Shown in pieces: positions 1 to 64,000 of a stretch of 64,000 bases of DNA. The stretch is from the IMG/VR virus record IMGVR_UViG_3300010885_076238, positions 62,001 to 126,000 of that record, one strand, 5' to 3'. Each line of letters starts with the position of its first letter. Positions within the stretch are counted from its first letter, which is position 1. The translations under genes were made by a program, and so were the position numbers. The notes beneath the pieces are model-generated. The model was not told where the DNA came from. It did not search any database and worked only from the letters and a program-made list of their open reading frames with translations.

Positions 1-2
1 AT

Positions 3-239
3 CACAAGTGTCATCCTGATAATCTTAGCGAAAAAGACGCTGTAGCCGCTTGTTGCAACACTTGGGGTGAATACAAGCCTTTATTTCACTACTCAGAAAG
101 CAAAGAAGGCAAAAATCCACGCGCCCACGCAGATTATGCCATTAATAAATTTGACAACTACGGATTTGATTTTGATATTGACTTTGAATTGAAAATGAAA
201 GACCAAGCCATAGCAAAATATTTGCAAGAAGTAGCATGA
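3..239 (+). CDS. uvsE: UV-damage endonuclease (UvsE/UVDE family), 3' end only
   Basis: Absent from ORF track (runs off left edge). Frame 3 reads ...NTWGEYKPLFHYSESKEGKNPRAHADY...DIDFELKMKDQAI...*, matching UvsE C-terminal TW/P-H-S/RAHAD/E-x-K-x-K motifs. Stop overlaps the next ATG (ATGA). Confidence 0.8.
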   Translation, partial: HKCHPDNLSEKDAVAACCNTWGEYKPLFHYSESKEGKNPRAHADYAINKFDNYGFDFDIDFELKMKDQAIAKYLQEVA

Positions 240-1204
240 TTGATTTATTAGAAAAATACCACGATCAAAAATTACTAATTAAACAGAGCCACCCTACTCT
301 TCCTTTAATTATTTGGAATTATTCTCCAAAAGTTCAATATGATCGGCTATGGAACGAAACAACCCTCATGTGCCGAGCTTTGGTTACTGATCAAGAAGGC
401 AATATAGTAGCTAGAAGCTTCAATAAATTTTTTAATTTAGAAGAAGAAAAGCAAATACCAAACGAGCCTTATGAAATTTATGAAAAATTAGACGGATCAT
501 TAATTGTTCTTTTCTGGTACAAAGACGAATTGATTGTATCTTCTAAAGGATCATTCATTAGTGATCATGCTTTGCAAGCTAAAAGGTTATTGAATAATTA
601 TGATTTATCCTGTTTAGATTCTACGAAAACTTATTGTTTTGAACTTGTGGCTCCTTGGAATCGAATAGTTTGCTCTTATCCTAAAGAAGAATTGTTTTTA
701 TTAGCTAAATTCGACAATTCTGGAAAAGAATACCCAATAGACACTTACACGAACTTTCCTTTTGTTAAAAAATATAATTCTTTAGATATTAATAAAATAA
801 AAGAAACTATAACCGACGATAGAGAAGGTGTGGTTGTTCGTTTTGATTCTGGGAAAAGAATTAAAATAAAAGGAAGCGAATATGTCAGATTGCACAAACT
901 GGTTACTGGGCTATCTGAAAGTTCTATTTTAGAACTATTAAAAAATAATCAATCCGTCGAATCCATATTAGACAAAGTTCCTGACGAATTCTATCAGTGG
1001 GCCAAAAGTGTCGAACAAAAATTTAAATTTGAATTTAATGAAATATTAAATGAGTGTAAAAATTCCTACAAGGAAATGGGAACCAGAAAAGAAACTGCCT
1101 TGTATTTTTTGAGTCAAAAATATCCTCAAATTTTATTTGCTTTGCTTGATAAAAAGGAAACAAATGATATAATTTGGAAAATAGTTGAGAAAAATCATGC
1201 TTGA
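236..1204 (+). CDS. rnlA: RNA ligase, T4 Rnl1-like
   Basis: Nucleotidyltransferase motifs EKLDGS (I), CFEL (IIIa), EGVVV (IV), KIKGSEY (V); N-terminal IWNYS / CRALV / RSFNKFFN typical of Rnl1. Confidence 0.9.
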   Translation: MIDLLEKYHDQKLLIKQSHPTLPLIIWNYSPKVQYDRLWNETTLMCRALVTDQEGNIVARSFNKFFNLEEEKQIPNEPYEIYEKLDGSLIVLFWYKDELIVSSKGSFISDHALQAKRLLNNYDLSCLDSTKTYCFELVAPWNRIVCSYPKEELFLLAKFDNSGKEYPIDTYTNFPFVKKYNSLDINKIKETITDDREGVVVRFDSGKRIKIKGSEYVRLHKLVTGLSESSILELLKNNQSVESILDKVPDEFYQWAKSVEQKFKFEFNEILNECKNSYKEMGTRKETALYFLSQKYPQILFALLDKKETNDIIWKIVEKNHA

Positions 1205-1472
1205 ACACAGAGAAAGTTGCGGACATACTGAAGGGGGTTGGTGTTCTTATTGTATTGAGTTGTGGAAAGAAGCATATTATAAAGGCAAAAAAGATGGAGT
1301 AGTTGGGAAAAAAGCGTTCATGTGCGTTACAGATTATGAGTATGATCTAGAATCAGCAAGTGGTGGCTGTAGGATTTATCCAAGTGAAACAGACTTGAAA
1401 AAGCATTCCAAGTGCTGGGCAGAGTGCGGAATAGTTGAAGTTGAAGTAACACTAAAGAAAGAAGAGTCATGA
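1197..1472 (+). CDS. hypothetical protein
   Basis: ORF in operon, overlaps neighbours; ATG 1197 preferred over 1185. Confidence 0.65.
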   Translation: MLEHRESCGHTEGGWCSYCIELWKEAYYKGKKDGVVGKKAFMCVTDYEYDLESASGGCRIYPSETDLKKHSKCWAECGIVEVEVTLKKEES

Positions 1473-1933
1473 AAGAAGAACTTGAGCAAAAATTATTTGA
1501 TAAATATCCTTATTTATTTGAAAATCGTCATAAGTCCATTCAAGAAAGCTGTATGGCTTGGGGAATTGAATTTTCCGATGGGTGGTTTGATATTATTAAT
1601 AATTTGTGTTTTGAAGTAGAGCAATATGAAAAAGAAGTCGCAAATGAAAAGTCTTCAAGATATAACAAGGATTACCAAAAGGTAAAATTTGATCAAACTA
1701 AAGAAAAATTTGGCGGGCTTAGAGTTTATTATTCTGGCGGGGACGAATACGTCAGAGGACTAATCAACATGGCAGAAGCAATGAGTTATTCTACTTGTGA
1801 AAATTGTGGAAATAAAGGCAAGCCCAATGAAGGTGGTTGGATATCAACTCTTTGTGAAAATTGTAGAACCAAGGCAAGACTAGATTCTTTGCAAAAATTA
1901 TCAGACTCGGATCAGGAATTGGGATTCGTATGA
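1469..1933 (+). CDS. hypothetical phage protein with two C-terminal CxxC pairs
   Basis: GWFDII, QTKEKFGGLRVY, CENC...CENC; ATGA overlaps at both ends. Confidence 0.75.
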   Translation: MKEELEQKLFDKYPYLFENRHKSIQESCMAWGIEFSDGWFDIINNLCFEVEQYEKEVANEKSSRYNKDYQKVKFDQTKEKFGGLRVYYSGGDEYVRGLINMAEAMSYSTCENCGNKGKPNEGGWISTLCENCRTKARLDSLQKLSDSDQELGFV

Positions 1934-2382
1934 AATATCACACCAGCCCAGAAAGATTCAGCTTTCTGAAAAACAATAAAGAAAATGACTTGTCTTTAAC
2001 TCCTGAACAAAAACAAGAATGGGCAAGTTATGTTGAGCAATGTCGTGCTAATGACAGCATTCCAAACACAACTCAGCCATGTTTGGAACATGATTTGAGA
2101 TATTCTGAAACTATCGCCAATAAATGCAAGAATTCAGACAGCTACAGTCAAAATTTGTACGCAGCATTGTGCAACAATGAGTTTGTTAAGAATGATGTAA
2201 ACTGGCATTGTTCTTGGCGACATTCGGGCGGTATTGTTTCTAATTTAAGAGAGGAAGGCGACTATATTGATTGGTACTGTAGTGGAATTCATGTCGAATC
2301 TCCTTTTGTTGAAGAAGGAAGCATTACCGAAGAAGTTCGTAAAGATTTAGAAAATTTAGGCTGGATAGCAAAAAATGAATAG
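1930..2382 (+). CDS. hypothetical phage protein
   Basis: SWRHSGGIVSNLR...DYIDWYCSG block; coupled ORF. Confidence 0.75.
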   Translation: MKYHTSPERFSFLKNNKENDLSLTPEQKQEWASYVEQCRANDSIPNTTQPCLEHDLRYSETIANKCKNSDSYSQNLYAALCNNEFVKNDVNWHCSWRHSGGIVSNLREEGDYIDWYCSGIHVESPFVEEGSITEEVRKDLENLGWIAKNE

Positions 2383-2713
2383 GCGCGACTTACTACAGTG
2401 GATTACAGGACTTTTGGCCGGAACTTTGGCCGGAACTGAACCAAAGACCATATCTACCCCCAAAACGCTTCCTATGCCCAAAGATGCGGGGTTTAACGGT
2501 TCGTTCATGCTCTATAGGAACAAGTGGACATCAGGATATAATGTAAAATTGGCCAGATGTTTGGCCGTTAACCCAAATAGATTTAAAATACCCCCAAATC
2601 AAATGGTCGTGTGGCAATCCGAAGACAAATCCATAGAAAAATTAGTGTATCGAAACAACGAAGGAAAATTATTTTCCTTAGAATTCGCCCCAATGGAAGA
2701 AACTATGATTTAG
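2375..2713 (+). CDS. hypothetical protein with twin-arginine-like N-terminus
   Basis: MNRRDLL followed by a hydrophobic stretch WITGLLAGTLA. Confidence 0.65.
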   Translation: MNRRDLLQWITGLLAGTLAGTEPKTISTPKTLPMPKDAGFNGSFMLYRNKWTSGYNVKLARCLAVNPNRFKIPPNQMVVWQSEDKSIEKLVYRNNEGKLFSLEFAPMEETMI

Positions 2714-2909
2714 CTTTCGATTCGGCCTCAGTTTTTAATTTCTCTAACTCGGACTTCAACTTTTTTACTTCTGCTCTTAGTCCTGCCGCTTCGCTTTCTA
2801 ATTTATTAATGGCATTAATAATTCGGTAAATTTGTGAACTTTTTTCTTGTTCGTAGGTGTTAGCTGCCAATCTCTTTAGTTCCATCATGTCATCATTTGA
2901 AAGGTACAT
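2703..2909 (-). CDS. hypothetical coiled-coil protein
   Basis: AGGAG RBS upstream on minus strand; heptad-like C-terminus. Confidence 0.65.
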   Translation of the reverse strand: MYLSNDDMMELKRLAANTYEQEKSSQIYRIINAINKLESEAAGLRAEVKKLKSELEKLKTEAESKAKS

Positions 2910-2968
2910 AAAATTCTCCTGTTTGTTTATTAGAGTAATAATTATTTAAAATAACAAGAATTTGCTTA

Positions 2969-2993
2969 AATATTTTTTTGTGTCTTTCGTTAT
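2969..2993 (+). promoter_or_regulatory. phage promoter motif AATATT-N13-CGTTAT
   Basis: One of about 30 fixed-spacing copies; followed by AAGGAG and ATG 3015. Confidence 0.7.
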
Positions 2994-3014
2994 CATATCA
3001 ACCAAGGAGATAAA

Positions 3015-3221
3015 ATGAAGACATCCAAGTTGATTAGCTACATGAAAGAAAGAGCGACTTTTGAAAATGTTGGTTGGGAAATGCCCGATGAGATTCTTGA
3101 AAATTTCTTTGTTCAAAAGGGAACTAGAATCTTTTTTGGTGTGATCCTTGACGATTTGGGCAACATTCTTAAAGATCAGCAACAGCCGGAGTTTTACACT
3201 TCTTATTGTGAGAGAAATTAA
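3015..3221 (+). CDS. hypothetical protein
   Basis: AAGGAG RBS and promoter motif upstream. Confidence 0.7.
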   Translation: MKTSKLISYMKERATFENVGWEMPDEILENFFVQKGTRIFFGVILDDLGNILKDQQQPEFYTSYCERN

Positions 3222-3316
3222 ATAATGACAAGGACAAGGATATTCCTTTTTATTGTTTTTGTAATGGGTTGTGCATTTGCTTATTTGATTGATTCAAAGT
3301 AAATAGAAAGAAAAAA

Positions 3317-4591
3317 ATGTTTGAAAAGTTATCTGATCTTGTTCAAGACTTGAAGGCCACTTCATCTTCAAATTCTAAAGTTTCAATTATTAGAGATTAT
3401 TTAAAAGAAGACAAAGACCTTCAAAATATTTTTTATTATGTCTATCATCCCTTTTATCAATTTTATGTTTCAAGTGATAACTGTAAGAAAAATAAAGAAT
3501 TAAAAAATAAGCAGCATGACTGTATTTTTAAATTGTTAGATGATCTTAGAAATAGAAAAATCACTGGTCACGATGCTGTTAGTGCCATTAATGGGTATTT
3601 AGAAAATCATGATCACGTTTCGCTTGTTCATGATATCTTGGACAAAGATTTAAAAATTAGAGCTGCCGATAAATTAATTAATAAAGCAATCCCCGGATTG
3701 ATCCCGGAATTTGAGGTTGCTTTAGCTGAGAAATACACACCGGAAATTATGAATCTCAATGAAGATTGGTATGCGAGTCATAAGCTCGACGGTTGCCGCT
3801 GTGTTTGTGTAGTCGATGATTCTGGTGTGGTGAGCATCTCAAGGCAGGGGAAAATTTTTACAACCTTGGGCTTGGTTGAAGATGCCATTAAAAACTTAAA
3901 CATTAAAAATGTTGTTTTTGACGGAGAGATTTGTCTACTTGATGAAAACGGAAAAGAAAGCTTTCAAGGAATAATGAAGCTTATTCGCAAGAAAGATCAT
4001 GTTATTCAAAACCCTGTTTATAAAATTTTTGATTTGCTAACTACAGGAGAATTTTATAATAAGAAAAGTGAAAGAAAACTATCTGATCGACTTGAATTTC
4101 TCAAGAGTGTTATCAAGGAAGATTCAAATCCTTGTTTGACTGTTTTAGAGCAAATTAAAATTAAAAATAACGAGCATTTTGAAGAGTTAACAAAGAAAGC
4201 AACAGATAGTGGGTGGGAAGGACTAATTCTCAGAAAAGACACAGGATACGCAGGAAAGAGGAGCAAGGATTTATTGAAGTATAAAAACTTCTTTGATGCT
4301 GAGTATGTTGTTGAAGACCTTGAATTCGGCCCGTTCAGATATGTTTTTGAAAACAAGGAAAAAGAAGAGATTATGCTTAGTTGTGCAACAATCAAGCATA
4401 AAGACAATGTCGTGAGAGTGGGCAGCGGCTTTACAATTGATCAAAGAAAGCATTATTACAAAAATCCTCAGGATCTTTTGGGAAAAACAATCAATGTTCA
4501 GTATTTTGAAGAAACCTTCAATCAAGAAGGAGGAATAAGTCTCAGGTTTCCTGTTGTTAAACACATTTATGAAAATGGTAGGGATACATAA
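3317..4591 (+). CDS. lig: ATP-dependent DNA ligase
   Basis: HKLDGCRC (I), FDGEI (III), KIFD (IIIa), WEGLILRK (IV), LLKYK (V), OB-fold VGSGFT and SLRFPV. Confidence 0.95.
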   Translation: MFEKLSDLVQDLKATSSSNSKVSIIRDYLKEDKDLQNIFYYVYHPFYQFYVSSDNCKKNKELKNKQHDCIFKLLDDLRNRKITGHDAVSAINGYLENHDHVSLVHDILDKDLKIRAADKLINKAIPGLIPEFEVALAEKYTPEIMNLNEDWYASHKLDGCRCVCVVDDSGVVSISRQGKIFTTLGLVEDAIKNLNIKNVVFDGEICLLDENGKESFQGIMKLIRKKDHVIQNPVYKIFDLLTTGEFYNKKSERKLSDRLEFLKSVIKEDSNPCLTVLEQIKIKNNEHFEELTKKATDSGWEGLILRKDTGYAGKRSKDLLKYKNFFDAEYVVEDLEFGPFRYVFENKEKEEIMLSCATIKHKDNVVRVGSGFTIDQRKHYYKNPQDLLGKTINVQYFEETFNQEGGISLRFPVVKHIYENGRDT

Positions 4592-4598
4592 ATATAAC

Positions 4599-4970
4599 AT
4601 GGAAGACATTGATGACTTTTGCCAAAGAATTAGAAATTTTGTGTTCGATAGAATTAGACACACCATAGCAAAGATGCTAAATATTGATGTCAATTCTTTA
4701 GACGACGCAGATAAATATATTTCTCAAAAAGAAACAATAATGATTTTTAATGATGTCGTAGAAAATTTTGATGGAAAAATTTCTCAAAAAAAAATTGTTA
4801 AAATTTGTGAAGACATAAATAAAAGAATTTTTAGTAACATTCTCAATAAGATGTCGATTGACGGAGATTTGGATTGTGCGTGGTCAGAGGCAGATCAGTC
4901 GTTTGTTTTTAAAGTTTCACAAGAGGGTCAAAAAAAGGGATTATCTATTCCCAAGATATTTGAAAAATGA
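4599..4970 (+). CDS. hypothetical protein
   Basis: ATG 4599 after ligase stop; ATAAATA at 4588-4594. Confidence 0.7.
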   Translation: MEDIDDFCQRIRNFVFDRIRHTIAKMLNIDVNSLDDADKYISQKETIMIFNDVVENFDGKISQKKIVKICEDINKRIFSNILNKMSIDGDLDCAWSEADQSFVFKVSQEGQKKGLSIPKIFEK

Positions 4971-5072
4971 AAAAGTTTTTTATATTGCTTCGTTTTGCCT
5001 TTAGTATTATAATGATATTTTATGGAATTATGTTGATTTCTTTTTTTACCTATAAAGAAATTATAGAAAAAT

Positions 5073-5309
5073 ATGCAAACCAATTATGAAGAAAAAGCTG
5101 CCTTCAAGGCTTTTTTTGTTGCTTTTTTTGCTCTTTTACTGATTTTAACAAGTGGAATTTATTTGAACTATAAATATCCACTTGTTCCGCCAATTTCAGA
5201 TGACCCAGTAAAAGCTGCGTACGATAAAAGTTCAAACAACAAAATTGAAATCAAAATAAATCAAATTGAAAAAAGATTAGATAAATTAGAGAAACTAAAG
5301 ATTAGATAA
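5073..5309 (+). CDS. small membrane protein
   Basis: One hydrophobic helix FFVAFFALLLILTSGIYL. Confidence 0.6.
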   Translation: MQTNYEEKAAFKAFFVAFFALLLILTSGIYLNYKYPLVPPISDDPVKAAYDKSSNNKIEIKINQIEKRLDKLEKLKIR

Positions 5310-6032
5310 AGAGTTCAATCTTTTAATGGATTTTTCATAATATTCTTTTGACAATTCGCATCCTAAAAAAGTGCGATTTGTATTTTTGCAAGCGATCATA
5401 GTAGACCCAGACCCACTAAATATGTCTAAAACTTTATTTTTTTTATTTGTATATGCTTTTATTATTCTTTCCAAAATTAGAAGCGGCTTTTGTGTTGGAT
5501 GCCAATTGACATACTCTTTGGATTTTGTATGATTATTTTTTTCCCATACACAAGTGGGGATTGTTCCTCTCTCGTACGGTTCGCCAGTTCTTATATTTAT
5601 TTTTTGTTTTCTTTCAACCATAACATCATCGGAATTAAATAAAAATTTATTTCCTTTGGAATAACACCAAATGTATTCGTGTTTTCTAGCAAAATTAACT
5701 TTTGATCTTCCTCCCCAATTATACGACCAAATAATTTCATTTTGTGATTTTGCTTCTTTTATATTGTTAATTATATTTAATTTGTACTTAATAAATGTGT
5801 CTGTTTTTAGTGTTCCGAAAACAGCAAACATTCTGTTTTCTTTCAGAACTCTGAAACATTCCTTTGTCCAAACTTCACACCAATCTAGGTATTCCCCTTC
5901 GCTTTTCCATTGCGAATCCCATCCTTTTCCTCCATCGAATCCTATGAAATATGGGGGATCGGTAAGAATTAAGTCAATGGAATTTGATCTTATTTTTTTT
6001 AAATAACTAATACAATCAATGTTTTCCAGCAT
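5295..6032 (-). CDS. amino (N6A/N4C) DNA methyltransferase, beta class
   Basis: DLILTDPPY (motif IV) precedes HPTQKP and VLDIFSGSGST (motif I), the beta-class order; no cognate endonuclease adjacent. Confidence 0.92.
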   Translation of the reverse strand: MLENIDCISYLKKIRSNSIDLILTDPPYFIGFDGGKGWDSQWKSEGEYLDWCEVWTKECFRVLKENRMFAVFGTLKTDTFIKYKLNIINNIKEAKSQNEIIWSYNWGGRSKVNFARKHEYIWCYSKGNKFLFNSDDVMVERKQKINIRTGEPYERGTIPTCVWEKNNHTKSKEYVNWHPTQKPLLILERIIKAYTNKKNKVLDIFSGSGSTMIACKNTNRTFLGCELSKEYYEKSIKRLNSLSNL

Positions 6033-6050
6033 TAATTAAAGGAGTTAAAT

Positions 6051-6227
6051 ATGATTAGTTTTTCACTTAGAGAACCTATAAATTATCAAAAAATTTGCCA
6101 AGAAATTGATAGGCTATTAAAAAAAGAAATTAATAGCCAGAAACAAGCAGAATCTACGCTACTTGTTATTAAATTAATCGAAACAAAAGAAGTAGAAGAA
6201 ATTAAAAAAATAGAGTTAAACGCATAG
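6051..6227 (+). CDS. hypothetical protein (58 aa, below ORF-track cutoff)
   Basis: AAAGGAG RBS, ATG 6051 to TAG 6227. Confidence 0.55.
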   Translation: MISFSLREPINYQKICQEIDRLLKKEINSQKQAESTLLVIKLIETKEVEEIKKIELNA

Positions 6228-6302
6228 CCGCACAAAATAAATCTTGATTTTAATTAAATTTTATTTATTACCAAGCGTTATGATGGTAGGGAGTATAAAT
6301 TT

Positions 6303-6938
6303 ATGGTTCGTTTGCCAAAGTACAAAAAAGATGCCGAAGCAGCATACAAATATGCGAAAAAAAATAATATAATTTTTTCTTCAGAGGAAGAAAACGTACT
6401 AACACAAAACCCAGAAGTAGCAATCAAATATGCTTTGAATCTTAAGAAAGAAAGACTATCTGATTTTGTTAACAAAAAGGTTTTTGAATATTATTCTTCA
6501 TTGATCAAGAAAACTCAAAAAAATAAACACTCTTCCGTCTTGCATAATTTTTTTGACTATTTGAAAATGATCAAGGACGTTCCTGATTTTTGTAAAAATG
6601 AAATTTTAGAAAATATTGACCCTGAGCTTTTATATATTTTTGCACAAATTTTAGACAACAAATTAACTGAAAAATACGAAAAAAGAATGTTTCAAAAATG
6701 CCAACAACATAATAATCTTTGGCCTTTGGTAGAATATCAATTTTACTTGAAAACAAAACTACCAGACTATATGCACAATTTTATGATAGCTAAAAATTTA
6801 GAATCGAATTGTAATTCTTCAAAAAATGCCATAGAGGCATATTTTCTAAACCTAAAAGATATTAAAAATATCTTGTTAAAAATTTCTTTGGTATTTGGAA
6901 AAGAAACCAAACTTAAAGAAATTATAGAAGAGCTATGA
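6303..6938 (+). CDS. LP-HN-M family protein (degenerate helical repeats)
   Basis: PKYKKDAEAAYKYA N-motif, KLPDYMHNFMIA, terminal TKLKEIIEEL; promoter motif at 6257-6281. Confidence 0.75.
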   Translation: MVRLPKYKKDAEAAYKYAKKNNIIFSSEEENVLTQNPEVAIKYALNLKKERLSDFVNKKVFEYYSSLIKKTQKNKHSSVLHNFFDYLKMIKDVPDFCKNEILENIDPELLYIFAQILDNKLTEKYEKRMFQKCQQHNNLWPLVEYQFYLKTKLPDYMHNFMIAKNLESNCNSSKNAIEAYFLNLKDIKNILLKISLVFGKETKLKEIIEEL

Positions 6939-7166
6939 GTATCAGTAAGAACACTCTTTTTGGTCTCGTTCTGTCTTTTCAATGAGTTCGTTGATAAACT
7001 CAAAATCGTAAACTCTTATTTTGTATTCTTCCATGATTTTGGCAATTTTTTCACTGAGTTCGTTGTTTTGCATCTTGCATTCTCCTAGGTCTTGCCTTCA
7101 TTGAAGATATCCTAGCTGATTTTAGATTGACTGTAAAGACCTGCTTTAAAAATATTAAAAAATTAA

Positions 7167-7191
7167 AATAATAATTGGCTGATTCCGTTAT
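7167..7191 (+). promoter_or_regulatory. phage promoter motif AATAAT-N13-CGTTAT
   Basis: Exact consensus, upstream of the 7266-10502 operon. Confidence 0.7.
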
Positions 7192-7265
7192 CTCTTTGTC
7201 CGCTTGCTTTACAAGTCTAATTTCTGGTCTATATTTATTCCAGCTTCACTAACAAAGGAGAAATC

Positions 7266-7454
7266 ATGAAAGTTTTTACTCTTGAAAATGTTGTTGATCG
7301 ACTCGTCAACGCAAAATCCCCGGCCCACAAAGCCCATGCTACTCGCGCACTCAAAACCTATGCTGTAATGAGAGCATTAGAGATTGGATCCACTCCATCC
7401 AGAGTAATCGCTGGGGTTCGTGCGGTTGTTACAAAGCGCAAGCAAATTGCCTAA
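7266..7454 (+). CDS. small basic hypothetical protein
   Basis: AAGGAG RBS; Lys/Arg/Ala-rich 62 aa. Confidence 0.7.
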   Translation: MKVFTLENVVDRLVNAKSPAHKAHATRALKTYAVMRALEIGSTPSRVIAGVRAVVTKRKQIA

Positions 7455-7477
7455 AAAATTAGAAAAGAAAAGCAGGG

Positions 7478-8230
7478 ATGCTTATGAAAACAATGTCGGT
7501 ATCTAGACAACCAAAATATTGTGAGTCTCCACATAAGTTTATGGCTAGAGATATAATCCCAAGCCTTTATAGACTTTTTAGTGGAAATGAATCAATTCCT
7601 GAAGGAAAACAATATTTGACTTTAGCCTCCATACAGGACAAAAGTCCTCGTAGCGAAGTTAATCAAATGGTTAATTCCGGCGTGTGTACCCGCAAACAAT
7701 TTGTAGGAATTGATAACAACAAAAAATACATCAAAAGAAATAAAAAAGCCCATCCAGAAGCAACTTTTATTTGTGAAGATTGGAATGTTTTGTTGGCAAC
7801 TAGACAATTCGATCCTGCGATTGTTTATTTGGACTCTACTCATTTCGGTGACAAATTACCAGCACTTAGAACCTTAAAGAATACGTTAGACATTTGCAAA
7901 AATGAAACATTAGTTGTTTGCAATGTTATGGAATCAAACCCCCGATCAGGATTAGGTGAGTTCCTAGATTCTAAAGTCTTACTGGAAAGCCTTCTTTATA
8001 GAGAGATTCCAGCAAAATATAAAGACTGGAACAGGAGCAGAGATTGCAAATCTTGGAGTCAGGAAGAAAACTCAAATATTTATATACCAAGCTACACATA
8101 TCAGACGGCCAAGACCTTAATGAAAAGTTATATTTTTTATAAAGGTTTTATGCCTACAGAAGAAGAAATCGAAAGTTTATTTTCTGAATTTAAAATTTGG
8201 TGTAATGATATTGAGAAAACATTTTGCTAA
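7478..8230 (+). CDS. SAM-dependent methyltransferase-like (Rossmann-fold) protein
   Basis: QFVGID (motif II-like), FICEDW (III-like), IVYLDST (IV-like); motif I is degenerate. Confidence 0.45.
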   Translation: MLMKTMSVSRQPKYCESPHKFMARDIIPSLYRLFSGNESIPEGKQYLTLASIQDKSPRSEVNQMVNSGVCTRKQFVGIDNNKKYIKRNKKAHPEATFICEDWNVLLATRQFDPAIVYLDSTHFGDKLPALRTLKNTLDICKNETLVVCNVMESNPRSGLGEFLDSKVLLESLLYREIPAKYKDWNRSRDCKSWSQEENSNIYIPSYTYQTAKTLMKSYIFYKGFMPTEEEIESLFSEFKIWCNDIEKTFC

Positions 8231-8249
8231 AAGAAAGAAGAAAGACATC

Positions 8250-10502
8250 ATGTTAAAAACCATTGGTAATACTAGCTATAGCTTTTCAGATCCTAAAAGG
8301 AAAGGATTATCTTTCCCGCCTAGAAAGTCTGGAAAAAAGCCTGAACTTTCCACTCCTACATTCTTGAAAAGAATGAAGAAGCCAATAACTGTAAGAGTTT
8401 TTAGGTATTGGCAAGATAAAGCTTTTAATAAATTATTCAATTCAAGGTTTTTCTTGGTGAAAGCATTTTGTGGCAGCGGAAAAACAACTCTTTCTGTTGC
8501 TCTGGCTCTTTATGATGTTATTAAAAATCGTAGGAAGCAAATTTTTATCGTGCCGCAATCGCACATTGGTGATGGCTTTTCAATTAGCGGCAAGTTTTAT
8601 GTTCCAGGTTTAGGAATAGTTAATCTTTGTTCTGCTACAAATTATTGTGAAAATTCACCTAGCAAAGTTCAAATGTTGGCGGATTTCATGACTAGACCTG
8701 CAAGTTTTTCAAATTTCGATCTGGATGAGGAACTTAGGGTTGACGGAACAGAGGGCATGGTCGTTTGTACCCACGCGGCATTCAACGCTGCAATGAAAAA
8801 AGTTATAGCAGATGGAAATTTTGATTTGGCCTGTAAGGACACGGCATTTTATATTGACGAGGCCCATCATGTTAAGGGTGGCGAAACCAAAGAAGATGAC
8901 GAAGAATTTGAAGATTACAATCAATTAGGAAAAGTTTTATATAAAATTATAGCAAGTGCTGAGTCGAACAACTCTAGAGTTGGATTGACAACCGCTACTT
9001 TCTTCAGAGGAGATCAAGGAATCATTGTATCAAGTGACTATTTAGCTAAGTTCGATAGATATGAGCTTGATTTTTTGAGTCATTTTGAAACGCTAGGAAT
9101 TGAGAAGGTATTTATTAATTTTGAAGAATATGAAGATGACCCCATAAATCAAATTGTTGAGAATATTAGAAAAGAAATTCACACCGAGCGTCATTTGCTG
9201 GTTGTTCCTACCATTGTAGGAAAGTGGAGGAAGCATAAAGATCCGAATCTGGAAATTCTTCTTGCTAAAATTAGAAAAATGTTAGTAGAAGAAGGGCTGA
9301 ATCCAGATGAGGCCATTTTGGATTTAGTTCCTGAAAACACGCAAGACAAGAATAAGGCTATTTTACTCAAAGAGCCTAAAGAAAGATATGACGAAGAAAA
9401 TAATTCTAAAATTAGAATTGTAATAACTTGTATGCTTGGCCGCGAAGGAACAGATTGGTGTCCATGTTCTCGCTTGCACAACGCATCAATTGAATTAGGC
9501 TCGCCTACTCTGGCCGTTCAAACTCTGGGCAGATTGTTTAGGGCGTTTGAAGGCAAAGATACTGTGGGAATAACCTACTATATTAAGAAATTCAATAATT
9601 TGAAAAATGCTAGTTCTAAAAGAGAATTTCTAATGGATAGAATCAATGCTATGCTTACTTTGATGATTATTGATGATTTGTTGAACCCGATTATTTTGCC
9701 AGAAATTCCAACTCCTGCCAACAAAAGTAGTCGATCAACTAATTCTTCAAAAAATAAATCAAGCGTAGCAATTAGATTGTCTGATGTTTTTGGCGATAAT
9801 TTTGAAAGTGTGAAAAGGAAAATTTTAGACTCAATATCGATGCAGTCTAATTTTGATGAAAAAACTGTAAATCGCATTATTAATTCTGTAATTGCTGAGT
9901 ATGGTCTTGATAAAGTTGTACAAGTTCAAACTGAAGATGGCATCAAAGAGACTGACATAGACAGTGTTGCTGCTGGTCTTAAACTTTTTCTACTCAGGGC
10001 CAGATCGGAAATACTTAGGTCAAAAAGCATAGACATTAGCGTTATCAGAGAACGCGGCTTTGACAAATTGGTTCAGGAAACCGGTTCAAACGGAAATTTT
10101 TGGTGTGGTGTTTTCGATATGGAAACCCTTATTGAATTTAGGGAATTGATCGGAAAAACTTTTTGGAATAGAGAAGAAAATAACCAGATCAAATCTAATC
10201 TATTGGAAATTCTATCTAAAAATATTGGCAGTGAAATTGATGCGAAAAACAAAAGCCACGAAAGAATTATAAGAAAAAATCTTTTAGACTTTGTGAAATT
10301 TCATGGAGCCTATAATGAGATTTCGGAATCTACTGGGTTGGTAGTTCCGAGTAAAAAAGATGTTGCCGAAAGACTTAGGATTTCAACAACGGAATTAGAT
10401 AAAAAAGTTGATCATTTCAATAAAATAGTTCCGAAAGGATTTGAATTCTTTGAAGAAGGTTCAAAGCTTTCAAATAAGGTAGCAATAGATCACGCAGCGT
10501 GA
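8250..10502 (+). CDS. superfamily 2 (DExH-box, Res-subunit-like) helicase
   Basis: AFCGSGKTT (Walker A), IDEAHH (II), TTAT (III), GREGTDW (V), QTLGRLFR (VI). Confidence 0.88.
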   Translation: MLKTIGNTSYSFSDPKRKGLSFPPRKSGKKPELSTPTFLKRMKKPITVRVFRYWQDKAFNKLFNSRFFLVKAFCGSGKTTLSVALALYDVIKNRRKQIFIVPQSHIGDGFSISGKFYVPGLGIVNLCSATNYCENSPSKVQMLADFMTRPASFSNFDLDEELRVDGTEGMVVCTHAAFNAAMKKVIADGNFDLACKDTAFYIDEAHHVKGGETKEDDEEFEDYNQLGKVLYKIIASAESNNSRVGLTTATFFRGDQGIIVSSDYLAKFDRYELDFLSHFETLGIEKVFINFEEYEDDPINQIVENIRKEIHTERHLLVVPTIVGKWRKHKDPNLEILLAKIRKMLVEEGLNPDEAILDLVPENTQDKNKAILLKEPKERYDEENNSKIRIVITCMLGREGTDWCPCSRLHNASIELGSPTLAVQTLGRLFRAFEGKDTVGITYYIKKFNNLKNASSKREFLMDRINAMLTLMIIDDLLNPIILPEIPTPANKSSRSTNSSKNKSSVAIRLSDVFGDNFESVKRKILDSISMQSNFDEKTVNRIINSVIAEYGLDKVVQVQTEDGIKETDIDSVAAGLKLFLLRARSEILRSKSIDISVIRERGFDKLVQETGSNGNFWCGVFDMETLIEFRELIGKTFWNREENNQIKSNLLEILSKNIGSEIDAKNKSHERIIRKNLLDFVKFHGAYNEISESTGLVVPSKKDVAERLRISTTELDKKVDHFNKIVPKGFEFFEEGSKLSNKVAIDHAA

Positions 10503-10509
10503 GGTCAAA

Positions 10510-11133
10510 ATGATATCTAGCATAAATACAAGCTATGATTCTTTATGCAGATTGTTTGATTTTAGTAACGGCAAAATTTCAAGTAATAAAAAATTATTAC
10601 TTAGTCTTGCAAGAAGAGGGAAGCCTAAGCCAAGTTACAAAACAAGCTTGTATGTTTACTTATGCAGTTGCACAAATAAGAATAATTGTCTTTACGACGA
10701 TGTTTTTAGCGAAAGCATTAGACAAATTAGACCAGACTGGTTTGTAAGAAGACAAGAAACAACAAGGAAGAAAAAAGAAAATCTAATAAAAATTGCAAAA
10801 AAGATGATGCCTAGACCTAATCATTCTGATGCCTCTTATAGAGATCTTTTTTCTTATACTAATAAAAATAGCAATGTTTATGACGAAGATTTTGATTCTA
10901 TTATCAGGAAACTCAGACCAGATTGGTTTTTTACTAGAACTCACTTATCGGAAATAAAGAAACAAAACATACTAAAATTAGCAAAAGAAAGAAAGCCTAA
11001 GCCTAGTAGAAATCATGTTCTTGGAATAGCAATCAAAAATTATACAAACAAAAGCAGCCCAGCCTATGATTCTAACTTTGAAGTTGAGTTAAAAAAACTC
11101 AGACCAGATTGGTTTAAAAATTCGGTAAAATAA
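10510..11133 (+). CDS. three-repeat protein (helicase-associated HA-like units)
   Basis: Three ~60-aa units ending TNKxxxxYDxxFxxxxxxxRPDWF; N-terminal YDSLCRLFDFS. Confidence 0.65.
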   Translation: MISSINTSYDSLCRLFDFSNGKISSNKKLLLSLARRGKPKPSYKTSLYVYLCSCTNKNNCLYDDVFSESIRQIRPDWFVRRQETTRKKKENLIKIAKKMMPRPNHSDASYRDLFSYTNKNSNVYDEDFDSIIRKLRPDWFFTRTHLSEIKKQNILKLAKERKPKPSRNHVLGIAIKNYTNKSSPAYDSNFEVELKKLRPDWFKNSVK

Positions 11134-11153
11134 TTTCTTGATCAATGCGTTAT
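11129..11153 (+). promoter_or_regulatory. phage promoter motif AATAAT-N13-CGTTAT
   Basis: Exact consensus, then AAGGAG and ATG 11173. Confidence 0.7.
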
Positions 11154-11172
11154 AGAAACAAGGAGAAATCCA

Positions 11173-12729
11173 ATGATAAACGATATTAGTTCAAATTACG
11201 AAGCTCTTTGCAAGTTATTTGACTTCACTAAAAAGAGCCGTGCAAGCGGCGTTAAAAAGACTCGCATTATTGTAAAACAAAAACTTTCCTATGAAGATTG
11301 CAAAAAAGAAGTTATTAGTTTGGGAATTGAAGGTGAAAAACAATATAGAAAAAAGAGAAATGAATTAAAAAAACATAATTGGCCTGCTTTGCCGTATGTT
11401 TTTTATAAAGAGTGGATAGATTGGGATAACTTTTGTGGAACTAAAAAAATAGAAATATTAAATTGGAATGATTTCTTATCCAGCTTCAGAGAAGAATGTC
11501 GCAATAATAAAATAAACAGTCGCAATTATCGTGAATTTAGGAAAGAAAATTGGCCTAAAGACCCACGTTCGTATTATCGTGAATGGTCAGGATGGGATTA
11601 TTTATGTGGCGGCGTTGTAGTTGAGCCATATCGTTGCAAAGACATTTCTTTTGAAGATCTAAAAGAAGAAGTAAAGAATTGTAATGTCACTTCTTTCCCA
11701 GAATATAGAAAATGCTATAAAAATCACAATTGGCCTGCTTCTCCTCGTTCTATGTACGAGAACGAATGGGTTTCTTTCAATCATTTTTTCGGAAAAGAAA
11801 AGAAATTTTTGTCTTATGAAGATTTAGTAGTAGAAGTTAGAAAAGCTGAGATCAGTAGTATGACTCAGTATCACGAATACAGAATAAAAAATAATAAAAA
11901 ATCATGGAACTCTACTCCTCATAAATTTGCAGAGTGGACTAATAATTTTGATTTCTTCGGAAAAGATAAAGATCATTGGGCTAAAAAAGGTATTTCTTCT
12001 TATAAAGATGCAAAGACTCTTGAGCAGCTTGTCAAGGAGATTAGAGACAATGGGGTAAAAACCAGAAAAGAGTATAGGAAAAATTGTAAAAAATTAGGAT
12101 GGCCTGCTAATCCCGATGATGCCTACAAGGATTGTTGGAAGGGATGGGATTTCCTATTTAGCAGGGAAGAAAAAGTTGAATTGTCTTGGAACGAATTTGT
12201 CGCACAAGTTAGAGACGCAAAAATCAAGGGATTTTGGGACTATAGAAATAGATATAAAAACTATAAAGGCTGGGTCTCTCATCCTATGAAAAAATACGCT
12301 GAAGATTGGACAACTTGGATGGACTTGCTTGGCGAGCATTTTTCTAAAAAAAACTCAGAAAACGAACATAAAAACAAAATTTCTTGGGAAGAACTCAAGA
12401 GACAAGTTAGAGCCGTAGAAATAGAAACGCAACTAGAATACAGAACGAGATATAAAGAGTATGGATGGACTTCAAGCCCAGAAAAAAGCTATCCAGATAA
12501 CTGGAATGGCTGGGATGATTTTATTGGAAAAAGACAAATTACTTTTTCTCAACTGAAAGAAGAAGTCAAATTAAATAATATAAAAGGACAGGTAGAATAT
12601 AGAAAAAGACACAAAGAATTTGATGGCTGGCCTTCTGCTCCTGAACGTGTTTTTGAAAATGAATGGAAAGATTGGTTTGACTTTTTGAGCAAGCCAAGAG
12701 ATAAGTATCACCAAGAGGCTCAAAGATGA
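11173..12729 (+). CDS. 'integrase-repeat'-type tandem repeat protein (no integrase domain)
   Basis: About 9 units of ExxxxVxxxxIxSxxEY...WPxxPxxxYxxxWxGWxxF; N-terminal YEALCKLFDFT. Confidence 0.75.
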   Translation: MINDISSNYEALCKLFDFTKKSRASGVKKTRIIVKQKLSYEDCKKEVISLGIEGEKQYRKKRNELKKHNWPALPYVFYKEWIDWDNFCGTKKIEILNWNDFLSSFREECRNNKINSRNYREFRKENWPKDPRSYYREWSGWDYLCGGVVVEPYRCKDISFEDLKEEVKNCNVTSFPEYRKCYKNHNWPASPRSMYENEWVSFNHFFGKEKKFLSYEDLVVEVRKAEISSMTQYHEYRIKNNKKSWNSTPHKFAEWTNNFDFFGKDKDHWAKKGISSYKDAKTLEQLVKEIRDNGVKTRKEYRKNCKKLGWPANPDDAYKDCWKGWDFLFSREEKVELSWNEFVAQVRDAKIKGFWDYRNRYKNYKGWVSHPMKKYAEDWTTWMDLLGEHFSKKNSENEHKNKISWEELKRQVRAVEIETQLEYRTRYKEYGWTSSPEKSYPDNWNGWDDFIGKRQITFSQLKEEVKLNNIKGQVEYRKRHKEFDGWPSAPERVFENEWKDWFDFLSKPRDKYHQEAQR

Positions 12730-13796
12730 TAAACAATATTAGTTCAAATTATAAAGCTCTTTGCGAACTGTTTAATTTCAGCAAAAAAAGCTATAGTCGC
12801 CCGAAGAGCCGAAGACTCCGCGTAGTGGAATTTTTATTATTTGAAGAATGCAAAAAAGAAGTTAGACAACAAGGGATAAAAAGTTCGACTGAATACAAAA
12901 AGCTCTATGCTAAAAGAAGCTGGCCGTCTGATCCTACGAAATACTATAAAGAACAATGGAAAGGTTGGCATGACTTTTTGGATAAAGAATGTTTGATTTC
13001 TTTTGAAGAACTTAAAAAAGAGGTTGCTTTAAAAGACATCCAGTCTTCTAGTCAATATCAAAAAACTTTCAAAAGTAACAAATGGCCTCGTCAACCATTT
13101 GTTACTTTTGAAAAAGATTGGAAAGGCTGGGATGATTTTTTTGGTAGAGCCAAAAAACTTTCATACGAAGAAATTAAAAAACAATTGAGATTAAAGGGTG
13201 TTATTTCTATGCCCCAATACAAAAAAGTATATAAAAATAATGGATGGCCCTCCAATCCAAACTCGTTTTATAAAAAAGAATGGAAAGGTTGTTATGATTT
13301 TTTCAATACGAAGAAGCCAAAATTTATTTCGTTTGCACAACTAAAAAAAATATTAAAATTTGAGCATGTTGATTCTTGGATTAAGTATAATAAAATATAT
13401 AAAAAAAGAAATTGGCCATCATCTCCGCGAGATTCTTATAAAAGAGAATGGAAAGGAGGGCATGACTTTTTTGGAAATACAGAGCCGACAAAGTTTCCTT
13501 CTTTCGAAGAAATAAAAAAAGAAATGAAAAAAGAAAAAATTAAATTTTGGAGTCAATATAAAAAACTATACAAAGAAAAGGGCTGGCCTTCTAGGCCACA
13601 AGATTATTACAAAGAGTGGAAAAATTGGCGTGGAAAAAAATTTCCTTCTTTTAACGAGTTTAAAGAAAAAATAAAAATAGAGGGCATTGAAATTTTTTCG
13701 AATCAATATAAAAAATTATACAAAAAAAGAGGATGGCCTTCTAACCCAAATAAATTTTATGAAAAAGAGTGGAAGAAAGGTTTGTTTAAAAAATGA
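12726..13796 (+). CDS. 'integrase-repeat'-type tandem repeat protein
   Basis: Six units with WPSxPxxxYKxxWKG; N-terminal YKALCELFNFS; ATGA overlap with previous gene. Confidence 0.75.
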   Translation: MINNISSNYKALCELFNFSKKSYSRPKSRRLRVVEFLLFEECKKEVRQQGIKSSTEYKKLYAKRSWPSDPTKYYKEQWKGWHDFLDKECLISFEELKKEVALKDIQSSSQYQKTFKSNKWPRQPFVTFEKDWKGWDDFFGRAKKLSYEEIKKQLRLKGVISMPQYKKVYKNNGWPSNPNSFYKKEWKGCYDFFNTKKPKFISFAQLKKILKFEHVDSWIKYNKIYKKRNWPSSPRDSYKREWKGGHDFFGNTEPTKFPSFEEIKKEMKKEKIKFWSQYKKLYKEKGWPSRPQDYYKEWKNWRGKKFPSFNEFKEKIKIEGIEIFSNQYKKLYKKRGWPSNPNKFYEKEWKKGLFKK

Positions 13797-13838
13797 ACTC
13801 GTCTTTACCAATAAATTAACTTGACCTACAATGATAGC

Positions 13839-14438
13839 ATGAACATAAAGAACGAACAGTTTTTGAAGCTAATCGATCAATACCCAGATGTTGCTTTTAG
13901 CTATTGTTCAGTAGCAAACAGATTCGCAGATAAAATTAATAAAAAAATATTTGATTCTGCTGAGTCGGTTTTGTTGCGTGATCCAAAGTATTGCTATAGG
14001 TACGCAGACGAAGTTATAAGAGGAAGATGGAAAAAAGCAGAAAACACTTTGTCTAAAGATATCGATTTTGCTTATAATTATGCTAAAAATATCTTAAAAA
14101 AAAGATTTTTATTGGCTGAAAATTTAATTTCTCAAGACCCTGAATATTCTTTATATTATGCTGAATTTGTTGTTAAAAAAAGATGGATGAAGGGCGAACA
14201 AGCAATATCAAGTAACCCAGCTTTCGCATATAAATATGCAGAATTTATAAAAAAAAGATTCTACAAAGGAGAAGAAGCAATAGGAGATAGTCCTGAATAT
14301 TCGTTTTATTATGCACAAAATATTATTCACGGAAAGTTGCCAGTAAAAATGCACTCAAAAATGATTGCGTATGCTTTGGATAATCCAAAAAATGAATTTA
14401 TTAATAAGTATTTTCAATTAATAAAATCTTCTGCTTGA
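13839..14438 (+). CDS. 26-aa helical-repeat protein, LP-HN-M family
   Basis: YAxxVIxGRWxxAE units; GKLPVKMHSKMIAYA. Confidence 0.8.
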   Translation: MNIKNEQFLKLIDQYPDVAFSYCSVANRFADKINKKIFDSAESVLLRDPKYCYRYADEVIRGRWKKAENTLSKDIDFAYNYAKNILKKRFLLAENLISQDPEYSLYYAEFVVKKRWMKGEQAISSNPAFAYKYAEFIKKRFYKGEEAIGDSPEYSFYYAQNIIHGKLPVKMHSKMIAYALDNPKNEFINKYFQLIKSSA

Positions 14439-14462
14439 CTTGTGATAACTGTAGGATACAAT
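14435..14462 (+). promoter_or_regulatory. sigma70-like promoter
   Basis: TTGACT-N16-TACAAT upstream of the HTH gene at 14481. Confidence 0.5.
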
Positions 14463-14480
14463 CAAATTTGACACAGCAAA

Positions 14481-15206
14481 ATGAGAAGAAATATGAACGA
14501 AATCAAAAAAACAATCAACACAGCAAAAATTATCGTCATCGCAGAAGAATTAAAAAGAAATAATAAGGACATTTCTATCTACGCAATCAAAGAAATTGCC
14601 AAGCAAAAAAATATAGAAATGGAAATGAATTATGCTACTATTACAAAAACTCTAAAAGAGAAAGGGTACGAATTTGTAAAAGTTTTTGATAAAAATAAGT
14701 TTTCTCAAAGAAGAATTGAAATGGCCCAGCTAACCAGATTGGGCTGGACTTTGCAAATGATTGCTGATAAATATGGAATAACGAGACAAGGCGTTTCTTT
14801 ATTGCTTAAGAAAGCAGCTTTGGATGACAATCAAGTTGTTGTAAAAAGCAGGACAGTTAAGAGTAACCTTGTTGAAAAGAATGTTGTTTTTGTTAAGAGA
14901 AGCAAAAAAGAATCTTGCATTTGTCAAACTTGTGGAAAACAGTTTTTTTCAAAAAACAAGAAAAGGAAAAACTGTAGCAAGGTGTGTTTGAAAAAGTCAA
15001 TCGAAAAAAGAACTGGCGGCGAGTGGAGTCGAATTGAAAAAGTTGATTTAGTTTGCAGTTTTTGTAGCAAACCTTTTCAAAGATCAAAGTATTTGCATAA
15101 AATTGTAACGCGATCAAAAGGCAACTCAGACAAAAATTATTGTAGCAGAGAATGTTACCACAGTAAAAATCGAACCGTCCCAGTGCAGGGAGTTTTGGTT
15201 TCTTGA
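14481..15206 (+). CDS. HTH + zinc-finger DNA-binding protein
   Basis: TLQMIADKYGITRQGVSLLL helix-turn-helix; CxxC...CSKVC and CxxC...CSREC. Confidence 0.7.
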   Translation: MRRNMNEIKKTINTAKIIVIAEELKRNNKDISIYAIKEIAKQKNIEMEMNYATITKTLKEKGYEFVKVFDKNKFSQRRIEMAQLTRLGWTLQMIADKYGITRQGVSLLLKKAALDDNQVVVKSRTVKSNLVEKNVVFVKRSKKESCICQTCGKQFFSKNKKRKNCSKVCLKKSIEKRTGGEWSRIEKVDLVCSFCSKPFQRSKYLHKIVTRSKGNSDKNYCSRECYHSKNRTVPVQGVLVS

Positions 15207-15232
15207 AACTAAAATGCACTTTTTAGTTTCAA
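15203..15232. repeat. perfect 12-bp inverted repeat (operator or hairpin)
   Basis: TTGAAACTAAAA-tgcact-TTTTAGTTTCAA. Confidence 0.8.
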
Positions 15233-15251
15233 CTCTAAGGAGAGAGATAGA

Positions 15252-15629
15252 ATGAGAATTTTACTCGTTTGTTTAGTGGTTGGATTGTTTTGTTCTGACG
15301 CTCATGCAAAGCCCAGAAAAACTTATAATTATTCGACACCAACGTATTCGAATAATTATTCTATTCCTAACGCCAAAACTTCAACTTATACTTCATTAGT
15401 TGAAAATGGCGGATCCGATCAGGCCAGATGCCAAGCAGAAGCAGATCATATGGCTGCAAATAATATTACGGGCCATGTATGGAGCTGTATCGGTAGATTT
15501 GAAGGGGTTGGCTATGGGTCATCTCCTAATTGCAAAACTTGCACCCCTAGCAGTAGCATGACTCCAACCGGAGATGCCTCTGCTCAGGGCAGAAATGGTA
15601 TGTGGTACAGAGTTCGTTCGTGGAGATAA
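15252..15629 (+). CDS. secreted minimal CAP/SCP-like protein
   Basis: Signal peptide MRILLVCLVVGLFCSDAHA; AxHMA...GH...EGVG...G(x)nWY pattern. Confidence 0.55.
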   Translation: MRILLVCLVVGLFCSDAHAKPRKTYNYSTPTYSNNYSIPNAKTSTYTSLVENGGSDQARCQAEADHMAANNITGHVWSCIGRFEGVGYGSSPNCKTCTPSSSMTPTGDASAQGRNGMWYRVRSWR

Positions 15630-15637
15630 GTTCTTAA

Positions 15638-15687
15638 AAAAGCCCCCTGTCTATGATTTTTCATAGACAGGGGGCTTTTATTTTTTT
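15638..15687 (+). terminator. intrinsic terminator, probably bidirectional
   Basis: Perfect 19-bp stem AAAAGCCCCCTGTCTATGA / TCATAGACAGGGGGCTTTT, TTTT loop, T-run downstream and A-run upstream. Confidence 0.9.
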
Positions 15688-15728
15688 AATTTGTCACTAT
15701 ATAATTCTTCACAAGGAGTTAATTTATT

Positions 15729-16388
15729 TTGGCAAATCAAATCTCTTTTTTTACATCTTTCAACCCAAAAAATTACGGAAATCAATATAAAACTTGGGCT
15801 AGTTATGCTTATAAAACTTACGCCATCCAAGATCCTAAAGATACAAAGATAGATGTTGACTGTAGCATAATACTAAACAAAGCTAATGAAATAGAAAACA
15901 AGAGATTGCACAAAATTTCTGATATAATTAAAATAGCTAGGCTTTTAGAAGAAAATGAAAAATTTGTACTGTTAAATAGTGATATTGAATTAAACTTTCA
16001 AGATGAAACTTGGAGCAATATTTGTGAAATGGCAAATGAAGGTATGGTTGTCGGCTACAGATCAGATTACAAATTAGATCGTAAAAAAAATAAAAAATAT
16101 ATTTATGGTTTAGATTTTTTTGTCATAAATAAAAAAATACAGGTCGCAGACGCTCCATTCGTTATGGGTTCTTGCGGTTGGGACTGGTGGATGGTTTACT
16201 TGTGTATGTCTCAAGACATACCTGTTTATTCCATAAAAGGGGAAGGCAATATATATCATAAGATGCACGAAAGAAACTGGACAGATGAGATGTTATTAGA
16301 ATCTCAAAAGTGGTTTCAAGAAACCGCCAACTTAGATAAAAATTCAATAAAAATAAATTTAGTTAATTATATTGAGAATATAGTATAA
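15729..16388 (+). CDS. glycosyltransferase-like (GT-A) protein
   Basis: LLNSDI (DxD-like), GLDFFV, GxxGWDWW, YHKMH; TTG start with AAGGAG. Confidence 0.45.
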   Translation: MANQISFFTSFNPKNYGNQYKTWASYAYKTYAIQDPKDTKIDVDCSIILNKANEIENKRLHKISDIIKIARLLEENEKFVLLNSDIELNFQDETWSNICEMANEGMVVGYRSDYKLDRKKNKKYIYGLDFFVINKKIQVADAPFVMGSCGWDWWMVYLCMSQDIPVYSIKGEGNIYHKMHERNWTDEMLLESQKWFQETANLDKNSIKINLVNYIENIV

Positions 16389-16548
16389 TCCTTGACTTAG
16401 TTATTTTCTTCCTTGTCTTGATTCTGATATTGTTCTCTCTTCTTTAATTCTTCTTCTGAAAAGGGTGTCCAACCCCTAATGTTTCCCTGCGGCCCATTAG
16501 TGCGCCAGTGAATAACTCCATTAATAATTGATTCTTCGTAGTTCATGA

Positions 16549-16944
16549 TCAGTAGGGACATCTTTTAGCGTCAAAATTTTCGCAAGCCTTATGGTATCCG
16601 TCTGCATAGCCTTTAGTAATAATTTCCTCGTATTTTGCTTCATCTTCTTCTGAAATTTCTTTTGATACTGTATAGCTGAAAATTTTTTCATCGTCATTTT
16701 TAATACCCATTTGTTTTTGGAAATTTCTTCTGCCTCGCTGGTAGGCAGTAATATAAATTTTTTCTTCAACGGGAATTTCTTCGACAGGAATTTCTTCAAC
16801 GGGAATTTCTTCGATTTGTACGTTTTTTGACGTTGCAACATCTTGTTGCACAATTTTTTTATTACTTTGACCTAATAAAAAGTATCCGCTCAAAATTACA
16901 AAAAAACAACCAAAAATAACGATAAATCCTTTTATTTTTTTCAT
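16549..16944 (-). CDS. membrane-anchored protein with EEIPV tandem repeats
   Basis: N-terminal TM helix; three 15-nt repeats encoding EEIPV; GYADGY motif. Confidence 0.7.
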   Translation of the reverse strand: MKKIKGFIVIFGCFFVILSGYFLLGQSNKKIVQQDVATSKNVQIEEIPVEEIPVEEIPVEEKIYITAYQRGRRNFQKQMGIKNDDEKIFSYTVSKEISEEDEAKYEEIITKGYADGYHKACENFDAKRCPY

Positions 16945-17098
16945 TTAAATTTCCCTAAAAAATAGAGCGGAGTTCAGTGTGCAGGCATGAATATACACTT
17001 ATCTTTTAGGTTTTTCAACAGCGATGTGAGCACATAAAATAATATTTTGCTCAAGACGTTGTGCATTTATCCGAAGACACCCAACAAAGGAAAAAACA

Positions 17099-17524
17099 AT
17101 GGAAATCGAACCACCAGACCCCTCTATCATGCTCAATAGTTTTCTTTGCATTCAAAAAGAAATTTTCGTAAATATTTGTGCTCATTTTAGCAAAAATGTT
17201 TGCACCAGTAATCAGGGAGTTTACAAGAGAGCTTTAGACTTCAGCACCGACTTCAATAATTGTGAGCCGTTTGATTTTCAAAGCTTGATGATCAGTGACG
17301 AAAATTTCCCTTTGTTTTGCAATTTTATGTTCGATTTCATAAACTACATTAGGAAGATTGACCAAAACCTCTATAATGAGAGTCTTGGATTCGCCAGAGA
17401 ACAAATGAAATTTCCCTCCATGCCTACTCTGGACATGGCTATTGTAGGTTGTGGAAATTCCATTACTATGTTCTTGGACATGAGAGAAAATGGGCTTTTG
17501 CCAAAAAAAGAGGATTTTGAATGA
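17099..17524 (+). CDS. hypothetical protein
   Basis: AAAGGA RBS; variant promoter AATAAT-N13-CGTTGT at 17038-17062. Confidence 0.7.
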   Translation: MEIEPPDPSIMLNSFLCIQKEIFVNICAHFSKNVCTSNQGVYKRALDFSTDFNNCEPFDFQSLMISDENFPLFCNFMFDFINYIRKIDQNLYNESLGFAREQMKFPSMPTLDMAIVGCGNSITMFLDMRENGLLPKKEDFE

Positions 17525-18084
17525 TGGAAAATAGAGTTGAGAAATACAAATTAAACGCAAAAAAAGCCTTTGAGTTTGCCGGGGGTTTTAGAGAAGTAAT
17601 TCCCGGTAGAGACAGAACCAGAAGAATTTATGGGAAAAAAGCTGGAAGGCCAGAATATACCAAGAAGATAGAGCTTAATTCAGAGGAGCAACTTGTTTTA
17701 TTGTTGGACTTAGAATACGCCTATCGTTATTCTGTAAAATTAATGGGCAAGAGACTTGCCGAAGAGGTTGAGGAAAAGTTTTTATCTCAAGCTGAAACTG
17801 TATTGGATGTTAAATACGCCATAGAATATTGCAATCGTTTTGAAATTGCTCTTCCTTCTTGTTTGCACAACAGAATATTAATGCACTCAGCTGTGCCAGT
17901 TGATAAAAAAGGAATGGCTTGGAGAGAAAGATATCAAATTGAAAGATCAGAAAGAAGGCAAAAAAAATATTTAGTTAAATTTCAAGAACAAAGAAAATCT
18001 TTCAAGATTATTTTAGAGGGAATAATTAAAGAAAATAATCTACATGAAAGCAATACTATAAAAGATTTACTTGATTCGATTTAG
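17521..18084 (+). CDS. LP-HN-M family protein
   Basis: KYKLNAKKAFEFA, ALPSCLHNRIL, terminal TIKDLLDSI. Confidence 0.75.
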   Translation: MMENRVEKYKLNAKKAFEFAGGFREVIPGRDRTRRIYGKKAGRPEYTKKIELNSEEQLVLLLDLEYAYRYSVKLMGKRLAEEVEEKFLSQAETVLDVKYAIEYCNRFEIALPSCLHNRILMHSAVPVDKKGMAWRERYQIERSERRQKKYLVKFQEQRKSFKIILEGIIKENNLHESNTIKDLLDSI

Positions 18085-18105
18085 CATTAATTTAGAAAGA
18101 AATTT

Positions 18106-18381
18106 ATGGACATTTCAGAATTAGATACTTCAAAGTTCACTCAGGTTTGTTCCGGGTATGTTTTGCGATGCATAAAAAATAATAGTTACGCATCACTTGG
18201 AGAAATTAAGAAAGTTGACAAGAACACAGAGGCGTTCTATAGTATGATGGTTGGCAATGAATACTTTGAAATCGTCTCAAAAGGCGAAAAACATACGCAA
18301 AGAGCCTTGAAAGATGCTTTCGTGATAGGAAATGACAAAATGAATGATGATTTCAAGAACGCTTTGATTAGAGGTTGCTAA
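18106..18381 (+). CDS. hypothetical protein
   Basis: Operon ORF. Confidence 0.65.
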   Translation: MDISELDTSKFTQVCSGYVLRCIKNNSYASLGEIKKVDKNTEAFYSMMVGNEYFEIVSKGEKHTQRALKDAFVIGNDKMNDDFKNALIRGC

Positions 18382-18382
18382 A

Positions 18383-18661
18383 ATGGACAGGCACTCAACA
18401 TTATTTAATGTTTTGAAAATTTTGCCAACTGATTATGAAGCATATGGTGGGCAAATTATAAGATGGGAAGATTCTGAAAAAAACTACCCAGACTGTTCTG
18501 GTGGGTGTAAACATTTTGTTCCTCTTGATGGCGACTTAAAATTTGATTGGGGCGTTTGTGCTAATAAAAAATCTCCAAGGGCTGGACTATTAACTTGGGA
18601 ACACCAAGCTGGCGTGGATTGTTTCGAGAAAGAGGAAGAAAATGAAGAAAATTACAATTAA
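18383..18661 (+). CDS. DUF3027-like Cys-rich protein
   Basis: CSGGCKHFVPL...DWGVCANKKSPRAGLLTWEH. Confidence 0.65.
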   Translation: MDRHSTLFNVLKILPTDYEAYGGQIIRWEDSEKNYPDCSGGCKHFVPLDGDLKFDWGVCANKKSPRAGLLTWEHQAGVDCFEKEEENEENYN

Positions 18662-19001
18662 AGACTGTTTTGAAGCAATTAAATATAAAATAAATGATGG
18701 TGCAGAGTATCTCTGGACTTGTTACGGCAAAAATGCCTATATCTTAGACAGTCTAAATTCAAAGGGTTCTGTCGCATTTATTTTCGATAAAAAAGACCAG
18801 ACTATTTATGAACTTTCCGTTTGTGATTATGTAAAAAATACCGCTTATAAATGGGTAAATCCTAGTTTTATAGAAAAAAATAGGAAAGAAATGAAAAAAA
18901 GAGGGTTTTCTGAAGATCAAGCATGGGATTCTATTAATTACCAACCAACAGATATTGAAAAAATAATTAAACTTACCAAGGCTATTGCTAATAGAAAATG
19001 A
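18642..19001 (+). CDS. hypothetical phage protein
   Basis: YLWTCYGKNAY...FDKKDQTIYE...AYKWVNP. Confidence 0.7.
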   Translation: MKKITIKDCFEAIKYKINDGAEYLWTCYGKNAYILDSLNSKGSVAFIFDKKDQTIYELSVCDYVKNTAYKWVNPSFIEKNRKEMKKRGFSEDQAWDSINYQPTDIEKIIKLTKAIANRK

Positions 19002-19255
19002 ATTACTATAATAACTGCATGAAATCCACAGCAAATTGTAAAAAACTTGAAAATCTTCCGTTTTCCGAGAATGAAATTCTTAATATTTTAAGAATTGCAG
19101 ATGTTGCTTTGGCAGACGAAAACTTAGAAAAAGAAGTTTGTAATTGGCTTAATGTTCTACATGAGCCAATTGCTCTTGAAAATTTAGAGGATTTGCATAA
19201 AAAAGTTAATATTTATTTGCAAACAATAAATAGTAAGTATGAATATAAAAGATGA
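18998..19255 (+). CDS. hypothetical protein
   Basis: ATGA-coupled ORF. Confidence 0.55.
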   Translation: MNYYNNCMKSTANCKKLENLPFSENEILNILRIADVALADENLEKEVCNWLNVLHEPIALENLEDLHKKVNIYLQTINSKYEYKR

Positions 19256-19394
19256 TGGCAGTGGCGGCTCACTGATAAATGAATTAAAAGGAAAAATTAC
19301 AAATTGGGTAAGCACAGAAGTGCCCAATGCAATCAATAATTCAATTGAAAATTCAGAAATAACAAAAAGTATGAAAATTTCTGCCGAGTTTGAA

Positions 19395-19419
19395 AATAAT
19401 AAAAAATAAAGCTCGTTAT
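19395..19419 (+). promoter_or_regulatory. phage promoter motif, leaderless class
   Basis: AATAAT-N13-CGTTAT, 6 nt, then ATG 19426; no SD. Confidence 0.75.
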
Positions 19420-19425
19420 AGCCTT

Positions 19426-20466
19426 ATGAAGCTATTTATTGAAACTCTTGAAGCACGAACCGTTTTGTCTGTAGTGTTTTTTGATAAAGAAACCAAAGCA
19501 GCGGTGGCAAATGCTTATAAAGACAAAATTATTTCAAGAGATGAGCTTGTTTCTATTTTTAGGCAGACCACCGATCAGAACACAATCACCGCCAATGAAC
19601 TATCAGATTTGAGAAAAGTTACGACGTTGAGAATGCCAGAGCATGTTCGATACTTGGCTAAAGATGTCGTTTTTGCGAATATTGCAAATGCAAAGTTTCA
19701 AGGCAATACTTTGGGCAACTTGACGGCAAATTCTCCCGCTCAAAAGATTAATAATCTTATAGATAAATGGTTTTATGGAAAAGACCGTCCAGCCTTGCCT
19801 AACAATCTATCATATAAAGAAAGCAAATTGCCTTTATTCGACAATGGAGCGACAAGCACGGATGTTATTCAAGGTCAACTTGGAGATTGTTATTTATTGG
19901 CATCATTAGCCTCTGTTGCAGATAAATTAGGCATAAGAACTTCGTTTATCGACAATGGCGACAGAACATGGACGATTAGGCTTTATGATTTGAATGGCAT
20001 ACGCAAGGTGGATTATATCACCGTTGACAGTTACCTTCCGGTTGATGCGAATGGGTCATCCATTTATGCAAATTTTGATAAAGAATTATGGGTTGCACTA
20101 ATCGAAAAAGCATATGCACAATATAATGAAACGGGTGGCACATGGCATTTAGAAAAGTCAAATAGTTATCAAGCAATAGTGGGTGGCTATCCTGTTCTTG
20201 CACTAGAAAGCATAACGGGAGTGCCTACTAAATGTAATTTTTTCTCTGATGCTATGGCTCAAACAACATTGAACAAATCACTTTATCGCGGCGATGCTGT
20301 TGTTTTATCTGCCCCAGTTAAAGATAAAGATGTTTCTCATTCTTATTATGTAAAATCCTATTTAAATGGCTTGTATTATTTGTATAATCCTTGGGGCTTT
20401 AGTCATTTAGAAGTTACTTGGGATCAATTGAAAACAAACATAAACTTTGTTATAGAGGCAAAATGA
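19426..20466 (+). CDS. calpain-like (peptidase C2) cysteine protease with planctomycete-type LExRxVLS N-terminal motif
   Basis: QGQLGDCYLLA (Cys), LWVALIEKAYA, SHSY (His), YNPWG (Asn); N-terminus MKLFIETLEARTVLS. Confidence 0.88.
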   Translation: MKLFIETLEARTVLSVVFFDKETKAAVANAYKDKIISRDELVSIFRQTTDQNTITANELSDLRKVTTLRMPEHVRYLAKDVVFANIANAKFQGNTLGNLTANSPAQKINNLIDKWFYGKDRPALPNNLSYKESKLPLFDNGATSTDVIQGQLGDCYLLASLASVADKLGIRTSFIDNGDRTWTIRLYDLNGIRKVDYITVDSYLPVDANGSSIYANFDKELWVALIEKAYAQYNETGGTWHLEKSNSYQAIVGGYPVLALESITGVPTKCNFFSDAMAQTTLNKSLYRGDAVVLSAPVKDKDVSHSYYVKSYLNGLYYLYNPWGFSHLEVTWDQLKTNINFVIEAK

Positions 20467-20822
20467 CTCCTTTTTTAGCTTATCAAAAAATCGTTCTTGC
20501 AATGAACAACCTTCATGACAAAAGCGATAAATTCGCCAAAAGAATAAATAAAAAATCGAAAAAGTATAAATATTTTCGCATTCCAGAGTACGAAAAGTTT
20601 TTAATAAATGACGTTAAATTTTCTTATTATTATGCTAGGGATGTGGTGCATGGAAAATTGCCAGAGGACATGCACAATTTAATGCTTTGTGAAGCATTAG
20701 CTAATTCAAATAACGCTTATGTTAAAAACTATTTTGAAATTTGTAAAGGAAATTTTCCAATCACGAATCAAAATCTTGGCTTGAACTCATTGAAAATGGA
20801 AAGACAACTTTATGGAACATAA
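20463..20822 (+). CDS. short LP-HN-M family protein
   Basis: YYARDVVHGKLPEDMHNLML. Confidence 0.75.
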   Translation: MTPFLAYQKIVLAMNNLHDKSDKFAKRINKKSKKYKYFRIPEYEKFLINDVKFSYYYARDVVHGKLPEDMHNLMLCEALANSNNAYVKNYFEICKGNFPITNQNLGLNSLKMERQLYGT

Positions 20823-21630
20823 AATAATTACGCATGATGGCAAGGCTCATCAAGACGATTTTCTAGGAACTTGCGTTTGTATTTTTAAATTGAACGCACC
20901 TGCATTTAGAAAAAAATTTACATCTGAAGAGTTGTCTGATCCTAGTTGTTGGATTTTAGACCAAGGAAGAAGTTTTGAATCAGAGCTTCATAATTTTGAC
21001 CATCATCAATTAGAAGAAGAGATTTGTGCTTTTACAATGGTTTTAGACCATTTTTATGGCAAAGAATATAGAAAATTTTTACCACAACTTAAATACGTTG
21101 AAATATTTGATAGTTACGGCCCCTCTGCTGCCGCCAAGTTCGCAGAAATGCCAGTAGATAGTATTGAAATTATTTCTTCTCCTGTTCACACTTCAATGAT
21201 GAGAGTTTTTTCTAAAATAGATGGAGAAATATTAAATCCAATTTATTCGGTAATGAAAGAAATTGGAAGGGATATTTGCGAACAAATAGAAAATGTTGAT
21301 TTGTTTTTCAAAATTCTTGGAGACTCAAGATTTTTTGATTATAACGGAATTAAAATTTTTGATGTGACACAGTGCGAGATGCCACAAGGATTTAAGCACG
21401 ATCAACTTCCAACTAAAATGTTTTGTAAAACAAGAGGGCTAGAGCCTCAACTAATTCTTACAAAAGATTCAAGGCAAAATGGATTTAGACTTGTTAGCAT
21501 TAATACAAATTCTATCAAGTTCTTACAGAATGAGTTGTCTTATTTTACTCACAACAGTGGTTTTTTGACTAACTTTTTTAAATACGAAGACTATAGAAAA
21601 ATAATAGATAATTATGTCGAAAAATTCTGA
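20812..21630 (+). CDS. MYG1-like (DHH-type) nuclease/hydrolase
   Basis: IITHDGKAHQDD, ILDQG, NFDHHQ. Confidence 0.75.
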   Translation: MEHKIITHDGKAHQDDFLGTCVCIFKLNAPAFRKKFTSEELSDPSCWILDQGRSFESELHNFDHHQLEEEICAFTMVLDHFYGKEYRKFLPQLKYVEIFDSYGPSAAAKFAEMPVDSIEIISSPVHTSMMRVFSKIDGEILNPIYSVMKEIGRDICEQIENVDLFFKILGDSRFFDYNGIKIFDVTQCEMPQGFKHDQLPTKMFCKTRGLEPQLILTKDSRQNGFRLVSINTNSIKFLQNELSYFTHNSGFLTNFFKYEDYRKIIDNYVEKF

Positions 21631-22042
21631 GGAAAACAGAGAAAAAATTAACTTCGCTATAGGTTCTATTGAAAAGCTTCTTGAGGAAGCTATAGACAAA
21701 TGTTTTTATAGAGATCTTAATTCTTTTTGCTCTCTGAGTAGGCTAACCGTATCAGATACTTTTTTGAGCCAAGAGCCAACAAAAATTAAAACTTACCTAT
21801 TTGATTTTGTCGATAAAATAAAAAATAAATATGAAAAAGTAGTTCGCACAAATGGAGAAAGAGATATTTTCGCTGATTTTTGCGAAATTATAAATACATT
21901 ATTTCCTTTTGTTTTTCCAATAAATTTGGAAGAATTTCAATTTAGGAAATTAATGGAAAAGACTTTTTTAGATAAAAAAATTAATAAAATGCCGTACTTA
22001 AATAAAGACGAATTTAAAAATAAAGATATCAAAAAATATTAG
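21614..22042 (+). CDS. hypothetical protein
   Basis: Overlapping operon ORF. Confidence 0.65.
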   Translation: MSKNSEENREKINFAIGSIEKLLEEAIDKCFYRDLNSFCSLSRLTVSDTFLSQEPTKIKTYLFDFVDKIKNKYEKVVRTNGERDIFADFCEIINTLFPFVFPINLEEFQFRKLMEKTFLDKKINKMPYLNKDEFKNKDIKKY

Positions 22043-22052
22043 GAGAACTAAC

Positions 22053-22412
22053 TTGTACAAGGTAAGATTTCATTTGGGACGAGGTCAAAATTACAAAAAG
22101 TGGCAAGTCTCCTCCTTAGATGGAGCGGCAGTATACTTCGATCCAGAAACAACAAAACTAAAACTGATTAATTGCAAGCTTAAGAATAATAAAAATATTT
22201 CTAGAAAAATATTTGAAGGCCAAAATAAAATGGTTTGTGCTTGGGTTGAGTGCGAAGAAATTCAAATAAACCCAAATTCAAATACTATTAAAAACAAAAT
22301 ATCTTACAATCCTAAAAAAGCTCCTTATTGGTGCGACGAAAGCGGGGCAGATATTGACAATCAAAAATTTGATATGATTTTTAGTGAAGGCAACGCTTTG
22401 TATATGGGCTAA
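22053..22412 (+). CDS. hypothetical phage protein
   Basis: YKVRFHLGRG...VCAWVECE; AGGAG before TTG. Confidence 0.75.
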   Translation: MYKVRFHLGRGQNYKKWQVSSLDGAAVYFDPETTKLKLINCKLKNNKNISRKIFEGQNKMVCAWVECEEIQINPNSNTIKNKISYNPKKAPYWCDESGADIDNQKFDMIFSEGNALYMG

Positions 22413-22437
22413 AATAATAATTTCTCTTAGACGTTAT
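22413..22437 (+). promoter_or_regulatory. phage promoter motif AATAAT-N13-CGTTAT
   Basis: Exact consensus, AGGAG 6 nt downstream. Confidence 0.75.
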
Positions 22438-22457
22438 GATTCTAGGAGAAAAATGAA

Positions 22458-22913
22458 GTGAATACAGAAAAGCTACTCATTAGAGGGGAAGAACATGAGA
22501 TTGAAGTCAAGCCTATAAATCTGATCTTCAATTCCTCAGTTGATGAGTCCGTTTATTTAGATCGGATTATGATAACTCCTGATATGACCTTGGAGCATTT
22601 CAAATCTCTCAAGGAAGTAGACCCATACTCAGCGAGATTTTTTAAGATAGTCGTTCCAGATTTTCCATATGAAATTACTAAAGAAAAATTAGAAGGATGT
22701 TCTTTAGCCTTTCAGCATATCATTGGACTTTTTTCTTTGAGTTTTGTTTTATTGTCTCAAAACATAAAGTTTGGATGGAAATATCCAGAGTCATTTCTTC
22801 ATCCAAAATATCAAGGAAATATTGCTGACGCACTAATAGCTTTCTCAGATAAAGAAAAGTTTATTAGAATTATTACAGAAGTCAAAGAAGAACTCTTAAA
22901 AAAGGGCAAATAA
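22458..22913 (+). CDS. hypothetical protein resembling an ABC/OLD ATPase C-terminal fragment
   Basis: YPESFLHPKYQ resembles the EPExxLHPxxQ D-loop; no Walker A. Confidence 0.45.
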   Translation: MNTEKLLIRGEEHEIEVKPINLIFNSSVDESVYLDRIMITPDMTLEHFKSLKEVDPYSARFFKIVVPDFPYEITKEKLEGCSLAFQHIIGLFSLSFVLLSQNIKFGWKYPESFLHPKYQGNIADALIAFSDKEKFIRIITEVKEELLKKGK

Positions 22914-22916
22914 TTT

Positions 22917-23276
22917 ATGAAAGAAAAGCCTTTAATTTTTATCGATAAGATAGAAAAAATAGAGTTTTTTGATGTTTTAGTTGAAGATATTCATTCTGCT
23001 GGAGAAAAATCAAATCATCATTGTTTAGAGGGTAGTTCTAAATTAACCTACCATGAAGTTTGGGAGTGGATAAGTCGAGGTGGAGATTGGAGCTTCATCG
23101 TGACAGAGCATAACAACCCAGAGAAAGTTTTCATGCGTGGCTCTGCATATGAAGATATGGACGCTGCAAGAAAAGGGGAACACCAACTATCGTTGGGACA
23201 GGTAACAGATGCGGAACTTTCTGATCTGCAAAAATTATTACATAGAAAAAGAAAAGAACAATACGGAATCAAATAA
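22917..23276 (+). CDS. hypothetical protein
   Basis: Operon ORF. Confidence 0.65.
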   Translation: MKEKPLIFIDKIEKIEFFDVLVEDIHSAGEKSNHHCLEGSSKLTYHEVWEWISRGGDWSFIVTEHNNPEKVFMRGSAYEDMDAARKGEHQLSLGQVTDAELSDLQKLLHRKRKEQYGIK

Positions 23277-23316
23277 TAAAAAATCAACATCGTTATGTAA
23301 TTGAGGGAAATTTAAA

Positions 23317-24438
23317 ATGTCTAAACCAAAAGAAATAGTAAAAAGTGCGATGGATGGTAAGCTTCTTACAAAAGAAGAAAAGTCCATAGTTGCATCTAAT
23401 GCTCAATGCTCAAAAATCTATGCAGAAAAGGTTTTGCAAGAAAGATTTATTGAGGGCGAAGAAGTAATTAAAACTAGTGCTTCTCAAACCTACCTTTATG
23501 CAAAAGACGTTATAAAAGGAAGGTGGAAAGAAGGGGAAGACACTCTATCTAAAGATGCCCATTACGCAGTAAAATATGCTGCAAATGTTTTATTTGGAAG
23601 ATTTCCAAAAGGCGAAAATGAAATTGCAAAAAATCCTAAGGCGGCATATCAATACGCAGTGGCAAGGAGTGCGAGATTTGAAAAAGCAGAACAAAAAATG
23701 ATAGAAGAACTTCCGGCCATGGATTTGGTTGAATATAGCTTAAGTATTATCGGAGATAGATGGCCGGAAGCAGAAGAAAAGATATTAAAATCTTCGCGTC
23801 GTTCTGAGTCTTCCGTCGCCTTCGCTGAGACAATCGTCTATAGTCCATCTACTTCTTCCTATAGCTCTCCGGCGTGTCATTATGCTTGTGGGCATGAATT
23901 CAAATGGAAAGAAGCTGAGTCCGAAATCTTAAAGAATCCTGTGGAGTCTTCTCAATATGCAATTAACGCCTTAAAAGGAAGGTGGGAAGAAGGAGAAGAA
24001 ATTATTTCTACTTGTGGGTCTTCCTCTCTTACTTATGCTTTGTATTTAGAACAAGAGTTTGAAAAAGGAGAGGACGCAATAATCAATTTGATTGCAGAAG
24101 AAAACTCTTGGAGTTCTAATCACCTTATAAATAATTATGTTGGTCGAGTTTTACATGGGAAAAGATGGCTGAAGTTTGAAAGCTTTATCGATAAAGCAAA
24201 TATTGATGATGAAAAATTAACTACGCTAATACAATACTATAGCGATAATGTTAACGCAAAGCTGCCCGACTTCATTCACAATAGAATGATTGCCGCCGCT
24301 ATAAGCAACCCAGAAGATTGGGGCATTCGCAAATATTTCGATTCATTGGAAGAAAGAGAAGATAACGAAAAATTGCTTTTGGTCAAAAGATTTAGTTTAG
24401 ATCAACTTAGGGAAATATTGAGTTCAGTAAATGATTGA
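23317..24438 (+). CDS. 26-aa helical-repeat protein, LP-HN-M family
   Basis: Multiple YAxxVIKGRWxEGE units; AKLPDFIHNRMIAAA; promoter at 23272-23296. Confidence 0.85.
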   Translation: MSKPKEIVKSAMDGKLLTKEEKSIVASNAQCSKIYAEKVLQERFIEGEEVIKTSASQTYLYAKDVIKGRWKEGEDTLSKDAHYAVKYAANVLFGRFPKGENEIAKNPKAAYQYAVARSARFEKAEQKMIEELPAMDLVEYSLSIIGDRWPEAEEKILKSSRRSESSVAFAETIVYSPSTSSYSSPACHYACGHEFKWKEAESEILKNPVESSQYAINALKGRWEEGEEIISTCGSSSLTYALYLEQEFEKGEDAIINLIAEENSWSSNHLINNYVGRVLHGKRWLKFESFIDKANIDDEKLTTLIQYYSDNVNAKLPDFIHNRMIAAAISNPEDWGIRKYFDSLEEREDNEKLLLVKRFSLDQLREILSSVND

Positions 24439-24907
24439 AAACATTACAAAAGAGTGGAAAACCGAGACTGGCTTGGTTGCAAGGGTCATTCAACACCCTC
24501 TTTTATATCATTTTTGTGGTTATGTAGGACTTGATAAGGGTTCTGGTTTTTATGAACTGGACTATGCCAAAATAGAAAACCGCATATATGTTCATGGAGG
24601 CGTAACATTCACAGGAACCTTTAAAGACTCTGCTTTATGGTGGATTGGTTATGACTGTGCGCACTCTTGCGACTTTAGTAAGTATAATCCAAGTGGCGTA
24701 AAAAGAGACTTGAATTTTTGTGTGGATGAGTGCGAATATTTAGCGAAACAAATTTTTCAAACTCCTATTGACTACTATTTTTTAGCTAAGAGAATAGGAA
24801 GACTACCGGAAGACCTTCACAATAAAATGATTGCTTGGGCAATTGAGAATCCTAATGATGAAATAATTAAGGAGTATTTTGAAAATTATGGAATGCCACT
24901 TCTTTGA
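24431..24907 (+). CDS. phage protein (CGYV/VHGG/WWIGYDCAH domain) with appended LP-HN-M motif
   Basis: N-domain unrelated to the repeats; C-terminal GRLPEDLHNKMIAWA. Confidence 0.75.
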   Translation: MIENITKEWKTETGLVARVIQHPLLYHFCGYVGLDKGSGFYELDYAKIENRIYVHGGVTFTGTFKDSALWWIGYDCAHSCDFSKYNPSGVKRDLNFCVDECEYLAKQIFQTPIDYYFLAKRIGRLPEDLHNKMIAWAIENPNDEIIKEYFENYGMPLL

Positions 24908-25139
24908 ATGCCATTGTCACAGCCCAGAACACACTTTGGTTTTTCATCTTTTTGATGATGATCCAAAAATGCTTTACGCCCATGTGTTTTTGAATCCAGA
25001 TACTTTTTTTAAGAGAATTTGGAATTCAATTAAATATATTTTTGGATATAAATGTGTGTATGGTCATTTCGATGAATTTATTTTCAATCCAAAAGATGCT
25101 CAAAAATTAATAAATTTATTAGAACAAATAAAGGAATGA
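24888..25139 (+). CDS. hypothetical protein
   Basis: CHCHSPEH metal-binding-like N-terminus. Confidence 0.65.
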   Translation: MECHFFECHCHSPEHTLVFHLFDDDPKMLYAHVFLNPDTFFKRIWNSIKYIFGYKCVYGHFDEFIFNPKDAQKLINLLEQIKE

Positions 25140-25145
25140 CTTAAA

Positions 25146-25493
25146 ATGATCACCGAATTTAGACTGCCCTATCACGGAACCTATGTCCGTGAGATCAAAT
25201 ACTCTGTTCAGGTCATGTGCTTGCCAGAAAACAGCAACGACCTTATCGTCGCTCTCCTACGCCGCTGCTACCCTGAGATCACCGAAGAAGCGATCAACGA
25301 ACTCGCCTACAAGAACAAGGCGTTCACAATCTTCGGAACGATCAAGATTTTCAACGGCGGGCCAATGTACGCAGTTCTCTACCGTCACGATGAGAAGTGG
25401 TTCATCTACTACGTTCCACAATCCATTCGCAACTCAAAAAGCTTCACGGATCACGACATTCCGAAGAATATTCCTTGCTTCATGGGTTTCTGA
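25146..25493 (+). CDS. hypothetical protein, GC-rich relative to flanks
   Basis: C/G-ending codons dominate, unlike neighbours. Confidence 0.7.
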   Translation: MITEFRLPYHGTYVREIKYSVQVMCLPENSNDLIVALLRRCYPEITEEAINELAYKNKAFTIFGTIKIFNGGPMYAVLYRHDEKWFIYYVPQSIRNSKSFTDHDIPKNIPCFMGF

Positions 25494-25545
25494 GGAAGTC
25501 AACAAATTACTTAAAATAATAATAAATTAGAGTCGTTATCTGATT

Positions 25546-26511
25546 ATGAACATGAACTCAAAAATAATTTCGATAATCAATCACGCTCAGTATTCTGATC
25601 GGGATGCTTGGGAAAAAGCTATAAGCGGAAACAAAGATTTTTTTGAACGAGAATTTATAGCAAAAAGTGCTCACATTTCTTTTGATTATGCCAAATCACT
25701 TGGAGAAAGATTTTCTCTTGGTGAAAAAGTGATTAGCGAAAGTGCAGAAAAAAGCTATAGATATGCCAAAGAAGTTTTGCTATCTAGGTTTGAATTAGGC
25801 GAGGAAAAAGTTCAAAAAGATATTGAATATTGTTACAGATATGCAAAAGATGTTATAAAAAATAGGTGGGAGCCAGCAGAAAAAAATCTCTTGAACTTAA
25901 AGTCATCGGAAGCAAATGAATTTTTAGTTTCCTATGCAATTAATATAATCAAAAGCCAATGGCCCGAGGCAGAGGAAAGAATCAAAAGTATTGAGCCTTA
26001 CCGAATTCACGATTATTGTGTAAATGCTCGAAAAAGCAGATGGGAAGAAGTAGAGCCTCAAATTTTGAACATGAGTGCAACTTCAATTATTGATTATTGT
26101 AAAAACTGCGTAAAAGGACGATGGGAAAAGGCCGAGGAAAAAATTCTAAAGTCTAAACCAACACATAATTTTATTGTTGATTATGCAAAGGAAGTTGTGT
26201 GCGGTCGATGGGTTGAGGGAGAAAAAGAAATGTTGACCGATAAAAAGGTCGCCATTAAAATTAAATATTGCGATGAAGTTCTTGAAGGAAGATGGAAAGA
26301 ATTAGAAGATATTTTATTTGAAAAAGAAAGTACCCAAAGATTATATCAATACGCAAAAGATGTAATAAAAGGGAAGCTGCCTGAGATTCTTCATAATAAA
26401 ATGCTTATGATAGCAATGCTCAAAAAAGACGATTGGACGAACAAGTATTTGAAAGCCAAAAAATACAAGATTGAAAAGAAACTAAAACTTTACGAGACCA
26501 ACAATGCCTAA
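25546..26511 (+). CDS. 26-aa helical-repeat protein, LP-HN-M family
   Basis: About 10 units; KGKLPEILHNKML; leaderless promoter at 25515-25539. Confidence 0.85.
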   Translation: MNMNSKIISIINHAQYSDRDAWEKAISGNKDFFEREFIAKSAHISFDYAKSLGERFSLGEKVISESAEKSYRYAKEVLLSRFELGEEKVQKDIEYCYRYAKDVIKNRWEPAEKNLLNLKSSEANEFLVSYAINIIKSQWPEAEERIKSIEPYRIHDYCVNARKSRWEEVEPQILNMSATSIIDYCKNCVKGRWEKAEEKILKSKPTHNFIVDYAKEVVCGRWVEGEKEMLTDKKVAIKIKYCDEVLEGRWKELEDILFEKESTQRLYQYAKDVIKGKLPEILHNKMLMIAMLKKDDWTNKYLKAKKYKIEKKLKLYETNNA

Positions 26512-27037
26512 AGACAAAAGCAAACTGCCCCTTCCGATTCTTTATGAATTTCTTGTGACTGCAACAAATAACAATGGCTTTCTTTATTATAATCTAAGGA
26601 CTGCTCTGAAGTCTAGATTTAATTTAGACACAGAAGCCAAAGCGGAAGAAAAGTACGAAGAATTGAAGAGTGATTTCGACAAAGACCCAGACAAGTATTT
26701 CTTGCAGCTTTTAAAAAGTAAAAATGTAACTTCAAATTGGCTTGAAAAAAAAAGAATTAGATTTACTGAAAACGTAGAAAAGCAATTTTTTGAAAAATAT
26801 AAAGATACCCCTTTGTATTTTAGATATTGTGAAATTTTCAATATTATTGTCGGCAATTACGAACAAGTTGTGACCGAGGTTGCATTGGGCTGCGAAGTTT
26901 CTTATAATAAAAAGCGTTACTTAGAAACCTTGTTGAAGAGAAGAAAAATGATGAAAGAATGGATTAATGAATTTTTGTCGCACAAGACAGAGATCACACA
27001 GGACGATTCTATCAAAACGTTATTGGAAAATTTATGA
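26504..27037 (+). CDS. divergent member of the LP-HN-M family
   Basis: C-terminal half aligns by eye with the 52734 C-terminus (YC..F...V.EVAL...K.L...[S/T][I/V]..L...[L/I]). Confidence 0.6.
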   Translation: MPKDKSKLPLPILYEFLVTATNNNGFLYYNLRTALKSRFNLDTEAKAEEKYEELKSDFDKDPDKYFLQLLKSKNVTSNWLEKKRIRFTENVEKQFFEKYKDTPLYFRYCEIFNIIVGNYEQVVTEVALGCEVSYNKKRYLETLLKRRKMMKEWINEFLSHKTEITQDDSIKTLLENL

Positions 27038-27222
27038 GTCAAGAAGAAGTCGAAAGCCTTAAGATGCAGCTTGAAGAACTAAAAAATAGTTTCAAGGTTG
27101 TTGCGTATGCAAAAACAAATGAGCATGGGGATTTGTTTGATCTTAGATTACAGAACAACCCGTACAACGATCAGAAAACTATTGTACCGCTTTTCAGACT
27201 AATTGATTCCGTTAATAATTAA
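27034..27222 (+). CDS. hypothetical protein
   Basis: ATGA-coupled. Confidence 0.6.
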   Translation: MSQEEVESLKMQLEELKNSFKVVAYAKTNEHGDLFDLRLQNNPYNDQKTIVPLFRLIDSVNN

Positions 27223-27230
27223 GGTAAGAA

Positions 27231-27416
27231 ATGACTTATATTTGGATGGTTTTAGTTAATAATAGTAGAATTATTGGCTATGTAAGATCAGAAAGCGAAA
27301 CCAGTGCTTTTAACATTGCAAAAGAAAAGGTTGCGAAGGATGTTCCCTTTTTTTTAGAGAGGGTTTATTTAGGAAGCCCCATACCAGTTGGCGAAGAATT
27401 CTTTATTTCCAATTAA
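27231..27416 (+). CDS. hypothetical protein
   Basis: AAGGT RBS. Confidence 0.6.
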   Translation: MTYIWMVLVNNSRIIGYVRSESETSAFNIAKEKVAKDVPFFLERVYLGSPIPVGEEFFISN

Positions 27417-27434
27417 ATAGCTGGACGGTGATGT

Positions 27435-28043
27435 TTGACAAATAACATATCTTTGATTGGAGATGTTCATGGTAAATATAAAAGATACCATGAAATAATT
27501 AGGGAGAAAGATCGCCATGAATACACTGTGCAAATTGGAGATTTTGGATTCAATTATGAAACTTTAAAAAATGTTGATCCAAATAATCATAAAATTATAG
27601 GTGGCAACCATGATAATTATGATAAAATAATAAATACTCCACATTATCTTGGAGACTATGGAAATACAACTCTAAATGGAGTAGAGTTTTTCTTTTATAG
27701 AGGGGCTTATAGCATAGACCGCCAATATCGCACAATTGGAGTGGATTGGTGGGAATCTGAGCAATTAAAAATTGAACAGTTCATGGAGGCAAGAGAACTC
27801 TATAGAAGCATCAAGCCAAAAATTGTTATAACTCATGATTGTCCTGAGTGCATTGTTCCATATTACATAGGTTTTCAAGGAAAAATATATCAGAACATAA
27901 CCAGTTGGGGATTGAATGAATTACTTAATATTCATCAACCAGAACTTTGGATTCATGGTCATTTTCATCAATCCAAAACCACAAAATATGGAAATACAAA
28001 CTTTATTTGTTTGAATGAATTAGAAGTTTTTAAAATTAAATAA
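27435..28043 (+). CDS. calcineurin-like metallophosphoesterase
   Basis: GDVHG, QIGDFG, GGNHD, ITHDCP, HGHFH. Confidence 0.92.
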   Translation: MTNNISLIGDVHGKYKRYHEIIREKDRHEYTVQIGDFGFNYETLKNVDPNNHKIIGGNHDNYDKIINTPHYLGDYGNTTLNGVEFFFYRGAYSIDRQYRTIGVDWWESEQLKIEQFMEARELYRSIKPKIVITHDCPECIVPYYIGFQGKIYQNITSWGLNELLNIHQPELWIHGHFHQSKTTKYGNTNFICLNELEVFKIK

Positions 28044-28103
28044 TAAATTGTGCAGATCGTTATCTCTGCAAGTTGAAAAATAATCTGCAAAAGGAATTAA
28101 AAT

Positions 28104-28328
28104 ATGATAATAATGCCAGCTTGGATAATTAGTGAAGATGAAAATGGATATGTCGCTCTTTTGGGTAGCGAACCTAAGATGGATGCAGAAAAAGAGTTTT
28201 TGCCCAAAGAATGTGTTGACAAAATTGTTTACGCTCCTATGATTCACGAATCTGGTTACAAATTTTCTTTGCTTACTCTCAACCCAGACAAAGTTCCAGA
28301 AAAAATTAAAAACATGATCAATCACTGA
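28104..28328 (+). CDS. hypothetical protein
   Basis: AAGGA RBS; promoter at 28039-28063. Confidence 0.65.
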   Translation: MIIMPAWIISEDENGYVALLGSEPKMDAEKEFLPKECVDKIVYAPMIHESGYKFSLLTLNPDKVPEKIKNMINH

Positions 28329-28372
28329 AAATAAAAATTTATTCAAGCCGTTATGTGTATAAGGAGACAAAA

Positions 28373-29497
28373 ATGAACGAACAATTTGCCAATGTCATTC
28401 GCCAAAGAATTTACCAGCGTGTTCCTCTTGAGCAACTCGCAGAAGCAGGAATTAAGGAATTTTATGTTGCTGGCAATTCTTTGAATAAACAGCCCCCTAA
28501 CGATATTGATATTTTCCCAGTGGGAAATCTCTTTACTCAAGAGCAAGCTGAAAAGCTTGGAAATATCGTTAGTTCAACTAAAAACGCAATCACTGTTAAG
28601 GTTGGTCTTGATAAAAAAATCAACCATCAAACCGTAGATGGTCAGAATGAAATTGAAGTTAGTGGCAAAAACATTGTGGTTCAACTTTGTAATTACCAAC
28701 ACGGTGAACTTGAGTCTTTAGTTAATTCTTTTGATTTTTCTCATATCCAAATTGGAGCCAAGGTAGACAATCTTGGCATCACAGTCTATTACACTAAGGA
28801 ATATGAGAATGCAAAAATGTGTCAATCTACCGAATATGTCGGTAGCGAATACCCTTTGTCTTCTATGATTAGAATGTTCAAATACGCAAAGCGTGGCGAC
28901 TTTGCTGGAAATTCTCATATTTTTTCTGCTTTCAAAATCGTCACAGATGTTGTAGACAGAGGGTTTGATGACTTCGATGACTTCAAGAATCAATTGGATG
29001 CTATTGATCTTGGATTGGTTCCAGAAAATCAAAAGGAACTTGTTGATGCAGGCTTGGCATCAGAAGAATCCGGCTTGGATTTTTCTGAAGAAGGCAAAAA
29101 AGTTCTTAATAAACTGATGAGCTTTTTGATTTTGAGCAAGAAGGCGATTTGCAAAGACGCACAGGCTGCGTATGATTACGCACAAAGCTCTGGCGAACGA
29201 TTTGAAAAGGGCGAAGATGCGATTAGCAAAGATGAAAAATTGGCTCTTGCATATGCAAAAAATATATTGAAAGGTAGGTTTGAAAAAGGCGAAGAAGCCA
29301 TTTCTAACAATCCTTATTTGGTTCATGATTATTGGTGCAATGTGATTAACAAATCAATTCATGTATATGATGTATATAATAATAGCGATATGCAAAAACT
29401 GCCTGAATTTTTGCATAATAAAATGATCGCTTATGGGATGGATAATAATCATTATGCAAAAGACTATCTTTTTAGAATTTCAAAAATCGCAGCGTAA
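28373..29497 (+). CDS. Pol-beta-superfamily nucleotidyltransferase fused to helical repeats and LP-HN-M motif
   Basis: VAGNS...NDIDIF, SFDF, SMIRMFKYAKRG; C-terminal AYDYA...RFEKGE units and KLPEFLHNKMIA; promoter at 28330-28354. Confidence 0.7.
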   Translation: MNEQFANVIRQRIYQRVPLEQLAEAGIKEFYVAGNSLNKQPPNDIDIFPVGNLFTQEQAEKLGNIVSSTKNAITVKVGLDKKINHQTVDGQNEIEVSGKNIVVQLCNYQHGELESLVNSFDFSHIQIGAKVDNLGITVYYTKEYENAKMCQSTEYVGSEYPLSSMIRMFKYAKRGDFAGNSHIFSAFKIVTDVVDRGFDDFDDFKNQLDAIDLGLVPENQKELVDAGLASEESGLDFSEEGKKVLNKLMSFLILSKKAICKDAQAAYDYAQSSGERFEKGEDAISKDEKLALAYAKNILKGRFEKGEEAISNNPYLVHDYWCNVINKSIHVYDVYNNSDMQKLPEFLHNKMIAYGMDNNHYAKDYLFRISKIAA

Positions 29498-29503
29498 ATT
29501 CTT

Positions 29504-29803
29504 TCATTTGTGCTTCTTCTTCTTTTTGATTCTCTCTAATTCATCTAAATATTGATTTTGATACATCGCTTGATTTTTTTCTTTGAGTTTTCTTGCTTTT
29601 TTATGCTGCTTATCTTCTATTAATTTAATTTTAATAGTTTTTATTCCAGAGAATATTAGAAAAAATGGCACAATGGCAATTAAAAAAAGTATTACATAAG
29701 AAAAATAAAATAGCATCTTAAGAACGAAAGATGTAAACAGAATACAATAGTAGCAAAATGGAGCGTCTCTCTGAAAATATTCCATCCATTCTGGTTCATA
29801 CAT
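29504..29803 (-). CDS. membrane protein
   Basis: Long hydrophobic segment, basic tail. Confidence 0.65.
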   Translation of the reverse strand: MYEPEWMEYFQRDAPFCYYCILFTSFVLKMLFYFSYVILFLIAIVPFFLIFSGIKTIKIKLIEDKQHKKARKLKEKNQAMYQNQYLDELERIKKKKKHK

Positions 29804-30049
29804 AATTTATTATAGTTAGCTTCTTAAAACTAAATAACATATAGCCAATGTCAAAAACGCTTCTCTTACATGAAACCAAAATTCAATATCATAAAACATA
29901 TAAAACATTTTAATTCTCCAAATTAGGAGTACCAGAAAAGAAAAGTTATCCAAACAGCTAATATAAAATAAATCCAAAAATTTGGCGGGCTTTTCATAAT
30001 AGTATATATGAAAAATCCTAACAATTTCCTAACAATTCAATTAAAAAGC

Positions 30050-32536
30050 TTATTTTTTACTAACTTGATAGCACCAAAATTTAATTGTTTTATCATTATT
30101 ATAGCCAACCTTCACACAACTCTTAATTTGTTTAATTTTTGATAAAATCTTTGCGAATTGTGGTTGGTATTTAAAAGAACCTTCTAAATTCATAACAAAT
30201 TCTAATATAACAAAAACTAAAGACTTAATTTCTGAAAATTCTTTTGTCTGTCTCCAGTGTGGGTTTAGATCAAATCTATTACTTAGCTTCACATCTACTG
30301 ATTCTAAATTAATCATAGTTTGAATAAAGCTATCAATTACATCATTTATTTCTCTAGATTTGTATGTAGCATCCATATTATTATCATAAGAAATAACTCT
30401 AAATTTTCTTTGCATTTCTCCAAGAATTCTTACAAATCTTTTGCCGATATTGGCAACACCTGTTTGGGACTTTGAAATTCCTTCTTTTGTAGAACCGATT
30501 TTGCTAAAATCTATTTTAGAATAATCGCCATCAAAAAGTCCAGAACTTATCAATTGATCACTTAATAAGATTGCTTTATTAATTTGAATCTTTAGTTCTT
30601 CTGTAATAATGCCTGGGCCGGTCATGCTTAGTATATAATTAAGATTGGTTCCGATGTAACGAACTTTATCTTTATTGAATATTCCCTTTGTAATAAGAGC
30701 TTGATATTCATCTTCGCTTATTTTTTTGGCTTCTCTCACAAGAGAAGAACATAAAACAAAAAAGTTATTGAGCACTCTTTCAATTTTACCCATTCCATAA
30801 TATTTCACATTGCCTAATTCAGTCTGAACTTTGCTAAGATTACGCTCCAATCCCATAAACCATTTTTCTTTAGGAGTGGCATCTAGTCCAAAACGGATTT
30901 CGTCTTTTTTTTGTTTATCATAATAGTCATTGTCACACTCGCCAATTTGATTAATAATAATTGTAGAAATTAATTCGATATTTTTTGTGCTAAAAAATAC
31001 TCCCTGAGTTGGCTCTGAGGGATATATTGATCCTGTATCGTGCGAGTCTAAAAGACCATCAATCCCTAGTTTTCTTAGTAGTCCCGTCCACATTGCCCAA
31101 GGGCGATATTTTTTTTGATTACGTTCGGGCTTTTCTTTTTCCCCTCTGTTTGAACCTATGTAGCCTTTTTTTGCTATTATCATATCTGATATTTTTTTTG
31201 TGATCACATAAAGAAATTTACCGGAAACGTCCTGCTTCCCAGATGATCTCAGACTGATTAGAGACTTCATTAAAGCTTGATTCCAATCTATATCATTTTT
31301 TTCACAAAAATCTTGTAGTTCTTTGCCAAATGGAACTTTTATGGATTCTGATATTTCTTTTTTTCTTTTTGCTATTTCAACTTCAAAATTACCAATTTTT
31401 TTTACCCAATAATCTAATAATTTTTTTACTTTTTTATTTGATAATAAGAAATAACTTTCAATGTAAGTATTGAAATTAGGGCTTGCATCAATATCTCTAA
31501 AATAAGATCCTAAATTAACATAAGATCTCAGACTTTTTGAAATTTTAGTTAATTCTTCTAAAGAAATTTTATCATTTCCAAGCATTTCGAGCATTTTGCG
31601 ATCATTTTCTCTTGAAATGCCCCCAGTACCGCTAGAAAAAGGCTCGGTTTTTATCATTTTATTTGCAAAATTTCTAACCTCGTCAGACAATGCAAAAGAA
31701 TTATTGTCTAAATTAGTGAATAAAGGTAGTTTTTGCGAAGAACCGGGCCATGGCGATAAACTAGAAATCAAATTATCAAGACCAAAATTAATCATCATTC
31801 TTGTTGCGTTGAAAGTCAATTCAGAAATTATTCTTTCAAAATTTTCTTTCGATGAAAGTTTTTCAATTCTATCAACAGAATATTTTTTAATTGATTTTTC
31901 TTCTTCTGAGTAGTCGTCCATCTCGCTCTTAGCAGTTGATACTGTGTTATGATAGAAATTATAAACAATATCATCGCTATACAATTCTGCTCCGCTTTTT
32001 AATAATTCCTCTTTTATTGTTTTTTTTAATAATTTAATTTTTAAATTTTCATGCTTGTAAATATAGTTGCTTATTTGTTGTTTTATGGTTTTGTTTATTT
32101 CATCAACATCGGAAATTTCTTTTATTTCTCCTTCTCCTGGCTTCATAGAAATATAACTTTCTTTATTTTTAATTTTAAAAATGTGAAGATACTTTCTGCT
32201 TCCGGCCATAGGAACGCCTGAGACATTCTTTTTAATAATATACTCAAGAGGAAAAGCATATAATCCTAAAGGAGTTCCACCATCGTCAGCAGAATATTTT
32301 GGCCCAAGTCTTTGAACACAAGAAAAATTACCCCATATGTCTTCGGGCTTAGTGTTATTGTTCACAGCTTTTTCAAAGACAGTCTTTATTTGTTTGATTT
32401 TTTCAAACTTTCTGTAAGGTTTTCCTGTTTGAGGATCGGCTATAGATGGATCAACTCTGCCCACGGCTCTTGAAAGGAGTTGTGGTTCTTCTATCAAATA
32501 TGTGTCTATTGGTTGAAAATATTCTTTAAAATTCAT
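30050..32536 (-). CDS. large putative internal head protein with split ART-like domain (paralogue of 34149-36446)
   Basis: MNFKEY...LIEE N-peptide; TPLGLYAFP and LGIDG..D...IYPSEPTQGVFF blocks shared with the paralogue. Confidence 0.6.
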   Translation of the reverse strand: MNFKEYFQPIDTYLIEEPQLLSRAVGRVDPSIADPQTGKPYRKFEKIKQIKTVFEKAVNNNTKPEDIWGNFSCVQRLGPKYSADDGGTPLGLYAFPLEYIIKKNVSGVPMAGSRKYLHIFKIKNKESYISMKPGEGEIKEISDVDEINKTIKQQISNYIYKHENLKIKLLKKTIKEELLKSGAELYSDDIVYNFYHNTVSTAKSEMDDYSEEEKSIKKYSVDRIEKLSSKENFERIISELTFNATRMMINFGLDNLISSLSPWPGSSQKLPLFTNLDNNSFALSDEVRNFANKMIKTEPFSSGTGGISRENDRKMLEMLGNDKISLEELTKISKSLRSYVNLGSYFRDIDASPNFNTYIESYFLLSNKKVKKLLDYWVKKIGNFEVEIAKRKKEISESIKVPFGKELQDFCEKNDIDWNQALMKSLISLRSSGKQDVSGKFLYVITKKISDMIIAKKGYIGSNRGEKEKPERNQKKYRPWAMWTGLLRKLGIDGLLDSHDTGSIYPSEPTQGVFFSTKNIELISTIIINQIGECDNDYYDKQKKDEIRFGLDATPKEKWFMGLERNLSKVQTELGNVKYYGMGKIERVLNNFFVLCSSLVREAKKISEDEYQALITKGIFNKDKVRYIGTNLNYILSMTGPGIITEELKIQINKAILLSDQLISSGLFDGDYSKIDFSKIGSTKEGISKSQTGVANIGKRFVRILGEMQRKFRVISYDNNMDATYKSREINDVIDSFIQTMINLESVDVKLSNRFDLNPHWRQTKEFSEIKSLVFVILEFVMNLEGSFKYQPQFAKILSKIKQIKSCVKVGYNNDKTIKFWCYQVSKK

Positions 32537-32607
32537 GTATCTATATCTATGTTTTTACTGAAATAAATTAGTCGATCTATTTCGTATATAAATTTATAGG
32601 AGATTCT

Positions 32608-32994
32608 ATGTATAAAATTGTATTGCGATCTATATTTTACCATTGGTTTGCCTTATTTATTGGAATTTCCATAGGTTTTATAGCTAATTCGGAGTGGGTT
32701 GGGGACAAATATGCGATTGTAGAAAGATCGGTCAGAAACATATTTTTCCCAATTCAATATGACGAGAATATTGAGGCTTTTGTAAAACAGGCTGGAAAAG
32801 TGAGGTTGTGGTCTAGTTTAGAATGCCCCGAGGATTTTGTTGTATTAGACGATTTGGTAAAGGGCGAAGAATTTTATTGGGCATTGTATAAATATAAGGA
32901 TAAGAACGGAAAAGAAGTCAAGGATGTTGGAAGCATTAGAGTCAAATGGAAAACTTGGGAATATTATTATAAGCTAGATGAAATAATTAAATAA
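32608..32994 (+). CDS. membrane-anchored hypothetical protein
   Basis: AGGAG RBS; N-terminal TM helix. Confidence 0.7.
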   Translation: MYKIVLRSIFYHWFALFIGISIGFIANSEWVGDKYAIVERSVRNIFFPIQYDENIEAFVKQAGKVRLWSSLECPEDFVVLDDLVKGEEFYWALYKYKDKNGKEVKDVGSIRVKWKTWEYYYKLDEIIK

Positions 32995-33003
32995 AGGTAA
33001 AAT

Positions 33004-33273
33004 ATGAAAACTTTCAATGAATGGCTAAAAAACAGAGTATTGAGCGAAGGCAATCAAAAAAACGCAAGAGAACTCAGAGCGTTATTAGAAAAAGAGGGCT
33101 TTATTTTTGTGCGAGACGGTGACGAGCTTATAATGAAAAAAGACGACATTCCAATCACAGTAAGCAAACAATCGGATCGCGTTTTGCCAAGAAAACTTGT
33201 AAAAACCGTCCTGCGAGATTGGCAAAGAAACAAGGATAAAATAGACGCACTAAGAGCCAGACGAGCCGTATAA
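33004..33273 (+). CDS. putative internal head protein with HicA-like fold
   Basis: MKTFNEWL...LSE then ARELRALLEKEGF..R......ITV.....LPRKLVKTVLRD; TAAATA at 32988-32993. Confidence 0.55.
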   Translation: MKTFNEWLKNRVLSEGNQKNARELRALLEKEGFIFVRDGDELIMKKDDIPITVSKQSDRVLPRKLVKTVLRDWQRNKDKIDALRARRAV

Positions 33274-33294
33274 TATTATTTACAAATTCCTTAA

Positions 33295-33319
33295 AATAAT
33301 AATTTATTATATGCGTTAT
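33295..33319 (+). promoter_or_regulatory. phage promoter motif AATAAT-N13-CGTTAT
   Basis: Exact consensus, AGGAGG 5 nt downstream. Confidence 0.75.
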
Positions 33320-33338
33320 ACCATAGGAGGAAACTTTT

Positions 33339-33701
33339 ATGTGGCTTTTTACTAAATATGGGTTTTTCAGTGTTGTTTGTGCAAGAAAGAACAATGGTTT
33401 GAGTTCTGACGTAGATACAGAAACTCTTATGATCAGAGCTAGATCAAAAAATCATCTTGAAAATTTGATCAATAGTTTTCAAGATTTGAATGATTGTCAA
33501 ATAGCAACAACACACGACACAGATTACCGATACAGAATCTTTGTTCCAAAGAAGATATGGAGCAATGTGATGCTAGAATTATCAAGTGAAATTGATTATG
33601 GAAACTTCAAGAGCAAAGTTCACAAATCTTTGCAAGACCAAGAATTTTCTCATTGCTTGGGTGATATTTGGAGTGTAATGTATAGGTATCAAGATGAGTA
33701 A
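33339..33701 (+). CDS. hypothetical phage protein
   Basis: MWLFTKYGFFSVV...IRAR...DYRYR...IDYGNFK. Confidence 0.75.
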   Translation: MWLFTKYGFFSVVCARKNNGLSSDVDTETLMIRARSKNHLENLINSFQDLNDCQIATTHDTDYRYRIFVPKKIWSNVMLELSSEIDYGNFKSKVHKSLQDQEFSHCLGDIWSVMYRYQDE

Positions 33702-34152
33702 GGTTCTATTTTTGCACGGGATGTTTGGTCAAAATAGTTCCAAGCCTTATTTTATAAGATCTTTAGGATTAGAGGTTTTTCATCCATTTTTGAATGATTG
33801 GAGCTTTGAAGATTCTATCAAAGAAGCCCAAAAACATCTAAATGAAACAGAGCCAGACCTAATCGTAGGTTCTTCAAGAGGCGGTGCGGTTGCGATGAAC
33901 ATTGATTCAAAAAATATACCAATTATTTTATTGGCTCCTGCTTGGAGGTTTTTTGGCAAGAAAGATCGAACCAAAGATAATGCAACTATAATTCATAGCG
34001 AAAATGACAACTTGATTCCGATTAGTGATAGCATAAAATTATCAGCAAATTCAAATTGCAAATTGGTAATTGCAGGAAAAGACCATAGACTAAATTGCGA
34101 AGATGGCAAAAATGCAATCAAAAAAATAATTAATACATATTTGAACTGCTAA
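33694..34152 (+). CDS. small alpha/beta hydrolase
   Basis: FLHG, GSSRGG nucleophile elbow, IHSEND, DHRL. Confidence 0.85.
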   Translation: MSKVLFLHGMFGQNSSKPYFIRSLGLEVFHPFLNDWSFEDSIKEAQKHLNETEPDLIVGSSRGGAVAMNIDSKNIPIILLAPAWRFFGKKDRTKDNATIIHSENDNLIPISDSIKLSANSNCKLVIAGKDHRLNCEDGKNAIKKIINTYLNC

Positions 34153-36446
34153 AGTATATCGGGGTCAAACATTTTAGAGCCATCTGGGTTAAGCGGCTCA
34201 GAGTCCTCGCTTGGCTTTCTAGGTGGTTTTGGCTTCTTATGCTGCGGATGCGTAGTCATTCTAAGTTGAGATGGCTTCAAAAACTCTGCGTTTTGGGGAA
34301 TATCGGGAGTGTATGGAAACATTCCAATCTTTATCAAATATCCAATAACATAAGAATGGTGTTCTATAATCTTTCTTAATTGCTCAAGACTCAACCCAGA
34401 AGAATTGGTTTGCAATTCATCAGCTTGAACGGTTCCAGATATTGGCTCGACTAGGTTCCCTTTATTATCATAAGAATAGCCATCCCCATAACGATCACAA
34501 AACATTATCAAATATCTATCAGAATCGACTTTTTCTAAAACTTTCCCGTAGTCATAATTTTGAAATGGCTTTATGAGCCTTACGACCGCTCCAATTTTTG
34601 GAATTAATAATTTTTCTATATTTGTCTTATTGGCAAGTAAAGTTGAAGACACTCTCTTAATTTCTTGTTCTATTGCATTTTTTAAATCTTGATCACTATC
34701 GGGATTATCTCTTTGTTTCATGAATGAATCAAATAAAATTTGAAATTTTGTTAAAAGTTTCATTGAGCTTAATGGCGATTCTCCTTCATATCTAATACTA
34801 TCTCGATAATTTCCAACAAGCTCTGAAAATCCTTTTTTGATTCCTTTAAGAAATCTATTTGCAGGCGTATCTTCAATATCCCAATCTAAAGGTTCTCCTG
34901 ATTTTCTTTTTTGATTTCTTGTTTGTTTTGGATGCTGCCAACTTTGTGAAAGATCTCTTGGGTTAAATTTATTATTTTGTAAGACTTTCAAAAGTTTAAA
35001 TTGCCTTGGATTAAAAAATGCTCCCTGAGTCGGCTCTCCACTGTGAATAGTGGATGTTCCTTCTGTATCTATTACTCCATCGATTCCCAATTCCCTTAAT
35101 ATTTTTGTCCACAATGCCCATTGTCTAATTGAACTATCGTCTTTATCAGTAACTTCTTGAGACATTATTTTTGTTATTTGATAAACGAAAGCCCCAGAAA
35201 TTGTGCTTAGTCCCCGTCGAGACATTTCTTCAACAGTTGTTGCTAAAACTTCCAGCCAATCAATTTTGTACTTATCACAGAGTTGTTTGATCTTATGATC
35301 AAGGGGGAAGTGAATATCTTTTAAATATTTGCCTTTTTGTGAATTAAATTCATCAAGACTTTTTTCTAGTGACTTTTTGATTTTTTTAGAAATCATTAAA
35401 GCCTTATCAAAAATTTCTGGATTTTTGAGAAATTCTGTTTGGGTTGCCATTTTACTGCGATCTTCGATGTAAGGCGTTCCTATTCTAATATTACCATCCG
35501 CCCCAGAAAAATTCGCTAGACTCATTATTTTATCGATATTAAAATTAAAAAATGATTCTTCTTCGTTTTCTTCATTCCAATTCAAACCATATAATTTTAT
35601 TAAGCTTTGCTTGTCTTCATCACCTGCACTTTTTATTATTTGTATTGCTCCACTAGACAAATAAATTCTAAGCTTTTCTTCATCTAACTTGCCAATGTTC
35701 ACAAATTGAGTTGGGCCATTGCTGGATCCATATCTTTTAATTATCATGTTATCCACAAATTTTTTAATTTCTTTTAATATTTCTGATTTTTCTGGAATGT
35801 CTAAAAGTTTTAATTTTTCTTTTATGCCAAAATAGCCACCTTGCAAACTATCATAATAAACATTTGAATGTAAATCGCCCAATGAATCTTCTATTAGCTC
35901 AAGAATTACTGGGGCATTTCTAAGATTAGATCGCACGAACTTTTTAAGAAAATCAATTTTTTTTGAAAAAACTTTTTTGAAATTTTTGCTAAGAAAATCT
36001 TTCTCTTCTCTTATATTTTTACGAATAGACTCTAAATTAGAAACTTCCATTTGCCCTCTTTTCATAGAAACTACATTATCACTAACCATCTCAAATATAA
36101 GAATGTATTTTCTACTGTATCCATAAGGGACTCTTAATCCGTTTTCTAAAACGTAATTTATAGGATAAGCATAAAGGCCCAAAGGGGTTTGTCCGTTTTT
36201 TGCGTTATAATAAATACCCAATCTTTGATAATCACTAAAACTAGCCCAAATTTTATCTTTAGGAACCTTTAGTTTGCTTACTATATTTTCTAGTTCTTTC
36301 TTTTTATTATTAGCTCTCCAAGGCTTGCCGGTTTCTGGCTCTACGAGCGAACTGTCTACGTCACCAATTCTTTTTTTAACTATGGCTTCAACGATTGTTT
36401 CAAAATAACTTGCGTCATATGTTGTGTAATATTCTTTGAAATTCAT
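34149..36446 (-). CDS. large putative internal head protein with split ART-like domain (paralogue of 30050-32536)
   Basis: MNFKEY...IVEA; TPLGLYAYP; LGIDGVIDT...IHSGEPTQGAFF. Confidence 0.6.
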   Translation of the reverse strand: MNFKEYYTTYDASYFETIVEAIVKKRIGDVDSSLVEPETGKPWRANNKKKELENIVSKLKVPKDKIWASFSDYQRLGIYYNAKNGQTPLGLYAYPINYVLENGLRVPYGYSRKYILIFEMVSDNVVSMKRGQMEVSNLESIRKNIREEKDFLSKNFKKVFSKKIDFLKKFVRSNLRNAPVILELIEDSLGDLHSNVYYDSLQGGYFGIKEKLKLLDIPEKSEILKEIKKFVDNMIIKRYGSSNGPTQFVNIGKLDEEKLRIYLSSGAIQIIKSAGDEDKQSLIKLYGLNWNEENEEESFFNFNIDKIMSLANFSGADGNIRIGTPYIEDRSKMATQTEFLKNPEIFDKALMISKKIKKSLEKSLDEFNSQKGKYLKDIHFPLDHKIKQLCDKYKIDWLEVLATTVEEMSRRGLSTISGAFVYQITKIMSQEVTDKDDSSIRQWALWTKILRELGIDGVIDTEGTSTIHSGEPTQGAFFNPRQFKLLKVLQNNKFNPRDLSQSWQHPKQTRNQKRKSGEPLDWDIEDTPANRFLKGIKKGFSELVGNYRDSIRYEGESPLSSMKLLTKFQILFDSFMKQRDNPDSDQDLKNAIEQEIKRVSSTLLANKTNIEKLLIPKIGAVVRLIKPFQNYDYGKVLEKVDSDRYLIMFCDRYGDGYSYDNKGNLVEPISGTVQADELQTNSSGLSLEQLRKIIEHHSYVIGYLIKIGMFPYTPDIPQNAEFLKPSQLRMTTHPQHKKPKPPRKPSEDSEPLNPDGSKMFDPDIL

Positions 36447-36452
36447 AAATTT

Positions 36453-37067
36453 TTAGGAGGTAGTAGGAATATTTTTTGGAATGGTTATGCCCAAACTAAT
36501 CAGGTGTTTATCTATTGCTAATTTAACAATTGGCAAAGGAATTCCGTGGCCGATATTACTATAGGTTGTTAGTCTAAATCCATAATTATATGCCAACTCA
36601 ATACTATCTTCTACTGGAACCGTAATGTCTTTTTTTCCATGAATAACTATGGTATCACTTGGTAATTTGTCTGGTTTTGAATTGAATATTTTCCAAGCAG
36701 GGCATCCTAAAACAAATTTAGCGTTTGGGTATCTGTAGCCTAATTTCATTGCAACAGCCCCGCCTTGACTTGTTCCAACAACCACATCTGGCACAAAATT
36801 TTTAATTTCTTCATCATGCTTTTTAACATTATCCTGCATATGCTGACTTCCCCAAGTATCTACCTTTTTTCTAATCATAAAAAATGGCTGATACCTCTTA
36901 ATTCTACCCAAATAAGCAGCAAAATAGTGATTTGTAGTGCCTATGGATTTAACATCATAGCCCAGAGTAGCTAGTTTTTTGGGTTTAGAGCCGCTACTAT
37001 TCATTCCGGTAAACCATAAGACCCTTGGTGGTCTTTCTTTTTCTTGAAGCCAGGTTTTAAATTCCAT
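36453..37067 (-). CDS. alpha/beta hydrolase with capsid-targeting-like N-terminus
   Basis: Preferred start MEFKTWLQE at 37067; GTSQGG, IHGKKD, GHG triad. Confidence 0.8.
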   Translation of the reverse strand: MEFKTWLQEKERPPRVLWFTGMNSSGSKPKKLATLGYDVKSIGTTNHYFAAYLGRIKRYQPFFMIRKKVDTWGSQHMQDNVKKHDEEIKNFVPDVVVGTSQGGAVAMKLGYRYPNAKFVLGCPAWKIFNSKPDKLPSDTIVIHGKKDITVPVEDSIELAYNYGFRLTTYSNIGHGIPLPIVKLAIDKHLISLGITIPKNIPTTS

Positions 37068-37138
37068 ATTTAATATATATATTGTAGTAGATAAAAAGTG
37101 CAAAAAACAATGATTTAATAAATAACTAGGCACTCATA

Positions 37139-37146
37139 TATAAATA
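37139..37146 (+). promoter_or_regulatory. T4-type late promoter TATAAATA
   Basis: Exact T4 gp55 consensus, 16 nt upstream of ATG 37163, with GAGG RBS between. Confidence 0.65.
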
Positions 37147-37162
37147 TAAAAAAGAGGGTTGA

Positions 37163-38764
37163 ATGATTAATTTTTATGAATTCTTAAATATTATAAACGT
37201 CAAAAACGAAGCTTTTGAAAAAGATTTATTCGACCCTCATCCAGATAACTCCGATCCAGAAGGCGGCTCATCTCACGATGTTTACAGACTAAAAAATAAA
37301 AAGGGAGAAGACTTTTGGAGCAAATCTGCTGCGTCTAACCTACAGACGGTTAATGAGTATTTGGCTTGGAAAATTTATAAATTATTTGACATTAGCGTTG
37401 CCTCAAACGCTCATTTAGTTGTTAATAATAATAAAATGAGATTGGTTTCTAGCCAAGTTTCTGGAAAGCAAATTCCTTTGGACTATAGTTCAAGTTTCTC
37501 AAGTGCTTTATCTGGTTCTGATATTCATAAAGGATTTTTTGTTGATGCCTTTTTAGGACATTGGGATGTTGTTGGAAACGCTCCTAGATCGAATTTATTT
37601 ATAGATGATCAAAAACGGGTTGTAAGAATTGATTTGGGCGGTTTAGATTTTAGAGCTACTGGCCCAAGAAAAAGCAAAACAATTCCTGGCTCTTGGGGTG
37701 GAGAAGTTGGAGAATTAAAAACAATGGGCGGATTAGGTGGCCCAATAATGAAAAGTAATGCTTCTGCCGTGTTGGGAAATCTACAAAAAGATCAACTTTT
37801 AGAATCTGCTAAGATTTTTTCAAGAGTAGGTTGGTCACAAATAGAAAACGTACTGAAGCAAGTAGAAGCAGAGGTAGTAGATATTTCCAAAGAACATAAC
37901 TTGCCTGAAGTCGCAGAAGAAACTTCTAAATACATAAAAGAAATAGAAGAAGTTCTATACAGTCGTTTTCAAGACATGCACAAAAAAATAAAAGAACTAG
38001 GATTGGATCAATTTTCAGAATGGCAAAAACTAGCAGGAGTGCAAATCTTTTCAGAAGAAATAGCGACTTACAATCAAATCGAAGATAAGGAGATGCTCTA
38101 CAAGACATATTACGACACATATGCAGATGCAAATGCAAAAGATGGCAAAGGTCTAAAGCCTTGGAGCAAAAGCGATTTTGAATGGCGAGCAGAAAAATGG
38201 ACATATGCAGGAATACTTCCAAAAGAAGGAGTTCCTTTTGAGCAATTAGGATTCATTACAGCAAGAGAAAAAGGCGGGGTCTTTAAATTAACTGGTATGC
38301 AAGGCCCAAACACAAAAGCAAAAATAAAAGGATTGATGGAGCTTGCTGCTTTAGCAAGACCAATTTGGGGAGCGATGGATAAAGACTTTACAGAAAGACT
38401 TAAGAAATTAGGATTTTTAACTCCTCCGAAAAAAATCATGACTTTCCTTCTTCCTGTTATACAAAGTGATCCTCAATTTTCTTCAGGTGGCGAATGGGGA
38501 AATCTGAACGATGATGGTGGAATAAATTTTGAATTAAGCGGCATAGGAAGCACTATCAAATATTTTACAGCTAACAAACAATTTTATAAATTGATCATAG
38601 ACAAAATGGTTTCTAAAGGTAAGATTGATGCAAAAATGATTAAATTATTAGAAAAATGGCCGACCATGCCAGAAGCAATGAAGCAAATGTCTTTATCGTT
38701 TTTGCCAAAAAACTTAGACTTGGACGTTGAATCTTTAGATTGGCTATCGTTTGTTTTAGCTTAA
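37163..38764 (+). CDS. putative internal head protein: HipA/PI3-4K-like kinase domain + possible GNAT-like domain
   Basis: MINFYEFL N-peptide; WSKS, NEYLAWKIY, GHWDVVGN...N, RIDLG; C-domain GFITARE...LKKLGF. Confidence 0.6.
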   Translation: MINFYEFLNIINVKNEAFEKDLFDPHPDNSDPEGGSSHDVYRLKNKKGEDFWSKSAASNLQTVNEYLAWKIYKLFDISVASNAHLVVNNNKMRLVSSQVSGKQIPLDYSSSFSSALSGSDIHKGFFVDAFLGHWDVVGNAPRSNLFIDDQKRVVRIDLGGLDFRATGPRKSKTIPGSWGGEVGELKTMGGLGGPIMKSNASAVLGNLQKDQLLESAKIFSRVGWSQIENVLKQVEAEVVDISKEHNLPEVAEETSKYIKEIEEVLYSRFQDMHKKIKELGLDQFSEWQKLAGVQIFSEEIATYNQIEDKEMLYKTYYDTYADANAKDGKGLKPWSKSDFEWRAEKWTYAGILPKEGVPFEQLGFITAREKGGVFKLTGMQGPNTKAKIKGLMELAALARPIWGAMDKDFTERLKKLGFLTPPKKIMTFLLPVIQSDPQFSSGGEWGNLNDDGGINFELSGIGSTIKYFTANKQFYKLIIDKMVSKGKIDAKMIKLLEKWPTMPEAMKQMSLSFLPKNLDLDVESLDWLSFVLA

Positions 38765-38845
38765 ATATTAATTATTTTTACCAGCTTGATTTGAATCTGC
38801 GTATAGAGTAAGATACCGTCTTCATTAAATTTTCAAGGAGGAAAA

Positions 38846-39505
38846 ATGAGTAAAAGACGTTGGACTCAGAGTGAGATAAATCTCTTAAAAGAAGGAAAAA
38901 TTCCTTCAAATCGCTCTGAAAATTCCATTAGCAATATGCGAAAAAGACTTGGATTGACAAGGAAATCTTATTCAAGATGGCTTAAAGAACACAAAGATCA
39001 ACTTGCAGCTTTGCTGGAAAAAGGAATGCAGCAAAAAGAAATTTATAAAATTTTGCCTTATTCTCCAAGAGCAATTCAAAAGCAAGTAATGAGAATGAAA
39101 CTGCAAAAAACTCATCAATACAAGTTCACCAGAAAAGAACTTGAAAAATTTATAGATTTCTTAAAAAATAATTGGCAACAAAAAACTCCAAAAGAACTAA
39201 CTGAAATTTGGAACAAAGATAACAAAAAGATCCACAAAAAAAAGGTAGAATACCATCTTGCCAAATTAGGAATTAAAATTCCAAAGCGTGAAAGTTTACG
39301 AATGGGATTTTTAAGAAAGAAAGAAGAAGAAATTTACAAAAATTATAAAACTACAAAAAAATCTGAAGAAAAAATTAAGTCTTTGAGAATAGAATTAATG
39401 AAAAAAAGAATTGAAGAAAACAAAGATTTGTGGACAGGATTGCCGGGACATAATACATTTAGTTGGGAAGACGAATCGGAAATGGAGGAAATTATCAATG
39501 GCTAA
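38846..39505 (+). CDS. basic DNA-binding protein with Myb/HTH-like repeats
   Basis: RWTQSEINLL, RWLKEHKDQL, KFTRKELEKF repeats; TTGATT-N17-TAAGAT at 38786-38814. Confidence 0.5.
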   Translation: MSKRRWTQSEINLLKEGKIPSNRSENSISNMRKRLGLTRKSYSRWLKEHKDQLAALLEKGMQQKEIYKILPYSPRAIQKQVMRMKLQKTHQYKFTRKELEKFIDFLKNNWQQKTPKELTEIWNKDNKKIHKKKVEYHLAKLGIKIPKRESLRMGFLRKKEEEIYKNYKTTKKSEEKIKSLRIELMKKRIEENKDLWTGLPGHNTFSWEDESEMEEIING

Positions 39506-39848
39506 GAAAAAGAAATCCGCTAAACCAAAGAAGAAAGTAACTAGCCCGCAAGAATTATTTAACGATTGGTGGGCAAAAGTTGCATCAAAAAAAGCGGAAA
39601 AAATAGAGTCTGCTTATTTAAAAGAAAATCCAGACTATGACCCCGAAGATGATGATATGAGTGATAGCGGGTGCGTCCACAGAATGATGCACGAAGGCGA
39701 AGCTGAAAATATATCATACGACGAATCTCAAACAGCTTTTATTCAAGGATTCAATAACGAAAAGTTTGATGCTGGATACCTTTATTGCGAATTAGACGAT
39801 ATTGTTGCCGAAGCGTACGAAGCTGGAAAAGCACATGCACAAAATTAG
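39498..39848 (+). CDS. hypothetical protein
   Basis: GGAGG RBS; MAKKKK start. Confidence 0.7.
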   Translation: MAKKKKSAKPKKKVTSPQELFNDWWAKVASKKAEKIESAYLKENPDYDPEDDDMSDSGCVHRMMHEGEAENISYDESQTAFIQGFNNEKFDAGYLYCELDDIVAEAYEAGKAHAQN

Positions 39849-40149
39849 TTTGAAATTAAAAGAGAGCAAAACAGAGCCTCTAATTTACAATTTAAAAAAT
39901 TTGAATTTTATTTTTGGTCTTGTTGTGCAAGAACAAACTAATATTAATATTACTTTTTATTCTCAATACCAAATTGAAAGATTGTTAAACATAACAGACC
40001 TAAAAAAATACAGTCTGCAAACTTTTGTAGAAAATTTTCCATCAGAAAATGAAAGCCATTATAAAATAGGATTTATTTTTTCTTTTGGCTTAGATGAAGT
40101 TGAATTAATTAATAATAAGCTTGAGTGCTGGTTTAAGCCGAAACAATAG
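39802..40149 (+). CDS. hypothetical protein
   Basis: Operon ORF; true start probably about 39835. Confidence 0.55.
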   Translation: MLPKRTKLEKHMHKISLKLKESKTEPLIYNLKNLNFIFGLVVQEQTNINITFYSQYQIERLLNITDLKKYSLQTFVENFPSENESHYKIGFIFSFGLDEVELINNKLECWFKPKQ

Positions 40150-40194
40150 CTAATATTATTTTGCCGCAATCGTTATCTGTGTAAGGAGAACAAC

Positions 40195-40470
40195 ATGGAT
40201 AACATTGCTAATCTTTTGCGACAGGTTGAAAGCGAGTACGAGGCTCAGTCTAGGCAAAATTCAAAGATGATCGAGAGAAATCTTGAATATCTCAAGATCA
40301 TGGCTACAGTCAAGAACGATTTGGAAAAGACCCTAAAGAAGCCGGAAACTCTCAAAGAGACTGTATACAATTGCATAAATCTTTTACGAGCCAACACTCC
40401 GTATTATTCGGCAACAGAGGCGGTCAATAAGATAGACCCTCCTTTGAGTGATGAGCAGAAAACTTTGTGA
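40195..40470 (+). CDS. coiled-coil hypothetical protein
   Basis: AAGGAG; promoter AATATT-N13-CGTTAT at 40152-40176. Confidence 0.7.
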   Translation: MDNIANLLRQVESEYEAQSRQNSKMIERNLEYLKIMATVKNDLEKTLKKPETLKETVYNCINLLRANTPYYSATEAVNKIDPPLSDEQKTL

Positions 40471-40690
40471 ACCCGCAATTTTATCAAAAACCAATAAGGA
40501 GCTAAACATGAGTGCTAACGATTTGCTTGATATTTTGAAAAGTCTTGAACATAATGATGTTGTTGAGTCTGGCGAAGATTACGAAGGAAACTCAGTCTTT
40601 TCTGTTAGGATCGGCAACAGAGTTTCAACTCTAATCATTGGCAACCAAGATGCAGCAGACTATCCAGAATTTTATGAGGAAGCATACTGA
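40448..40690 (+). CDS. hypothetical protein
   Basis: Likely start at MSANDLL with AAGGAG. Confidence 0.65.
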   Translation: MMSRKLCEPAILSKTNKELNMSANDLLDILKSLEHNDVVESGEDYEGNSVFSVRIGNRVSTLIIGNQDAADYPEFYEEAY

Positions 40691-40953
40691 ACACCATTCA
40701 AGAATTCGTTGATTTTATTGATCAACTTGAAAATTCTAATGTTCGACTTGAGTCTGCTGACTTTCAAAGTGAATTGTTTCACACAATAAATTTAAAAGTT
40801 TTGACCAAAGATATTAAAGATTTTGAATCTTTTCAAACATGGTGGAAAAGTAAAAACTTAACAGATCATCTTCACAAAAAATTAGTTAACACATTATTAA
40901 AAATAAACCCACCAGATAATGTAAAGAACGAACTTTTAGCTATGATGATCTAA
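40687..40953 (+). CDS. 88-aa ORF with apparent CTG start (not in track)
   Basis: Open frame LNTIQEF...PPDNVKNELLAMMI*; GAGGA upstream; CTGA overlap with upstream stop. Confidence 0.55.
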   Translation: MNTIQEFVDFIDQLENSNVRLESADFQSELFHTINLKVLTKDIKDFESFQTWWKSKNLTDHLHKKLVNTLLKINPPDNVKNELLAMMI

Positions 40954-41009
40954 AATAATAATTAACTCAGTTCGCACATCTGTGCGGACATAAACAAGGG
41001 GAGAGCGAT

Positions 41010-41390
41010 ATGGGTGCTTGGGGATATGAACCATTTGAAAATGATGGGGCCGTGGATTGGCTTTGTAACTTAGAGAAGTTTCTCATACAATCCATAAATG
41101 GAGAGAATGCTCCAATAAAAGAATCGGGCATAGACGAAAAGATTGCAGCCATAGAAGTTGTTACTATGCTTGAATTAAAACCAAATTTCAATGAATTTGG
41201 AACTTGTCCTCTAGGATATAAATTTCCTAACAATAGGGTACTAGATGCTTGCTTAAAATCAATTGCTAAAATGAGAAAGCAAATCAAGAAAAAAGAATAT
41301 TGGTCTGACGAGGCTCCAACAAAATTGTTGGATAAACTTCAAGATAAAGTAGAAACTATTAAAAATAAATTGTTGATGGAACACATATGA
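41010..41390 (+). CDS. DUF4259-like protein
   Basis: MGAWGYEPFENDGAVDWL N-terminus. Confidence 0.7.
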   Translation: MGAWGYEPFENDGAVDWLCNLEKFLIQSINGENAPIKESGIDEKIAAIEVVTMLELKPNFNEFGTCPLGYKFPNNRVLDACLKSIAKMRKQIKKKEYWSDEAPTKLLDKLQDKVETIKNKLLMEHI

Positions 41391-41421
41391 AATAAAAATT
41401 AATGAGCGTCGTTATCAAACT

Positions 41422-42345
41422 ATGGAACCAAAAGAAGCACATAAGGCCGCAAGGTCTGGCGAAATGCGTTGGACAGACGCAATAGAAATTTTCAAGAAAG
41501 ATCCCCAAACTGCTTTCGATTATGCGTCAGAAAATCGATCTAGATTTCTAGAAGCAGAAGAATACATCAAAACCAATGCTGAATTAGCTTGTGCATATGC
41601 ACAACGATTTATCAATGGAAGGTTTCCAGAAGCAGAAGAATACATTAAAAAAGATGCTCAACAGGCTTATAATTATGCCAGATATGTGATTAAAGGTAGA
41701 TTCCCAGAAGCAGAAGAACATATCAAAATCAACCCTGCGGTCGCTTGCAATTATGCAGATAGTGTGCTTGACGAAAGATTCTTAGAAGCAGAAGAATTTA
41801 TCAAACAAGACCCAAGAATTGCATTTGAGTACGCAAGAAGAGTAATTAGGGGAAGATGGATTGAAGCAGAAGATCATATTAAAATAGATGCTCAATCTGC
41901 TTACTTATATGCAAGAGATATTCTAGATCGAAGATGGGAAGAAGCAGAAGAATATATTAAAAAGCAGCCTGACTATGCCTGTGCATATGCAAGAAATGTA
42001 ATCAGAGGCAGATGGGAAGAAGCAGAGCCTTTTATCAAGAACGAAGTATTTGAAGCATTTGGTTATGCAAAAGATATTATCAGAGGTAGATTCTTAGAAG
42101 CAGAGAGCTTGATTAAAAAGAATTTGAGCATTGCTTTTGATTATGTTGAAGAAGTAGTAAAAGGAAGATGGATTGAAGCAGAAGATACCATTCTTAATGG
42201 CAAAAAGAAATCTCTAGAATATTGTTTGCGATATAACGCAAAATTGCCAGAAGCAATTCATAACAAAGTGTTAACAGAAGTTGCTTTTGATAGTAAAGTG
42301 CCAAACCTTGATCTTAAAAAGAAATATGTGAACAGGATCAAGTGA
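41422..42345 (+). CDS. 26-aa helical-repeat protein, LP-HN-M family
   Basis: About 9 regular units AxxYAxxVIxGR[W/F]xEAExxIK; AKLPEAIHNKV; leaderless promoter at 41391-41415. Confidence 0.88.
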   Translation: MEPKEAHKAARSGEMRWTDAIEIFKKDPQTAFDYASENRSRFLEAEEYIKTNAELACAYAQRFINGRFPEAEEYIKKDAQQAYNYARYVIKGRFPEAEEHIKINPAVACNYADSVLDERFLEAEEFIKQDPRIAFEYARRVIRGRWIEAEDHIKIDAQSAYLYARDILDRRWEEAEEYIKKQPDYACAYARNVIRGRWEEAEPFIKNEVFEAFGYAKDIIRGRFLEAESLIKKNLSIAFDYVEEVVKGRWIEAEDTILNGKKKSLEYCLRYNAKLPEAIHNKVLTEVAFDSKVPNLDLKKKYVNRIK

Positions 42346-42830
42346 TGCACAAAAACTCTTCTAAATTAAATAAAAATTTAATCAAAGACGCTCAACAATT
42401 TGATGTTGTTAGGAAAGAATTCGAAAAAAAAGAAAAAAAATTCAAAAAAGATTTTAGTAGGATAAAAGACAGGGTTGACTTTATTTTAAATAAACTAGCA
42501 AATGTTTACAAAATGTGCATCGGCAGTTGGGGCTTTAGTAATTGTTGCTACGATGACCTCAATTCAAAATACGACTCTAGCGGTTATTTTGTGAGTGCCA
42601 TGTTGCTAGAAAAGGACTTTATAGTTTGTGTTAATTTTAATATAGATCGCAAAAGTCATATTGGTGAGTTTGATTCTAAAATAATTATAAATGATGGCGA
42701 ATACGAGCCATTCAAACTTTATCAAGACGAGGTGAGTTCGCATGTGCAATTTCCTACAAGATGGATTTTTGAAGACTTTGAAAAAGAACTTGAGAAAAGC
42801 AAAATTTTATACGAAATAGGCAAAAAATAA
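42342..42830 (+). CDS. hypothetical protein
   Basis: GTGA-coupled ORF. Confidence 0.6.
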   Translation: MMHKNSSKLNKNLIKDAQQFDVVRKEFEKKEKKFKKDFSRIKDRVDFILNKLANVYKMCIGSWGFSNCCYDDLNSKYDSSGYFVSAMLLEKDFIVCVNFNIDRKSHIGEFDSKIIINDGEYEPFKLYQDEVSSHVQFPTRWIFEDFEKELEKSKILYEIGKK

Positions 42831-42869
42831 TAATTTTGTTTGCGAGTTATACCAATAAGGAGACATGAA

Positions 42870-43415
42870 ATGAGCGAAAACGGAAGCCAAAAATACTTTG
42901 ATTTTCTTCACAAGTTAGAAAACGACGCTTCTTTTTGTTATAGTTATCTCGGAAATTGCCAAAGGGGTAGCGAAACATGGAACCAATGCTTGCAGACTAT
43001 TGCTAAAGACGCAAGCATTTCCTATACTTGGGCTGCCGCACTAAAATCAAGATTTGAACTTGGTGAACTTGCTATTTCAAAAGTGCCTCAATACTCTATT
43101 CCATATGCAAAAGATATTATAAAGGGCAGGTTCGTATTGGCAGAGCCAAAAATTTTAGAATCTTCTGCCGACTCTTTTAGGTACGCATCGACCGTAATAC
43201 ATGGAAGATGGTTAGAAGCAGAGCCAATAATTGCAAAAGATCCAAATCATTCTTTTCTTTATGCAAGAGATATAATCAAAGGAAGATTTGAACTTGGAGA
43301 AGAAACCATTGCTCACGATGAAGATGCTGCTTTTAGATACGCAACCGATATAATCAAGGGCAAGTTGCCAGAAAAAATGCACAATATTATGATTGCAAAA
43401 GGAGTGGCGGCATGA
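42870..43415 (+). CDS. 26-aa helical-repeat protein, LP-HN-M family
   Basis: Units plus KGKLPEKMHNIMIA; ATG 42870 with AAGGAG; variant promoter at 42826-42850. Confidence 0.85.
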   Translation: MSENGSQKYFDFLHKLENDASFCYSYLGNCQRGSETWNQCLQTIAKDASISYTWAAALKSRFELGELAISKVPQYSIPYAKDIIKGRFVLAEPKILESSADSFRYASTVIHGRWLEAEPIIAKDPNHSFLYARDIIKGRFELGEETIAHDEDAAFRYATDIIKGKLPEKMHNIMIAKGVAA

Positions 43416-43825
43416 GCGAAGATTATGAAGAAGATTACCTAATCGAAGACATAGAAGTATTTGCAGAATTCTTAAGAAGTCAATACGTAAAAGTTTATAC
43501 AGCTTATCCACCAGAAACCTCAAAAAATCCCACTGAACAAGAAAAATTCAATTATGATGTGCGAGAGCAAATCAAAGACGTAATGCAGCAATACGAATTA
43601 GACCAACTAATCACCATTTCTCAAATCGCAGAAATAATTACTAATGATCCTAATGTAGAAAAAATAGATCAAGGATTTTTGGTCAATATGGATTCTGTAG
43701 TTGAAATCACACAAAAAATTGAAGGAGCCATATTTCAATCTGCTTTTTCTAAATTATCAGCACAAGACAAAATAAATTGTGGTTGGAATCCAGAAACAAA
43801 TAAGATGGAATTTTGGCCCAAATGA
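43412..43825 (+). CDS. hypothetical protein
   Basis: ATGA-coupled. Confidence 0.7.
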   Translation: MSEDYEEDYLIEDIEVFAEFLRSQYVKVYTAYPPETSKNPTEQEKFNYDVREQIKDVMQQYELDQLITISQIAEIITNDPNVEKIDQGFLVNMDSVVEITQKIEGAIFQSAFSKLSAQDKINCGWNPETNKMEFWPK

Positions 43826-43896
43826 AGCACAAAATAATAACTGAGCAGGTTCGTTATACCATATATGACTGCCACGGCTCATAACAAGGAATAAAA

Positions 43897-44325
43897 ATGT
43901 ATTTCAAGTGTGTTTTTGAAGACGGAACAGAAACTTATAAAGATCTTAACAATGATGATCTTAGAAAAGTAATAGATGAAGATGTTATGGTTGATCTTAT
44001 CTGTGAAGAAACCGGAGAGAATGTAGAAGAATGGGACTTCACTGAAAGACCAATTACGTATTCGGACATTGTTGAAATTGACGTTAGTTCTGCCGTTATT
44101 AAAGAAAACCCAGGATTGATTATTAACGACAAAAAAGTATTAAAAATTGATCTTTTAGAAGGTTCAACATACGAACACGCTTTGGCTACACTTAGTTTGA
44201 CAAATCCTAAAGCCTTAGTGTATTCAACAAACGTCCTTTATGTTTCTCAAGTCGATGATGATGATTATGAAAACTATGAAGAAGATGATGGTGGCTATAA
44301 TGACGAACCACCAGACTACGATTAA
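43897..44325 (+). CDS. acidic hypothetical protein
   Basis: D/E-rich; promoter at 43833-43857. Confidence 0.7.
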   Translation: MYFKCVFEDGTETYKDLNNDDLRKVIDEDVMVDLICEETGENVEEWDFTERPITYSDIVEIDVSSAVIKENPGLIINDKKVLKIDLLEGSTYEHALATLSLTNPKALVYSTNVLYVSQVDDDDYENYEEDDGGYNDEPPDYD

Positions 44326-44336
44326 TAGGAAATAAA

Positions 44337-44699
44337 ATGCCTACAAAAAAGAAAAATGCAAAAGAACAGAGACTTGCCAACATTGAATACGATATTGGTT
44401 GGTATCGAATTCGCAAGCCTATCGCAAACGCAATTCGTAAATGCGGAGAATTAGGCTTTTCAATGGCAGGACACGGATGCGGATTTGGTGGCGAAGATTT
44501 TAGCCTAATCAATAAAAGCAAGGATATGTATGTGAACTTTTGTGACACAGGAAATAGTTGTGAGGTTACTATAAGCACCGTCAAAACCACCGACAAAGAA
44601 GGCTACCCTATCCTGTTGTTTACAGGAACTACTAAGAAGGCAATGGATTTTATTGAGAATACCTTGACAGCATCCTTAGACTATGGTAATTTTGGCTAA
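44337..44699 (+). CDS. hypothetical protein
   Basis: AGGA RBS. Confidence 0.7.
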   Translation: MPTKKKNAKEQRLANIEYDIGWYRIRKPIANAIRKCGELGFSMAGHGCGFGGEDFSLINKSKDMYVNFCDTGNSCEVTISTVKTTDKEGYPILLFTGTTKKAMDFIENTLTASLDYGNFG

Positions 44700-44725
44700 T
44701 CCCAATTCTTTTCAGAGAATAACCA

Positions 44726-44917
44726 ATGAGCATCGTAATTAAAGATTCTTATAAGGCCGATGTTTTTAATTTTACTGCCGAGCAAAATGGCGGCATAATT
44801 GACCTTACCATCAATAATGTTATCTCTTGGGAGTGGGTTAATATGAAACTAACAAGAGAAGAAATTAAGGGTCTGGCTCAATTTCTCAACAACTTTTCAG
44901 ATATTAAGGCTAATTAA
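44726..44917 (+). CDS. hypothetical protein
   Basis: Short operon ORF. Confidence 0.55.
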   Translation: MSIVIKDSYKADVFNFTAEQNGGIIDLTINNVISWEWVNMKLTREEIKGLAQFLNNFSDIKAN

Positions 44918-45096
44918 TGAACGATTGGAAATTTGTTCTAATTGTTGTTGATTCAAATGAAAAAACAAAATATTTTGGCCCATTTGATGATGGTGAAAAG
45001 GCATTAGAGTGGGGTCAAAAACACTTTAGTGGTATTGATTATTTTCTAACGTCAACTACATTGTATAATCCGGCAAGGTTGGATTTCAATGAATAA
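44917..45096 (+). CDS. hypothetical protein (59 aa, not in track)
   Basis: TAATG overlap; MNDWKFVLIVV...GPFDDGEKALEWG. Confidence 0.6.
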   Translation: MNDWKFVLIVVDSNEKTKYFGPFDDGEKALEWGQKHFSGIDYFLTSTTLYNPARLDFNE

Positions 45097-45304
45097 AGAC
45101 CACAATACAGTGATCTCTTTGGTGGGAGGGCCGCTATGTGGGACAAGTCTCACAATGAAAGAAGGCCGATTACCCAACAGCGTTCCCGTATTTAATAATG
45201 GGAAATTTTATGTCTACAATCTTTTTCTAGAACAAGGCAAAGATTGGACTACGCTGCACTATGAATATTCCAATGAAATTATAGAAACCTTCTTGAAAAA
45301 CTAA
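45089..45304 (+). CDS. hypothetical protein
   Basis: LVGGPLCG motif. Confidence 0.6.
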   Translation: MNKDHNTVISLVGGPLCGTSLTMKEGRLPNSVPVFNNGKFYVYNLFLEQGKDWTTLHYEYSNEIIETFLKN

Positions 45305-45312
45305 GGTTTTGA

Positions 45313-45390
45313 ATGAGATTATATAGAGTTGTTTGTAAAATTTGTGGGGGCAACTGGAAAAGATGCCCTAAGTGTCAATTTGGAACTTAA
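45313..45390 (+). CDS. 25-aa four-cysteine micro-protein
   Basis: MRLYRVVCKICGGNWKRCPKCQFGT*; AAGG upstream. Confidence 0.5.
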   Translation: MRLYRVVCKICGGNWKRCPKCQFGT

Positions 45391-45415
45391 AATAATAATT
45401 TTGTAATGCCGTTAT
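45391..45415 (+). promoter_or_regulatory. phage promoter motif AATAAT-N13-CGTTAT (GCCGTTAT)
   Basis: Exact consensus, AGGAG 6 nt downstream. Confidence 0.75.
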
Positions 45416-45432
45416 TGGTTTAGGAGACAACA

Positions 45433-46521
45433 ATGCCTAATACAATTACGCCAATCGAAGCAGCAAGCCTTTACTTCAAAGAAGGCTCAAGTGATAAAGT
45501 TTACAATGCTACCTTGGAAAAAGAGGATGACAACAAATATGTTGTTAATTTCTCTTACGGCAGACGAGGAAGTGCATTGAAGTCTGGATCCAAAACCTCA
45601 AGCCCCGTTTCTCTTAAGGAAGCCAAGACCATCTTTGACAAAATTGTCAGAGAGAAAACTTCTAAGGGCTATAAATACGTCACCGACGCTGTTGCTAAAG
45701 AAATTCATGTTGCCGACAACCCACCGGACACGCCTACTGAGTCCAAGTGCGTTTTGCTCAATCCAATCAGCGAAGAAGAACTTGAAAAGTATTTGAACGA
45801 TCCAGATTGGATTGCCCAACAGAAAATTGATGGAGTTAGATTTATGCTCCATAAGGTAAAAGATAAAATTACTGCGTATAACCGTCGCGGACTTTACGCA
45901 AACATTCCAACCGATCTTTATAATTTCGCAAAAAACACTCAAGAAGATTTTCTAGTTGATGGAGAATTGATTGGAGATGTTTTTCACACCTTCGATATTC
46001 TTGAATATAACGGCAAAGACCTTACTCAAAACTCAGTTGTCGAAAGGCTTGAGGTTTTGTTGAATTGGGTTAATAATAATCCGTGCGAACTTGTAAAGTA
46101 TACAGAAACTCAAAGTTCAAGCAAAATTGAATTTTATGATCGTCTTGTTCGTGAAAACCAAGAAGGAATTGTTTTCAAACATAAAGACGCAAAGTATTAT
46201 GCTGGTAGGCCCGCCAGCGGTGGAAAGTATGTAAAATATAAGTTTTACAGCACTTGTAGTTGTGTCGTGACTGATGTGAATAATAAAAGAAGCGTAAGTA
46301 TAGGCTTGCTCAATGGCAAAAAATTAGTTGATGCTGGGAATGTTACTATTCCTATCAATTTTGAAATTCCTAATAAGGATGACATTGTGGAAGTCAGATA
46401 CCTTTATGCAAGAAAGCAGTCTGGCTCTCTTTATCAGCCTGTGTATCTTGGCAAAAGAACCGATATTGTTAGAGAAGATTGCAAGCAAAGTCAACTGAAG
46501 TATAAATTTGATGATGAATAA
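45433..46521 (+). CDS. WGR-domain + ATP-dependent DNA ligase
   Basis: WGR: SSDKVY...YGRRG...EKTSKGY; ligase: QKIDG, DGEL, FDIL, EGIVFK, KYKF; OB fold VEVRY, LYQPVY. Confidence 0.85.
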   Translation: MPNTITPIEAASLYFKEGSSDKVYNATLEKEDDNKYVVNFSYGRRGSALKSGSKTSSPVSLKEAKTIFDKIVREKTSKGYKYVTDAVAKEIHVADNPPDTPTESKCVLLNPISEEELEKYLNDPDWIAQQKIDGVRFMLHKVKDKITAYNRRGLYANIPTDLYNFAKNTQEDFLVDGELIGDVFHTFDILEYNGKDLTQNSVVERLEVLLNWVNNNPCELVKYTETQSSSKIEFYDRLVRENQEGIVFKHKDAKYYAGRPASGGKYVKYKFYSTCSCVVTDVNNKRSVSIGLLNGKKLVDAGNVTIPINFEIPNKDDIVEVRYLYARKQSGSLYQPVYLGKRTDIVREDCKQSQLKYKFDDE

Positions 46522-46524
46522 ACT

Positions 46525-46758
46525 ATGAGATCAAGTCGAATGAGGGGCTACGGTAGCTGGTGCATAGGCTGGAACGAAGCGAACAGAAAGCCATCCCCGC
46601 CCAATGATAATGGGGGTTGTGTGATTGTCGCATTAGGCTTGTTTTTTATATTATTAGTTCTATGCCTTTTTAAGGCATCTCTCGACACCGGAAGTCCCCT
46701 AGGATTTTTATTTGGAATCTGTGTTATAGCAGGTTTTATAAAGGGATTGAACAAATGA
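46525..46758 (+). CDS. small membrane protein
   Basis: Two TM segments. Confidence 0.6.
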   Translation: MRSSRMRGYGSWCIGWNEANRKPSPPNDNGGCVIVALGLFFILLVLCLFKASLDTGSPLGFLFGICVIAGFIKGLNK

Positions 46759-47318
46759 AAAAATATTATTATCACGTTACTGAAAAGTTTTGGGGAAAGC
46801 AAATTACCCTCAATCCCCGAATTACTGGCAAAAAACGAGATTTAGATTATGAACCCAAAGTAAAAAGAATCTGCGTTAGTTCAACCATCGAAGGATGCTT
46901 GACTGCTGTATATCTTTACGAAATGACCGAATGGAATATTTATAGAACCAAAAGAAAAGTCATAGCACACAAAACAAAAGATATTCCAGATAGTAAAATA
47001 ACAAATGAATTTTGGCTCAAAAGACCAACGCAATTTGTTTACCACGGCTCAGTCAGAGGAAGACATTTTGCAAAAATTATTAAAAAGTCGTTCGACTTTT
47101 TTAACAAAAATGACTTGCTGATTGGCGACGGAGAAAAGAAAACTTTCAATCACCAAATAATTATTAAGAACCAACTAAAGAAATTAATAAAAGAAAACAA
47201 GATAACATTTGAAAAATTACCTAAGAACGAAATGCACGACATGACAGATTTCATCTTAGAGTTATCAGACAGTAAAAAATTTGAAGGCATCGAAGAACTT
47301 GAAGAAGATTATACTTAA
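46755..47318 (+). CDS. possible ADP-ribosyltransferase-fold protein
   Basis: YYHVT (beta1 His), RICVSS (beta2 Ser), TNEFW (beta5 Glu). Confidence 0.4.
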   Translation: MKKYYYHVTEKFWGKQITLNPRITGKKRDLDYEPKVKRICVSSTIEGCLTAVYLYEMTEWNIYRTKRKVIAHKTKDIPDSKITNEFWLKRPTQFVYHGSVRGRHFAKIIKKSFDFFNKNDLLIGDGEKKTFNHQIIIKNQLKKLIKENKITFEKLPKNEMHDMTDFILELSDSKKFEGIEELEEDYT

Positions 47319-47337
47319 TTCGGAGCGTTGTGCATCT

Positions 47338-47535
47338 ATGAACACGATTGACCAGCATCTTTCCGCTCTGATTCTAAAGCAAAGAGGCGATAATAGAAAA
47401 TTGGTTGACGAAGTTCTAAGTCTGTCGGCAGATAGTAAAAATAAAATTTTTCATATTCTTCTTGACTTAGACAACGAAAATAAAAGATTAAAAAATGATG
47501 CTCGTAGAGCAAAGTTTTATCCAAGTTTCAGATGA
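47338..47535 (+). CDS. hypothetical protein
   Basis: Short coupled ORF. Confidence 0.55.
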   Translation: MNTIDQHLSALILKQRGDNRKLVDEVLSLSADSKNKIFHILLDLDNENKRLKNDARRAKFYPSFR

Positions 47536-48074
47536 TAAAAAATCATGGCTACCAATCCATCATGGCTACCAATCCTATAGATTTCAAAAAAGCAACGCTT
47601 AATTATGGCAAGGAAGCCATAGAAGGTGTTCTAGTAATTGCGAATGATCCAGCAATAACTAAACTAGATAAAAAGTCAAGCGTTAAGATTCCTAAAAAAA
47701 TATTCGTGCCTGTAAAGGAGTCTGTTTTTTACACGAATAGTCCTGCTCATATGAATGAAGTTCTTGAAAGATGCAAACAAAGCGATATGTTAGAATTGCT
47801 TAGTTATTTAGACTTATCCGTACCTTTTATAGATGATTATTTCTTTGACGGCGACTCAGGATTTATAGTTAATTTTTATCAGCCAGATCAAGGAGATTGT
47901 CTGGCAGATCAGCGTTATCATAAATGTCCAGTTTGTATTCAATTGCTTGACCCAATCGAATGGCTAAACAATTGGGATATGAGCGACGATGATAAAAATA
48001 AATGGATCGTCGCCATGATAAACCAAAACCTACCAGAAAATATTAAAAATAAACTGCTTTTGATAGGCCTTTAA
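47532..48074 (+). CDS. hypothetical protein with terminal LP-xN motif
   Basis: C-terminus NLPENIKNKLLL. Confidence 0.65.
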   Translation: MIKNHGYQSIMATNPIDFKKATLNYGKEAIEGVLVIANDPAITKLDKKSSVKIPKKIFVPVKESVFYTNSPAHMNEVLERCKQSDMLELLSYLDLSVPFIDDYFFDGDSGFIVNFYQPDQGDCLADQRYHKCPVCIQLLDPIEWLNNWDMSDDDKNKWIVAMINQNLPENIKNKLLLIGL

Positions 48075-48120
48075 TATTAATTATTAAAACGCGTTATCAA
48101 GTATCAAGCAAGGACAACAA

Positions 48121-49137
48121 ATGAATAGCTACCACAAGCAATATAGAGAATTTGTCAAAGAACTCAACCCAACCGATGCAGAAGTTAATAATTTTTTGTG
48201 GGGACATAAAGCAGATTTCTCTCAACATAAGAAATTAGGAATAATTAAAAAAATTCTCACCAGTCCAAAATGGTGTTACGAATACGCAAAACTTATAAAT
48301 AAAGATAGATGGGAAAAGGGCGAAAAAACCATACTGACTGATGCCCAACATTCACACCTTTACGCAAGAGATATAATCAAAGGTAGATGGATCGAAGCAG
48401 AAGAAATTATCAAAACAGAATCCTCAATTGCGTATGATTATGCAGCAAACATAATCAAAGGCAGATGGATCGAAGCAGAAGAAATTATCAAAGAGGATTC
48501 ATATAGAACATATTTTTACGCAGCAAACATAATCAAAGGCAGATGGATCGAAGGCGAAGAAATTATCAAAACAGCCGGTGACGCTGACGCTGCTTATCAT
48601 TATGCAAAAGATATAATTAAAGGTAGATGGATAGAAGCAGAAGATTTTATTAAAACAAATCCAGGTTGTGCTTTTGGTTACGCAAATGATGTTATCAAAG
48701 GTAGATGGATCGAAGCAGAAGATTTTATTAAAACAAATCCATGCTATGCTTATGAGTATGCAAAAGATGTGATCAAAGGCAGATGGATCGAAGCAGAAGA
48801 TTTTATTAAAACAGATCCATACTATGCTTATTATTACGCAAGAGATGTCATCAAAGGTAGATGGATCGAAGGCGAAGAAATTATTAAAACAGATCCACGC
48901 CATGCTTATGATTATGCAAAAGATGTGATCGAAGGCAGATGGATCGAAGGTGAAGATATTATTAAAACAGATCTGCGTTATTCATGGGATTATGTTCGAA
49001 ATTTAGTAAAAGAAAGATGGGAAAATGGAGAAGGAATCTTCGCATCTGATCCACAATATTTGTATAGATATGCCACGGAAATTCTAATAGACGAACTACC
49101 CCCCGAATTAGAAGCAGCATACGCTTTACATGAATAA
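48121..49137 (+). CDS. 26-aa helical-repeat protein with near-identical units
   Basis: [I/V]I[K/E]GRWIE[A/G]E x8 plus degenerate flanks; promoter at 48073-48097. Confidence 0.9.
   Translation: MNSYHKQYREFVKELNPTDAEVNNFLWGHKADFSQHKKLGIIKKILTSPKWCYEYAKLINKDRWEKGEKTILTDAQHSHLYARDIIKGRWIEAEEIIKTESSIAYDYAANIIKGRWIEAEEIIKEDSYRTYFYAANIIKGRWIEGEEIIKTAGDADAAYHYAKDIIKGRWIEAEDFIKTNPGCAFGYANDVIKGRWIEAEDFIKTNPCYAYEYAKDVIKGRWIEAEDFIKTDPYYAYYYARDVIKGRWIEGEEIIKTDPRHAYDYAKDVIEGRWIEGEDIIKTDLRYSWDYVRNLVKERWENGEGIFASDPQYLYRYATEILIDELPPELEAAYALHE
48373..49002 (+). repeat. 78-bp coding tandem repeat, 8 copies (one of 84 bp)
   Basis: Near-constant core ATCAAAGGYAGATGGATCGAAG...ATYAAAAC with variable codons between copies. 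Confidence 0.9.
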
Positions 49138-49146
49138 GGAAATAAA

Positions 49147-49671
49147 ATGAAAATTATTAAGAAGATAGAAAAAAAATCAGAATACAGTGACAGGTTAGTA
49201 GCCACTACAATTTTATTTAAAAATGAACACGGAATTTTTCAACTAGACGATAGTAAAAATATTTTGCACAAGTGGAATGATAACGAAGGTTGGGTTTACG
49301 TTACCAACGAAACGACAGGCATTAATGACGCAAAAAATTTAATAGAAGAAATGTTTACGCCAGAAACGATCCTGCCTAAAGAAATTGAAGAGCCTCAAAA
49401 ATTTCTTATAAGTAACGATTCGATTTTATCCGACGAAGAAGTGATGATAGTAGTAAACATTGTGAAAAAAGCAGTGAATGAATGGAGACTGTTTCCCGGC
49501 ATGAACGAAGAAAAAAAAGAATGTTTACAAGAATTGGAGTATCTTAGATATTGTAATGATAACGAACTCACAGCCTTCTTTAAACACTCTGGCAAAATCT
49601 TTCTTAGTAGTCTGCCAGAAATGATTAAAAATAAACTAATCTGCAAAATGGCTTTCAAAGAAGCTGCCTAG
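49147..49671 (+). CDS. hypothetical protein with terminal LP-xN motif
   Basis: SLPEMIKNKLIC near the C-terminus. Confidence 0.7.
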   Translation: MKIIKKIEKKSEYSDRLVATTILFKNEHGIFQLDDSKNILHKWNDNEGWVYVTNETTGINDAKNLIEEMFTPETILPKEIEEPQKFLISNDSILSDEEVMIVVNIVKKAVNEWRLFPGMNEEKKECLQELEYLRYCNDNELTAFFKHSGKIFLSSLPEMIKNKLICKMAFKEAA

Positions 49672-49692
49672 TATTAAATTAAAGGAGAAACA

Positions 49693-50049
49693 ATGGAAAA
49701 TAAAGTTTTTGCGTTAATTTCTAAAGAGGAAGGCTACGAACTACTTCTTGAATTTTATAGTATCTGGTTTGCTGCAAGAAACATCAAAGATATTCTGAGT
49801 GAAGATAGACATCTTGACCTTCCTTCTTTTAGAAACTGCTCAGAGGACATTTGCTTGTTGTCACGAACATTGGGGCAAAAAGAAGTGTTTGATTTTATTA
49901 AAGAAAAACTAGATTGTGAAGAAATAGTTCTAGAAGATGAAAGAAATAAAATTCTAGTTAATTCACAAGAAGATGACGACGAAGAAGATGACGAAGATGA
50001 TGATGACGACGAATATGACGATGATGACGACGAAGAAGAAGATGAATAA
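49693..50049 (+). CDS. protein with long poly-D/E tail
   Basis: Ends EDDDEEDDEDDDDDEYDDDDDEEEDE. Confidence 0.75.
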   Translation: MENKVFALISKEEGYELLLEFYSIWFAARNIKDILSEDRHLDLPSFRNCSEDICLLSRTLGQKEVFDFIKEKLDCEEIVLEDERNKILVNSQEDDDEEDDEDDDDDEYDDDDDEEEDE

Positions 50050-50067
50050 TTATTAAGGAATTAAAAG

Positions 50068-50292
50068 ATGTGGATAAGCCCCAATAAGCACCGTGTAAAG
50101 GTTGGAGACAGACTTAGGCTCACTAACCACCTAAGTCAAGAAAGCCTGCCTATCGGCCTATTAGGAACCGTTACCCATGTAAATGAAGGAACCTATAACC
50201 TTCATATTCATATGAAATGGGACAACGGCTCAACCCTAGCATTACTGGAAACTGACAGCGATTGCTACGAAATTGTCAAAGAAGAAAAATAA
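50068..50292 (+). CDS. DUF4314-like SH3-fold protein
   Basis: VGDRLRL...GTV...WDNGSTLAL. Confidence 0.6.
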   Translation: MWISPNKHRVKVGDRLRLTNHLSQESLPIGLLGTVTHVNEGTYNLHIHMKWDNGSTLALLETDSDCYEIVKEEK

Positions 50293-50315
50293 AAATTAGA
50301 AATGGATAATAACTA

Positions 50316-50630
50316 ATGACTAGTATTAGATTGATTACTTTTTATGAAGCCCCCGACTGCTGGGACATTGCAGAGGCCGATCTAGACAAAGAGATTGATG
50401 AACAATTAGATGAATATGTAGCCTCTAACATACAAAACATTACCAGTCCAGGCTTTGTTGTAAAAGATTTTGAAGTGCCAGAAAATTTAGAAAAACAACT
50501 AATTCTAGATATTTGTAACGGAAAGTCTATGGCAGTTTGGATCGAGAAATCCGTGGATTTTCATAGCGAATATTACCAAAATTGGATCTTTTTCAAGAAT
50601 AAAGAAAACTCTTGGGAAGACCTAAAATAA
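50316..50630 (+). CDS. hypothetical protein
   Basis: Operon ORF. Confidence 0.65.
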   Translation: MTSIRLITFYEAPDCWDIAEADLDKEIDEQLDEYVASNIQNITSPGFVVKDFEVPENLEKQLILDICNGKSMAVWIEKSVDFHSEYYQNWIFFKNKENSWEDLK

Positions 50631-50656
50631 TAATTAACCCAACGCGTTATGCCACT

Positions 50657-50899
50657 ATGAGATGGAACTACAGACTGCTTGATAGGTCGCACAAAAACGG
50701 TGGAGAACCTTGGCTTGAAATCGTAGAGGTTTATTATGATGAACATAACAAACTAATAGGATTTTCTGAACCTTGTCTCAACGCAGAAAATAAAGAAGAA
50801 GTTATAAGCACCCTACAGATGATTATTAAAGATATTAGCAAAGAAAATGTGCTAAATGTTTCTGATTTCGGAATGACAATACAACAGGATACGCAATAA
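50657..50899 (+). CDS. hypothetical phage protein (MRWNYR...EVYY)
   Basis: Leaderless ATG 6 nt after the promoter at 50626-50650. Confidence 0.7.
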   Translation: MRWNYRLLDRSHKNGGEPWLEIVEVYYDEHNKLIGFSEPCLNAENKEEVISTLQMIIKDISKENVLNVSDFGMTIQQDTQ

Positions 50900-50901
50900 A
50901 T

Positions 50902-51138
50902 ATGAATATTCTTTCAAAACAACAACATTTGTTTGTTAAAAATGCTGTTGATAAACATTTGGGATTTAAAGAAAATCACAACTACTCAGAAAACGAAGAA
51001 ATCAAAATTAAAAAAGTTGTTGCAAACTTTGTGAACTCAATCAATGAAGAAGCAAGTGTGCCTAAAGTATTGGATGGATATTTAGATGATTATCTCGATT
51101 TTCTCGTAATTTGTGCTTGTGCCGATTCTGTGGAATAA
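50902..51138 (+). CDS. hypothetical protein
   Basis: Operon ORF. Confidence 0.6.
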   Translation: MNILSKQQHLFVKNAVDKHLGFKENHNYSENEEIKIKKVVANFVNSINEEASVPKVLDGYLDDYLDFLVICACADSVE

Positions 51139-51290
51139 AAATAAACATGAGTGAAACCGAAAATTATTCTCTGAGTGAGTTGGCTAATTCTTTGGCAACT
51201 GCATCAAATATTGCCAAAATATTAGGAATATAGCCTAGTTACTACTGGCGATTCGTTTAATCTTTTAAGGGAAGTTTTGGAGAATAAATA

Positions 51291-51638
51291 ATCAAAATAA
51301 TCCCTCTACAAGACTGTAAAGACAGACACCTTTACATAATTAATTCTAGAAATTTTAATCTTGGTGTTTTTGACGCTAAGAACAGAGATTTTATTGGAAT
51401 AAGAATAAAAATTGGAGATACATTTTTAGACAGAGAAAACCACAGTATTGGCTGTGTCAAAGTGTTTGAAGAAATAGAAAATATTCCAGACCATATTGAA
51501 CTAAAAATAGGACACCGCTCTGAAACTGAACTTAATGTTTGGGGAGATCGTTTATGGGTGGAAAATAAAGATCTTTTTAACTATCTGGAAGATAAGTGCC
51601 GTAATCTATTAGCAAAGGATAATGACAAAATACAGTAG
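51291..51638 (+). CDS. 115-aa ORF with apparent ATC start (not in track)
   Basis: IKIIPLQDCKDRHLYIINSRNFNLGVFD...FIGIR...*; GGAG 8 nt upstream; TAATC junction. Confidence 0.55.
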   Translation: MKIIPLQDCKDRHLYIINSRNFNLGVFDAKNRDFIGIRIKIGDTFLDRENHSIGCVKVFEEIENIPDHIELKIGHRSETELNVWGDRLWVENKDLFNYLEDKCRNLLAKDNDKIQ

Positions 51639-51737
51639 AATAAAAAAGCTCAATCTCTTGTCTCAAGTTCATTTTTGGCACTACAACCCCTGAAATAATA
51701 TTTGATCTGATCCGCTATCCTCAATGAAGGTAACACC

Positions 51738-52691
51738 ATGAACGCTAAAGAATCATACTTTCACGCAAAAAATGTTCTCAAAGGAAGAAGCAAAGACTTT
51801 GAAGATCATATATTAAAAACCAAATGGAATTGTTGGTCAGAAGATCATAAGTATTACAACCTTTATTTTAAAAATATACTCAAAGGCAGATGGGAAGAAT
51901 TAGAAAATCGCCTTGTAAAAGACATTGTGGCTCCAAAAAAAGGAGATATGCTTTCGCACAACGAGTGGAACATAGCAATAAATTATTGTGAAAATATTAA
52001 TGAAAGATGCAATGAATTAGAAGAAAAAATATTATCTCTTGTTAAAAATTGGCGCTTTGATGATATGGCAATAAACTATTGTGAAAAAGTCATCAAAGGA
52101 AGATGGGAAGAATTAGAAGAAATTATTAAAAAAGAGCCAAATTCCCTTTCTCGCGCACACACTTGCTACTTGTACGCAGAAAGAATCATAAAAGGCAGAT
52201 GGAAGGAAGCAGAAGAACTTATTAAAGAAGAACCAAGAGTCGCTGTTGATTATGCTAGAGAAATAATCAAAGGCAGATGGAATGAAGCAGAGCCATACAT
52301 TCTAAAAAATGAATTATGGGCATTCAATTATGCAAGAGACATAATCAAAGATAGATGGATCGAAGCAGAAAATATTATTACAGGCTCCGCACAAAAATAT
52401 TACAAACAACTTGTTAAAAATAAAATTCTCGACCTGTTACAAAAAAAAGATTATGACAATGTTTTGAAATACGTTGATTATAAGCACTTCACTAATATCA
52501 TTAAAAATGCAGAGAAAAAGCACCACATTCCAGATGCTATCCGAAATGCGATGATGGCATCCTGCATCACAGGAAACGACCAAAACAGCACCAGCTTTTT
52601 CAAACAAGAAAAAATCTTCAAGGAAAAAATGAAAAATTTCTTGAAAGATTATAAAGGATTACTTGTTGATGATGTAATCGACAAGCTATAA
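51738..52691 (+). CDS. helical-repeat protein, LP-HN-M family
   Basis: IKGRWxE[L/A]E units; IPDAIRNAMMA; terminal VDDVIDKL. Confidence 0.85.
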   Translation: MNAKESYFHAKNVLKGRSKDFEDHILKTKWNCWSEDHKYYNLYFKNILKGRWEELENRLVKDIVAPKKGDMLSHNEWNIAINYCENINERCNELEEKILSLVKNWRFDDMAINYCEKVIKGRWEELEEIIKKEPNSLSRAHTCYLYAERIIKGRWKEAEELIKEEPRVAVDYAREIIKGRWNEAEPYILKNELWAFNYARDIIKDRWIEAENIITGSAQKYYKQLVKNKILDLLQKKDYDNVLKYVDYKHFTNIIKNAEKKHHIPDAIRNAMMASCITGNDQNSTSFFKQEKIFKEKMKNFLKDYKGLLVDDVIDKL

Positions 52692-52733
52692 AATAATAAT
52701 TAATATCATTGGTTATCAAGCAGAGGAACAAAT

Positions 52734-53552
52734 ATGACCCCACAAGAAGCATATTCTGAATTAATTAATCTTTTCAATAGCTCCCGACGAGGAATCGTCT
52801 TTTACTTTAAAGATTTTATTAATGCACCCGAACACAAAAAAGAAGTAGATGAACTAAAAAAAATAATTATTCAAGACCCCTTCACCGCTTCAGATTTTGC
52901 AATAAGTTCCGGCGAAAGATGGATCGAAGCAGAAGAAATTATTAAAACAAATCCAAAAATATTAAGCCATTATTTTTGTATGTTGTTTACAAGGGAATTC
53001 AAAAGAAGATGGAATGAAGCAGAAGCAGATATTCTAAAAGGAACTCCTAATAGTGTTTGGGATTATTATAAACCTGTGCAGTATCATGTGTCAAACTCTT
53101 TCCCAGACAATGTTTGGATAGAAGCAGAACCAGTTTTTGAAAAGAAAATGAGCATCTTTCATCAATATGTTCTAACCACAAAAAAGCCCAACAAAACCTA
53201 TGAACAAAAAATATTAAATGATCCAAGTTCTAAATATAATCCCAAATACATCTATGACTACTCTTCCAAAGTTCTACAAAGCAGATGGAAAGAAGCAGAA
53301 CATATAATATTAAAAAATCCAGACTACGCAGCAAAATATTGCTCGAAATTTAAGATGGTAGTTCCAGAAGAAATTCATAACCAAATAGTTGCAGAAGTCG
53401 CCTTAACCGACAAATCTTCCTCTTTCAGAAAGAAATTTCTCCAAGATCAAACCAAAAGAAAAGAAAAATTTTTAGAATATCTCAAAGAACTTGTTAGTAG
53501 TAATGTTATTAACAAAGATAGCACAGTTGAAGAATTAATAAATAATATTTAA
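52734..53552 (+). CDS. helical-repeat protein, LP-HN-M family
   Basis: RWIEAE units; VPEEIHNQIVA; terminal TVEELINNI. Confidence 0.85.
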   Translation: MTPQEAYSELINLFNSSRRGIVFYFKDFINAPEHKKEVDELKKIIIQDPFTASDFAISSGERWIEAEEIIKTNPKILSHYFCMLFTREFKRRWNEAEADILKGTPNSVWDYYKPVQYHVSNSFPDNVWIEAEPVFEKKMSIFHQYVLTTKKPNKTYEQKILNDPSSKYNPKYIYDYSSKVLQSRWKEAEHIILKNPDYAAKYCSKFKMVVPEEIHNQIVAEVALTDKSSSFRKKFLQDQTKRKEKFLEYLKELVSSNVINKDSTVEELINNI

Positions 53553-53571
53553 TCCCAACCGTTATAACACT

Positions 53572-54441
53572 ATGACAACTCTAAAAATCCCCAAGTTCAG
53601 AAATGCCAAAAGAGCAGCAGAGTTTGCTGTTAAACACAAAGTTACACTAAACGAAGAAACAGAAAAATTAATAGCACAAGACGCTGTAGCGTCCTACAAC
53701 TACGCATATCACGTTAAAGGCAAATTTGAACTTGCTGAACCCTTAATCGCTAAAGATTTGCATTTAGCAGTAATCTACGCCATCTATATTCTAAAAGGTA
53801 GATTCTATCTGGCCGAAAAAATGATTGCAGAATCTATCACAGAATATGGCTTGAAAAAAGAAAATTTCTATAACGCACCAGCATTTAATTACGCAAGAAG
53901 TGTTTGCCAAGGAAGATTTGAACTATTAGAACCATTAATTATTAATGATCCTGATCTTTGCTATCATTACGCCGCAGATGTTATTGGAGGAAGATGGGAG
54001 GAAGGAGAACCAACAATAGCAAAAGATTTACAACTTTCTCTGAATTATGCAAGATATGTATTAGACGGAAGATTTGAACTAGCAGAACCCTTGCTTGCAC
54101 AAGACTCAGACTACGCTTTTGAATACGCATCAGATGTTATTAACAGATATATAACTAACTGCGACTACAGAGACAGAACAAATAAACTTGCAAAAAGATT
54201 TGAACTTGGTGAAGAAGCTATTTCTAAAAATATTAAGAAATTAGCAAAATATATCGATCTAACCAAACAAGAACTAACAGGCACTATTCACAACATGATG
54301 ATCGCAAGAAGCCTAACCGATGACCTTCTTTCAAAAACATACTTCGATTACATCAGCGATAATAAAAAAACACTACTAGAGTATTTGAGCAAATATCCCG
54401 AAAATATGACCGTAAAAGAAATAACCCAATCTCTTAGTTAA
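53572..54441 (+). CDS. helical-repeat protein, LP-HN-M family
   Basis: PKFRNAKRA N-motif; GRFELAE units; LTGTIHNMMIA; leaderless promoter at 53541-53565. Confidence 0.85.
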   Translation: MTTLKIPKFRNAKRAAEFAVKHKVTLNEETEKLIAQDAVASYNYAYHVKGKFELAEPLIAKDLHLAVIYAIYILKGRFYLAEKMIAESITEYGLKKENFYNAPAFNYARSVCQGRFELLEPLIINDPDLCYHYAADVIGGRWEEGEPTIAKDLQLSLNYARYVLDGRFELAEPLLAQDSDYAFEYASDVINRYITNCDYRDRTNKLAKRFELGEEAISKNIKKLAKYIDLTKQELTGTIHNMMIARSLTDDLLSKTYFDYISDNKKTLLEYLSKYPENMTVKEITQSLS

Positions 54442-54469
54442 TAATAATTATTCCAAACCGTTATGAGGT

Positions 54470-55174
54470 ATGGAAGAACTAAACGAAATTATCATCTGCT
54501 CAATCCTCAACAAACTGAAAATTGATGCTATCGCCACTGTTTCAGAACAACTCAGTTGGGCAGATGCAGATGAAGATGGAAAAGTAGACGGCGGTGTGCA
54601 TTATTTTTTGGAACTTGACGCACTAAAAGAAACAAGAGAAAGATTAGTAAAAGAAATTCTTGAAGGATTCAATCGTCCAGAAATTCGAAATTATAGATTC
54701 AACAATAGCATCAAATACTCAAAAGTGCATCAGTTACAAGAAAACGAAAAACACATAAAGGAAATAAAATTTTTCGGAATCAACAGCAAAAATAAAACAA
54801 TAGAACCAATAAGTGAAAAATTAGATAAAAATATTAAAGATCTACTGCCAGAAAAAGTATACAATTTTATTATTGCAAAATGTTTGGTAGATGAAAATCA
54901 TAAACATATACTCAGTCTAAATGGATTAGATTTAATTCTCAATTATTGGAAAAATAATCTCCCCGATACAGATAATGATTGTTGGTCGGGTGACGGAAAT
55001 TCACAATATTTTTGGGAAGTGTTGTTCAAAGAAAACAACCAAATAAACGTAGATTATGGAGGCGAATTTGGAGCAGGCGAACTAAATTTCTATAGCCACA
55101 GTCAAGATTTATTAAAATATGATTTTTGGAAGGTTTTTACCGAAAATTATCCAAAAATTACTAATAATTCATAA
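54470..55174 (+). CDS. hypothetical protein (paralogue of 57301-57921)
   Basis: MEELNEIII vs MQEFNEIII; LPEKVYNFIIA; promoter at 54440-54464. Confidence 0.75.
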   Translation: MEELNEIIICSILNKLKIDAIATVSEQLSWADADEDGKVDGGVHYFLELDALKETRERLVKEILEGFNRPEIRNYRFNNSIKYSKVHQLQENEKHIKEIKFFGINSKNKTIEPISEKLDKNIKDLLPEKVYNFIIAKCLVDENHKHILSLNGLDLILNYWKNNLPDTDNDCWSGDGNSQYFWEVLFKENNQINVDYGGEFGAGELNFYSHSQDLLKYDFWKVFTENYPKITNNS

Positions 55175-55182
55175 ATAAAATT

Positions 55183-55761
55183 ATGACAACATTCAAAGAA
55201 TGGCTATGGAATAAAACCAAAGAACCCGAATACAAAGACTATAGTGCCTATGCCGCTGCTGTTGCTGCCAAAGAGAAAGAGCAGAAGGATAAGGATTCTA
55301 AGTACAATACAGTAAAAATAGACGATATTGAGATTCAAGGCGATGAAGACTTTATAAATAAAACAAAAAGTGCCTTATCACTATTATCACGCTCAAAAAC
55401 CTTCCAAGAAATTAAAAAATATTTAGGAAAGATAAAACAACACCGAGCGTCAGGAATGGTTCCTTATGCAAAACCACCCACTTTTGAAGTCGCAAAACCA
55501 ACATACTCAAGCGGTTCAAAATGGTACGCATCTGGTATCGCACACGATACCTACCACTCTTATCTTTATCACAACAATCAAGAATGGCATGGCAAAAAAG
55601 CAGAACAAGAATGTATTGCAATACAAATAAAGGTACATGACGAAATAGTTGGGAAAAGAATAATTCCAAACCCAATAGATCACCTTAATAAAAGATATCT
55701 GCAATCAATAAAAGATAATCCTACCCATCAAGACATTCCTTACGAAAAACGAGATTGGTAA
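55183..55761 (+). CDS. putative internal head protein, zincin-like (HDxxH)
   Basis: MTTFKEWL; WYASGIAHDTYHS...AEQEC; ATAAATA at 55171-55177. Confidence 0.6.
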   Translation: MTTFKEWLWNKTKEPEYKDYSAYAAAVAAKEKEQKDKDSKYNTVKIDDIEIQGDEDFINKTKSALSLLSRSKTFQEIKKYLGKIKQHRASGMVPYAKPPTFEVAKPTYSSGSKWYASGIAHDTYHSYLYHNNQEWHGKKAEQECIAIQIKVHDEIVGKRIIPNPIDHLNKRYLQSIKDNPTHQDIPYEKRDW

Positions 55762-55852
55762 ATTCATAAAAATAATTCTATATATGAATTAATAATAATT
55801 AATCAAATTCGTTATAACACTATGGCCCAAAACATGAACCCAAAGATAATCA

Positions 55853-56068
55853 ATGGATAACGAAATGGTTAGTATGATTCAAACCTTAATCGATAAGTTC
55901 TCTAGTGAGCAAAAACGATTAGAACAAAAGATTATAAAAGGCTCTATTAAAGAATCTGTCTCAAACGATGAACTTTTAGCCCTAGCAAAAGACTTGGTTT
56001 CTGAAATCAAAAAGATCAAAAGAATCATACTTACGCTAGAAGATATTAAAAGTATGATGAATAATTAA
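55853..56068 (+). CDS. coiled-coil hypothetical protein
   Basis: Promoter at 55791-55815. Confidence 0.6.
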   Translation: MDNEMVSMIQTLIDKFSSEQKRLEQKIIKGSIKESVSNDELLALAKDLVSEIKKIKRIILTLEDIKSMMNN

Positions 56069-56329
56069 TTGGATAACACGATGAGAAAACGAATTTTGTC
56101 TGATGATGAAATTATAGAATCTATTAATATTTTCTATAATTCAAATCAATTACAAGAAAATTACGCAAGAATATCCGTTATGCGAAGAATTTTAAATAAA
56201 CCCCTACACGAAAATATAGCAAACGTGGCAGAAGAATCAATTACTGTCGCCTGCAAAGAAACACCCAAAATTATCGACCTTATACAAAACAAAGATACCA
56301 AAGAAAAAATATTACTACTCGTATTATAA
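56069..56329 (+). CDS. hypothetical protein
   Basis: Abuts upstream stop. Confidence 0.55.
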   Translation: MDNTMRKRILSDDEIIESINIFYNSNQLQENYARISVMRRILNKPLHENIANVAEESITVACKETPKIIDLIQNKDTKEKILLLVL

Positions 56330-56521
56330 TCATTTCTTATCGCTGCTGATTAGATTTAAATAACCGCCGCAATTCCTACATTTGGCTTTACCAGCATTTA
56401 TATCATACATTTTGGCCTTTTCTTTGTTTCCGCATCTACTGCACTCAGCATTACGATGGCCTTGAGGAGCATTTTTAGTTTTCGCTTCTAATATTTGTTG
56501 AAACTCATAAAAATTAATCAT
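56330..56521 (-). CDS. small zinc-ribbon protein with capsid-targeting-like N-terminus
   Basis: MINFYEFQQILEA; CSRC...CRNC; TAAATA (minus, 56540-56545) and AAGGAG. Confidence 0.7.
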   Translation of the reverse strand: MINFYEFQQILEAKTKNAPQGHRNAECSRCGNKEKAKMYDINAGKAKCRNCGGYLNLISSDKK

Positions 56522-56573
56522 AATATCTCCTTTTATTTTTATTTAGATTTGTGCAAATAAAAATCAACTTGAA

Positions 56574-56606
56574 AATATTAATAATTCCAAACCGTTATAC
56601 AGTATG
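56574..56606 (+). repeat. 33-bp promoter/start repeat identical to 57271-57303
   Basis: AATATTAATAATTCCAAACCGTTATACAGTATG at both sites; the last 23 nt also at 57927-57949. Confidence 0.9.
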
Positions 56607-57272
56607 AGATACGAAAAAGTAGAACCAAGAGAAATTAAATACTACTACAGCAACTATATTGAGAACGAAAATGTAACAAACTTCTTCGCACAAAAATACG
56701 CGGGAGATAAAACCACCACAGAAGAACTAAACCTACTACAAATTCTTATCTCAAATGTTACAAAAAATATACTTGAAAAAACAAAATCAACCCAAGATTG
56801 TATAGTATTTGACCCTACCACAGAAGATTTTTTTGTAACCGATCTAGATTCTTTCCAAAATCAACGCAGTTTTTTCTACCGAAGCGACTTTACTGATTTT
56901 TCAACTAAATGGAACGAAAATTGTTTACCAAGTTTACATAATGCAAAATTAATAAAAAATCGAAAAGTAGATACGCTGCTTTTTGATAATGTTCGACAAC
57001 ACCTAGATGAAAAAGTATTTAATGCTCTATTGGCTACCGCCGCTTTTTGCCAAGATGAACTCAAAAATTACACAAATGTTTCTTGCGGCTTCTTATTCAA
57101 ATTCTTATCCACTCAGCACTACAACGCACATAAAGAAAAATATTATGAGCAAATAAGTCAAGAATATTACATTTGCAAACAGTACGAAGGACAAGTTGTT
57201 ATAGCAAACAAAAAAACAGTAAATTTAATGCCTATCGAATGGAATGATGTAAATATTGATTATAACCCTTAA
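56604..57272 (+). CDS. hypothetical protein
   Basis: Leaderless; degenerate LDEKVFNALLA motif. Confidence 0.7.
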   Translation: MRYEKVEPREIKYYYSNYIENENVTNFFAQKYAGDKTTTEELNLLQILISNVTKNILEKTKSTQDCIVFDPTTEDFFVTDLDSFQNQRSFFYRSDFTDFSTKWNENCLPSLHNAKLIKNRKVDTLLFDNVRQHLDEKVFNALLATAAFCQDELKNYTNVSCGFLFKFLSTQHYNAHKEKYYEQISQEYYICKQYEGQVVIANKKTVNLMPIEWNDVNIDYNP

Positions 57273-57300
57273 TATTAATAATTCCAAACCGTTATACAGT

Positions 57301-57921
57301 ATGCAAGAATTCAACGAAATTATTATTAAGTCAATATTTAAGAAATTAAATATTGATTGCCTCATTCTAAGCCAAAAAGATTTCGTCGCTCACGATAAAG
57401 AAGATTGCTGGGTAAATCACAAACTAAGAAAGAAAATCTTCGCCCTAAAAAATGACAAAGTGTCCCTCGTAGAACTCAGCCTAAAAGACTCATTGCCCGA
57501 AAAAGTCTACAACTATATCTTGGCAGAATCCTTGGCTAAAGATTCTAAAGAATTATTAAAAAGCCCAAGAGAAATCCTTATGGATATGTGGAAAAACTTT
57601 CGTCCAGACCTAGATGATGAATTATTTGATGATGATTGCGGCAACGACGAAAGAAACGAAAGAAACGGAGCAATGGAATTTATAAGTTATTGGATCTTCT
57701 TGTATCTAGAAAATAATGAAGTAAAAATTAAATACTCTGTGCGTGACGTTAAACGCTCAGGATGGAACAACGAAGAAGTAAAAATTCCAGATATAATATC
57801 AATAAGAACATCAGAAGATGACCTCAAATACCAAGAAAAAACCAACCTTATAATCTCAGAAGATGACCTCAAAAACCCTATGTGGGAAAAAATCTGCTGC
57901 AAAGATAATTGGATAAAATAA
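57301..57921 (+). CDS. hypothetical protein (paralogue of 54470-55174)
   Basis: Leaderless ATG 57301; LPEKVYNYILA. Confidence 0.75.
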   Translation: MQEFNEIIIKSIFKKLNIDCLILSQKDFVAHDKEDCWVNHKLRKKIFALKNDKVSLVELSLKDSLPEKVYNYILAESLAKDSKELLKSPREILMDMWKNFRPDLDDELFDDDCGNDERNERNGAMEFISYWIFLYLENNEVKIKYSVRDVKRSGWNNEEVKIPDIISIRTSEDDLKYQEKTNLIISEDDLKNPMWEKICCKDNWIK

Positions 57922-57966
57922 TAATTATTCCAAACCGTTATACAGTATGAACCAAAAGGAAGCCAA

Positions 57967-58593
57967 ATGACTAAATACCCACCTATCGATCCAAAAGAAG
58001 TCTACGACAGCCTCTATACCCGTTCTAAGAATATTGTAGACTGGTATGAGTTTCTCGGAGATCACAATATCGAAACAATCTCATACTTAGACCCTTGCAC
58101 TATGGAATCTAAGGGAAATAAATTCGTTGTTTGTGACGATCCTGCCGGTGGACGTTCTCTTAAAATCCCTGAGCAACTTGCCCACGAAATTAGAGGAAAT
58201 CCTTATTTTGATGTTGAAGCAACCGATGCTGACCTTCCAAGAATCGAAGCCGCACTAGACAATCTCTCAGAACAAGATAAAGAAATTGTCGAAAAAGCAA
58301 AAGAATACGGCGACGGTTCTGGAAATAGAAACACAGAAGTTTCTCTCACCGTTAATCTATATTGCAATTGGGACGGCGATCTATTATTTCCAACAGTAAT
58401 CGTAGACGAAATAGCCAATCACGATACCCTCAAATATGGGGTAAATTGGGATAAAGCAAAAGAACTTGAACATAAGGCGAAAAAAGAAGTTCTTAATAAA
58501 GTCGCCCAATATAAGAACATCGTTATTAAAATCGCCACAGAACTTAAAATTAACTCACACGATGTTCATGAGTATATTATGGGATGGGGATGA
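57967..58593 (+). CDS. hypothetical protein
   Basis: AAGGA RBS; promoter at 57917-57941. Confidence 0.75.
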   Translation: MTKYPPIDPKEVYDSLYTRSKNIVDWYEFLGDHNIETISYLDPCTMESKGNKFVVCDDPAGGRSLKIPEQLAHEIRGNPYFDVEATDADLPRIEAALDNLSEQDKEIVEKAKEYGDGSGNRNTEVSLTVNLYCNWDGDLLFPTVIVDEIANHDTLKYGVNWDKAKELEHKAKKEVLNKVAQYKNIVIKIATELKINSHDVHEYIMGWG

Positions 58594-58717
58594 TGAAAAT
58601 TAGATTTCAAGATGAAATTATGCAAAAGCATTACGAGTCTTTAATAAAAGATGGGTATCATTGGAAAATAGCAGAAATCAAAACAATAAAAAGATTTGAA
58701 GAATATGACCAATAAGA

Positions 58718-59098
58718 TTACCCCAATGCTTTTTTAATTTGTCCACTATCCAACGCAGGACTTCTTAATTTCGCAACAACATAATCCCTAAGTTGCTTAC
58801 TACTCACTTTTCTCAGTTCTCCCACAATGCCATTGTTTTTTATCACAGGCAGTTCCATCAAATTATCCACGCCCAAAGGCTCTGTAGCATCGTAATACCT
58901 TCCATCGTAATAAATGAAAGCATGAGCATCATCTGCAAATAATTGACCCGATTTTAAATAATATTTAGCAGCCAATGCCCAATTATAACAATGACCACGA
59001 TTAATAATCTCTGGACTCATTCCAGAAAATATTTTTTCACTTATAATCGATAAATCAACCGATTCTAATATGTTGTAAAATTTATAAAAATTAATCAT
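58718..59098 (-). CDS. Cys-His-Asp (transglutaminase/papain-like) protein with capsid-targeting-like N-terminus
   Basis: MINFYKFYNILES; NRGHCYNWA, HAF, YYDA; ATAAATA on minus strand at 59105-59111. Confidence 0.6.
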   Translation of the reverse strand: MINFYKFYNILESVDLSIISEKIFSGMSPEIINRGHCYNWALAAKYYLKSGQLFADDAHAFIYYDGRYYDATEPLGVDNLMELPVIKNNGIVGELRKVSSKQLRDYVVAKLRSPALDSGQIKKALG

Positions 59099-59139
59099 CT
59101 TAATTATTTATCCAAGAATTTAATAATTGTAAATAATGA

Positions 59140-59676
59140 GTGGAAAAAAATATATCACTCATAGGAAATTGCCAAACAACAGCATTATGTAAGTTTCTCA
59201 GACAACTAAAATATAACGCTAAATGGCTATGCTTTGAAACAGAATGGATAAATTCCAATTGGCCCAAAAACCAATCATTGTTTCAAAATCAAATTCAACA
59301 TAATATCTTCGACCAAAACGATTGTGTAAACTTCCTAAAAATATCAGATATTATCATATTCCAACCAAATTACTTACATTGCAATGTAGTTGATAATTAT
59401 AAAAATGATACCGCCCAAACTATTACACTATCTCCCGTTTTTGTTAATAATTTAGATTACATCTTAGAAAAAGAATCAAAATATCAAACCAATGTTAAAA
59501 TATCCAGTATCATCAGCCAATACCCTAAAGAAAAATTGTACGTTATAAACGATAACCACCTATCAACACTACTAACACTAGAAATACTAAAACAAATAGC
59601 CAACTTGGCTAACCTGCAATTCTTCGACAATATCACCTACCAAGAATTAATAAAAATACAATACCCTAATTATTAA
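59140..59676 (+). CDS. WcbI-like polysaccharide-biosynthesis protein
   Basis: LIGNCQTTAL...DIIIFQP. Confidence 0.5.
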   Translation: MEKNISLIGNCQTTALCKFLRQLKYNAKWLCFETEWINSNWPKNQSLFQNQIQHNIFDQNDCVNFLKISDIIIFQPNYLHCNVVDNYKNDTAQTITLSPVFVNNLDYILEKESKYQTNVKISSIISQYPKEKLYVINDNHLSTLLTLEILKQIANLANLQFFDNITYQELIKIQYPNY

Positions 59677-59723
59677 TTTTCCCAAATCGTTATCTCATAT
59701 CAACCCGACATAAGGATAAAACC

Positions 59724-60035
59724 ATGCCATTTGCTCTTTACCCCTCAAGAACGTACTCTCAAGATTTAGAACTGCTCAAAGAATTGGGCATAAAGCCATT
59801 CCAAGCACCAGACCAAGAAGAAATTCTAGTCGGTCAATATAAGCCGCCACACCACAAAAGAGCAAAAGTGAAAATATGGGTGAGTTGTATGCCTGCTCAA
59901 TTTTGGCGATTTGAGATCATCACAGAAGAAAACAAGAAGTTTGAAGTTCAAACCGGCTCAGGATGTTTATCAGAATATTGGCCGGGAGTATTGAAAATCG
60001 CAGAAGGTATGATGGAAGTGAAATCACTAAAATGA
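59724..60035 (+). CDS. hypothetical protein
   Basis: AAGGA RBS; variant promoter at 59669-59693. Confidence 0.7.
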   Translation: MPFALYPSRTYSQDLELLKELGIKPFQAPDQEEILVGQYKPPHHKRAKVKIWVSCMPAQFWRFEIITEENKKFEVQTGSGCLSEYWPGVLKIAEGMMEVKSLK

Positions 60036-60594
60036 ATTTATTAATTATTGTGGGTTATCTACCCAAATCTAACCTTTTATAATATTTAGCTGTGGGAAAC
60101 TAACCCATCTGCACAAATTTTGGTTCACCTAATAAATTAAATAATGGCTAATATTTAATTATAAAAATAGGGTCTAGTTAAATTAAGTAATAAATTTATT
60201 AAAAAAGGTAGTGCTTAGACCCCCTTTATAATTATAACTAACTAACGGGGAAATATAGTTTTCTAATAAAATCTAAGGGTTTCTAGTAAAATCTAGGTAA
60301 AAACAATGTATATTACTAATTATGAGTATCTGAGTGCGTTATTGAGTGTATTATTGATGGGAGTTGGGTTGGGGCTTTCATTGAGTAAGCTATTTTTTGT
60401 TGAATAATTAAAAAATAAGTAGAAAATAATCTCTTCTGCACAAATTTTGGTAGAGATTATATAGAAAATTAATAAAAAATAGTTTTTACGATATTGGGTG
60501 GTACTTTTTTTAAAGTAAAAAGACACCTGATGTTTATTTTGTATCTGGTATAATAATATTTTGTCTTATTCGATATGGTATACCGGAGGATAGA
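60036..60594. other. putative replication origin / strand-asymmetry switch
   Basis: Longest largely non-coding AT-rich tract; C>G to the left, G>C to the right; contains direct repeats, palindromes and hairpins. Confidence 0.55.
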
Positions 60595-61341
60595 ATGGCT
60601 AAGATAAACTTATTGGACTTTTCTAAGACGTTCTCGTTGAATAGTCATGGATACAGGGGAGATTACTGGTCTAATTCTACTATAGGCGCTCCTGCTGGCG
60701 GGGGTGCTTGGACATTATCTTCTGATTTTGAAGTTGCTGTTATCAATAAGATAGTTAGTTGGAGTGATTGGAAGGGTTGTCCTGAGAATATTTTGTTATT
60801 GGCCTTTTTTAAGAAGGCTGGGAAGTTATCGGACAACAGTATTTTCTACAGCAATATTAATTCAATAAAGAGACATAGTCATTGGCGTGGATGTGACGTA
60901 GTTTATACATTTTGTAGGAATGTATTGAAGGGTAGGTTGCCGAGTGGAGCGGAGGGGAATTTTCTTTCGGACATATGGGATAATCATTATGGTAGTAGGT
61001 TTGCATATAAGTATGCTAAGTATGTGATTCGTGGTCGGTTGCCTGTGGAGTATGAGAAGGGTTGTCAGAGTCTTGATTACTTGGGATTTTTGGAGACTAA
61101 GGGGATAGAGATTAGTGATATATTAATTAATAGTACGGCTTTATCCTTTAGTTACTACAAGTATTTTTATCATTTGCCTGAGGTTGTTCATAATTTTATG
61201 TTGGCGATGCAGTTGAGTGGAGATGGTTATGCTTCTGCTTATTTCCGTCAGCGTAATAAGGATGATGTTTTGATAAAGAACAGGTTGAAGATGGTTGATC
61301 CTAATAAGACTGTGAAGGAAGTATTGATGGGGTTGAAATGA
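60595..61341 (+). CDS. LP-HN-M family protein
   Basis: KGRLP/RGRLP units; HLPEVVHNFMLA; terminal KTVKEVL; GGAGG; promoter AATAAT-N13-CGATAT at 60552-60576. Confidence 0.75.
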   Translation: MAKINLLDFSKTFSLNSHGYRGDYWSNSTIGAPAGGGAWTLSSDFEVAVINKIVSWSDWKGCPENILLLAFFKKAGKLSDNSIFYSNINSIKRHSHWRGCDVVYTFCRNVLKGRLPSGAEGNFLSDIWDNHYGSRFAYKYAKYVIRGRLPVEYEKGCQSLDYLGFLETKGIEISDILINSTALSFSYYKYFYHLPEVVHNFMLAMQLSGDGYASAYFRQRNKDDVLIKNRLKMVDPNKTVKEVLMGLK

Positions 61342-61829
61342 ATATATTGGGTAGAATTTTATTGATAATTCCTTTTTGTAAATTGTTATATGATTACGTT
61401 CCTTCCTTGGACTTTTATAGTCTTAATTATCCTCTTGGAGCGTGGCTATTAATTTTATTGGGTTTGATTTCAATTTTATTTAATATTAGTAGAATATTGG
61501 GTATAATTTACATATTGGTTGGGTATGGGTTATACAGTTATTTTATACAGAGTGATATTTATAGTTTGTGGCCGGTTGGTGGTTTAATTTTATTAATTAG
61601 ATCAGATGTTAGTAAGAAGGTTGTGGAGAAGGTTGTTCCTGTAAAGGAGAAGGCAGTTGAGAAGGTAGTTCCTGCAAAGAAGAAAGTTGTAGTTGAGAAG
61701 GTAGTTCCTGTAAAAATTAATAAAACGAAGTCTGATGAATATTGGGAGAGGTATGACGCTCGCAATAAAAAGAATTTGTTTTTTAACTTAAAAGACAAAT
61801 TTAATAAATTATTGGTAGTGGGTAGGTAG
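61338..61829 (+). CDS. membrane protein with EKVVP repeats
   Basis: 3-4 TM segments, then three EKVVP units. Confidence 0.7.
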   Translation: MNILGRILLIIPFCKLLYDYVPSLDFYSLNYPLGAWLLILLGLISILFNISRILGIIYILVGYGLYSYFIQSDIYSLWPVGGLILLIRSDVSKKVVEKVVPVKEKAVEKVVPAKKKVVVEKVVPVKINKTKSDEYWERYDARNKKNLFFNLKDKFNKLLVVGR

Positions 61830-61949
61830 TAAATTAAAAAAAATTAAGTGTGGTTTTTTGCGGGGAAAAGTGAGCTTTACAAGAAAAAAAATTGGGCTAA
61901 AATGTTTGTTGTGTTTACGGTAAAATTTTTTTCACATGGAGGCTAAATT

Positions 61950-62423
61950 ATGCCCGCTGGAAGACCAAAGGGATCGAGTGGAACTAACAAGAGTTCGATT
62001 ATTCGGGAATACATTAAAGCTAATCCCACAGCGACTACGAATGAAGTGATGGAGGCGTTGGGTCAGAAGGGCATTGAGGTTAGTCAAGCTCTTGTGGCTG
62101 GAGTACGTTCTAGGGAGATGCGTGGCCCTGGGAATAAGAGTCGCAAGCGTGGTGAGATCACGGTTAGCGAATTGAATAGTATTAATGCGATGGTGGAGAA
62201 GTTTGATGATCGTTCTGTAATTATGAATATTATAGACGACATGACGACCTTGATTAAGGAAATTGGTGGTATTGATCGTTTTGAAGAAGCGATGAAGGAG
62301 TTCCAGAATTGGAAGCCTGAGTCTGAATCTTTGAAGGCGGAAGCTGCTTCTGACATATCTGGTGATGACGATGATGAGGATTCGGATGATGATGAGGACG
62401 AGGATGAAGACGAGGACGAATGA
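61950..62423 (+). CDS. AT-hook + winged-helix nucleoid-type protein with acidic tail
   Basis: GRPKGS; NKSSIIREYIKANPTATTNEVMEAL...GIEVS; poly-D/E tail; TTTACA-N16-TAAAAT at 61876-61903; GGAGG. Confidence 0.7.
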   Translation: MPAGRPKGSSGTNKSSIIREYIKANPTATTNEVMEALGQKGIEVSQALVAGVRSREMRGPGNKSRKRGEITVSELNSINAMVEKFDDRSVIMNIIDDMTTLIKEIGGIDRFEEAMKEFQNWKPESESLKAEAASDISGDDDDEDSDDDEDEDEDEDE

Positions 62424-62425
62424 AT

Positions 62426-62623
62426 TGGGAAGTTTTCGCTGACTTCCCATAGTTAAGCCTTCGGGTTAGGATCGCGGGTAATCCTTTAATTAACTGCCGT
62501 AGAGTTTTTAGAAGTTTCTGTAAGACTGAAATCTTCTATTGTTGGTTGCACAAATTTTAATAAAGAATATACTAGGGCCATTTCTGTGATATACTTTACA
62601 GAAGTGGCCTTAGTATTTCTTTA
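62426..62623 (+). ncRNA. candidate structured RNA (several hairpins)
   Basis: 8-bp stem 62426-62449; cUUCGg-containing junction 62451-62495; 28-bp stem 62561-62623 with 3 G-U pairs. Confidence 0.4.
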
Positions 62624-62671
62624 AACCAAGTAGGCATCTCCTGATGTTTATTTACTCAAGGAAGGGTAGGT

Positions 62672-62857
62672 ATGTTTAGGAATGAGAAGATAGTTGTTTT
62701 GGATATAGTTGATAGGTGTCTTAAGTTGGAGGATGATCGTGGTCAGATAATAAGTTTGATTTTTATTAAGGGTGGAAAATTAATAATTAAGGGTGAGTTG
62801 AAAGTTTCAGATAGTTCGATAGAGGCTCCAGAGATTAATTACTTGGATAAAAAATAA
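62672..62857 (+). CDS. hypothetical protein
   Basis: Short ORF with purine-rich leader. Confidence 0.55.
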   Translation: MFRNEKIVVLDIVDRCLKLEDDRGQIISLIFIKGGKLIIKGELKVSDSSIEAPEINYLDKK

Positions 62858-62894
62858 AAATAATTATGTATCGTTATGGGGTAGGAGACAAAAA

Positions 62895-63608
62895 ATGGAA
62901 AATACCCCTAAGAAGCCTACTGAAATTCTTCCTTATAGGGAAGAGGATTGGGCAGGCGTTAGCGTTCCTAAGTTTAGGGATGCGAGTCGTGCGTGGAAGT
63001 TTTTGAAGAAGCATGGTTTTTATCGGCTTCCTGAGAAAACTGAATTAGTATTTTTGAAGGATTTATCATTAGCGATAGATTATGCTGTTCGGGTAGGCAC
63101 TAGGTTGCCGGTTGTTTTTGAAACTGAGTTGAAGAAGCATCCTCAGTTGAGTTATGATTATATTTCTAGGGTGATTCAGGCGCCTTTGGAGGAATTTGAA
63201 GAAACTATTAGCAAGGTTCCTTCGTTGCTTGTGAAGTATAGTCATGAAATTTTAGAGGCGCCTTTGCCGGAGCATTTGGAAAATTGTTTGGCGGGTGATC
63301 CGTATAATTGTTTTGAATATGCGTGGCAGGTTCTTGACGGACGTTTGCCGGAAACTTTGCACAACTATATGTTTTGTGCTAACATGGACAATAACTTTGG
63401 ACGTAGGTATCGTGGTGGGTATCATACTAAGTTGAAGGGAGCAGAGGAATACAGTCCTGACTATGTTAGTCCAGAGACTTATTTTGAATTTATCAAGTGG
63501 CAAAGGAAAAATTTGCACAGGCAGATTCAGCATTATCAAAAAATTTATGGTGTTGAATCGAAGCAGACTGTTGGCGAATTTTTACATGAATTAGAGCATG
63601 GTCGTTAA
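62895..63608 (+). CDS. LP-HN-M family protein
   Basis: VPKFRDASRAW N-motif; GRLPETLHNYM; terminal QTVGEFL; promoter at 62853-62877. Confidence 0.8.
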   Translation: MENTPKKPTEILPYREEDWAGVSVPKFRDASRAWKFLKKHGFYRLPEKTELVFLKDLSLAIDYAVRVGTRLPVVFETELKKHPQLSYDYISRVIQAPLEEFEETISKVPSLLVKYSHEILEAPLPEHLENCLAGDPYNCFEYAWQVLDGRLPETLHNYMFCANMDNNFGRRYRGGYHTKLKGAEEYSPDYVSPETYFEFIKWQRKNLHRQIQHYQKIYGVESKQTVGEFLHELEHGR

Positions 63609-64000
63609 ATTATTTTTTACTGATGGGTCTAGTTCTATTCGATCTTTTTCGGATGAAGAATTAAGAGATTTAAAATTAAATAATAGTTTGAAAGATTATT
63701 TCTCAGAGCATTTGAGTCCAGATTTCCCTATTGACACCTTTGAAATATTTGATATAAAGAAGTGTCCGGTGGACAATGATTATAATTTACGGACATTCAA
63801 TTATCGGGATTATTTTAATTATTCTAAATCGTTTATAGGTTTAGAGATAGATGGTTGTGTAGTGGAGCGGGTGGAATTTTTTGACTATGATAGTTACGAG
63901 TATGGTTTGGATAGTTTGGATGGTGAGCCATACGAGCGTGGTGTAATTTTTAATTACACTATGGATCATTATTATTATTCAAAGGGAACAGTTGATCCAG
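63598..64000 (+). CDS. hypothetical protein, truncated by window edge
   Basis: ATG 63598 open to end of window (MVVKLFFTDG...). Confidence 0.6.
   Translation, partial: MVVKLFFTDGSSSIRSFSDEELRDLKLNNSLKDYFSEHLSPDFPIDTFEIFDIKKCPVDNDYNLRTFNYRDYFNYSKSFIGLEIDGCVVERVEFFDYDSYEYGLDSLDGEPYERGVIFNYTMDHYYYSKGTVDP

Follow-up and report, generated by a model that had tools for sequence, protein, structure and literature searches.

At least eleven otherwise unrelated proteins of a large uncultured phage appear to share a T4-type head-loading leader

Introduction

Why should eight mostly unrelated proteins, encoded within a single 64,000-nucleotide stretch of phage DNA (hereafter the window), begin with the same class of short peptide? 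The source is a large, uncultured freshwater phage represented by a 204-kb parent contig (JGI 3300010885). In T4, the internal proteins IPI, IPII, and IPIII carry a capsid-targeting sequence (Mullaney and Black, 1996, as cited in PMC3012670 and PMC5694885), and in T-even phages a single conserved sequence of this kind precedes internal proteins of diverse build (PMC3012670). Here we ask whether the peptide found in the window can be regarded as a leader of the same type. The parent contig was read at 5.2-135.6 kb and 153-202 kb of the record, with the gap covered by close relatives, and was walked in both directions by exact-protein matches and viral-contig scans.

The shared N-terminal peptide

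All eight ORFs were found in the window with the coordinates, strands (five on the minus strand), and N-termini that an earlier note on this DNA had described (Table 1). The ATG is the first start 3' of an upstream stop in every one of them, with 0-8 open codons before it; for ORF 36453, a GTG at 37133 is a possible alternative start, the ATG at 37067 being the better fit to the promoter box. Between 52.9 and 64 kb of the window, the JGI calls place no genes other than two of the candidates on the minus strand.

A wider scan with the regular expression ^M.{0,3}F.E[WYF], which the note had proposed, was run on 287 called genes (about 160 kb of the parent contig) and returned nine matches. The expectation was 0.65 from the internal peptide frequency and about 0.3 when all remaining ATG-started 10-mers were used (3/3215), corresponding to a Poisson p of about 1e-8 to 3e-8. 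At least seven independent events are left after paralogy is considered (30050 and 34149 are paralogs, and three MINFY starts have common DNA). The peptide thus does not occur at the chance frequency that, according to the note, would have spoken against a leader. Members outside the window lie at record positions 169775, 178454, 179987, and 13992, and looser members at 132378, 166912, 176486, and 189772; with looser variants of the expression, the set comprises 11-15 genes, and the leaders are 9-23 residues long. As judged from the sequences, the same ten-residue T4-type head-loading leader appears to be carried by at least 11 otherwise unrelated proteins.

The resemblance to the T4 capsid-targeting peptide was substantiated, as the peptide is nearly identical to the leader in the T4 record (MKTFKEF in ipI; MKTYQEFIAE-A in ipII and ipIII). 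When run on T4, the regular expression recovered all three ip genes among five matches at annotated gene starts (nine matches in total). The leader is M-K-T-(F/Y)-x-E-F-(I) in T4 and M-x-(N/T)-F-x-E-(W/F/Y)-(L) here, and in both cases (I/L)xE follows the leader and unrelated bodies stand behind it. On the other hand, T4 has three tagged proteins, which are small and basic, whereas at least 11 are found here and many of them are large predicted enzymes.

Table 1. Tagged genes, upstream boxes, and an untagged control gene in the window.
Feature	Position	Strand	Remarks
828-aa ART-PolyVal-like family protein	30050..32536	-	Leader MNFKEYF..., LIE at residues 14-16
TAGATA box	32544..32549	-	7 nt 5' of ATG of the 828-aa gene (30050)
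TAAATA box	32988..32993	+	Upstream of HicA-like gene 33004
HicA-like, 89 aa	33004..33273	+	Leader MKTFNEWL..LSE, 20 residues
Leaderless alpha/beta-hydrolase paralog (natural control)	33694..34152	+	Operon behind AATAAT-N13-CGTTAT promoter (site 33295)
765-aa paralog of the 828-aa protein	34149..36446	-	Leader MNFKEYY..., IVE at residues 18-20
Alpha/beta-hydrolase-like, 204 aa	36453..37067	-	Leader MEFKTWLQE
TATATAT box	37075..37081	-	7 nt 5' of ATG at 37067 (gene 36453)
Exact TATAAATA	37139..37146	+	Followed by Shine-Dalgarno, then ATG at 37163
533-aa protein, kinase-like motif	37163..38764	+	Leader MINFYEFL
ATAAATA box	55171..55177	+	5 nt 5' of ATG at 55183
192-aa protein	55183..55761	+	Leader MTTFKEWL, without (I/L)xE
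Cys-rich 63-aa protein	56330..56521	-	Leader MINFYEFQQILE-A; weak zinc-ribbon matches
TAAATA box	56540..56545	-	Followed by Shine-Dalgarno; upstream of 56521
126-aa protein	58718..59098	-	Leader MINFYKFYNILE-S; weak YunG-like match
ATAAATA box	59105..59111	-	6 nt 5' of ATG at 59098

Promoter boxes and the putative cleavage site

The claim that TAAATA or a variant precedes seven of the eight genes, the eighth lying directly downstream of one of these, held box by box, the exact TAAATA belonging to genes 33004, 37163, 55183, 56330, and 58718. Gene 34149 begins 6 nt downstream of the 36453 stop codon and is therefore probably co-transcribed with 36453. With only 7 nt between TAGATA and its ATG, the 828-aa gene may give an mRNA that is leaderless or nearly so. 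TA[ATG]ATA was found at offsets -16 to -10 or -27 to -22 in nine of the 11 tagged genes but in 13 of the 275 other genes (Fisher p = 8e-10), and the exact TAAATA at promoter offsets in 5/11 vs. 8/275, the p-values being optimistic because both the promoter class and the offsets were defined after inspection of the data. The AATAAT-N13-CGTTAT promoter is absent from the tagged genes, as had been noted: CGTTAT was found at promoter offsets in none of the 11, as opposed to 25 of the 275 others, and clusters at -12/-11 and -23 to -26, within both TA[ATG]ATA offset windows. This early-promoter pattern is absent from a 382-kb relative (L078). In T4 late transcription, TATAAATA serves as the -10 element without any -35 element and is recognized by a gp55-type sigma factor. 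The late class of the tagged genes is assumed solely from the likeness of their boxes to TATAAATA; the T4 ip genes themselves have no TATAAATA within 45 nt upstream, whereas the box here often abuts the ATG. Sigma-70 scans performed no better than shuffles and therefore were not used for calling the tagged genes early or late.

Six of the eight proteins possess (I/L)xE within 21 residues, in agreement with the earlier count. Over the larger set, the tripeptide occurs at residues 5-24 in 8/11 tagged proteins vs. 64/276 others (23%; p = 0.001), and control tripeptides showed no enrichment in the same test. Three of the 11 tagged proteins have no (I/L)xE. The one large protein among these three is that encoded by 37163, and in five of its orthologs (I/L)NE or LKE is present at residues 8-13.

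Predicted cargo

The product of 33004 matched Pfam HicA_toxin (E = 1.1e-6; 29.1 bits vs. the gathering cutoff of 27; residues 21-72) and a PHROG annotated as toxin. No HicB antitoxin was found next to this gene, the neighbors 32608 and 33339 had no Pfam match, and a homolog search returned only the protein itself. The hydrolase-like product of 36453 has a weak, sub-threshold match to Pfam Hydrolase_4 (2.5e-5) and shares 32% identity with its paralog at 33694-34152. The leader is an add-on that precedes complete domains, because the HicA domain is complete and begins at residue 21, after the 20-residue leader, and because the hydrolase paralog 33694, which lies behind an early promoter, is devoid of the 12-residue leader.

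Among the functions that the earlier note had assigned to the cargo, the HicA-like label stands above the Pfam threshold and the ADP-ribosyltransferase (ART)-like label is backed by fold (see below), while serine hydrolase, Zn ribbon, and Cys-His-Asp enzyme (YunG-like) gained sub-threshold matches only. Neither the kinase nor the zincin label was borne out by any search; the former corresponds to an HxDxxxxN...DLG motif read by eye in the product of 37163, and the latter found no support. A stand-alone protein found elsewhere corresponds to the C-terminal half of this 533-aa protein and has an F-K-x-(Y/W)-F start of its own. No family match was found for the 192-aa protein, PHROGs and Pfam offered no family for most of the cargo or for the ART-like family, and searches of PDB sequences were empty.

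A large ART-like family associated with T4-type head genes

The two largest proteins share 25% identity and belong to a family of 1797 clusters that is named in no database, and of which the N-termini are typically M..(L/I)xE-A-R-(R/K)-N-P. In the AlphaFold2 (AF2) model of the 828-aa protein, the leader has a pLDDT of 46-53 and the core one above 90. A fold search with this full model returned noise only, and a compact member of the family was needed. The model of a short member (P0096; pLDDT 91) matched PolyVal ADP-ribosyltransferases in a Foldseek search of BFVD at E values of 5e-6 to 1e-4. In the PDB, its sole significant match was a chain of the cyanophage A4 pre-ejectosome (E = 7.5e-4; PMC12002296), and PARP and cholix were matched at E values of 0.1-1 only. 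Pfam gave no match for the two window proteins (E up to 0.1) or for ten family members (E up to 0.01). H179, Y69, E182, and Q185 are invariant or nearly so in the family; comparison with the curated sequence model and the catalytic H-Y-(E/D/Q) triad of ART-PolyVal/PARP-like proteins did not place the family among them. The models thus point to an ART-like fold for 30050 and 34149, as their label implied, and not to membership in the ART-PolyVal family. T4 Alt was considered as a relative of this family and rejected (hhalign probability of 0.2%; no sequence or profile similarity).

The context of the family was sampled at 73 IMG/VR loci, and T4 core homologs lay within 10 kb of the family gene in 39 of them. 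At L052, L064, and L083, the family matches are located between matches to the T4 portal, the gp21 protease, and the major capsid protein gp23 on one common strand, and they follow gp23 at L028, L070, and L072. One alignment (A3) was too diverse for a loci scan. ATAAATA precedes 24% of the family genes by no more than 40 nt (vs. 6.3%), and family proteins have (I/L)xE at residues 4-16 in 57% (vs. 17%). As the AF2 confidence at (I/L)xE-A is 71-73 and not very low, this element could be a conserved structural helix instead of a cleavage site in the family. A homolog with a similar leader (P0163) is encoded by a DnaE/bS21-type huge phage that is not evidently related to T4. Altogether, a large unnamed ART-like family is placed in a concrete context, namely T4-type head modules.

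On the parent contig itself, head, tail, terminase, scaffold, DNA polymerase, gp21-type protease, and gp55 genes were not found on about 190 of the 204 kb, and T4 homologs were limited to RnlA and DNA ligase; the contig appears to be a fragment. Homologs of gp21 do co-occur with the ART-like family in other viral contigs. No isolated phage matched the region, the 828-aa protein, or two members of the family in megablast and tblastn searches, and the matches of the ligase, RnlA, and a helicase gave no taxonomic placement. As judged from the DNA that was read, the source phage is not recognizably related to the T-even phages.

Discussion

We consider it fairly probable that a T4-type capsid-targeting leader, removed by a protease, accounts for the common N-terminus. 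The tagged genes would be read from a second, T4-late-like promoter class with the box TA(A/T/G)ATA (often ATAAATA), frequently so near the ATG that leaderless mRNAs would result. An amphipathic leader of about eight residues, M-x(0-2)-F-x-E-(W/F/Y)-(L), would dock each protein to the prohead scaffolding core, a gp21-type prohead protease would cut it off after the nearby (I/L)xE, and the mature proteins would be retained inside the capsid and pass into the host along with the DNA. In this scheme, the cargo would consist of two ART-PolyVal-like proteins, a HicA-like RNase, an alpha/beta hydrolase, a kinase-like protein, and several small proteins. We infer that the proteins are targeted, packaged, cleaved, made late, and injected, and that they have the predicted enzymatic activities; a set of enzymes thus probably enters the host along with the phage DNA.

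Alternatively, the leader may be a mobile 5' cassette, composed of the promoter and the first codons, that was spread by recombination or duplication and marks co-regulated genes without targeting any protein. Common DNA is indeed seen in sub-groups, as ATGATTAATTTTTAT opens 37163, 56330, and 58718 and ATGAATTT(T/C)AAAGAATAT opens both paralogs 30050 and 34149, and the promoter box travels with the peptide. Nevertheless, conservation across the sub-groups is at the peptide level, with varying codons (TTT/TTC; TGG/TAT/TTC for the aromatic residue), the same peptide form is present in T4 and distant phages, and the enrichment of (I/L)xE is left unexplained. We judge a cassette of this sort unlikely. 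It is quite unlikely, too, that the peptide serves as an N-terminal degron or adaptor tag for a phage ClpX-type unfoldase, or as a translation enhancer for leaderless late mRNAs. A ClpX homolog is encoded on the contig, and a box 5-7 nt from the ATG would put the first codons of many tagged genes at the mRNA 5' end; however, leaderless genes behind CGTTAT promoters lack the peptide, tagged genes with a normal Shine-Dalgarno (37163, 56330, and record 169775) possess it, and the head-module context of the ART-like family points to the capsid. We know of no case in which this motif acts as a tag for ClpX. Chance resemblance together with composition bias, for which a short motif and an AT-rich genome (GC of 33%) with N-termini rich in N, K, F, I, and Y would speak, is highly improbable and already disfavored by the excess over two composition-keeping controls and by three independent properties co-segregating with the motif.

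A capsid-targeting leader on enzymes finds parallels in known systems. T4 Alt is a packaged, processed ADP-ribosyltransferase, while its paralogs ModA and ModB are not packaged. Large ART-fold proteins are likewise predicted to be loaded into the head here, and the Alt/Mod split is mirrored by two hydrolases, of which 36453 is tagged and has a TATATA box and 33694 is untagged and belongs to an early operon. Alt belongs to the R-S-E class, whereas the fold predicted here resembles that of the PolyVal/PARP-like ART class (PMC5512222). ARTs of the polyvalent type are predicted injected effectors (PMC5512222), and ART-PolyVal shares with our family the core fold and the prediction that the protein arrives with the DNA as infection begins (Iyer et al., 2017; PMC5512222). 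Polyvalent proteins are single giant multidomain polypeptides, in contrast to the single- or few-domain proteins here, each with its own short leader. Another parallel is offered by the ejection and inner-body proteins of giant phages (phiKZ, SPN3US) and by podophage pre-ejectosomes (A4 gp26-29), with numerous proteins inside the head and cleavage by a gp21-related protease after x-x-E motifs, as is predicted for the proteins here, and an A4 ejection protein domain is the best PDB neighbor of the ART-like family. The SPN3US propeptides are mostly longer than 100 residues and cut at A-x-E (PMC5694885), unlike the short T4-like leaders with (I/L)xE in this phage.

More tentatively, and with less confidence than we place in the leader itself, a leader of about ten residues plus (I/L)xE may constitute a portable capsid-loading code across the T4 superfamily and huge phages, including the DnaE/bS21 type. 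If so, metagenomic sequence would directly reveal injected effectors, among them the ART-like head proteins with their roughly 1800 clusters. T4 is known to have no more than a handful of such injected proteins. Proteins accompanying the DNA act before any phage gene expression and are therefore the earliest means of countering restriction, toxin-antitoxin, and abortive-infection defenses. If the leader marks cargo in uncultured huge phages, candidate injected effectors could be listed from sequence alone, and the leader would provide a ready-made tag to load foreign proteins into other phage heads.

A leader added to diverse protein bodies

The eight ORFs of the window that the earlier note had described as sharing a T4-like N-terminal leader were all recovered with the coordinates, strands, and N-termini claimed, and each leader ATG is the first start downstream of a stop. 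The scan that the note suggested (^M.{0,3}F.E[WYF]) yielded nine matches among the 287 genes called over approximately 160 kb of the parent contig, while 0.65 were expected from the frequency of the core tetrapeptide within proteins and about 0.3 from the remaining ATG-initiated peptides of the six reading frames. Thus, the excess is not an effect of composition, and a chance origin of the leader set is excluded. Approximately seven independent leader events remain once paralogy is counted: the two large proteins encoded at 30050 (828 aa) and 34149 (765 aa) are 25% identical along their length, and three MINFY starts have DNA in common. Among the genes with looser variants of the leader, that at record 166912 encodes a NUDIX protein with the domain starting from residue 10.

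The leader is an add-on to protein bodies. The HicA domain of the 89-aa protein (33004) starts at residue 21. Identity is 32% between the alpha/beta-hydrolase-like protein at 36453 and its paralog at 33694; the latter belongs to a CGTTAT-driven operon, opens at the first strand, and is approximately 12 residues shorter. The 533-aa protein (37163) has a C-terminal half that is found elsewhere as a separate protein of approximately 300 aa, starting with an F-K-x-(Y/W)-F of its own. Three adjoining paralogs in the window share another N-terminus, MI(S/N)xI(S/N)xxY..LC.LF.F, which is unrelated to the leader described above.

(I/L)xE, the cleavage-site motif of the T4 gp21 prohead protease, was found at residues 5-24 in 8 of the 11 tagged proteins but in 23% of the others (p = 0.001), and no control tripeptide was enriched in the tagged proteins. 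The 533-aa protein lacks the motif, but five orthologs (68-77% identity) bear (I/L)NE or LKE at residues 8-13.

In the T4 record (NC_000866), ipI begins with MKTFKEF and ipII/ipIII with MKTYQEFIAE-A; MKTFNEWL of the window differs from the ipI leader by conservative changes only. The scan pattern used on the contig, applied to all ATG-started T4 ORFs of at least 40 aa, gave nine matches, five of which were at annotated gene starts (ipI, ipII, ipIII, gene 61.1, and gene 46.2). According to reviews, the internal proteins of T-even phages share a single conserved capsid-targeting sequence in front of otherwise varied bodies (PMC3012670), the leaders being 10-20 residues in length (PMC5694885). 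The 54-aa gp61.1, annotated solely as hypothetical, opens with a leader like those of the internal proteins followed by IKE, and fits the same pattern as ipI-III.

Table. Coordinates of the features (window positions unless marked as record or locus)
Feature	Position	Strand	Location
ORFs with the leader	30050, 33004, 34149, 36453, 37163, 55183, 56330, 58718		window
MKNFHEWLEE, 182 aa	record 169775		outside window
MQNFYEWL, 139 aa	record 178454		outside window
MNFKEWL, 88 aa	record 179987		outside window
MKFKDFI, 199 aa	record 13992		outside window
Looser leader variants	record 132378, 166912, 176486, 189772		
Examples of CGTTAT promoter sites	7167, 11129, 19395, 25515, 33295, 45391, 50626, 53541, 54440, 55791, 57917	+	window
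Three adjoining paralogs	10510-11133, 11173-12729, 12726-13796	+	window
Caspase-like C14 peptidase, patatin-like phospholipase, CCA/poly(A)-polymerase-family nucleotidyltransferase	L015:10424-11365, 16681-17535; L025:8628-9953		parent contig
T4 gene 61.1	record 19130 (start)	-	L023, NC_000866
Portal-ART-protease-capsid			L052
Protease-ART-capsid			L083
Terminase-ART-portal-ART-protease			L064
ART after capsid gene			L028, L070, L072

Two promoter classes

The AATAAT-N13-CGTTAT element named in the earlier note is real: 35 exact sites of the phage-specific promoter AAAATAAT-N13-CGTTAT were counted over approximately 160 kb, none of them on the minus strand. Relative to the ATG, CGTTAT begins either at -12/-11, which implies that the mRNAs are leaderless, or at -23 to -26, leaving room for a Shine-Dalgarno sequence. 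None of the 11 tagged genes has this element. Instead, TA(A/T/G)ATA, often ATAAATA, occurs at -16 to -10 or -27 to -22 (windows that enclose both CGTTAT offsets) in 9 of the 11 tagged genes versus 13 of the 275 other genes, three of the 13 being looser leader variants; the p-value of 8e-10 is generous because the box and the offsets were chosen post hoc, but the separation is still clear. The association of the leader with exact TAAATA was also found (5/11 versus 8/275). The box is similar to TATAAATA, the late promoter of T4, and ATAAATA has been proposed as a late promoter in T4-related Rak2-like jumbo phages (PMC5259590). Sigma-70 scans were uninformative. Separately, a run of small genes at record 153-166 kb (locus L013), each preceded by the near-identical promoter AATAATTTTCGATCC(A/G)GT(G/T)CGTTAT, resembles an array of early genes amplified in tandem.

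The ART-PolyVal-like family and its genomic context

A profile built from the two large paralogs and a 38% relative retrieved 1797 clusters from 1.84 billion proteins. No Pfam or PHROG model matched the family. Two blocks, TPxGxYxYP and D..G.G.IH..EPTQ.VFF, are conserved, and short members open with M-(K/R)-x-x-(E/D)-(hydrophobic)-(L/I)-x-E-A-R-(R/K)-N-P. The AF2 model of a 205-aa member (pLDDT 91, the N-terminal helix being less confident) matched viral "PolyVal ADP-ribosyltransferase" models in Foldseek (18 matches at E up to 1e-3). In the PDB, the sole significant match was to a pre-ejectosome chain of cyanophage A4 (E 7.5e-4; PMC12002296), followed by weak matches to PARP and cholix ARTs. 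ARTs of the polyvalent type have been predicted to be injected with DNA (PMC5512222).

Among 73 family loci found in IMG/VR, 39 had homologs of core T4 proteins (gp23, gp20, gp21, gp17, gp4, gp46/47, gp45, gp55, gp32, gp41, and gp43) within 10 kb. Family and head gene matches share a strand order (Table); in L070 the ART gene comes right after the gp23 match and in L083 right after the gp21 match, with gaps of up to several kb elsewhere. ATAAATA lies within 40 nt upstream of 24% of family ORFs versus 6.3% of other ORFs, and (I/L)xE at residues 4-16 occurs in 57% versus 17%. One member, P0096, starts with MQQTFKEFLIE-A and also has TATAAATA in its exact form. Many of the host contigs are 160-580 kb in length. 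In some large phage contigs (IMG/VR loci L050, L068, L080, L091, and L096), the family is expanded to 3-9 tandem paralogs per 20-kb locus.

The parent contig

The parent contig (204,311 bp; JGI metagenome 3300010885, Ga0133913_10000027, identical to IMGVR_UViG_3300010885_076238), of which the window covers positions 62001-126000, has near-identical counterparts in four other JGI samples. No near relative of the window (33% GC) was found among 50,697 isolated phage records. Approximately 190 kb of the contig was read, together with relatives spanning the gap; this DNA encodes sugar-modifying enzymes, ClpX, CsrA, helicases, and ligases, along with numerous small genes. The search for a gp21-like protease and a gp55-like sigma proposed in the earlier note found neither in this portion, nor were head, tail, terminase, or polymerase genes detected there; RnlA and DNA ligase were the only T4 matches. 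In all probability, the genome extends beyond this contig. The best lead to the head module of its lineage is a 382-kb contig (L078; IMGVR_UViG_3300043399_000877, 381,886 bp), which has eight proteins in common with it (E below 1e-8), is of 45% GC, and is devoid of the CGTTAT promoter.

Record positions of approximately 5-50 kb (L009, L011, L016, L019, and L024) are occupied by a long sugar-modifying block with several glycosyltransferases, epimerases, a sulfotransferase, UDP-galactopyranose mutase, a carbamoyltransferase, and methyltransferases, as well as ClpX, three CsrA genes, and a trypsin-like protease, a density unusual for a phage.

Possible role of the leader

We regard it as fairly probable that at least 11 proteins of this huge freshwater phage carry a T4-type capsid-targeting leader, which a gp21-type protease would remove. 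A 5' cassette that recombines among genes and has no targeting role is less likely, as are a degron and a signal for leaderless translation. As to the cargo, the HicA-like label exceeded the threshold of Pfam, and the predicted fold backs the ART-like label of the two large proteins. The serine hydrolase, Zn ribbon, and Cys-His-Asp (YunG-like) labels correspond to weak, sub-threshold matches; the kinase-like label comes from a motif read by eye, and the zincin label was unsupported. Since a homolog with a similar leader was found in one huge phage of the DnaE/bS21 type, the leader may not be restricted to evident relatives of T4.

Follow-up and report, generated by a model that had tools for sequence, protein, structure and literature searches.

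Two large paralogous proteins of an uncultured freshwater jumbo phage with a predicted split ADP-ribosyltransferase-like core

Two paralogous genes and their neighbourhood

The window analysed here, a stretch of 64,000 nt from the 204-kb record of an uncultured freshwater jumbo phage, contains two long genes on the negative strand, P0001 and P0002, here termed ADP-ribosyltransferase (ART)-like. These genes and the two small open reading frames (ORFs) flanking P0002 are located as follows.

30050..32536, negative strand: P0001, ART-like paralogue 1, 828 aa (ORF and translation, stop included; family HMM E value of 2e-57)
33694..34152, positive strand: 152-aa ORF, a paralogue of the 226-aa ORF, converging on the 3′ end of P0002 with a 4-nt overlap
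34149..36446, negative strand: P0002, ART-like paralogue 2, 765 aa (ORF and translation, stop included; family HMM E value of 6.5e-65)
36453..37133, negative strand: 226-aa ORF with a weak alpha/beta-hydrolase signal, ending 6 nt upstream of P0002

Both long frames are real ORFs, uninterrupted under translation table 11, so that an alternative genetic code was unnecessary, and the common strings quoted in an earlier note on this DNA (IW..FS..QRLG...G.TPLGLYA.P, SRKY..IF and WA.WT..LR.LGIDG..D..T..I...EPTQG.FF) are found in both proteins. That the two are paralogues, as the note had claimed, was borne out by BLASTP, which revealed an N-terminal common block (aa 1-199, 35% identity, E value of 1e-27) and a second one (aa 364-610 versus 350-586, 26% identity, E value of 6e-25). 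When the 204-kb record was translated throughout in all six frames, HMMs of the blocks matched P0001 and P0002 only, with E values of 1e-39 to 1e-57. The second block begins about 325-360 aa past the end of the first. The further claim of divergent inserts and tails applied to the first ~165-210 aa of the insert and to the last ~180-220 aa, where BLASTP found no similarity, but not to the last ~115 aa of the insert or to the ~100 aa past the core, which can still be aligned; in P0001, only those last ~115 aa of the insert and aa ~531-610 of the C-terminal region are alignable to P0002.

Sequence identical to the region at every base is present in contigs of two freshwater metagenome runs, each from a different study, and a variant diverged by roughly 3% was found in a third study. 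Isolated indels in this variant are of 3 bases, and a cluster of small indels in the P0001 insert nets −6 bases. An assembly artefact was therefore ruled out as the source of the region.

P0001 and P0002 sit among accessory and DNA-metabolism genes. The 226-aa ORF is probably cotranscribed with P0002, and in a related contig it is still linked to ART-like genes (71% identity). Similarly, homologues of the 152-aa ORF (58-62% identity) adjoin ART-like genes in two syntenic contigs, L016 and L011.

A split domain in a large phage-borne family

The family to which both proteins belong is large, phage-borne and outside the Pfam and NCBIfam models tested: its profile matched 2,034 cluster representatives in metagenomes at E values of ≤1e-3 and 860 at ≤1e-10. 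P0001 and P0002 had no match to any Pfam, NCBIfam or PHROG model, 10 compact relatives had no Pfam match at an E value of ≤0.01, and NCBIfam models also missed the compact relatives tested. PF18760 matched neither P0001 nor P0002 at an E value of ≤1 and nothing across the whole genome at ≤10, and PDB profile searches found nothing; with hhalign against gp27 of cyanophage A4 included, these searches gave no sequence-level tie between the family and any ART model. Among the 50,697 phage records of INPHARED, tblastn detected no family member with P0002, P0126 or P0089 as the query; for the relative P0071, which is fused to ankyrin repeats, matches were confined to these repeats apart from a single short block-2 match in an uncultured phage of 735 kb. 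A scan of IMG/VR by N-terminal patterns found no relatives. Paired copies occur in other phages, too (P0008 with P0009 and P0027 with P0028).

Both blocks occur in constant order in 145 of 155 family sequences, and their spacing varies continuously from 113 to 481 aa. The distance from the invariant P to the invariant E is at minimum 113 aa, with a median of 190 aa, and reaches 383 aa in P0002 and 419 aa in P0001. Constant order combined with variable spacing therefore indicates that the blocks are halves of a single domain, separated by an insert whose length varies. Across the family the inserts range from 50 to over 400 aa, and compact members of 205-270 aa consist of little beyond the domain itself. 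The insert, which the earlier note had called variable, is not an element that varies freely: profile matches in a single stretch of ~650 positions identified the long insert as a conserved feature of a subfamily. The layout of the two window proteins, all on the negative strand, is as follows.

32120..32359, negative strand: P0001 aa 60-139, first ART-like half, strands 1-3 (block-1 HMM E value of 4e-40)
31106..32119, negative strand: P0001 aa 140-477, insert between the three-strand halves (invariant P-to-E distance; BLASTP)
30947..31105, negative strand: P0001 aa 478-530, second ART-like half, helix and strands 4-6 (block-2 HMM E value of 3e-58)
30053..30946, negative strand: P0001 aa 531-828, C-terminal region without a recognised domain
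36036..36269, negative strand: P0002 aa 60-137, first ART-like half (HMM, AF2 model, residue mapping)
35124..36035, negative strand: P0002 aa 138-441, insert of long helices and a small beta subdomain at aa ~235-323 (AF2 model)
34968..35123, negative strand: P0002 aa 442-493, second ART-like half (HMM, AF2 model, residue mapping)
34152..34967, negative strand: P0002 aa 494-765, C-terminal region (AF2 model; no family match)

The AlphaFold model of a compact 205-aa relative (pLDDT of 92.9) has strands at residues 42-47, 66-70 and 89-95, then helices, and then strands at 169-173, 184-188 and 194-201. The AF2 model of P0002 (pLDDT of 81.4, pTM of 0.64, core pLDDT of >90) repeats this order as a 3+3 split sheet with the insert between the halves. 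Its first half has strands at 66-71, 91-95, 114-120 and 125-127 (pLDDT of 91-98), and its second half has a helix at 442-452 and strands at 457-460, 474-477 and 483-490; the C-terminal region is modelled as a bundle of helices (528-614), a small part resembling a beta-barrel (635-674) and a tail that is disordered, basic and rich in proline. Both models show the strand order of the ART superfamily. The split core proposed in the earlier note, with the two blocks as halves of one domain, is supported by the models, in which the blocks assemble into an ART-superfamily fold.

In a Foldseek search of the PDB, the best match of the compact model was 9k3a_B (E value of 1.5e-4), followed by MbcT, cholix toxin, AcrIF11 and PARPs. 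VIA-align against 48,161 chains also ranked 9k3a_B first (Z of 8.3 over 147 residues), ahead of ParT (6.3), NatT (6.2) and MbcT (6.1), with RES toxins, diphtheria-like toxins, AcrIF11 and PARPs lower down. All of the best 22 VIA matches, and nearly all of the Foldseek matches, were ART-superfamily folds. Searches of AFDB clusters, BFVD and the ESM Atlas with the compact model returned ART-PolyVal, RES, DUF3990 and AcrIF11-like proteins, and in an atlas shape search residues 62-531 of the P0002 model aligned to ART-PolyVal and to unnamed viral clusters with TM-scores by target of 0.45-0.63. It should be noted that the match scores are moderate: TM-scores were mostly <0.6, and the Z values apart from that of A4 gp27 were 4-6.3, a range in which the tool warns of a mere common arrangement. 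Searches of the PDB with full-length P0002 by Foldseek and VIA matched generic helical bundles of the insert and tail, and we set them aside as uninformative on the split core. The models suggest that the conserved core is an ART-superfamily domain nearest in shape to ART-PolyVal, RES toxins and AcrIF11, a view that we hold, jointly with the enzymatic role discussed below, to be somewhat better than evenly probable.

The putative active site and its nearest known counterparts

By residue mapping, invariant or near-invariant residues of the family appear to occupy ART active-site positions. Across 138 sequences, conservation was 100% for K/R, P, E and Q, 99% for T and D, 98% for Y/F, 96% for G and 91% for H. 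The corresponding residues of the first half are N70-F-S72, R76, T88-P89, G91, Y93 and F95-P96 in P0001 and S69-F-S71, R75, T87-P88, G90, Y92 and Y94-P95 in P0002; those of the second half are W483, G491, D497, Y505, E508, Q511 and F514 in P0001 and W446, G454, D460, H468, E471, Q474 and F477 in P0002. The residues D...H..E-x-x-Q lie around strands 4 and 5, in a loop and a strand, and the position occupied by H in 91% of the family is a Tyr in P0001 (Y505) and H468 in P0002. The strand-2 Tyr is retained in both proteins (Y93 and Y92), and the strand-1 His position is N70 in P0001 and S69 in P0002, with N70-F and S69-F replacing the canonical His-Gly. Among the 138 sequences this position holds S in 50, T in 43, H in 26, Q in 9, N in 7 and R in 3. 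Judged from the alignment, the putative active site is remodelled, with S, T or H at strand 1 where canonical ARTs have His.

The earlier note had doubted activity on account of the EPTQ motif at the position of the catalytic Glu. The site appears not to be a canonical triad, but the invariance of E and Q in 138 of 138 diverse members argues against decay. The fixed D, E and Q, each a candidate for the catalytic position, point to a working enzyme, as predicted from sequence conservation.

Of the named families, ART-PolyVal (PF18760) is the closest in structure among AFDB clusters, BFVD and the ESM Atlas. It comprises the Tox-ART-HYD2-like ARTs of phage polyvalent proteins and has an H-Y-D active-site triad with H on strand 1, Y on strand 2 and D on strand 5 (PMC5512222). 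ART-PolyVal and the family are both phage-borne; in both, strand 2 contains G-x-Y and the strand 4 region resembles L-G-x-D-G-x-x-D. Moreover, the relative P0058 lies in a polyvalent protein, a fusion with a PBECR5 nuclease, SLT (a transglycosylase domain) and NUDIX. The family departs from ART-PolyVal in that most members, the two window proteins among them, have S, T or N in place of the His; the invariant H..E-x-x-Q sits on an additional loop; and the insert splits the domain. With respect to the H-Y-D triad, the His is absent from P0001 and P0002, the Tyr is present, and the equivalence of D497 and D460 to the strand-5 D is tentative.

The best solved match, 9k3a chain B, is gp27 of cyanophage A4 (A-4L), a capsid-internal ejection protein that forms part of a 1,717-aa podophage core protein and that its authors described as a structural, DNA-contacting or DNA-binding ejection protein without an enzymatic role. 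By eye, gp27 resembles the family in carrying a helical insert between the two halves of an ART-like domain. It keeps LYHGT and GTYFS, lacks the E-x-x-Q loop and, again by eye, has no acidic residue at the strand-5 position. By this precedent, the family could represent a nonenzymatic ART-like module of an internal head or ejection protein, whose conserved residues serve folding or the binding of DNA or a partner. Such a role would suit a best solved match to a pre-ejectosome protein described as a structural layer, the lack of the canonical His-Gly in the window proteins and the location of long relatives in head modules. We nevertheless regard it as unlikely. T, D, H, E, Q and K/R are fixed at 91-100% in sequences otherwise 20-30% identical, a pattern typical of catalysis or ligand binding and not of a scaffold, and the compact members of 205-270 aa are near-bare domains encoded in early-type gene blocks. 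Moreover, hhalign and the family HMM run on gp27 found no sequence relation between gp27 and the family; an attempt at a gp27 profile found only one homologue.

RES and ParT toxins (MbcT, NatT, Xre-RES and ParT) have a compact ART-superfamily fold, with VIA Z values of 5.7-6.3, and MbcT was the best match among Swiss-Prot models. These proteins belong to toxin-antitoxin modules, have an R-E-S constellation and lack a large insert, and their likeness to the family is structural only, as RES (PF08808) had no Pfam match in P0001, P0002 or the compact relatives. That solved folds next after gp27 include the RES-type MbcT, NatT, Xre-RES and VPA0770, and that the triad of canonical transferases is missing from the remodelled site, would be compatible with enzymes that degrade NAD+ or nucleotides (NADase, NAD+ phosphorylase or signal-nucleotide hydrolase, as in RES toxins) instead of transferring, and that possibly remove ADPR-derived defence signals. 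This, too, appears decidedly unlikely, as the scores of ParT, itself a transferase, AcrIF11 and ART-PolyVal are just as high, no RES Pfam match was found, and large docking extensions and ankyrin fusions better suit macromolecular targets. AcrIF11 (6kyf), an anti-CRISPR ADP-ribosyltransferase, is a small phage ART directed against host defence (Foldseek probability of 0.93, VIA Z of 4.9, Atlas clusters with TM-scores of 0.40-0.57); it comprises ~130 aa without insert or extensions and has no sequence relation to the family.

Delivery, divergence and possible role in infection

Functionally, the family parallels T4 Alt, ModA and ModB, with its large forms in head context and its forms of ~200 aa in early blocks. 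The T4 enzymes belong to a different ART clade (Alt/VIP2, R-S-E), however, and the R-S-E triad is absent from the family. A link to Alt/VIP2 was sought without success: no Pfam ART model matched, and Alt, ModA and ModB were absent from the best 30 Swiss-Prot structural matches.

The genes of some distant relatives are located between terminase and a T4-type portal, immediately ahead of the portal, an S77 protease and gp23. Such a head-module setting agrees with a rule on gene context that has been published for packaged phage ARTs (PMC9503650). It is these distant relatives only that suggest capsid packaging as in T4 Alt. The window's own record had no match to gp23, S77 protease, T4 portal or terminase, and a comparison of 20 large ORFs with PHROGs found no head proteins. 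The N-termini of the family follow the pattern M-x-F-K-E-[FYW]-[LIF]...E, which is similar to MKTYQEFIAE, the capsid targeting sequence of T4 (PMC8442874); we discarded this motif as evidence, since it is also found in 17 of the 267 other ORFs of the genome, including a HicA-like toxin, and is therefore unspecific. The T4-type late promoter TATAAATA was not enriched upstream of ORFs, and P0001 is preceded by no more than a one-mismatch copy.

These data bear on whether P0001 and P0002 are true Alt analogues, i.e., late, packaged, N-terminally processed and injected ARTs that modify host RNA polymerase or other host proteins. We consider this doubtful. The placement of relatives between terminase and a T4-type portal near the S77 prohead protease, the relative that is a polyvalent protein with SLT, the targeting-like N-termini, and lengths of 765 and 828 aa, close to that of Alt, would speak for it. 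Opposed to these are the occurrence of the N-terminal motif in other ORFs of the genome, the lack of head genes and S77 protease in the record, with both genes outside a structural module, the position of the family outside the Alt/VIP2 clade and the lack of an enriched T4-type late promoter.

In the syntenic contigs L016 and L011, the neighbouring genes are 53-77% identical, and the ART-like genes are only 28-50% identical, in conserved blocks only. The ART-like genes have thus diverged far more than their syntenic neighbours, a pattern that, like the paired copies in other phages, is suggestive of conflict-type evolution. P0001 and P0002 are most likely active enzymes, as predicted here, and probably fast-evolving ones used against the host. 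As a whole, we favour by a modest degree the explanation that they are active ART-fold phage effectors directed against the host or its defences. In keeping with this, the fusions in the relatives P0058 (PBECR5, SLT and NUDIX) and P0071 (ankyrin repeats) are of an effector type. Each gene would encode a large multidomain protein with an ART core, a helical/beta insert of 300-340 residues placed exactly between the two three-stranded half-sheets, and a variable C-terminal region. The cleft would bind NAD+ or a related nucleotide, and the enzyme would act on a molecule of the host or of its defences, either by modifying it or by cleaving a nucleotide from it; the insert and tail would dock the target. 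Its action might fall at the start of infection, the protein being either carried in the capsid or made from its own transcription units. A more specific version of this effector reading, which we find rather unlikely, is that the family forms a new phage ART-fold clade marked by [S/T/H]-Y...D...H..E-x-x-Q, with the catalytic acid moved to the loop before strand 5 and a chemistry or target new for phage ARTs. Such a clade would be deployed both as giant packaged effectors in T4-like phages and as small early enzymes, with the two window copies diversifying rapidly and acting on different host or defence targets.

In the conflict between phages and their hosts, ADP-ribosyltransferases belong to the first weapons deployed by either side. 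The family described here comprises at least about 2,000 sequence clusters, is nearly absent from cultured phages and went unmatched by the Pfam, NCBIfam and PHROG models tested. It would represent an ART fold that has a rebuilt, strictly conserved site and whose hinge between the two halves accommodates inserts hundreds of residues long. If active, these proteins would widen the catalytic repertoire of the fold and constitute a new class of phage effectors against host transcription, translation or defence; if inactive, they would show an enzyme fold reused as an internal building block of the virion. With either outcome, many large phage proteins now labelled "hypothetical" would gain a testable annotation.

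Source phage and the paralogous genes

The window covers bases 62,001-126,000 of a 204,311-bp linear IMG/VR virus record (~33% G+C; CheckV completeness of 88%). PHROG matches to tail fibre and baseplate genes, along with DNA ligase, helicases, clamp loader and tRNA nucleotidyltransferase, identify the virus as a large tailed phage whose relatives in culture are only distant. The phage ligase is ~31% identical to the ligases of Bacillus phages. The phage originates from freshwater metagenomes and was found again in several independent studies. The locus carrying the two ADP-ribosyltransferase (ART)-like genes is letter-identical in contigs from two runs of two studies, and a third study yielded a variant, roughly 3% diverged, with isolated indels of 3 bases and a cluster of small indels in the P0001 insert (net −6 bases). 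Both genes are intact and lie opposite to the prevailing + strand:

30050-32536 (-), P0001, ORF of 828 aa
34149-36446 (-), P0002, ORF of 765 aa

The paralogy and shared motif blocks described in the earlier note were borne out: BLASTP aligned the two proteins over aa 1-199 (35% identity, E value of 1e-27) and again between aa 364-610 of P0001 and aa 350-586 of P0002 (26% identity, E value of 6e-25), and every quoted motif was found. In a search of the whole record, HMMs of block 1 and block 2, the two conserved parts, matched P0001 and P0002 only. No recognisable Shine-Dalgarno sequence precedes the ATG of P0001 (32537-32607) or P0002 (36447-36452), the latter starting 6 nt past the stop codon of the upstream ORF. 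The JGI protein P0003 (553 aa) has the N-terminus of a short-chain dehydrogenase followed by a stretch identical (100%) to the C-terminal half of P0001, and probably represents a chimera created during assembly or gene calling.

Several other features of the window were recorded:

3317-4591 (+) and 45433-46521 (+), two ATP-dependent DNA-ligase-like genes, the second with an N-terminal WGR domain and matches to capping-enzyme and RNA-ligase nucleotidyltransferase families
11173-12729 (+) and 12726-13796 (+), adjoining ORFs with weak matches to the 'integrase repeat unit' (INT_rpt) that score close to the gathering threshold
19390-20466 (+), 358-aa ORF with a calpain-family cysteine protease domain (Pfam E value of 1e-17), unusual for a phage

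In the whole record, the 100 nt preceding ORFs show a 4-5 fold enrichment of the 9-mer TTCGTTATC, detected as two overlapping 8-mers (9-11 sites). This motif may serve the phage as a promoter or regulatory element; neither ART-like gene has it upstream.

A split domain and its predicted fold

A word-indexed search returned only four relatives. When 1.84 billion cluster representatives were searched exhaustively with a profile, 2,034 proteins were obtained at E values of ≤1e-3, 860 at ≤1e-10 and 51 at ≤1e-30. Both blocks were present in 145 of the 155 sequences examined, always in the same order, and the pair was doubled in three. The distance from the invariant Pro of block 1 to the invariant Glu of block 2 spreads continuously from 113 to 481 residues (median, 190; 419 in P0001 and 383 in P0002), and in members of 205-270 aa the two blocks, linked by ~60 residues of helix, make up almost the whole protein. 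The constant order, continuous spacing and compact members therefore indicate that each block is half of one domain, which has an insertion point that can expand. P0001 and P0002 belong to a long-insert subfamily, and relatives of 600-900 aa show conservation of the insert as well. Other relatives carry fusions of effector type: P0058 (2,058 aa) combines two domain copies with PBECR5 nuclease, SLT transglycosylase and NUDIX domains, and the P0071 group is fused to ankyrin repeats.

No sequence method used linked the family to any known model. The AlphaFold2 model of P0126, a compact 205-aa relative (138-sequence alignment; pLDDT of 92.9, pTM of 0.86), runs from three strands through helices to three strands. 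In the P0002 model (145 sequences; pLDDT of 81.4), both core halves exceed 90 and the insert forms long helices and a small beta subdomain. Both models display the split 3+3 sheet by which the ART core is defined (PMC9503650). Foldseek against the PDB placed chain B of the cyanophage A4 pre-ejectosome first for P0126 (E value of 1.5e-4), followed by MbcT, cholix toxin, AcrIF11 and many PARPs. VIA-align over 48,161 chains likewise gave the A4 ejection protein gp27 (9k3a_B; Z of 8.3), ParT (6.3), NatT (6.2) and MbcT (6.1), with RES toxins, diphtheria-toxin homologues, AcrIF11 and PARPs lower down; each of the first 22 rows is an ART-superfamily fold. Searches of AFDB clusters, BFVD and the ESM Atlas added matches to ART-PolyVal, RES, DUF3990 and AcrIF11-like clusters, and the ESM and AlphaFold2 models of the window protein alike align, over residues ~62-531, with ART-PolyVal and unnamed viral clusters (TM by target of 0.45-0.63). 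Since the fold searches agree, the ART cleft proposed in the earlier note holds in the predicted models, at moderate scores, and we consider an ART-like fold very probable, with moderate to good confidence.

Putative active site

Conservation was counted over 138 diverse members, 20-45% identical to the reference.

Conserved positions of the family (residue; conservation; P0126; P0001; P0002)
K/R; 100%; 51; R76; R75
T; 99%; 62; T88; T87
P; 100%; 63; P89; P88
G; 96%; 65; G91; G90
Y/F; 98%; 67; Y93; Y92
Y; 92%; 69; F95; Y94
D; 99%; 172; D497; D460
H; 91%; 179; Y505; H468
E; 100%; 182; E508; E471
Q; 100%; 185; Q511; Q474

The His position is occupied by Tyr in 6% of members, P0001 (Y505) among them. 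Matching these patterns by eye to those of A4 gp27 (LYHGT, GTYFS, LRLVGVDALTDGDTTLVINP), we infer that the strand-2 G-x-Y is kept, that an extra loop of ~8 residues ahead of strand 5 bears H..E, that the family Q occupies the site of the catalytic Glu of many ARTs and that the fixed D corresponds to the Asp in the LTD of gp27. In the same mapping, the strand-1 His position holds S (50), T (43), H (26), Q (9), N (7) or R (3). The family reproduces neither the H-Y-D triad published for ART-PolyVal nor the R-S-E triad of Alt/VIP2 (PMC5512222). Because the polar cluster is absolutely conserved at cleft-forming elements, the pattern argues for a functional site whose chemistry has changed and against a dead site.

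In gp27 itself (Anabaena phage A-4L, 20116-25269 (-)), an ART-PolyVal-like domain was recognised by eye at ~aa 1380-1600 (LYHGT, GSGTYFS, LRLVGVDALTDG); it is not detected by Pfam and goes unmentioned in the gp27 structure paper.

Gene context, possible packaging and place of the family

Synteny with the window is seen in two related phage contigs, L016 and L011. Their copies of neighbouring ORFs are well conserved, being 77% and 60% (533-aa ORF), 62% and 58% (152-aa ORF) and 65% and 53% (120-aa ORF) identical to those of the window, respectively, and a 226-aa hydrolase-like ORF reaches 71% in a related syntenic contig; the ART-like genes show only 28-50% identity, confined to the conserved blocks. 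Two family copies occur in L016 (P0008 and P0009), and another lineage carries P0027 and P0028 in tandem. Genes that interact with host targets or defences would be expected to diverge fast and to duplicate repeatedly in this way. The neighbouring ORFs are as follows:

33004-33273 (+), 89-aa ORF between the paralogues, HicA toxin family (Pfam E value of 1e-6; PHROG 'toxin')
33339-33701, 120-aa ORF after the HicA-like ORF, conserved in related contigs; it could be the partner of the latter
36453-37133 (-) and 33694-34152 (+), paralogous ORFs (29% identity) with weak alpha/beta-hydrolase matches
37163-38764 (+), 533-aa ORF without family match, represented in L011 by two shorter genes

Linkage of the hydrolase-like pair to the ART-like genes is kept in three related phage contigs (58-71% identity), and a functional tie is possible.

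The earlier note had likened P0001 and P0002 to Alt, the capsid-packaged ART of T4. The genes of three long relatives (1,288-1,459 aa) immediately precede a T4-type portal gene; their modules also contain an S77 prohead protease and, on contigs that extend far enough, a gp23-type capsid gene, and a terminase gene stands just before two of the three. P0058 adjoins a 1,366-aa protein in a podophage-like contig. In published surveys, gene contexts of this kind are taken to indicate packaging in the head (PMC9503650), and the solved structure that matches best, gp27, is that of an ejection protein which is packaged itself. P0126, by contrast, lies in an early-type block, adjoining an RNA ligase and near Tad3 and a pyrimidine-dimer excision gene, and these contexts of long versus compact members recall T4, in which a large packaged Alt exists alongside small ModA and ModB. 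P0001 and P0002 are surrounded by accessory genes (HicA-like and hydrolase-like ORFs, metallophosphoesterase); no head genes were found in the record, and no late-promoter motif stood out in upstream regions. In 67 of 149 members, the N-terminus carries a motif that resembles the T4 capsid targeting sequence (MKTYQEFIAE; PMC8442874); the motif was rejected as packaging evidence because 17 of 267 other ORFs of the genome, including the HicA-like ORF, also carry it. We regard Alt-like packaged effectors as a minority possibility for P0001 and P0002, and a rather unlikely one.

That the family encodes an active NAD-linked enzyme is plausible, at about even chances. By the defining sequence features of ART-PolyVal, Alt/VIP2 and RES, the family falls outside all three groups. 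The most fitting description is that of a new and large branch of the ART superfamily, specific to phages, whose conserved site is remodelled and whose hinge insert varies in length.

What the first reader, a model, noticed from the sequence alone, without database searches (positions are those of the whole stretch)
37163..38764. Virion-type HipA/PI-kinase-like protein with a second internal capsid-peptide-like segment
Seen: kinase-like motifs (beta3 Lys in WSKS, helix-C Glu in NEYLA, catalytic loop GHWDVVGN..SN, metal-binding RIDLG). These are followed by QFSEWQKLAGVQIFSEE, which resembles the F.EW...SE leader of the other cargo proteins, then a domain with a GNAT-like ending (LKKLGF). It has an exact TATAAATA promoter. 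Inference: a fusion of two cargo genes that the head protease may cut into a kinase and an acetyltransferase-like effector. Known: T7 gp0.7 is an early-expressed kinase; a packaged kinase would act even earlier.
Basis: partly seen in the sequence, partly recalled or inferred. Interest (0 to 1): 0.74.

Follow-up and report, generated by a model that had tools for sequence, protein, structure and literature searches.

The report
Phage kinase–acetyltransferase fusion keeping two leaders
An uncultured freshwater phage gene joins an atypical kinase to an acetyltransferase-like enzyme, and each half keeps a short leader like the tag phage T4 uses to load proteins into its head, so it may be a packaged two-part effector, though packaging and cutting are untested.

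Summary
The ORF 37163..38764 (+, 533 aa) is real and under purifying selection. Residues ~20-281 model as a protein-kinase-like fold. The closest solved structures are CtkA, CotH and HipA, then the PI3/PI4 kinases. Residues 300-480 model as a GNAT fold.

The two halves are independent modules. They occur alone (about 270 aa) or inside giant phage "polyvalent" proteins, and are fused only in this phage's close relatives. The junction is exact. Kinase-only homologues end ...LGL, and GNAT-only homologues start with an M-x-x-F-x-E-W...[LIF]-x-E-E leader. Here that leader survives as residues 282-299 without its Met.

The same leader opens 14 of 302 ORFs in the genome (0.9 expected). It resembles the T4 capsid-targeting sequence MKTYQEFIAE.

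Two points are not supported. TATAAATA is no more frequent than chance in this AT-rich genome. No T4-type or other head protease, capsid or portal gene was recognised in the 204-kb record. Packaging and internal cleavage therefore remain inference.

Verdict: a well-supported fusion of two effector cassettes. It is a new variant of known kinds (polyvalent-protein modules, T4-like cargo leaders).

The parts
37163..38764 (+). Whole gene, 533 aa plus stop: leader, kinase-like module, relic leader, GNAT-like module, helical tail
   Evidence: Five fused orthologues at 68-77% identity. Identical contig in a second study and a variant strain with 18 synonymous and 3 conservative changes.
37163..37219 (+). 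N-terminal leader, residues 1-19 (MINFYEF...NEAFE), T4-CTS-like
   Evidence: The pattern M-x(1,2)-F-x-[EDQT]-[FWY] opens 14 of 302 ORFs against 0.88 expected. T4 IPII and IPIII start MKTYQEFIAE. Low pLDDT in the model. Orthologues carry [LI]-N-E here.
37220..38005 (+). Protein-kinase-like module, residues 20-281; invariant K54 (37322-37324), E65 (37355-37357), D135 (37565-37567), N144 (37592-37594), D157 (37631-37633)
   Evidence: Alignment A2 invariants. AF2 model pLDDT 87.1, pTM 0.87. Foldseek PDB gives only kinases. VIA-align Z: CtkA 16.6, CotH 15.7, HipA 13.2, actin-fragmin kinase 12.1, LepB-N 11.2, VPS34 10.2. ESM Atlas features point to HipA_2, PI3_PI4, Act-Frag and LepB_N clusters.
38006..38059 (+). 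Fusion junction, a relic internal leader, residues 282-299 (DQFSEW...IFSEE)
   Evidence: Kinase-only homologues end ...LGL, and GNAT-only homologues begin M-x-x-F-x-E-W...[LIF]-x-E-E followed by IATW/Y. Disordered in both models. 71% conserved among the fused orthologues, the same as the kinase module. The three substitutions here in a variant strain are all synonymous.
38060..38602 (+). GNAT-fold module, residues 300-480; family-invariant G363, K375, G381, K466; K-L-T-G-x-x-G at the beta4-alpha3 position; LKKLGF at alpha4-beta6
   Evidence: Model pLDDT 90.6. All top-50 PDB matches are GNATs (Z 9-11 over 130-150 residues). Swiss-Prot models give RimI, RimJ, KAT2B and NAGS. ESM Atlas shape search gives Acetyltransf_1 clusters. 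Invariants.
38603..38761 (+). C-terminal helical extension, residues 481-533, shared with close GNAT-only homologues
37139..37146 (+). TATAAATA, a chance occurrence that is not part of the system
36453..37067 (-). Divergent neighbour: leader-bearing (MEFKTWLQEKE) alpha/beta-hydrolase-like protein, 204 aa from this ATG. In a relative it is fused upstream of a kinase-like module with the internal leader MKNFYEFL
   Evidence: weak Hydrolase_4 and UPF0227 hits; P0165
34149..36446 (-). Leader-bearing 765-aa protein of unknown function (MNFKEYY...IVE), same cassette locus
   Evidence: It is a paralogue of the 828-aa ORF. A homologue lies next to the kinase-like gene in relative L015.
33004..33273 (+). 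Leader-bearing HicA-like protein, 89 aa (MKTFNEWLKNRVLSE, then the HicA domain at residues 21-72)
   Evidence: PF07927, 29.1 bits, cut-off 27
30050..32536 (-). Leader-bearing 828-aa paralogue (MNFKEYF...LIEE)

Best explanation
The gene encodes a two-enzyme effector of an uncultured freshwater phage (>204 kb, not T4-like). The first module is an atypical protein-kinase-like phosphotransferase of the CtkA/CotH/HipA branch with a complete catalytic set. The second is a divergent GNAT-fold acyltransferase. The gene arose when two neighbouring cassette genes, each with its own short N-terminal leader, were joined head to tail. The stop of the kinase gene and the Met of the GNAT gene were lost, and the rest of the second leader stayed as an 18-residue disordered linker. 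These points are shown. The following are inferred. Both modules belong to families that other phages build into head-associated, injected polyvalent proteins. The leader also looks like the T4 capsid-targeting sequence and is usually followed by [LI]-x-E. So the protein is most likely loaded into the prohead and delivered with the DNA, to modify host or defence components at the very start of infection. The relic leader may then serve as a protease site that separates the two enzymes. My odds: kinase fold 0.9; active phosphotransferase 0.75; GNAT fold 0.85; fusion origin 0.9; virion cargo 0.4; internal cleavage 0.25.
For: The gene is real and selected. Kinase module: invariant K, E, D, N and D, a high-confidence model, only kinases among the structural matches with Z up to 16.6, ESM features, and weak HipA_C, HipA_2 and PI3_PI4 Pfam hints in homologues. 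GNAT module: four structure libraries agree. Modularity: 1543 library hits, each covering one half only, either stand-alone or inside proteins of up to 7004 aa. Fusion: the termini of single-module homologues meet at L281|D282. Relatives L014, L015 and L017 carry the two genes separately in the same locus. A second independent fusion (hydrolase plus kinase, P0165) also keeps its internal leader. Leader: 14 of 302 ORFs against 0.88 expected, five of them clustered at window 30-38.8 kb. [LI]-x-E follows in 10 of 14 against 57 of 288, p = 8e-5. It is conserved as peptide and not as DNA. T4 IPII and IPIII start MKTYQEFIAE, and the CTS concept is described in PMC3012670. Virion link in other phages: the fold is fused to an HK97-type portal protein and to ART-bearing giants in BFVD; it sits in Gordonia phage Phendrix gp66 right after the portal gene and in a DSL-LC01 3289-aa protein just before the maturation protease; Dolphis gp117 combines it with an ART. 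The GNAT-like module is fused to Acb1 and ART-PolyVal. [quoted passage not shown]
Against: No prohead protease (PF03420, PF04586, PF00574), T4 gp20-24, HK97 capsid, portal or MuF gene was recognised in the record. The gene lies among replication genes (helicase, ligase, clamp loader) and not in a head module. TATAAATA is chance and no shared promoter precedes the leader genes. P0001's own N-terminal leader lacks a strict [LIFM]-x-E. No Pfam, PHROG or PDB sequence match reaches significance for either module, so the enzyme assignments rest on predicted structures and conserved residues. The D135-to-N144 spacing (D-x8-N) is longer than in classical kinases. No transcript or proteome data exist.
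Confidence: 0.6

Rival explanations
1. The protein is the same two-enzyme fusion, but it is not virion cargo. It is made inside the infected cell and works there for host takeover or counter-defence. The shared M-x-x-F-x-E-W leader is something other than a capsid-targeting signal, for example a common N-terminal helix for folding or stability, a tag for another phage-specific localisation or turnover system, or a translation-friendly start. The internal copy would then be just a tolerated linker.
For: The gene sits among replication genes. No head protease or scaffold was recognised. The phage is not T4-like. Fourteen leader proteins, some only 63-89 aa, is a large and mixed set. More distant stand-alone homologues carry quite different N-termini.
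Against: The leader is conserved at the peptide level only and closely matches the proven T4 CTS. A [LI]-x-E follows it far more often than in other ORFs. Both modules recur in portal-linked or polyvalent proteins elsewhere. Leaders that differ by lineage on homologous catalytic domains are what a capsid-specific signal would show.
Confidence: 0.35
2. The kinase-like module does not phosphorylate proteins. It acts on a small molecule or a nucleic-acid end, for example an NAD/ADP-ribose-derived or cyclic-nucleotide immune signal, or an RNA or DNA terminus. This rival concerns the substrate only and is compatible with either delivery route.
For: Homologues are fused to NUDIX, to DSP-type 'Swiss-army-knife' phosphatases and to ADP-ribosyltransferases. 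The partner GNAT family is fused to the anti-CBASS phosphodiesterase Acb1. PI3/PI4 lipid kinases and LepB are among the structural matches. An extra invariant F-R-A-x-G-x-R-K block after the DxG motif has no counterpart I can assign.
Against: The three best structural neighbours (CtkA, CotH, HipA) are described as protein kinases (that description rests on my knowledge of those families). Bacteria lack phosphoinositides.
Confidence: 0.25
3. One or both modules are inactive, structural or binding-only remnants (a pseudokinase or pseudo-GNAT).
For: There is no significant Pfam match. The GNAT module lacks a textbook Q/R-x-x-G-x-G/A motif and has unusual invariant lysines.
Against: All five catalytic kinase positions are invariant across 28 diverse members. 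The gene is under strong purifying selection. G-x-x-G is conserved at the CoA pyrophosphate-loop position.
Confidence: 0.07
4. The long ORF is an assembly or gene-calling artefact that joins two genes.
For: Relatives carry the two genes separately.
Against: Five fused orthologues come from other samples. An identical contig exists in a second study, and a divergent strain spans the junction without indels and with only synonymous changes there.
Confidence: 0.02

Closest known systems
CtkA (Helicobacter pylori), CotH (Bacillus spore coat) and HipA atypical Ser/Thr kinases
   Same: They are the best structural matches to the N-module (Z 16.6, 15.7 and 13.2 over 208-238 residues). The order of elements is the same: beta3 Lys, helix-C Glu, catalytic Asp...Asn, then a metal-binding Asp-x-Gly.
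   Different: Sequence identity is only 11-14%. No Pfam HipA_C, HipA_2 or CotH match passes threshold. There is no HipA N-terminal domain and no HipB partner. The Asp-to-Asn spacer is longer. An invariant F-R-A-x-G-x-R-K block follows DxG.
Kinase and GNAT domains of phage 'polyvalent proteins' (Iyer et al. 2017, PMC5512222)
   Same: Both modules recur inside giant multidomain phage proteins next to ART, NUDIX, phosphatase and Acb1 domains. That paper reports a GNAT typically next to an ART, and solo versions of these domains.
   Different: This protein has only two modules and no MuF, portal or peptidase domain. The paper's kinase family is described with features I could not match here (loss of the C-terminal subdomain, an insert between His and Asp). 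The modules here carry their own short leaders.
Phage T4 internal proteins IPI-III and Alt, with the capsid-targeting sequence MKTYQEFIAE cut by gp21 after [LI]-x-E (PMC3012670; the site rule is from my own knowledge)
   Same: A short, shared N-terminal leader sits on otherwise unrelated proteins, with the same pattern (aromatic at position 4, Glu at 6, aromatic at 7, then [LI]-x-E). The leader genes are clustered in a locus whose gene content varies between relatives.
   Different: No gp21, gp22 or gp23 homologues were found and the tape measure is huge, so this is not a T4-like virion. There are fourteen leader genes instead of a handful. A leader is retained inside a fused protein, which is not known for T4.
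T7 gp0.7 and the HipA-family kinases of 'Gratiaviridae' encoded between portal and capsid genes (Benler et al. 2021, PMC8008677)
   Same: All are phage-encoded protein-kinase-fold enzymes thought to act on host proteins. The Gratiaviridae ones are HipA-like and lie in a head module.
   Different: gp0.7 is an early-expressed kinase that is not packaged. The Gratiaviridae kinase is interpreted as a late immunity function. Neither is fused to a GNAT or carries a CTS-like leader.

Membership tests
Protein-kinase-like (PKL) superfamily | Bilobal fold: N-lobe sheet with helix C, and a helical C-lobe carrying the catalytic loop | tested here: met
   AF2 model pLDDT 87.1. All top structural matches are kinases, Z up to 16.6.
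Protein-kinase-like (PKL) superfamily | Beta3 Lys paired with helix-C Glu; catalytic Asp with downstream Asn; metal-binding Asp of a DxG/DFG motif | tested here: met
   K54, E65, D135, N144 and D157 are invariant in 28 sequences. The D-to-N spacing is atypically long.
Protein-kinase-like (PKL) superfamily | ATP-dependent phosphotransfer | not testable with these tools
   Needs biochemistry.
HipA family (Pfam HipA_C / HipA_2) | Significant match to the family profile | tested here: not met
   No hit for P0001. Only 5 of 28 homologues give HipA_C, at E >= 0.032. HipA_2 gives E 0.005 in one giant homologue, below the cut-off.
HipA family (Pfam HipA_C / HipA_2) | HipA N-terminal coupling domain and an adjacent HipB antitoxin | tested here: not met
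   No such domain in Pfam. The neighbours are leader-bearing effector-like genes.
PI3K/PI4K lipid kinases | Match to PF00454 plus a helical accessory domain | tested here: not met
   No Pfam hit. Only fold-level similarity of the catalytic core, Z about 10.
GNAT acyltransferase superfamily | GNAT alpha/beta fold with the beta4-alpha3 and alpha4-beta6 core | tested here: met
   Model pLDDT 90.6. PDB, Swiss-Prot and ESM Atlas matches are all GNATs.
GNAT acyltransferase superfamily | Profile match to Acetyltransf families, and the Q/R-x-x-G-x-G/A CoA-binding motif | tested here: inconclusive
   No Pfam hit in any of 28 members. A conserved K-L-T-G-x-x-G sits at the expected position.
T4-type capsid-targeted internal proteins | A shared N-terminal leader resembling MKTYQEFIAE on unrelated proteins | tested here: met
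   14 of 302 ORFs against 0.88 expected. T4 IPII and IPIII were read directly.
T4-type capsid-targeted internal proteins | Leader ends in a [LI]-x-E protease site | tested here: inconclusive
   Enriched in the set (10 of 14 against 57 of 288) and present before the GNAT module as F-S-E-E. P0001's own N-terminus has only K-N-E and A-F-E, although orthologues have [LI]-N-E.
T4-type capsid-targeted internal proteins | gp21-type prohead protease and scaffolding core in the same phage | tested here: not met
   PF03420 and tblastn with T4 gp20-24 find nothing. The record is only 88% complete and its head genes are unrecognised, so absence is not proven.
T4-type capsid-targeted internal proteins | Protein present, processed, in virions | not testable with these tools
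   The phage is uncultured, and no proteome or RNA run was listed.
Phage polyvalent proteins | Several conflict-type effector domains in one polypeptide, drawn from families reused in other such proteins | tested here: met
   Two modules, both found in giants with ART, NUDIX, phosphatase or Acb1 domains.
Phage polyvalent proteins | Head-module context, or fusion to MuF, portal or a releasing peptidase | tested here: not met
   None in this gene or its neighbourhood. This context is met only by homologues in other phages.

The most novel reading that the evidence does not exclude
A T4-style capsid-targeting and propeptide system (an M-x-x-F-x-E-W leader followed by [LI]-x-E) operates in a phage lineage unrelated to T4. 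It tags a large, shuffling set of effector cassettes: kinase, GNAT, HicA-like RNase, hydrolase and large unknown proteins. When cassettes fuse, the internal leader is kept as a built-in protease site. These fusions would then be caught-in-the-act precursors of polyvalent proteins, delivered as one polypeptide and released as separate enzymes in the capsid or the host.
Probability: 0.22. Interest if true: 0.78.

Novelty: new variant of a known kind. Interest (0 to 1): 0.56.

Why it matters
Packaged or injected phage effectors act before any phage gene is expressed, and few are characterised beyond T4 Alt and the IPs and a few others. This locus offers three things. First, an uncharacterised and very widespread kinase-like family (hundreds of homologues, absent from Pfam and PHROG annotation) and a divergent GNAT family, both tied to phage-host conflict domains. 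Second, a residue-exact natural example of how multi-effector proteins can arise from leader-tagged cassettes. Third, a candidate portable capsid-targeting tag outside the T4 group, which would be useful for loading proteins into capsids if confirmed. If the leader is not a capsid signal, a 16-fold enriched N-terminal peptide on 14 unrelated proteins still needs an explanation.

Tried and rejected
- **Late promoter.** I counted TATAAATA genome-wide. It sits at chance level and is rarely upstream of ORFs. A sigma-70 and terminator scan around the gene showed nothing above shuffles. No shared upstream DNA precedes the leader genes. The promoter claim is rejected.
- **Sequence-level family assignment.** Pfam, PHROGs, and PDB by phmmer or profile gave no significant hit for either module. 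The ESM Atlas gave nothing for the C-module by features.
- **Head protease and head genes.** Searches with PF03420, PF04586, PF00574, PF07068, PF04233, PF05065, PF04860 and PF03237, and tblastn with T4 gp20-24, found nothing. PHROG scans of 30 large ORFs found only tail, tape-measure, replication and sugar-modification genes.
- **Relatives in IMG/VR.** Searches by protein or alignment returned nothing.
- **Expression data.** No RNA run was listed.
- **Short internal motif.** F-x-E-W alone was rejected as evidence because it is expected by chance.
- **Not run.** Complex prediction was not used, because ligand jobs give no verdict.
Full report
**What is there.** The window is part of a 204,311-bp IMG/VR virus record. 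The record is 34.7% G+C, scored 88% complete, and linear. The same sequence occurs in freshwater metagenomes from at least three studies. It is a real, selected gene. Five full-length orthologues (68-77% identity) come from other assemblies. A second study holds an identical contig. A third holds a variant strain whose 21 substitutions are 18 synonymous and 3 conservative, with no indels.

**The N-terminal module is a kinase-fold enzyme.** Direct profile searches were silent (Pfam, PHROGs, PDB sequences). A search of 1.84 billion representatives with the family profile gave 1543 hits. Y72, G159, E184 and an F-R-A-x-G-x-R-K block (R164, A165, G167, K170) are also invariant. AlphaFold2 on that alignment gave a confident model, with pLDDT 87.1 and pTM 0.87. 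Foldseek against the PDB returned only kinases: VPS34, PI4KIII-beta, mTOR and CtkA. Re-alignment with VIA-align gave the following ranking:

| Structure | Z |
|---|---|
| H. pylori CtkA | 16.6 |
| B. cereus CotH | 15.7 |
| HipA | 13.2 |
| actin-fragmin kinase | 12.1 |
| LepB N-terminal PI4-kinase | 11.2 |
| VPS34 | about 10 |

Language-model features point the same way (HipA_2, PI3_PI4_kinase, Act-Frag_cataly, LepB_N). "HipA/PI-kinase-like" is therefore a fair description at fold level. Membership of the HipA or PI3K/PI4K families proper is not met: there is no profile match and no accessory domains.

**The C-terminal module is a GNAT fold.** The model built on 28 homologues has pLDDT 90.6. 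Its top 50 PDB matches are all GNAT acetyltransferases, with Z of 9-11 that covers nearly the whole target. Swiss-Prot models give RimI, RimJ, KAT2B and N-acetylglutamate synthase. The ESM Atlas shape search gives Acetyltransf_1 clusters. No sequence profile detects it. Its conserved K-L-T-G-x-x-G and two invariant lysines are unusual, so acyl-CoA use is likely but not shown.

**The fusion.** Every library hit covers one half only, and both halves occur together only in P0001's own cluster. Close kinase-only homologues end "...KK[IL]xxLGL" and then a stop. Close GNAT-only homologues begin M-x-x-F-x-E-W..., run for 14-20 residues, end in [LIF]-x-E-E, and continue IATW/Y. In P0001 the text reads ...KELGL | DQFSEW...IFSEE | IATY. 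So the join is at L281|D282, and residues 282-299 are the second gene's leader minus its Met. Both models leave this stretch disordered. It is as conserved among the fused orthologues as the kinase module, 71% against 72%. The three substitutions it carries in the variant strain are all synonymous.

Relatives' contigs show the unfused state. The kinase-like and GNAT-like genes are separate and lie in varying orientation within a syntenic locus that also holds a homologue of the 765-aa neighbour. One relative has an independent fusion: the alpha/beta-hydrolase cassette (a homologue of window 36453-37067) is joined to a kinase-like module, again with the internal leader MKNFYEFL retained (P0165).

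**The leader.** The pattern M-x(1,2)-F-x-[EDQT]-[FWY] opens 14 of 302 crude ORFs, against 0.88 expected from its internal frequency. Five of the 14 are clustered at window 30-38.8 kb. It is conserved as peptide and not as DNA, and no common upstream element precedes it. An [LI]-x-E follows within residues 7-24 in 10 of 14 leader ORFs, against 57 of 288 others (Fisher p = 8e-5). The strict bipartite form F-x-E-[FWY]-x(2-14)-[LIFM]-x-E-E occurs only twice in the proteome, against 0.47 expected: once at the start of the 828-aa neighbour and once at residue 284 of P0001.

I read T4 IPII and IPIII from the T4 record, and both begin MKTYQEFIAE. That is the capsid-targeting sequence that loads internal proteins into the scaffolding core (PMC3012670). 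It has the same pattern. T4-family and giant-phage prohead proteases cut after Glu. The A-x-E rule for SPN3US is in PMC10052503, and the [LI]-x-E rule for T4 is from my own knowledge. The tagged set here looks like effectors: the kinase, the GNAT, a HicA-like protein (PF07927 above cut-off), an alpha/beta hydrolase and two large paralogues of unknown function.

**Virion association elsewhere.** The kinase-like module sits in several head-linked proteins:
- Gordonia phage Phendrix gp66 (1479 aa), encoded immediately after the portal gene.
- A 3289-aa protein of Actinomycetia phage DSL-LC01, just upstream of the maturation protease.
- Pseudomonas phage Dolphis gp117, together with an ADP-ribosyltransferase.
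- In BFVD, a 1201-aa protein annotated as an HK97-type portal, and several ART-bearing giants.

Homologues are also fused to NUDIX, DSP-type phosphatases and pentapeptide repeats. The GNAT-like module is fused to ART-PolyVal and to the anti-CBASS enzyme Acb1. This is the repertoire of the polyvalent proteins that Iyer et al. predicted to be packaged and injected (PMC5512222). HipA-family kinases encoded between the portal and capsid genes were also noted in gut phages (PMC8008677).

**What does not hold.** TATAAATA at 37139-37146 is a chance match: there are 28 and 23 copies against 28.6 and 24.1 expected, and almost none lie before an ORF. The phage is not T4-like. No gp20-24 homologues were found. 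No HK97 capsid, portal, MuF, S78 or ClpP protease was found either. A tape-measure protein of more than 2353 aa lies at the contig end. The gene's wider neighbourhood is replication genes. No RNA run was listed. Packaging of this protein and cutting at the relic leader are therefore inferences from analogy. I put them at about 0.4 and 0.25.

**Mechanism proposed.** Shown: a two-module protein with an intact kinase catalytic set and a GNAT fold, made by fusion of two leader-tagged cassettes. Inferred: the N-terminal leader directs the protein into the prohead. A Glu-specific maturation protease removes it and may also cut after E298/E299 in the disordered linker, releasing a kinase of about 30 kDa and an acyltransferase of about 27 kDa. 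These would enter the host with the DNA and modify host or defence components. The main rival keeps the enzymology but places the protein in the cytoplasm, with the leader serving another purpose. A second rival, which concerns the substrate only, has the kinase act on nucleotides or nucleic-acid ends, as its NUDIX, phosphatase and ART partners hint.

**Novelty.** Kinase and GNAT modules in phage polyvalent proteins, and CTS-tagged internal proteins, are known kinds. The new elements are this particular unannotated kinase-like family, the T4-like leader on a large cassette set in a phage that is not T4-like, and the residue-exact fusion that keeps an internal leader. I rate it a new variant of a known kind, of moderate interest.

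Noticed in passing
window 33004-33273 (+): An 89-aa ORF with a near-perfect T4-CTS-like start (MKTFNEWLKNRVLSE), followed by a HicA toxin domain (PF07927, 29.1 bits against a cut-off of 27). No obvious HicB partner was checked. If the leader is a capsid tag, this would be a leader-tagged mRNA interferase candidate.
   Followed up: partly
window 30050-32536 (-) and 34149-36446 (-); relative L015:2472-4511 and L015:5330-6004: Two large paralogous leader-bearing proteins (828 and 765 aa) have no family match. They share a conserved block (G-I-D-G...T-S-T-I-H...E-P-T-Q-G-x-F-F) that also appears in a 224-aa leader protein of a relative. The enzyme type is unknown.
   Followed up: partly
window 36453-37133 (-) and 33694-34152 (+): Two small alpha/beta-hydrolase-like ORFs flank the locus (weak UPF0227, Hydrolase_4 and Abhydrolase_1 hits). 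The first carries the leader if started at the ATG at 37067, so the GTG start at 37133 listed by the ORF finder is probably wrong. The second has no leader.
   Followed up: partly
window 56330-56521 (-): A 63-aa zinc-ribbon-like ORF starts MINFYEF. Its first 17 nucleotides are identical to the start of the kinase-GNAT gene. It is the only leader pair that is similar at the DNA level.
   Followed up: no
genome 13992-14591, 169775-170698, 178059-178873, 179987-180253, 193319-194071 (outside the window; loci L005, L010, L011); window 55183-55761: Further leader-bearing ORFs of 71-250 aa have no family assignment. Two pairs lie adjacent to each other, which suggests additional small cassette loci.
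   Followed up: partly
genome 197253-204311 (L011:11253-18311): A tape-measure-like ORF of more than 2353 aa runs off the contig end. Tail-fibre and baseplate-like genes sit at the other end, so the record is probably cut within the tail module. No capsid, portal, terminase or protease gene could be recognised anywhere in it.
   Followed up: partly
window 3317-4591 (+) and 45433-46521 (+): Two ORFs match the ATP-dependent DNA ligase PHROG (E 8e-83 and 3e-22). The second matches only the C-terminal part of the profile.
   Followed up: no
genome 8933-10387, 22298-23764, 187086-189419; relative L017: The phage and its relatives carry many sugar-modifying genes (glycosyltransferase-like, Nol-like carbamoyltransferase, methyltransferase/glycosyltransferase, DegT aminotransferase, hexapeptide transferase), as well as a tRNA nucleotidyltransferase.
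   Followed up: no
homologues P0163-P0185: A large clade of stand-alone kinase-like proteins, from contigs of up to 260-587 kb, carries a different conserved N-terminus (M-R-I-T-E-x-Q-L-R-x-x-I-R-E-T-L-L-N-E, then I-D-I-E-D-V). It also ends in L-x-E before the catalytic domain. It may be another lineage's version of a leader.
   Followed up: no
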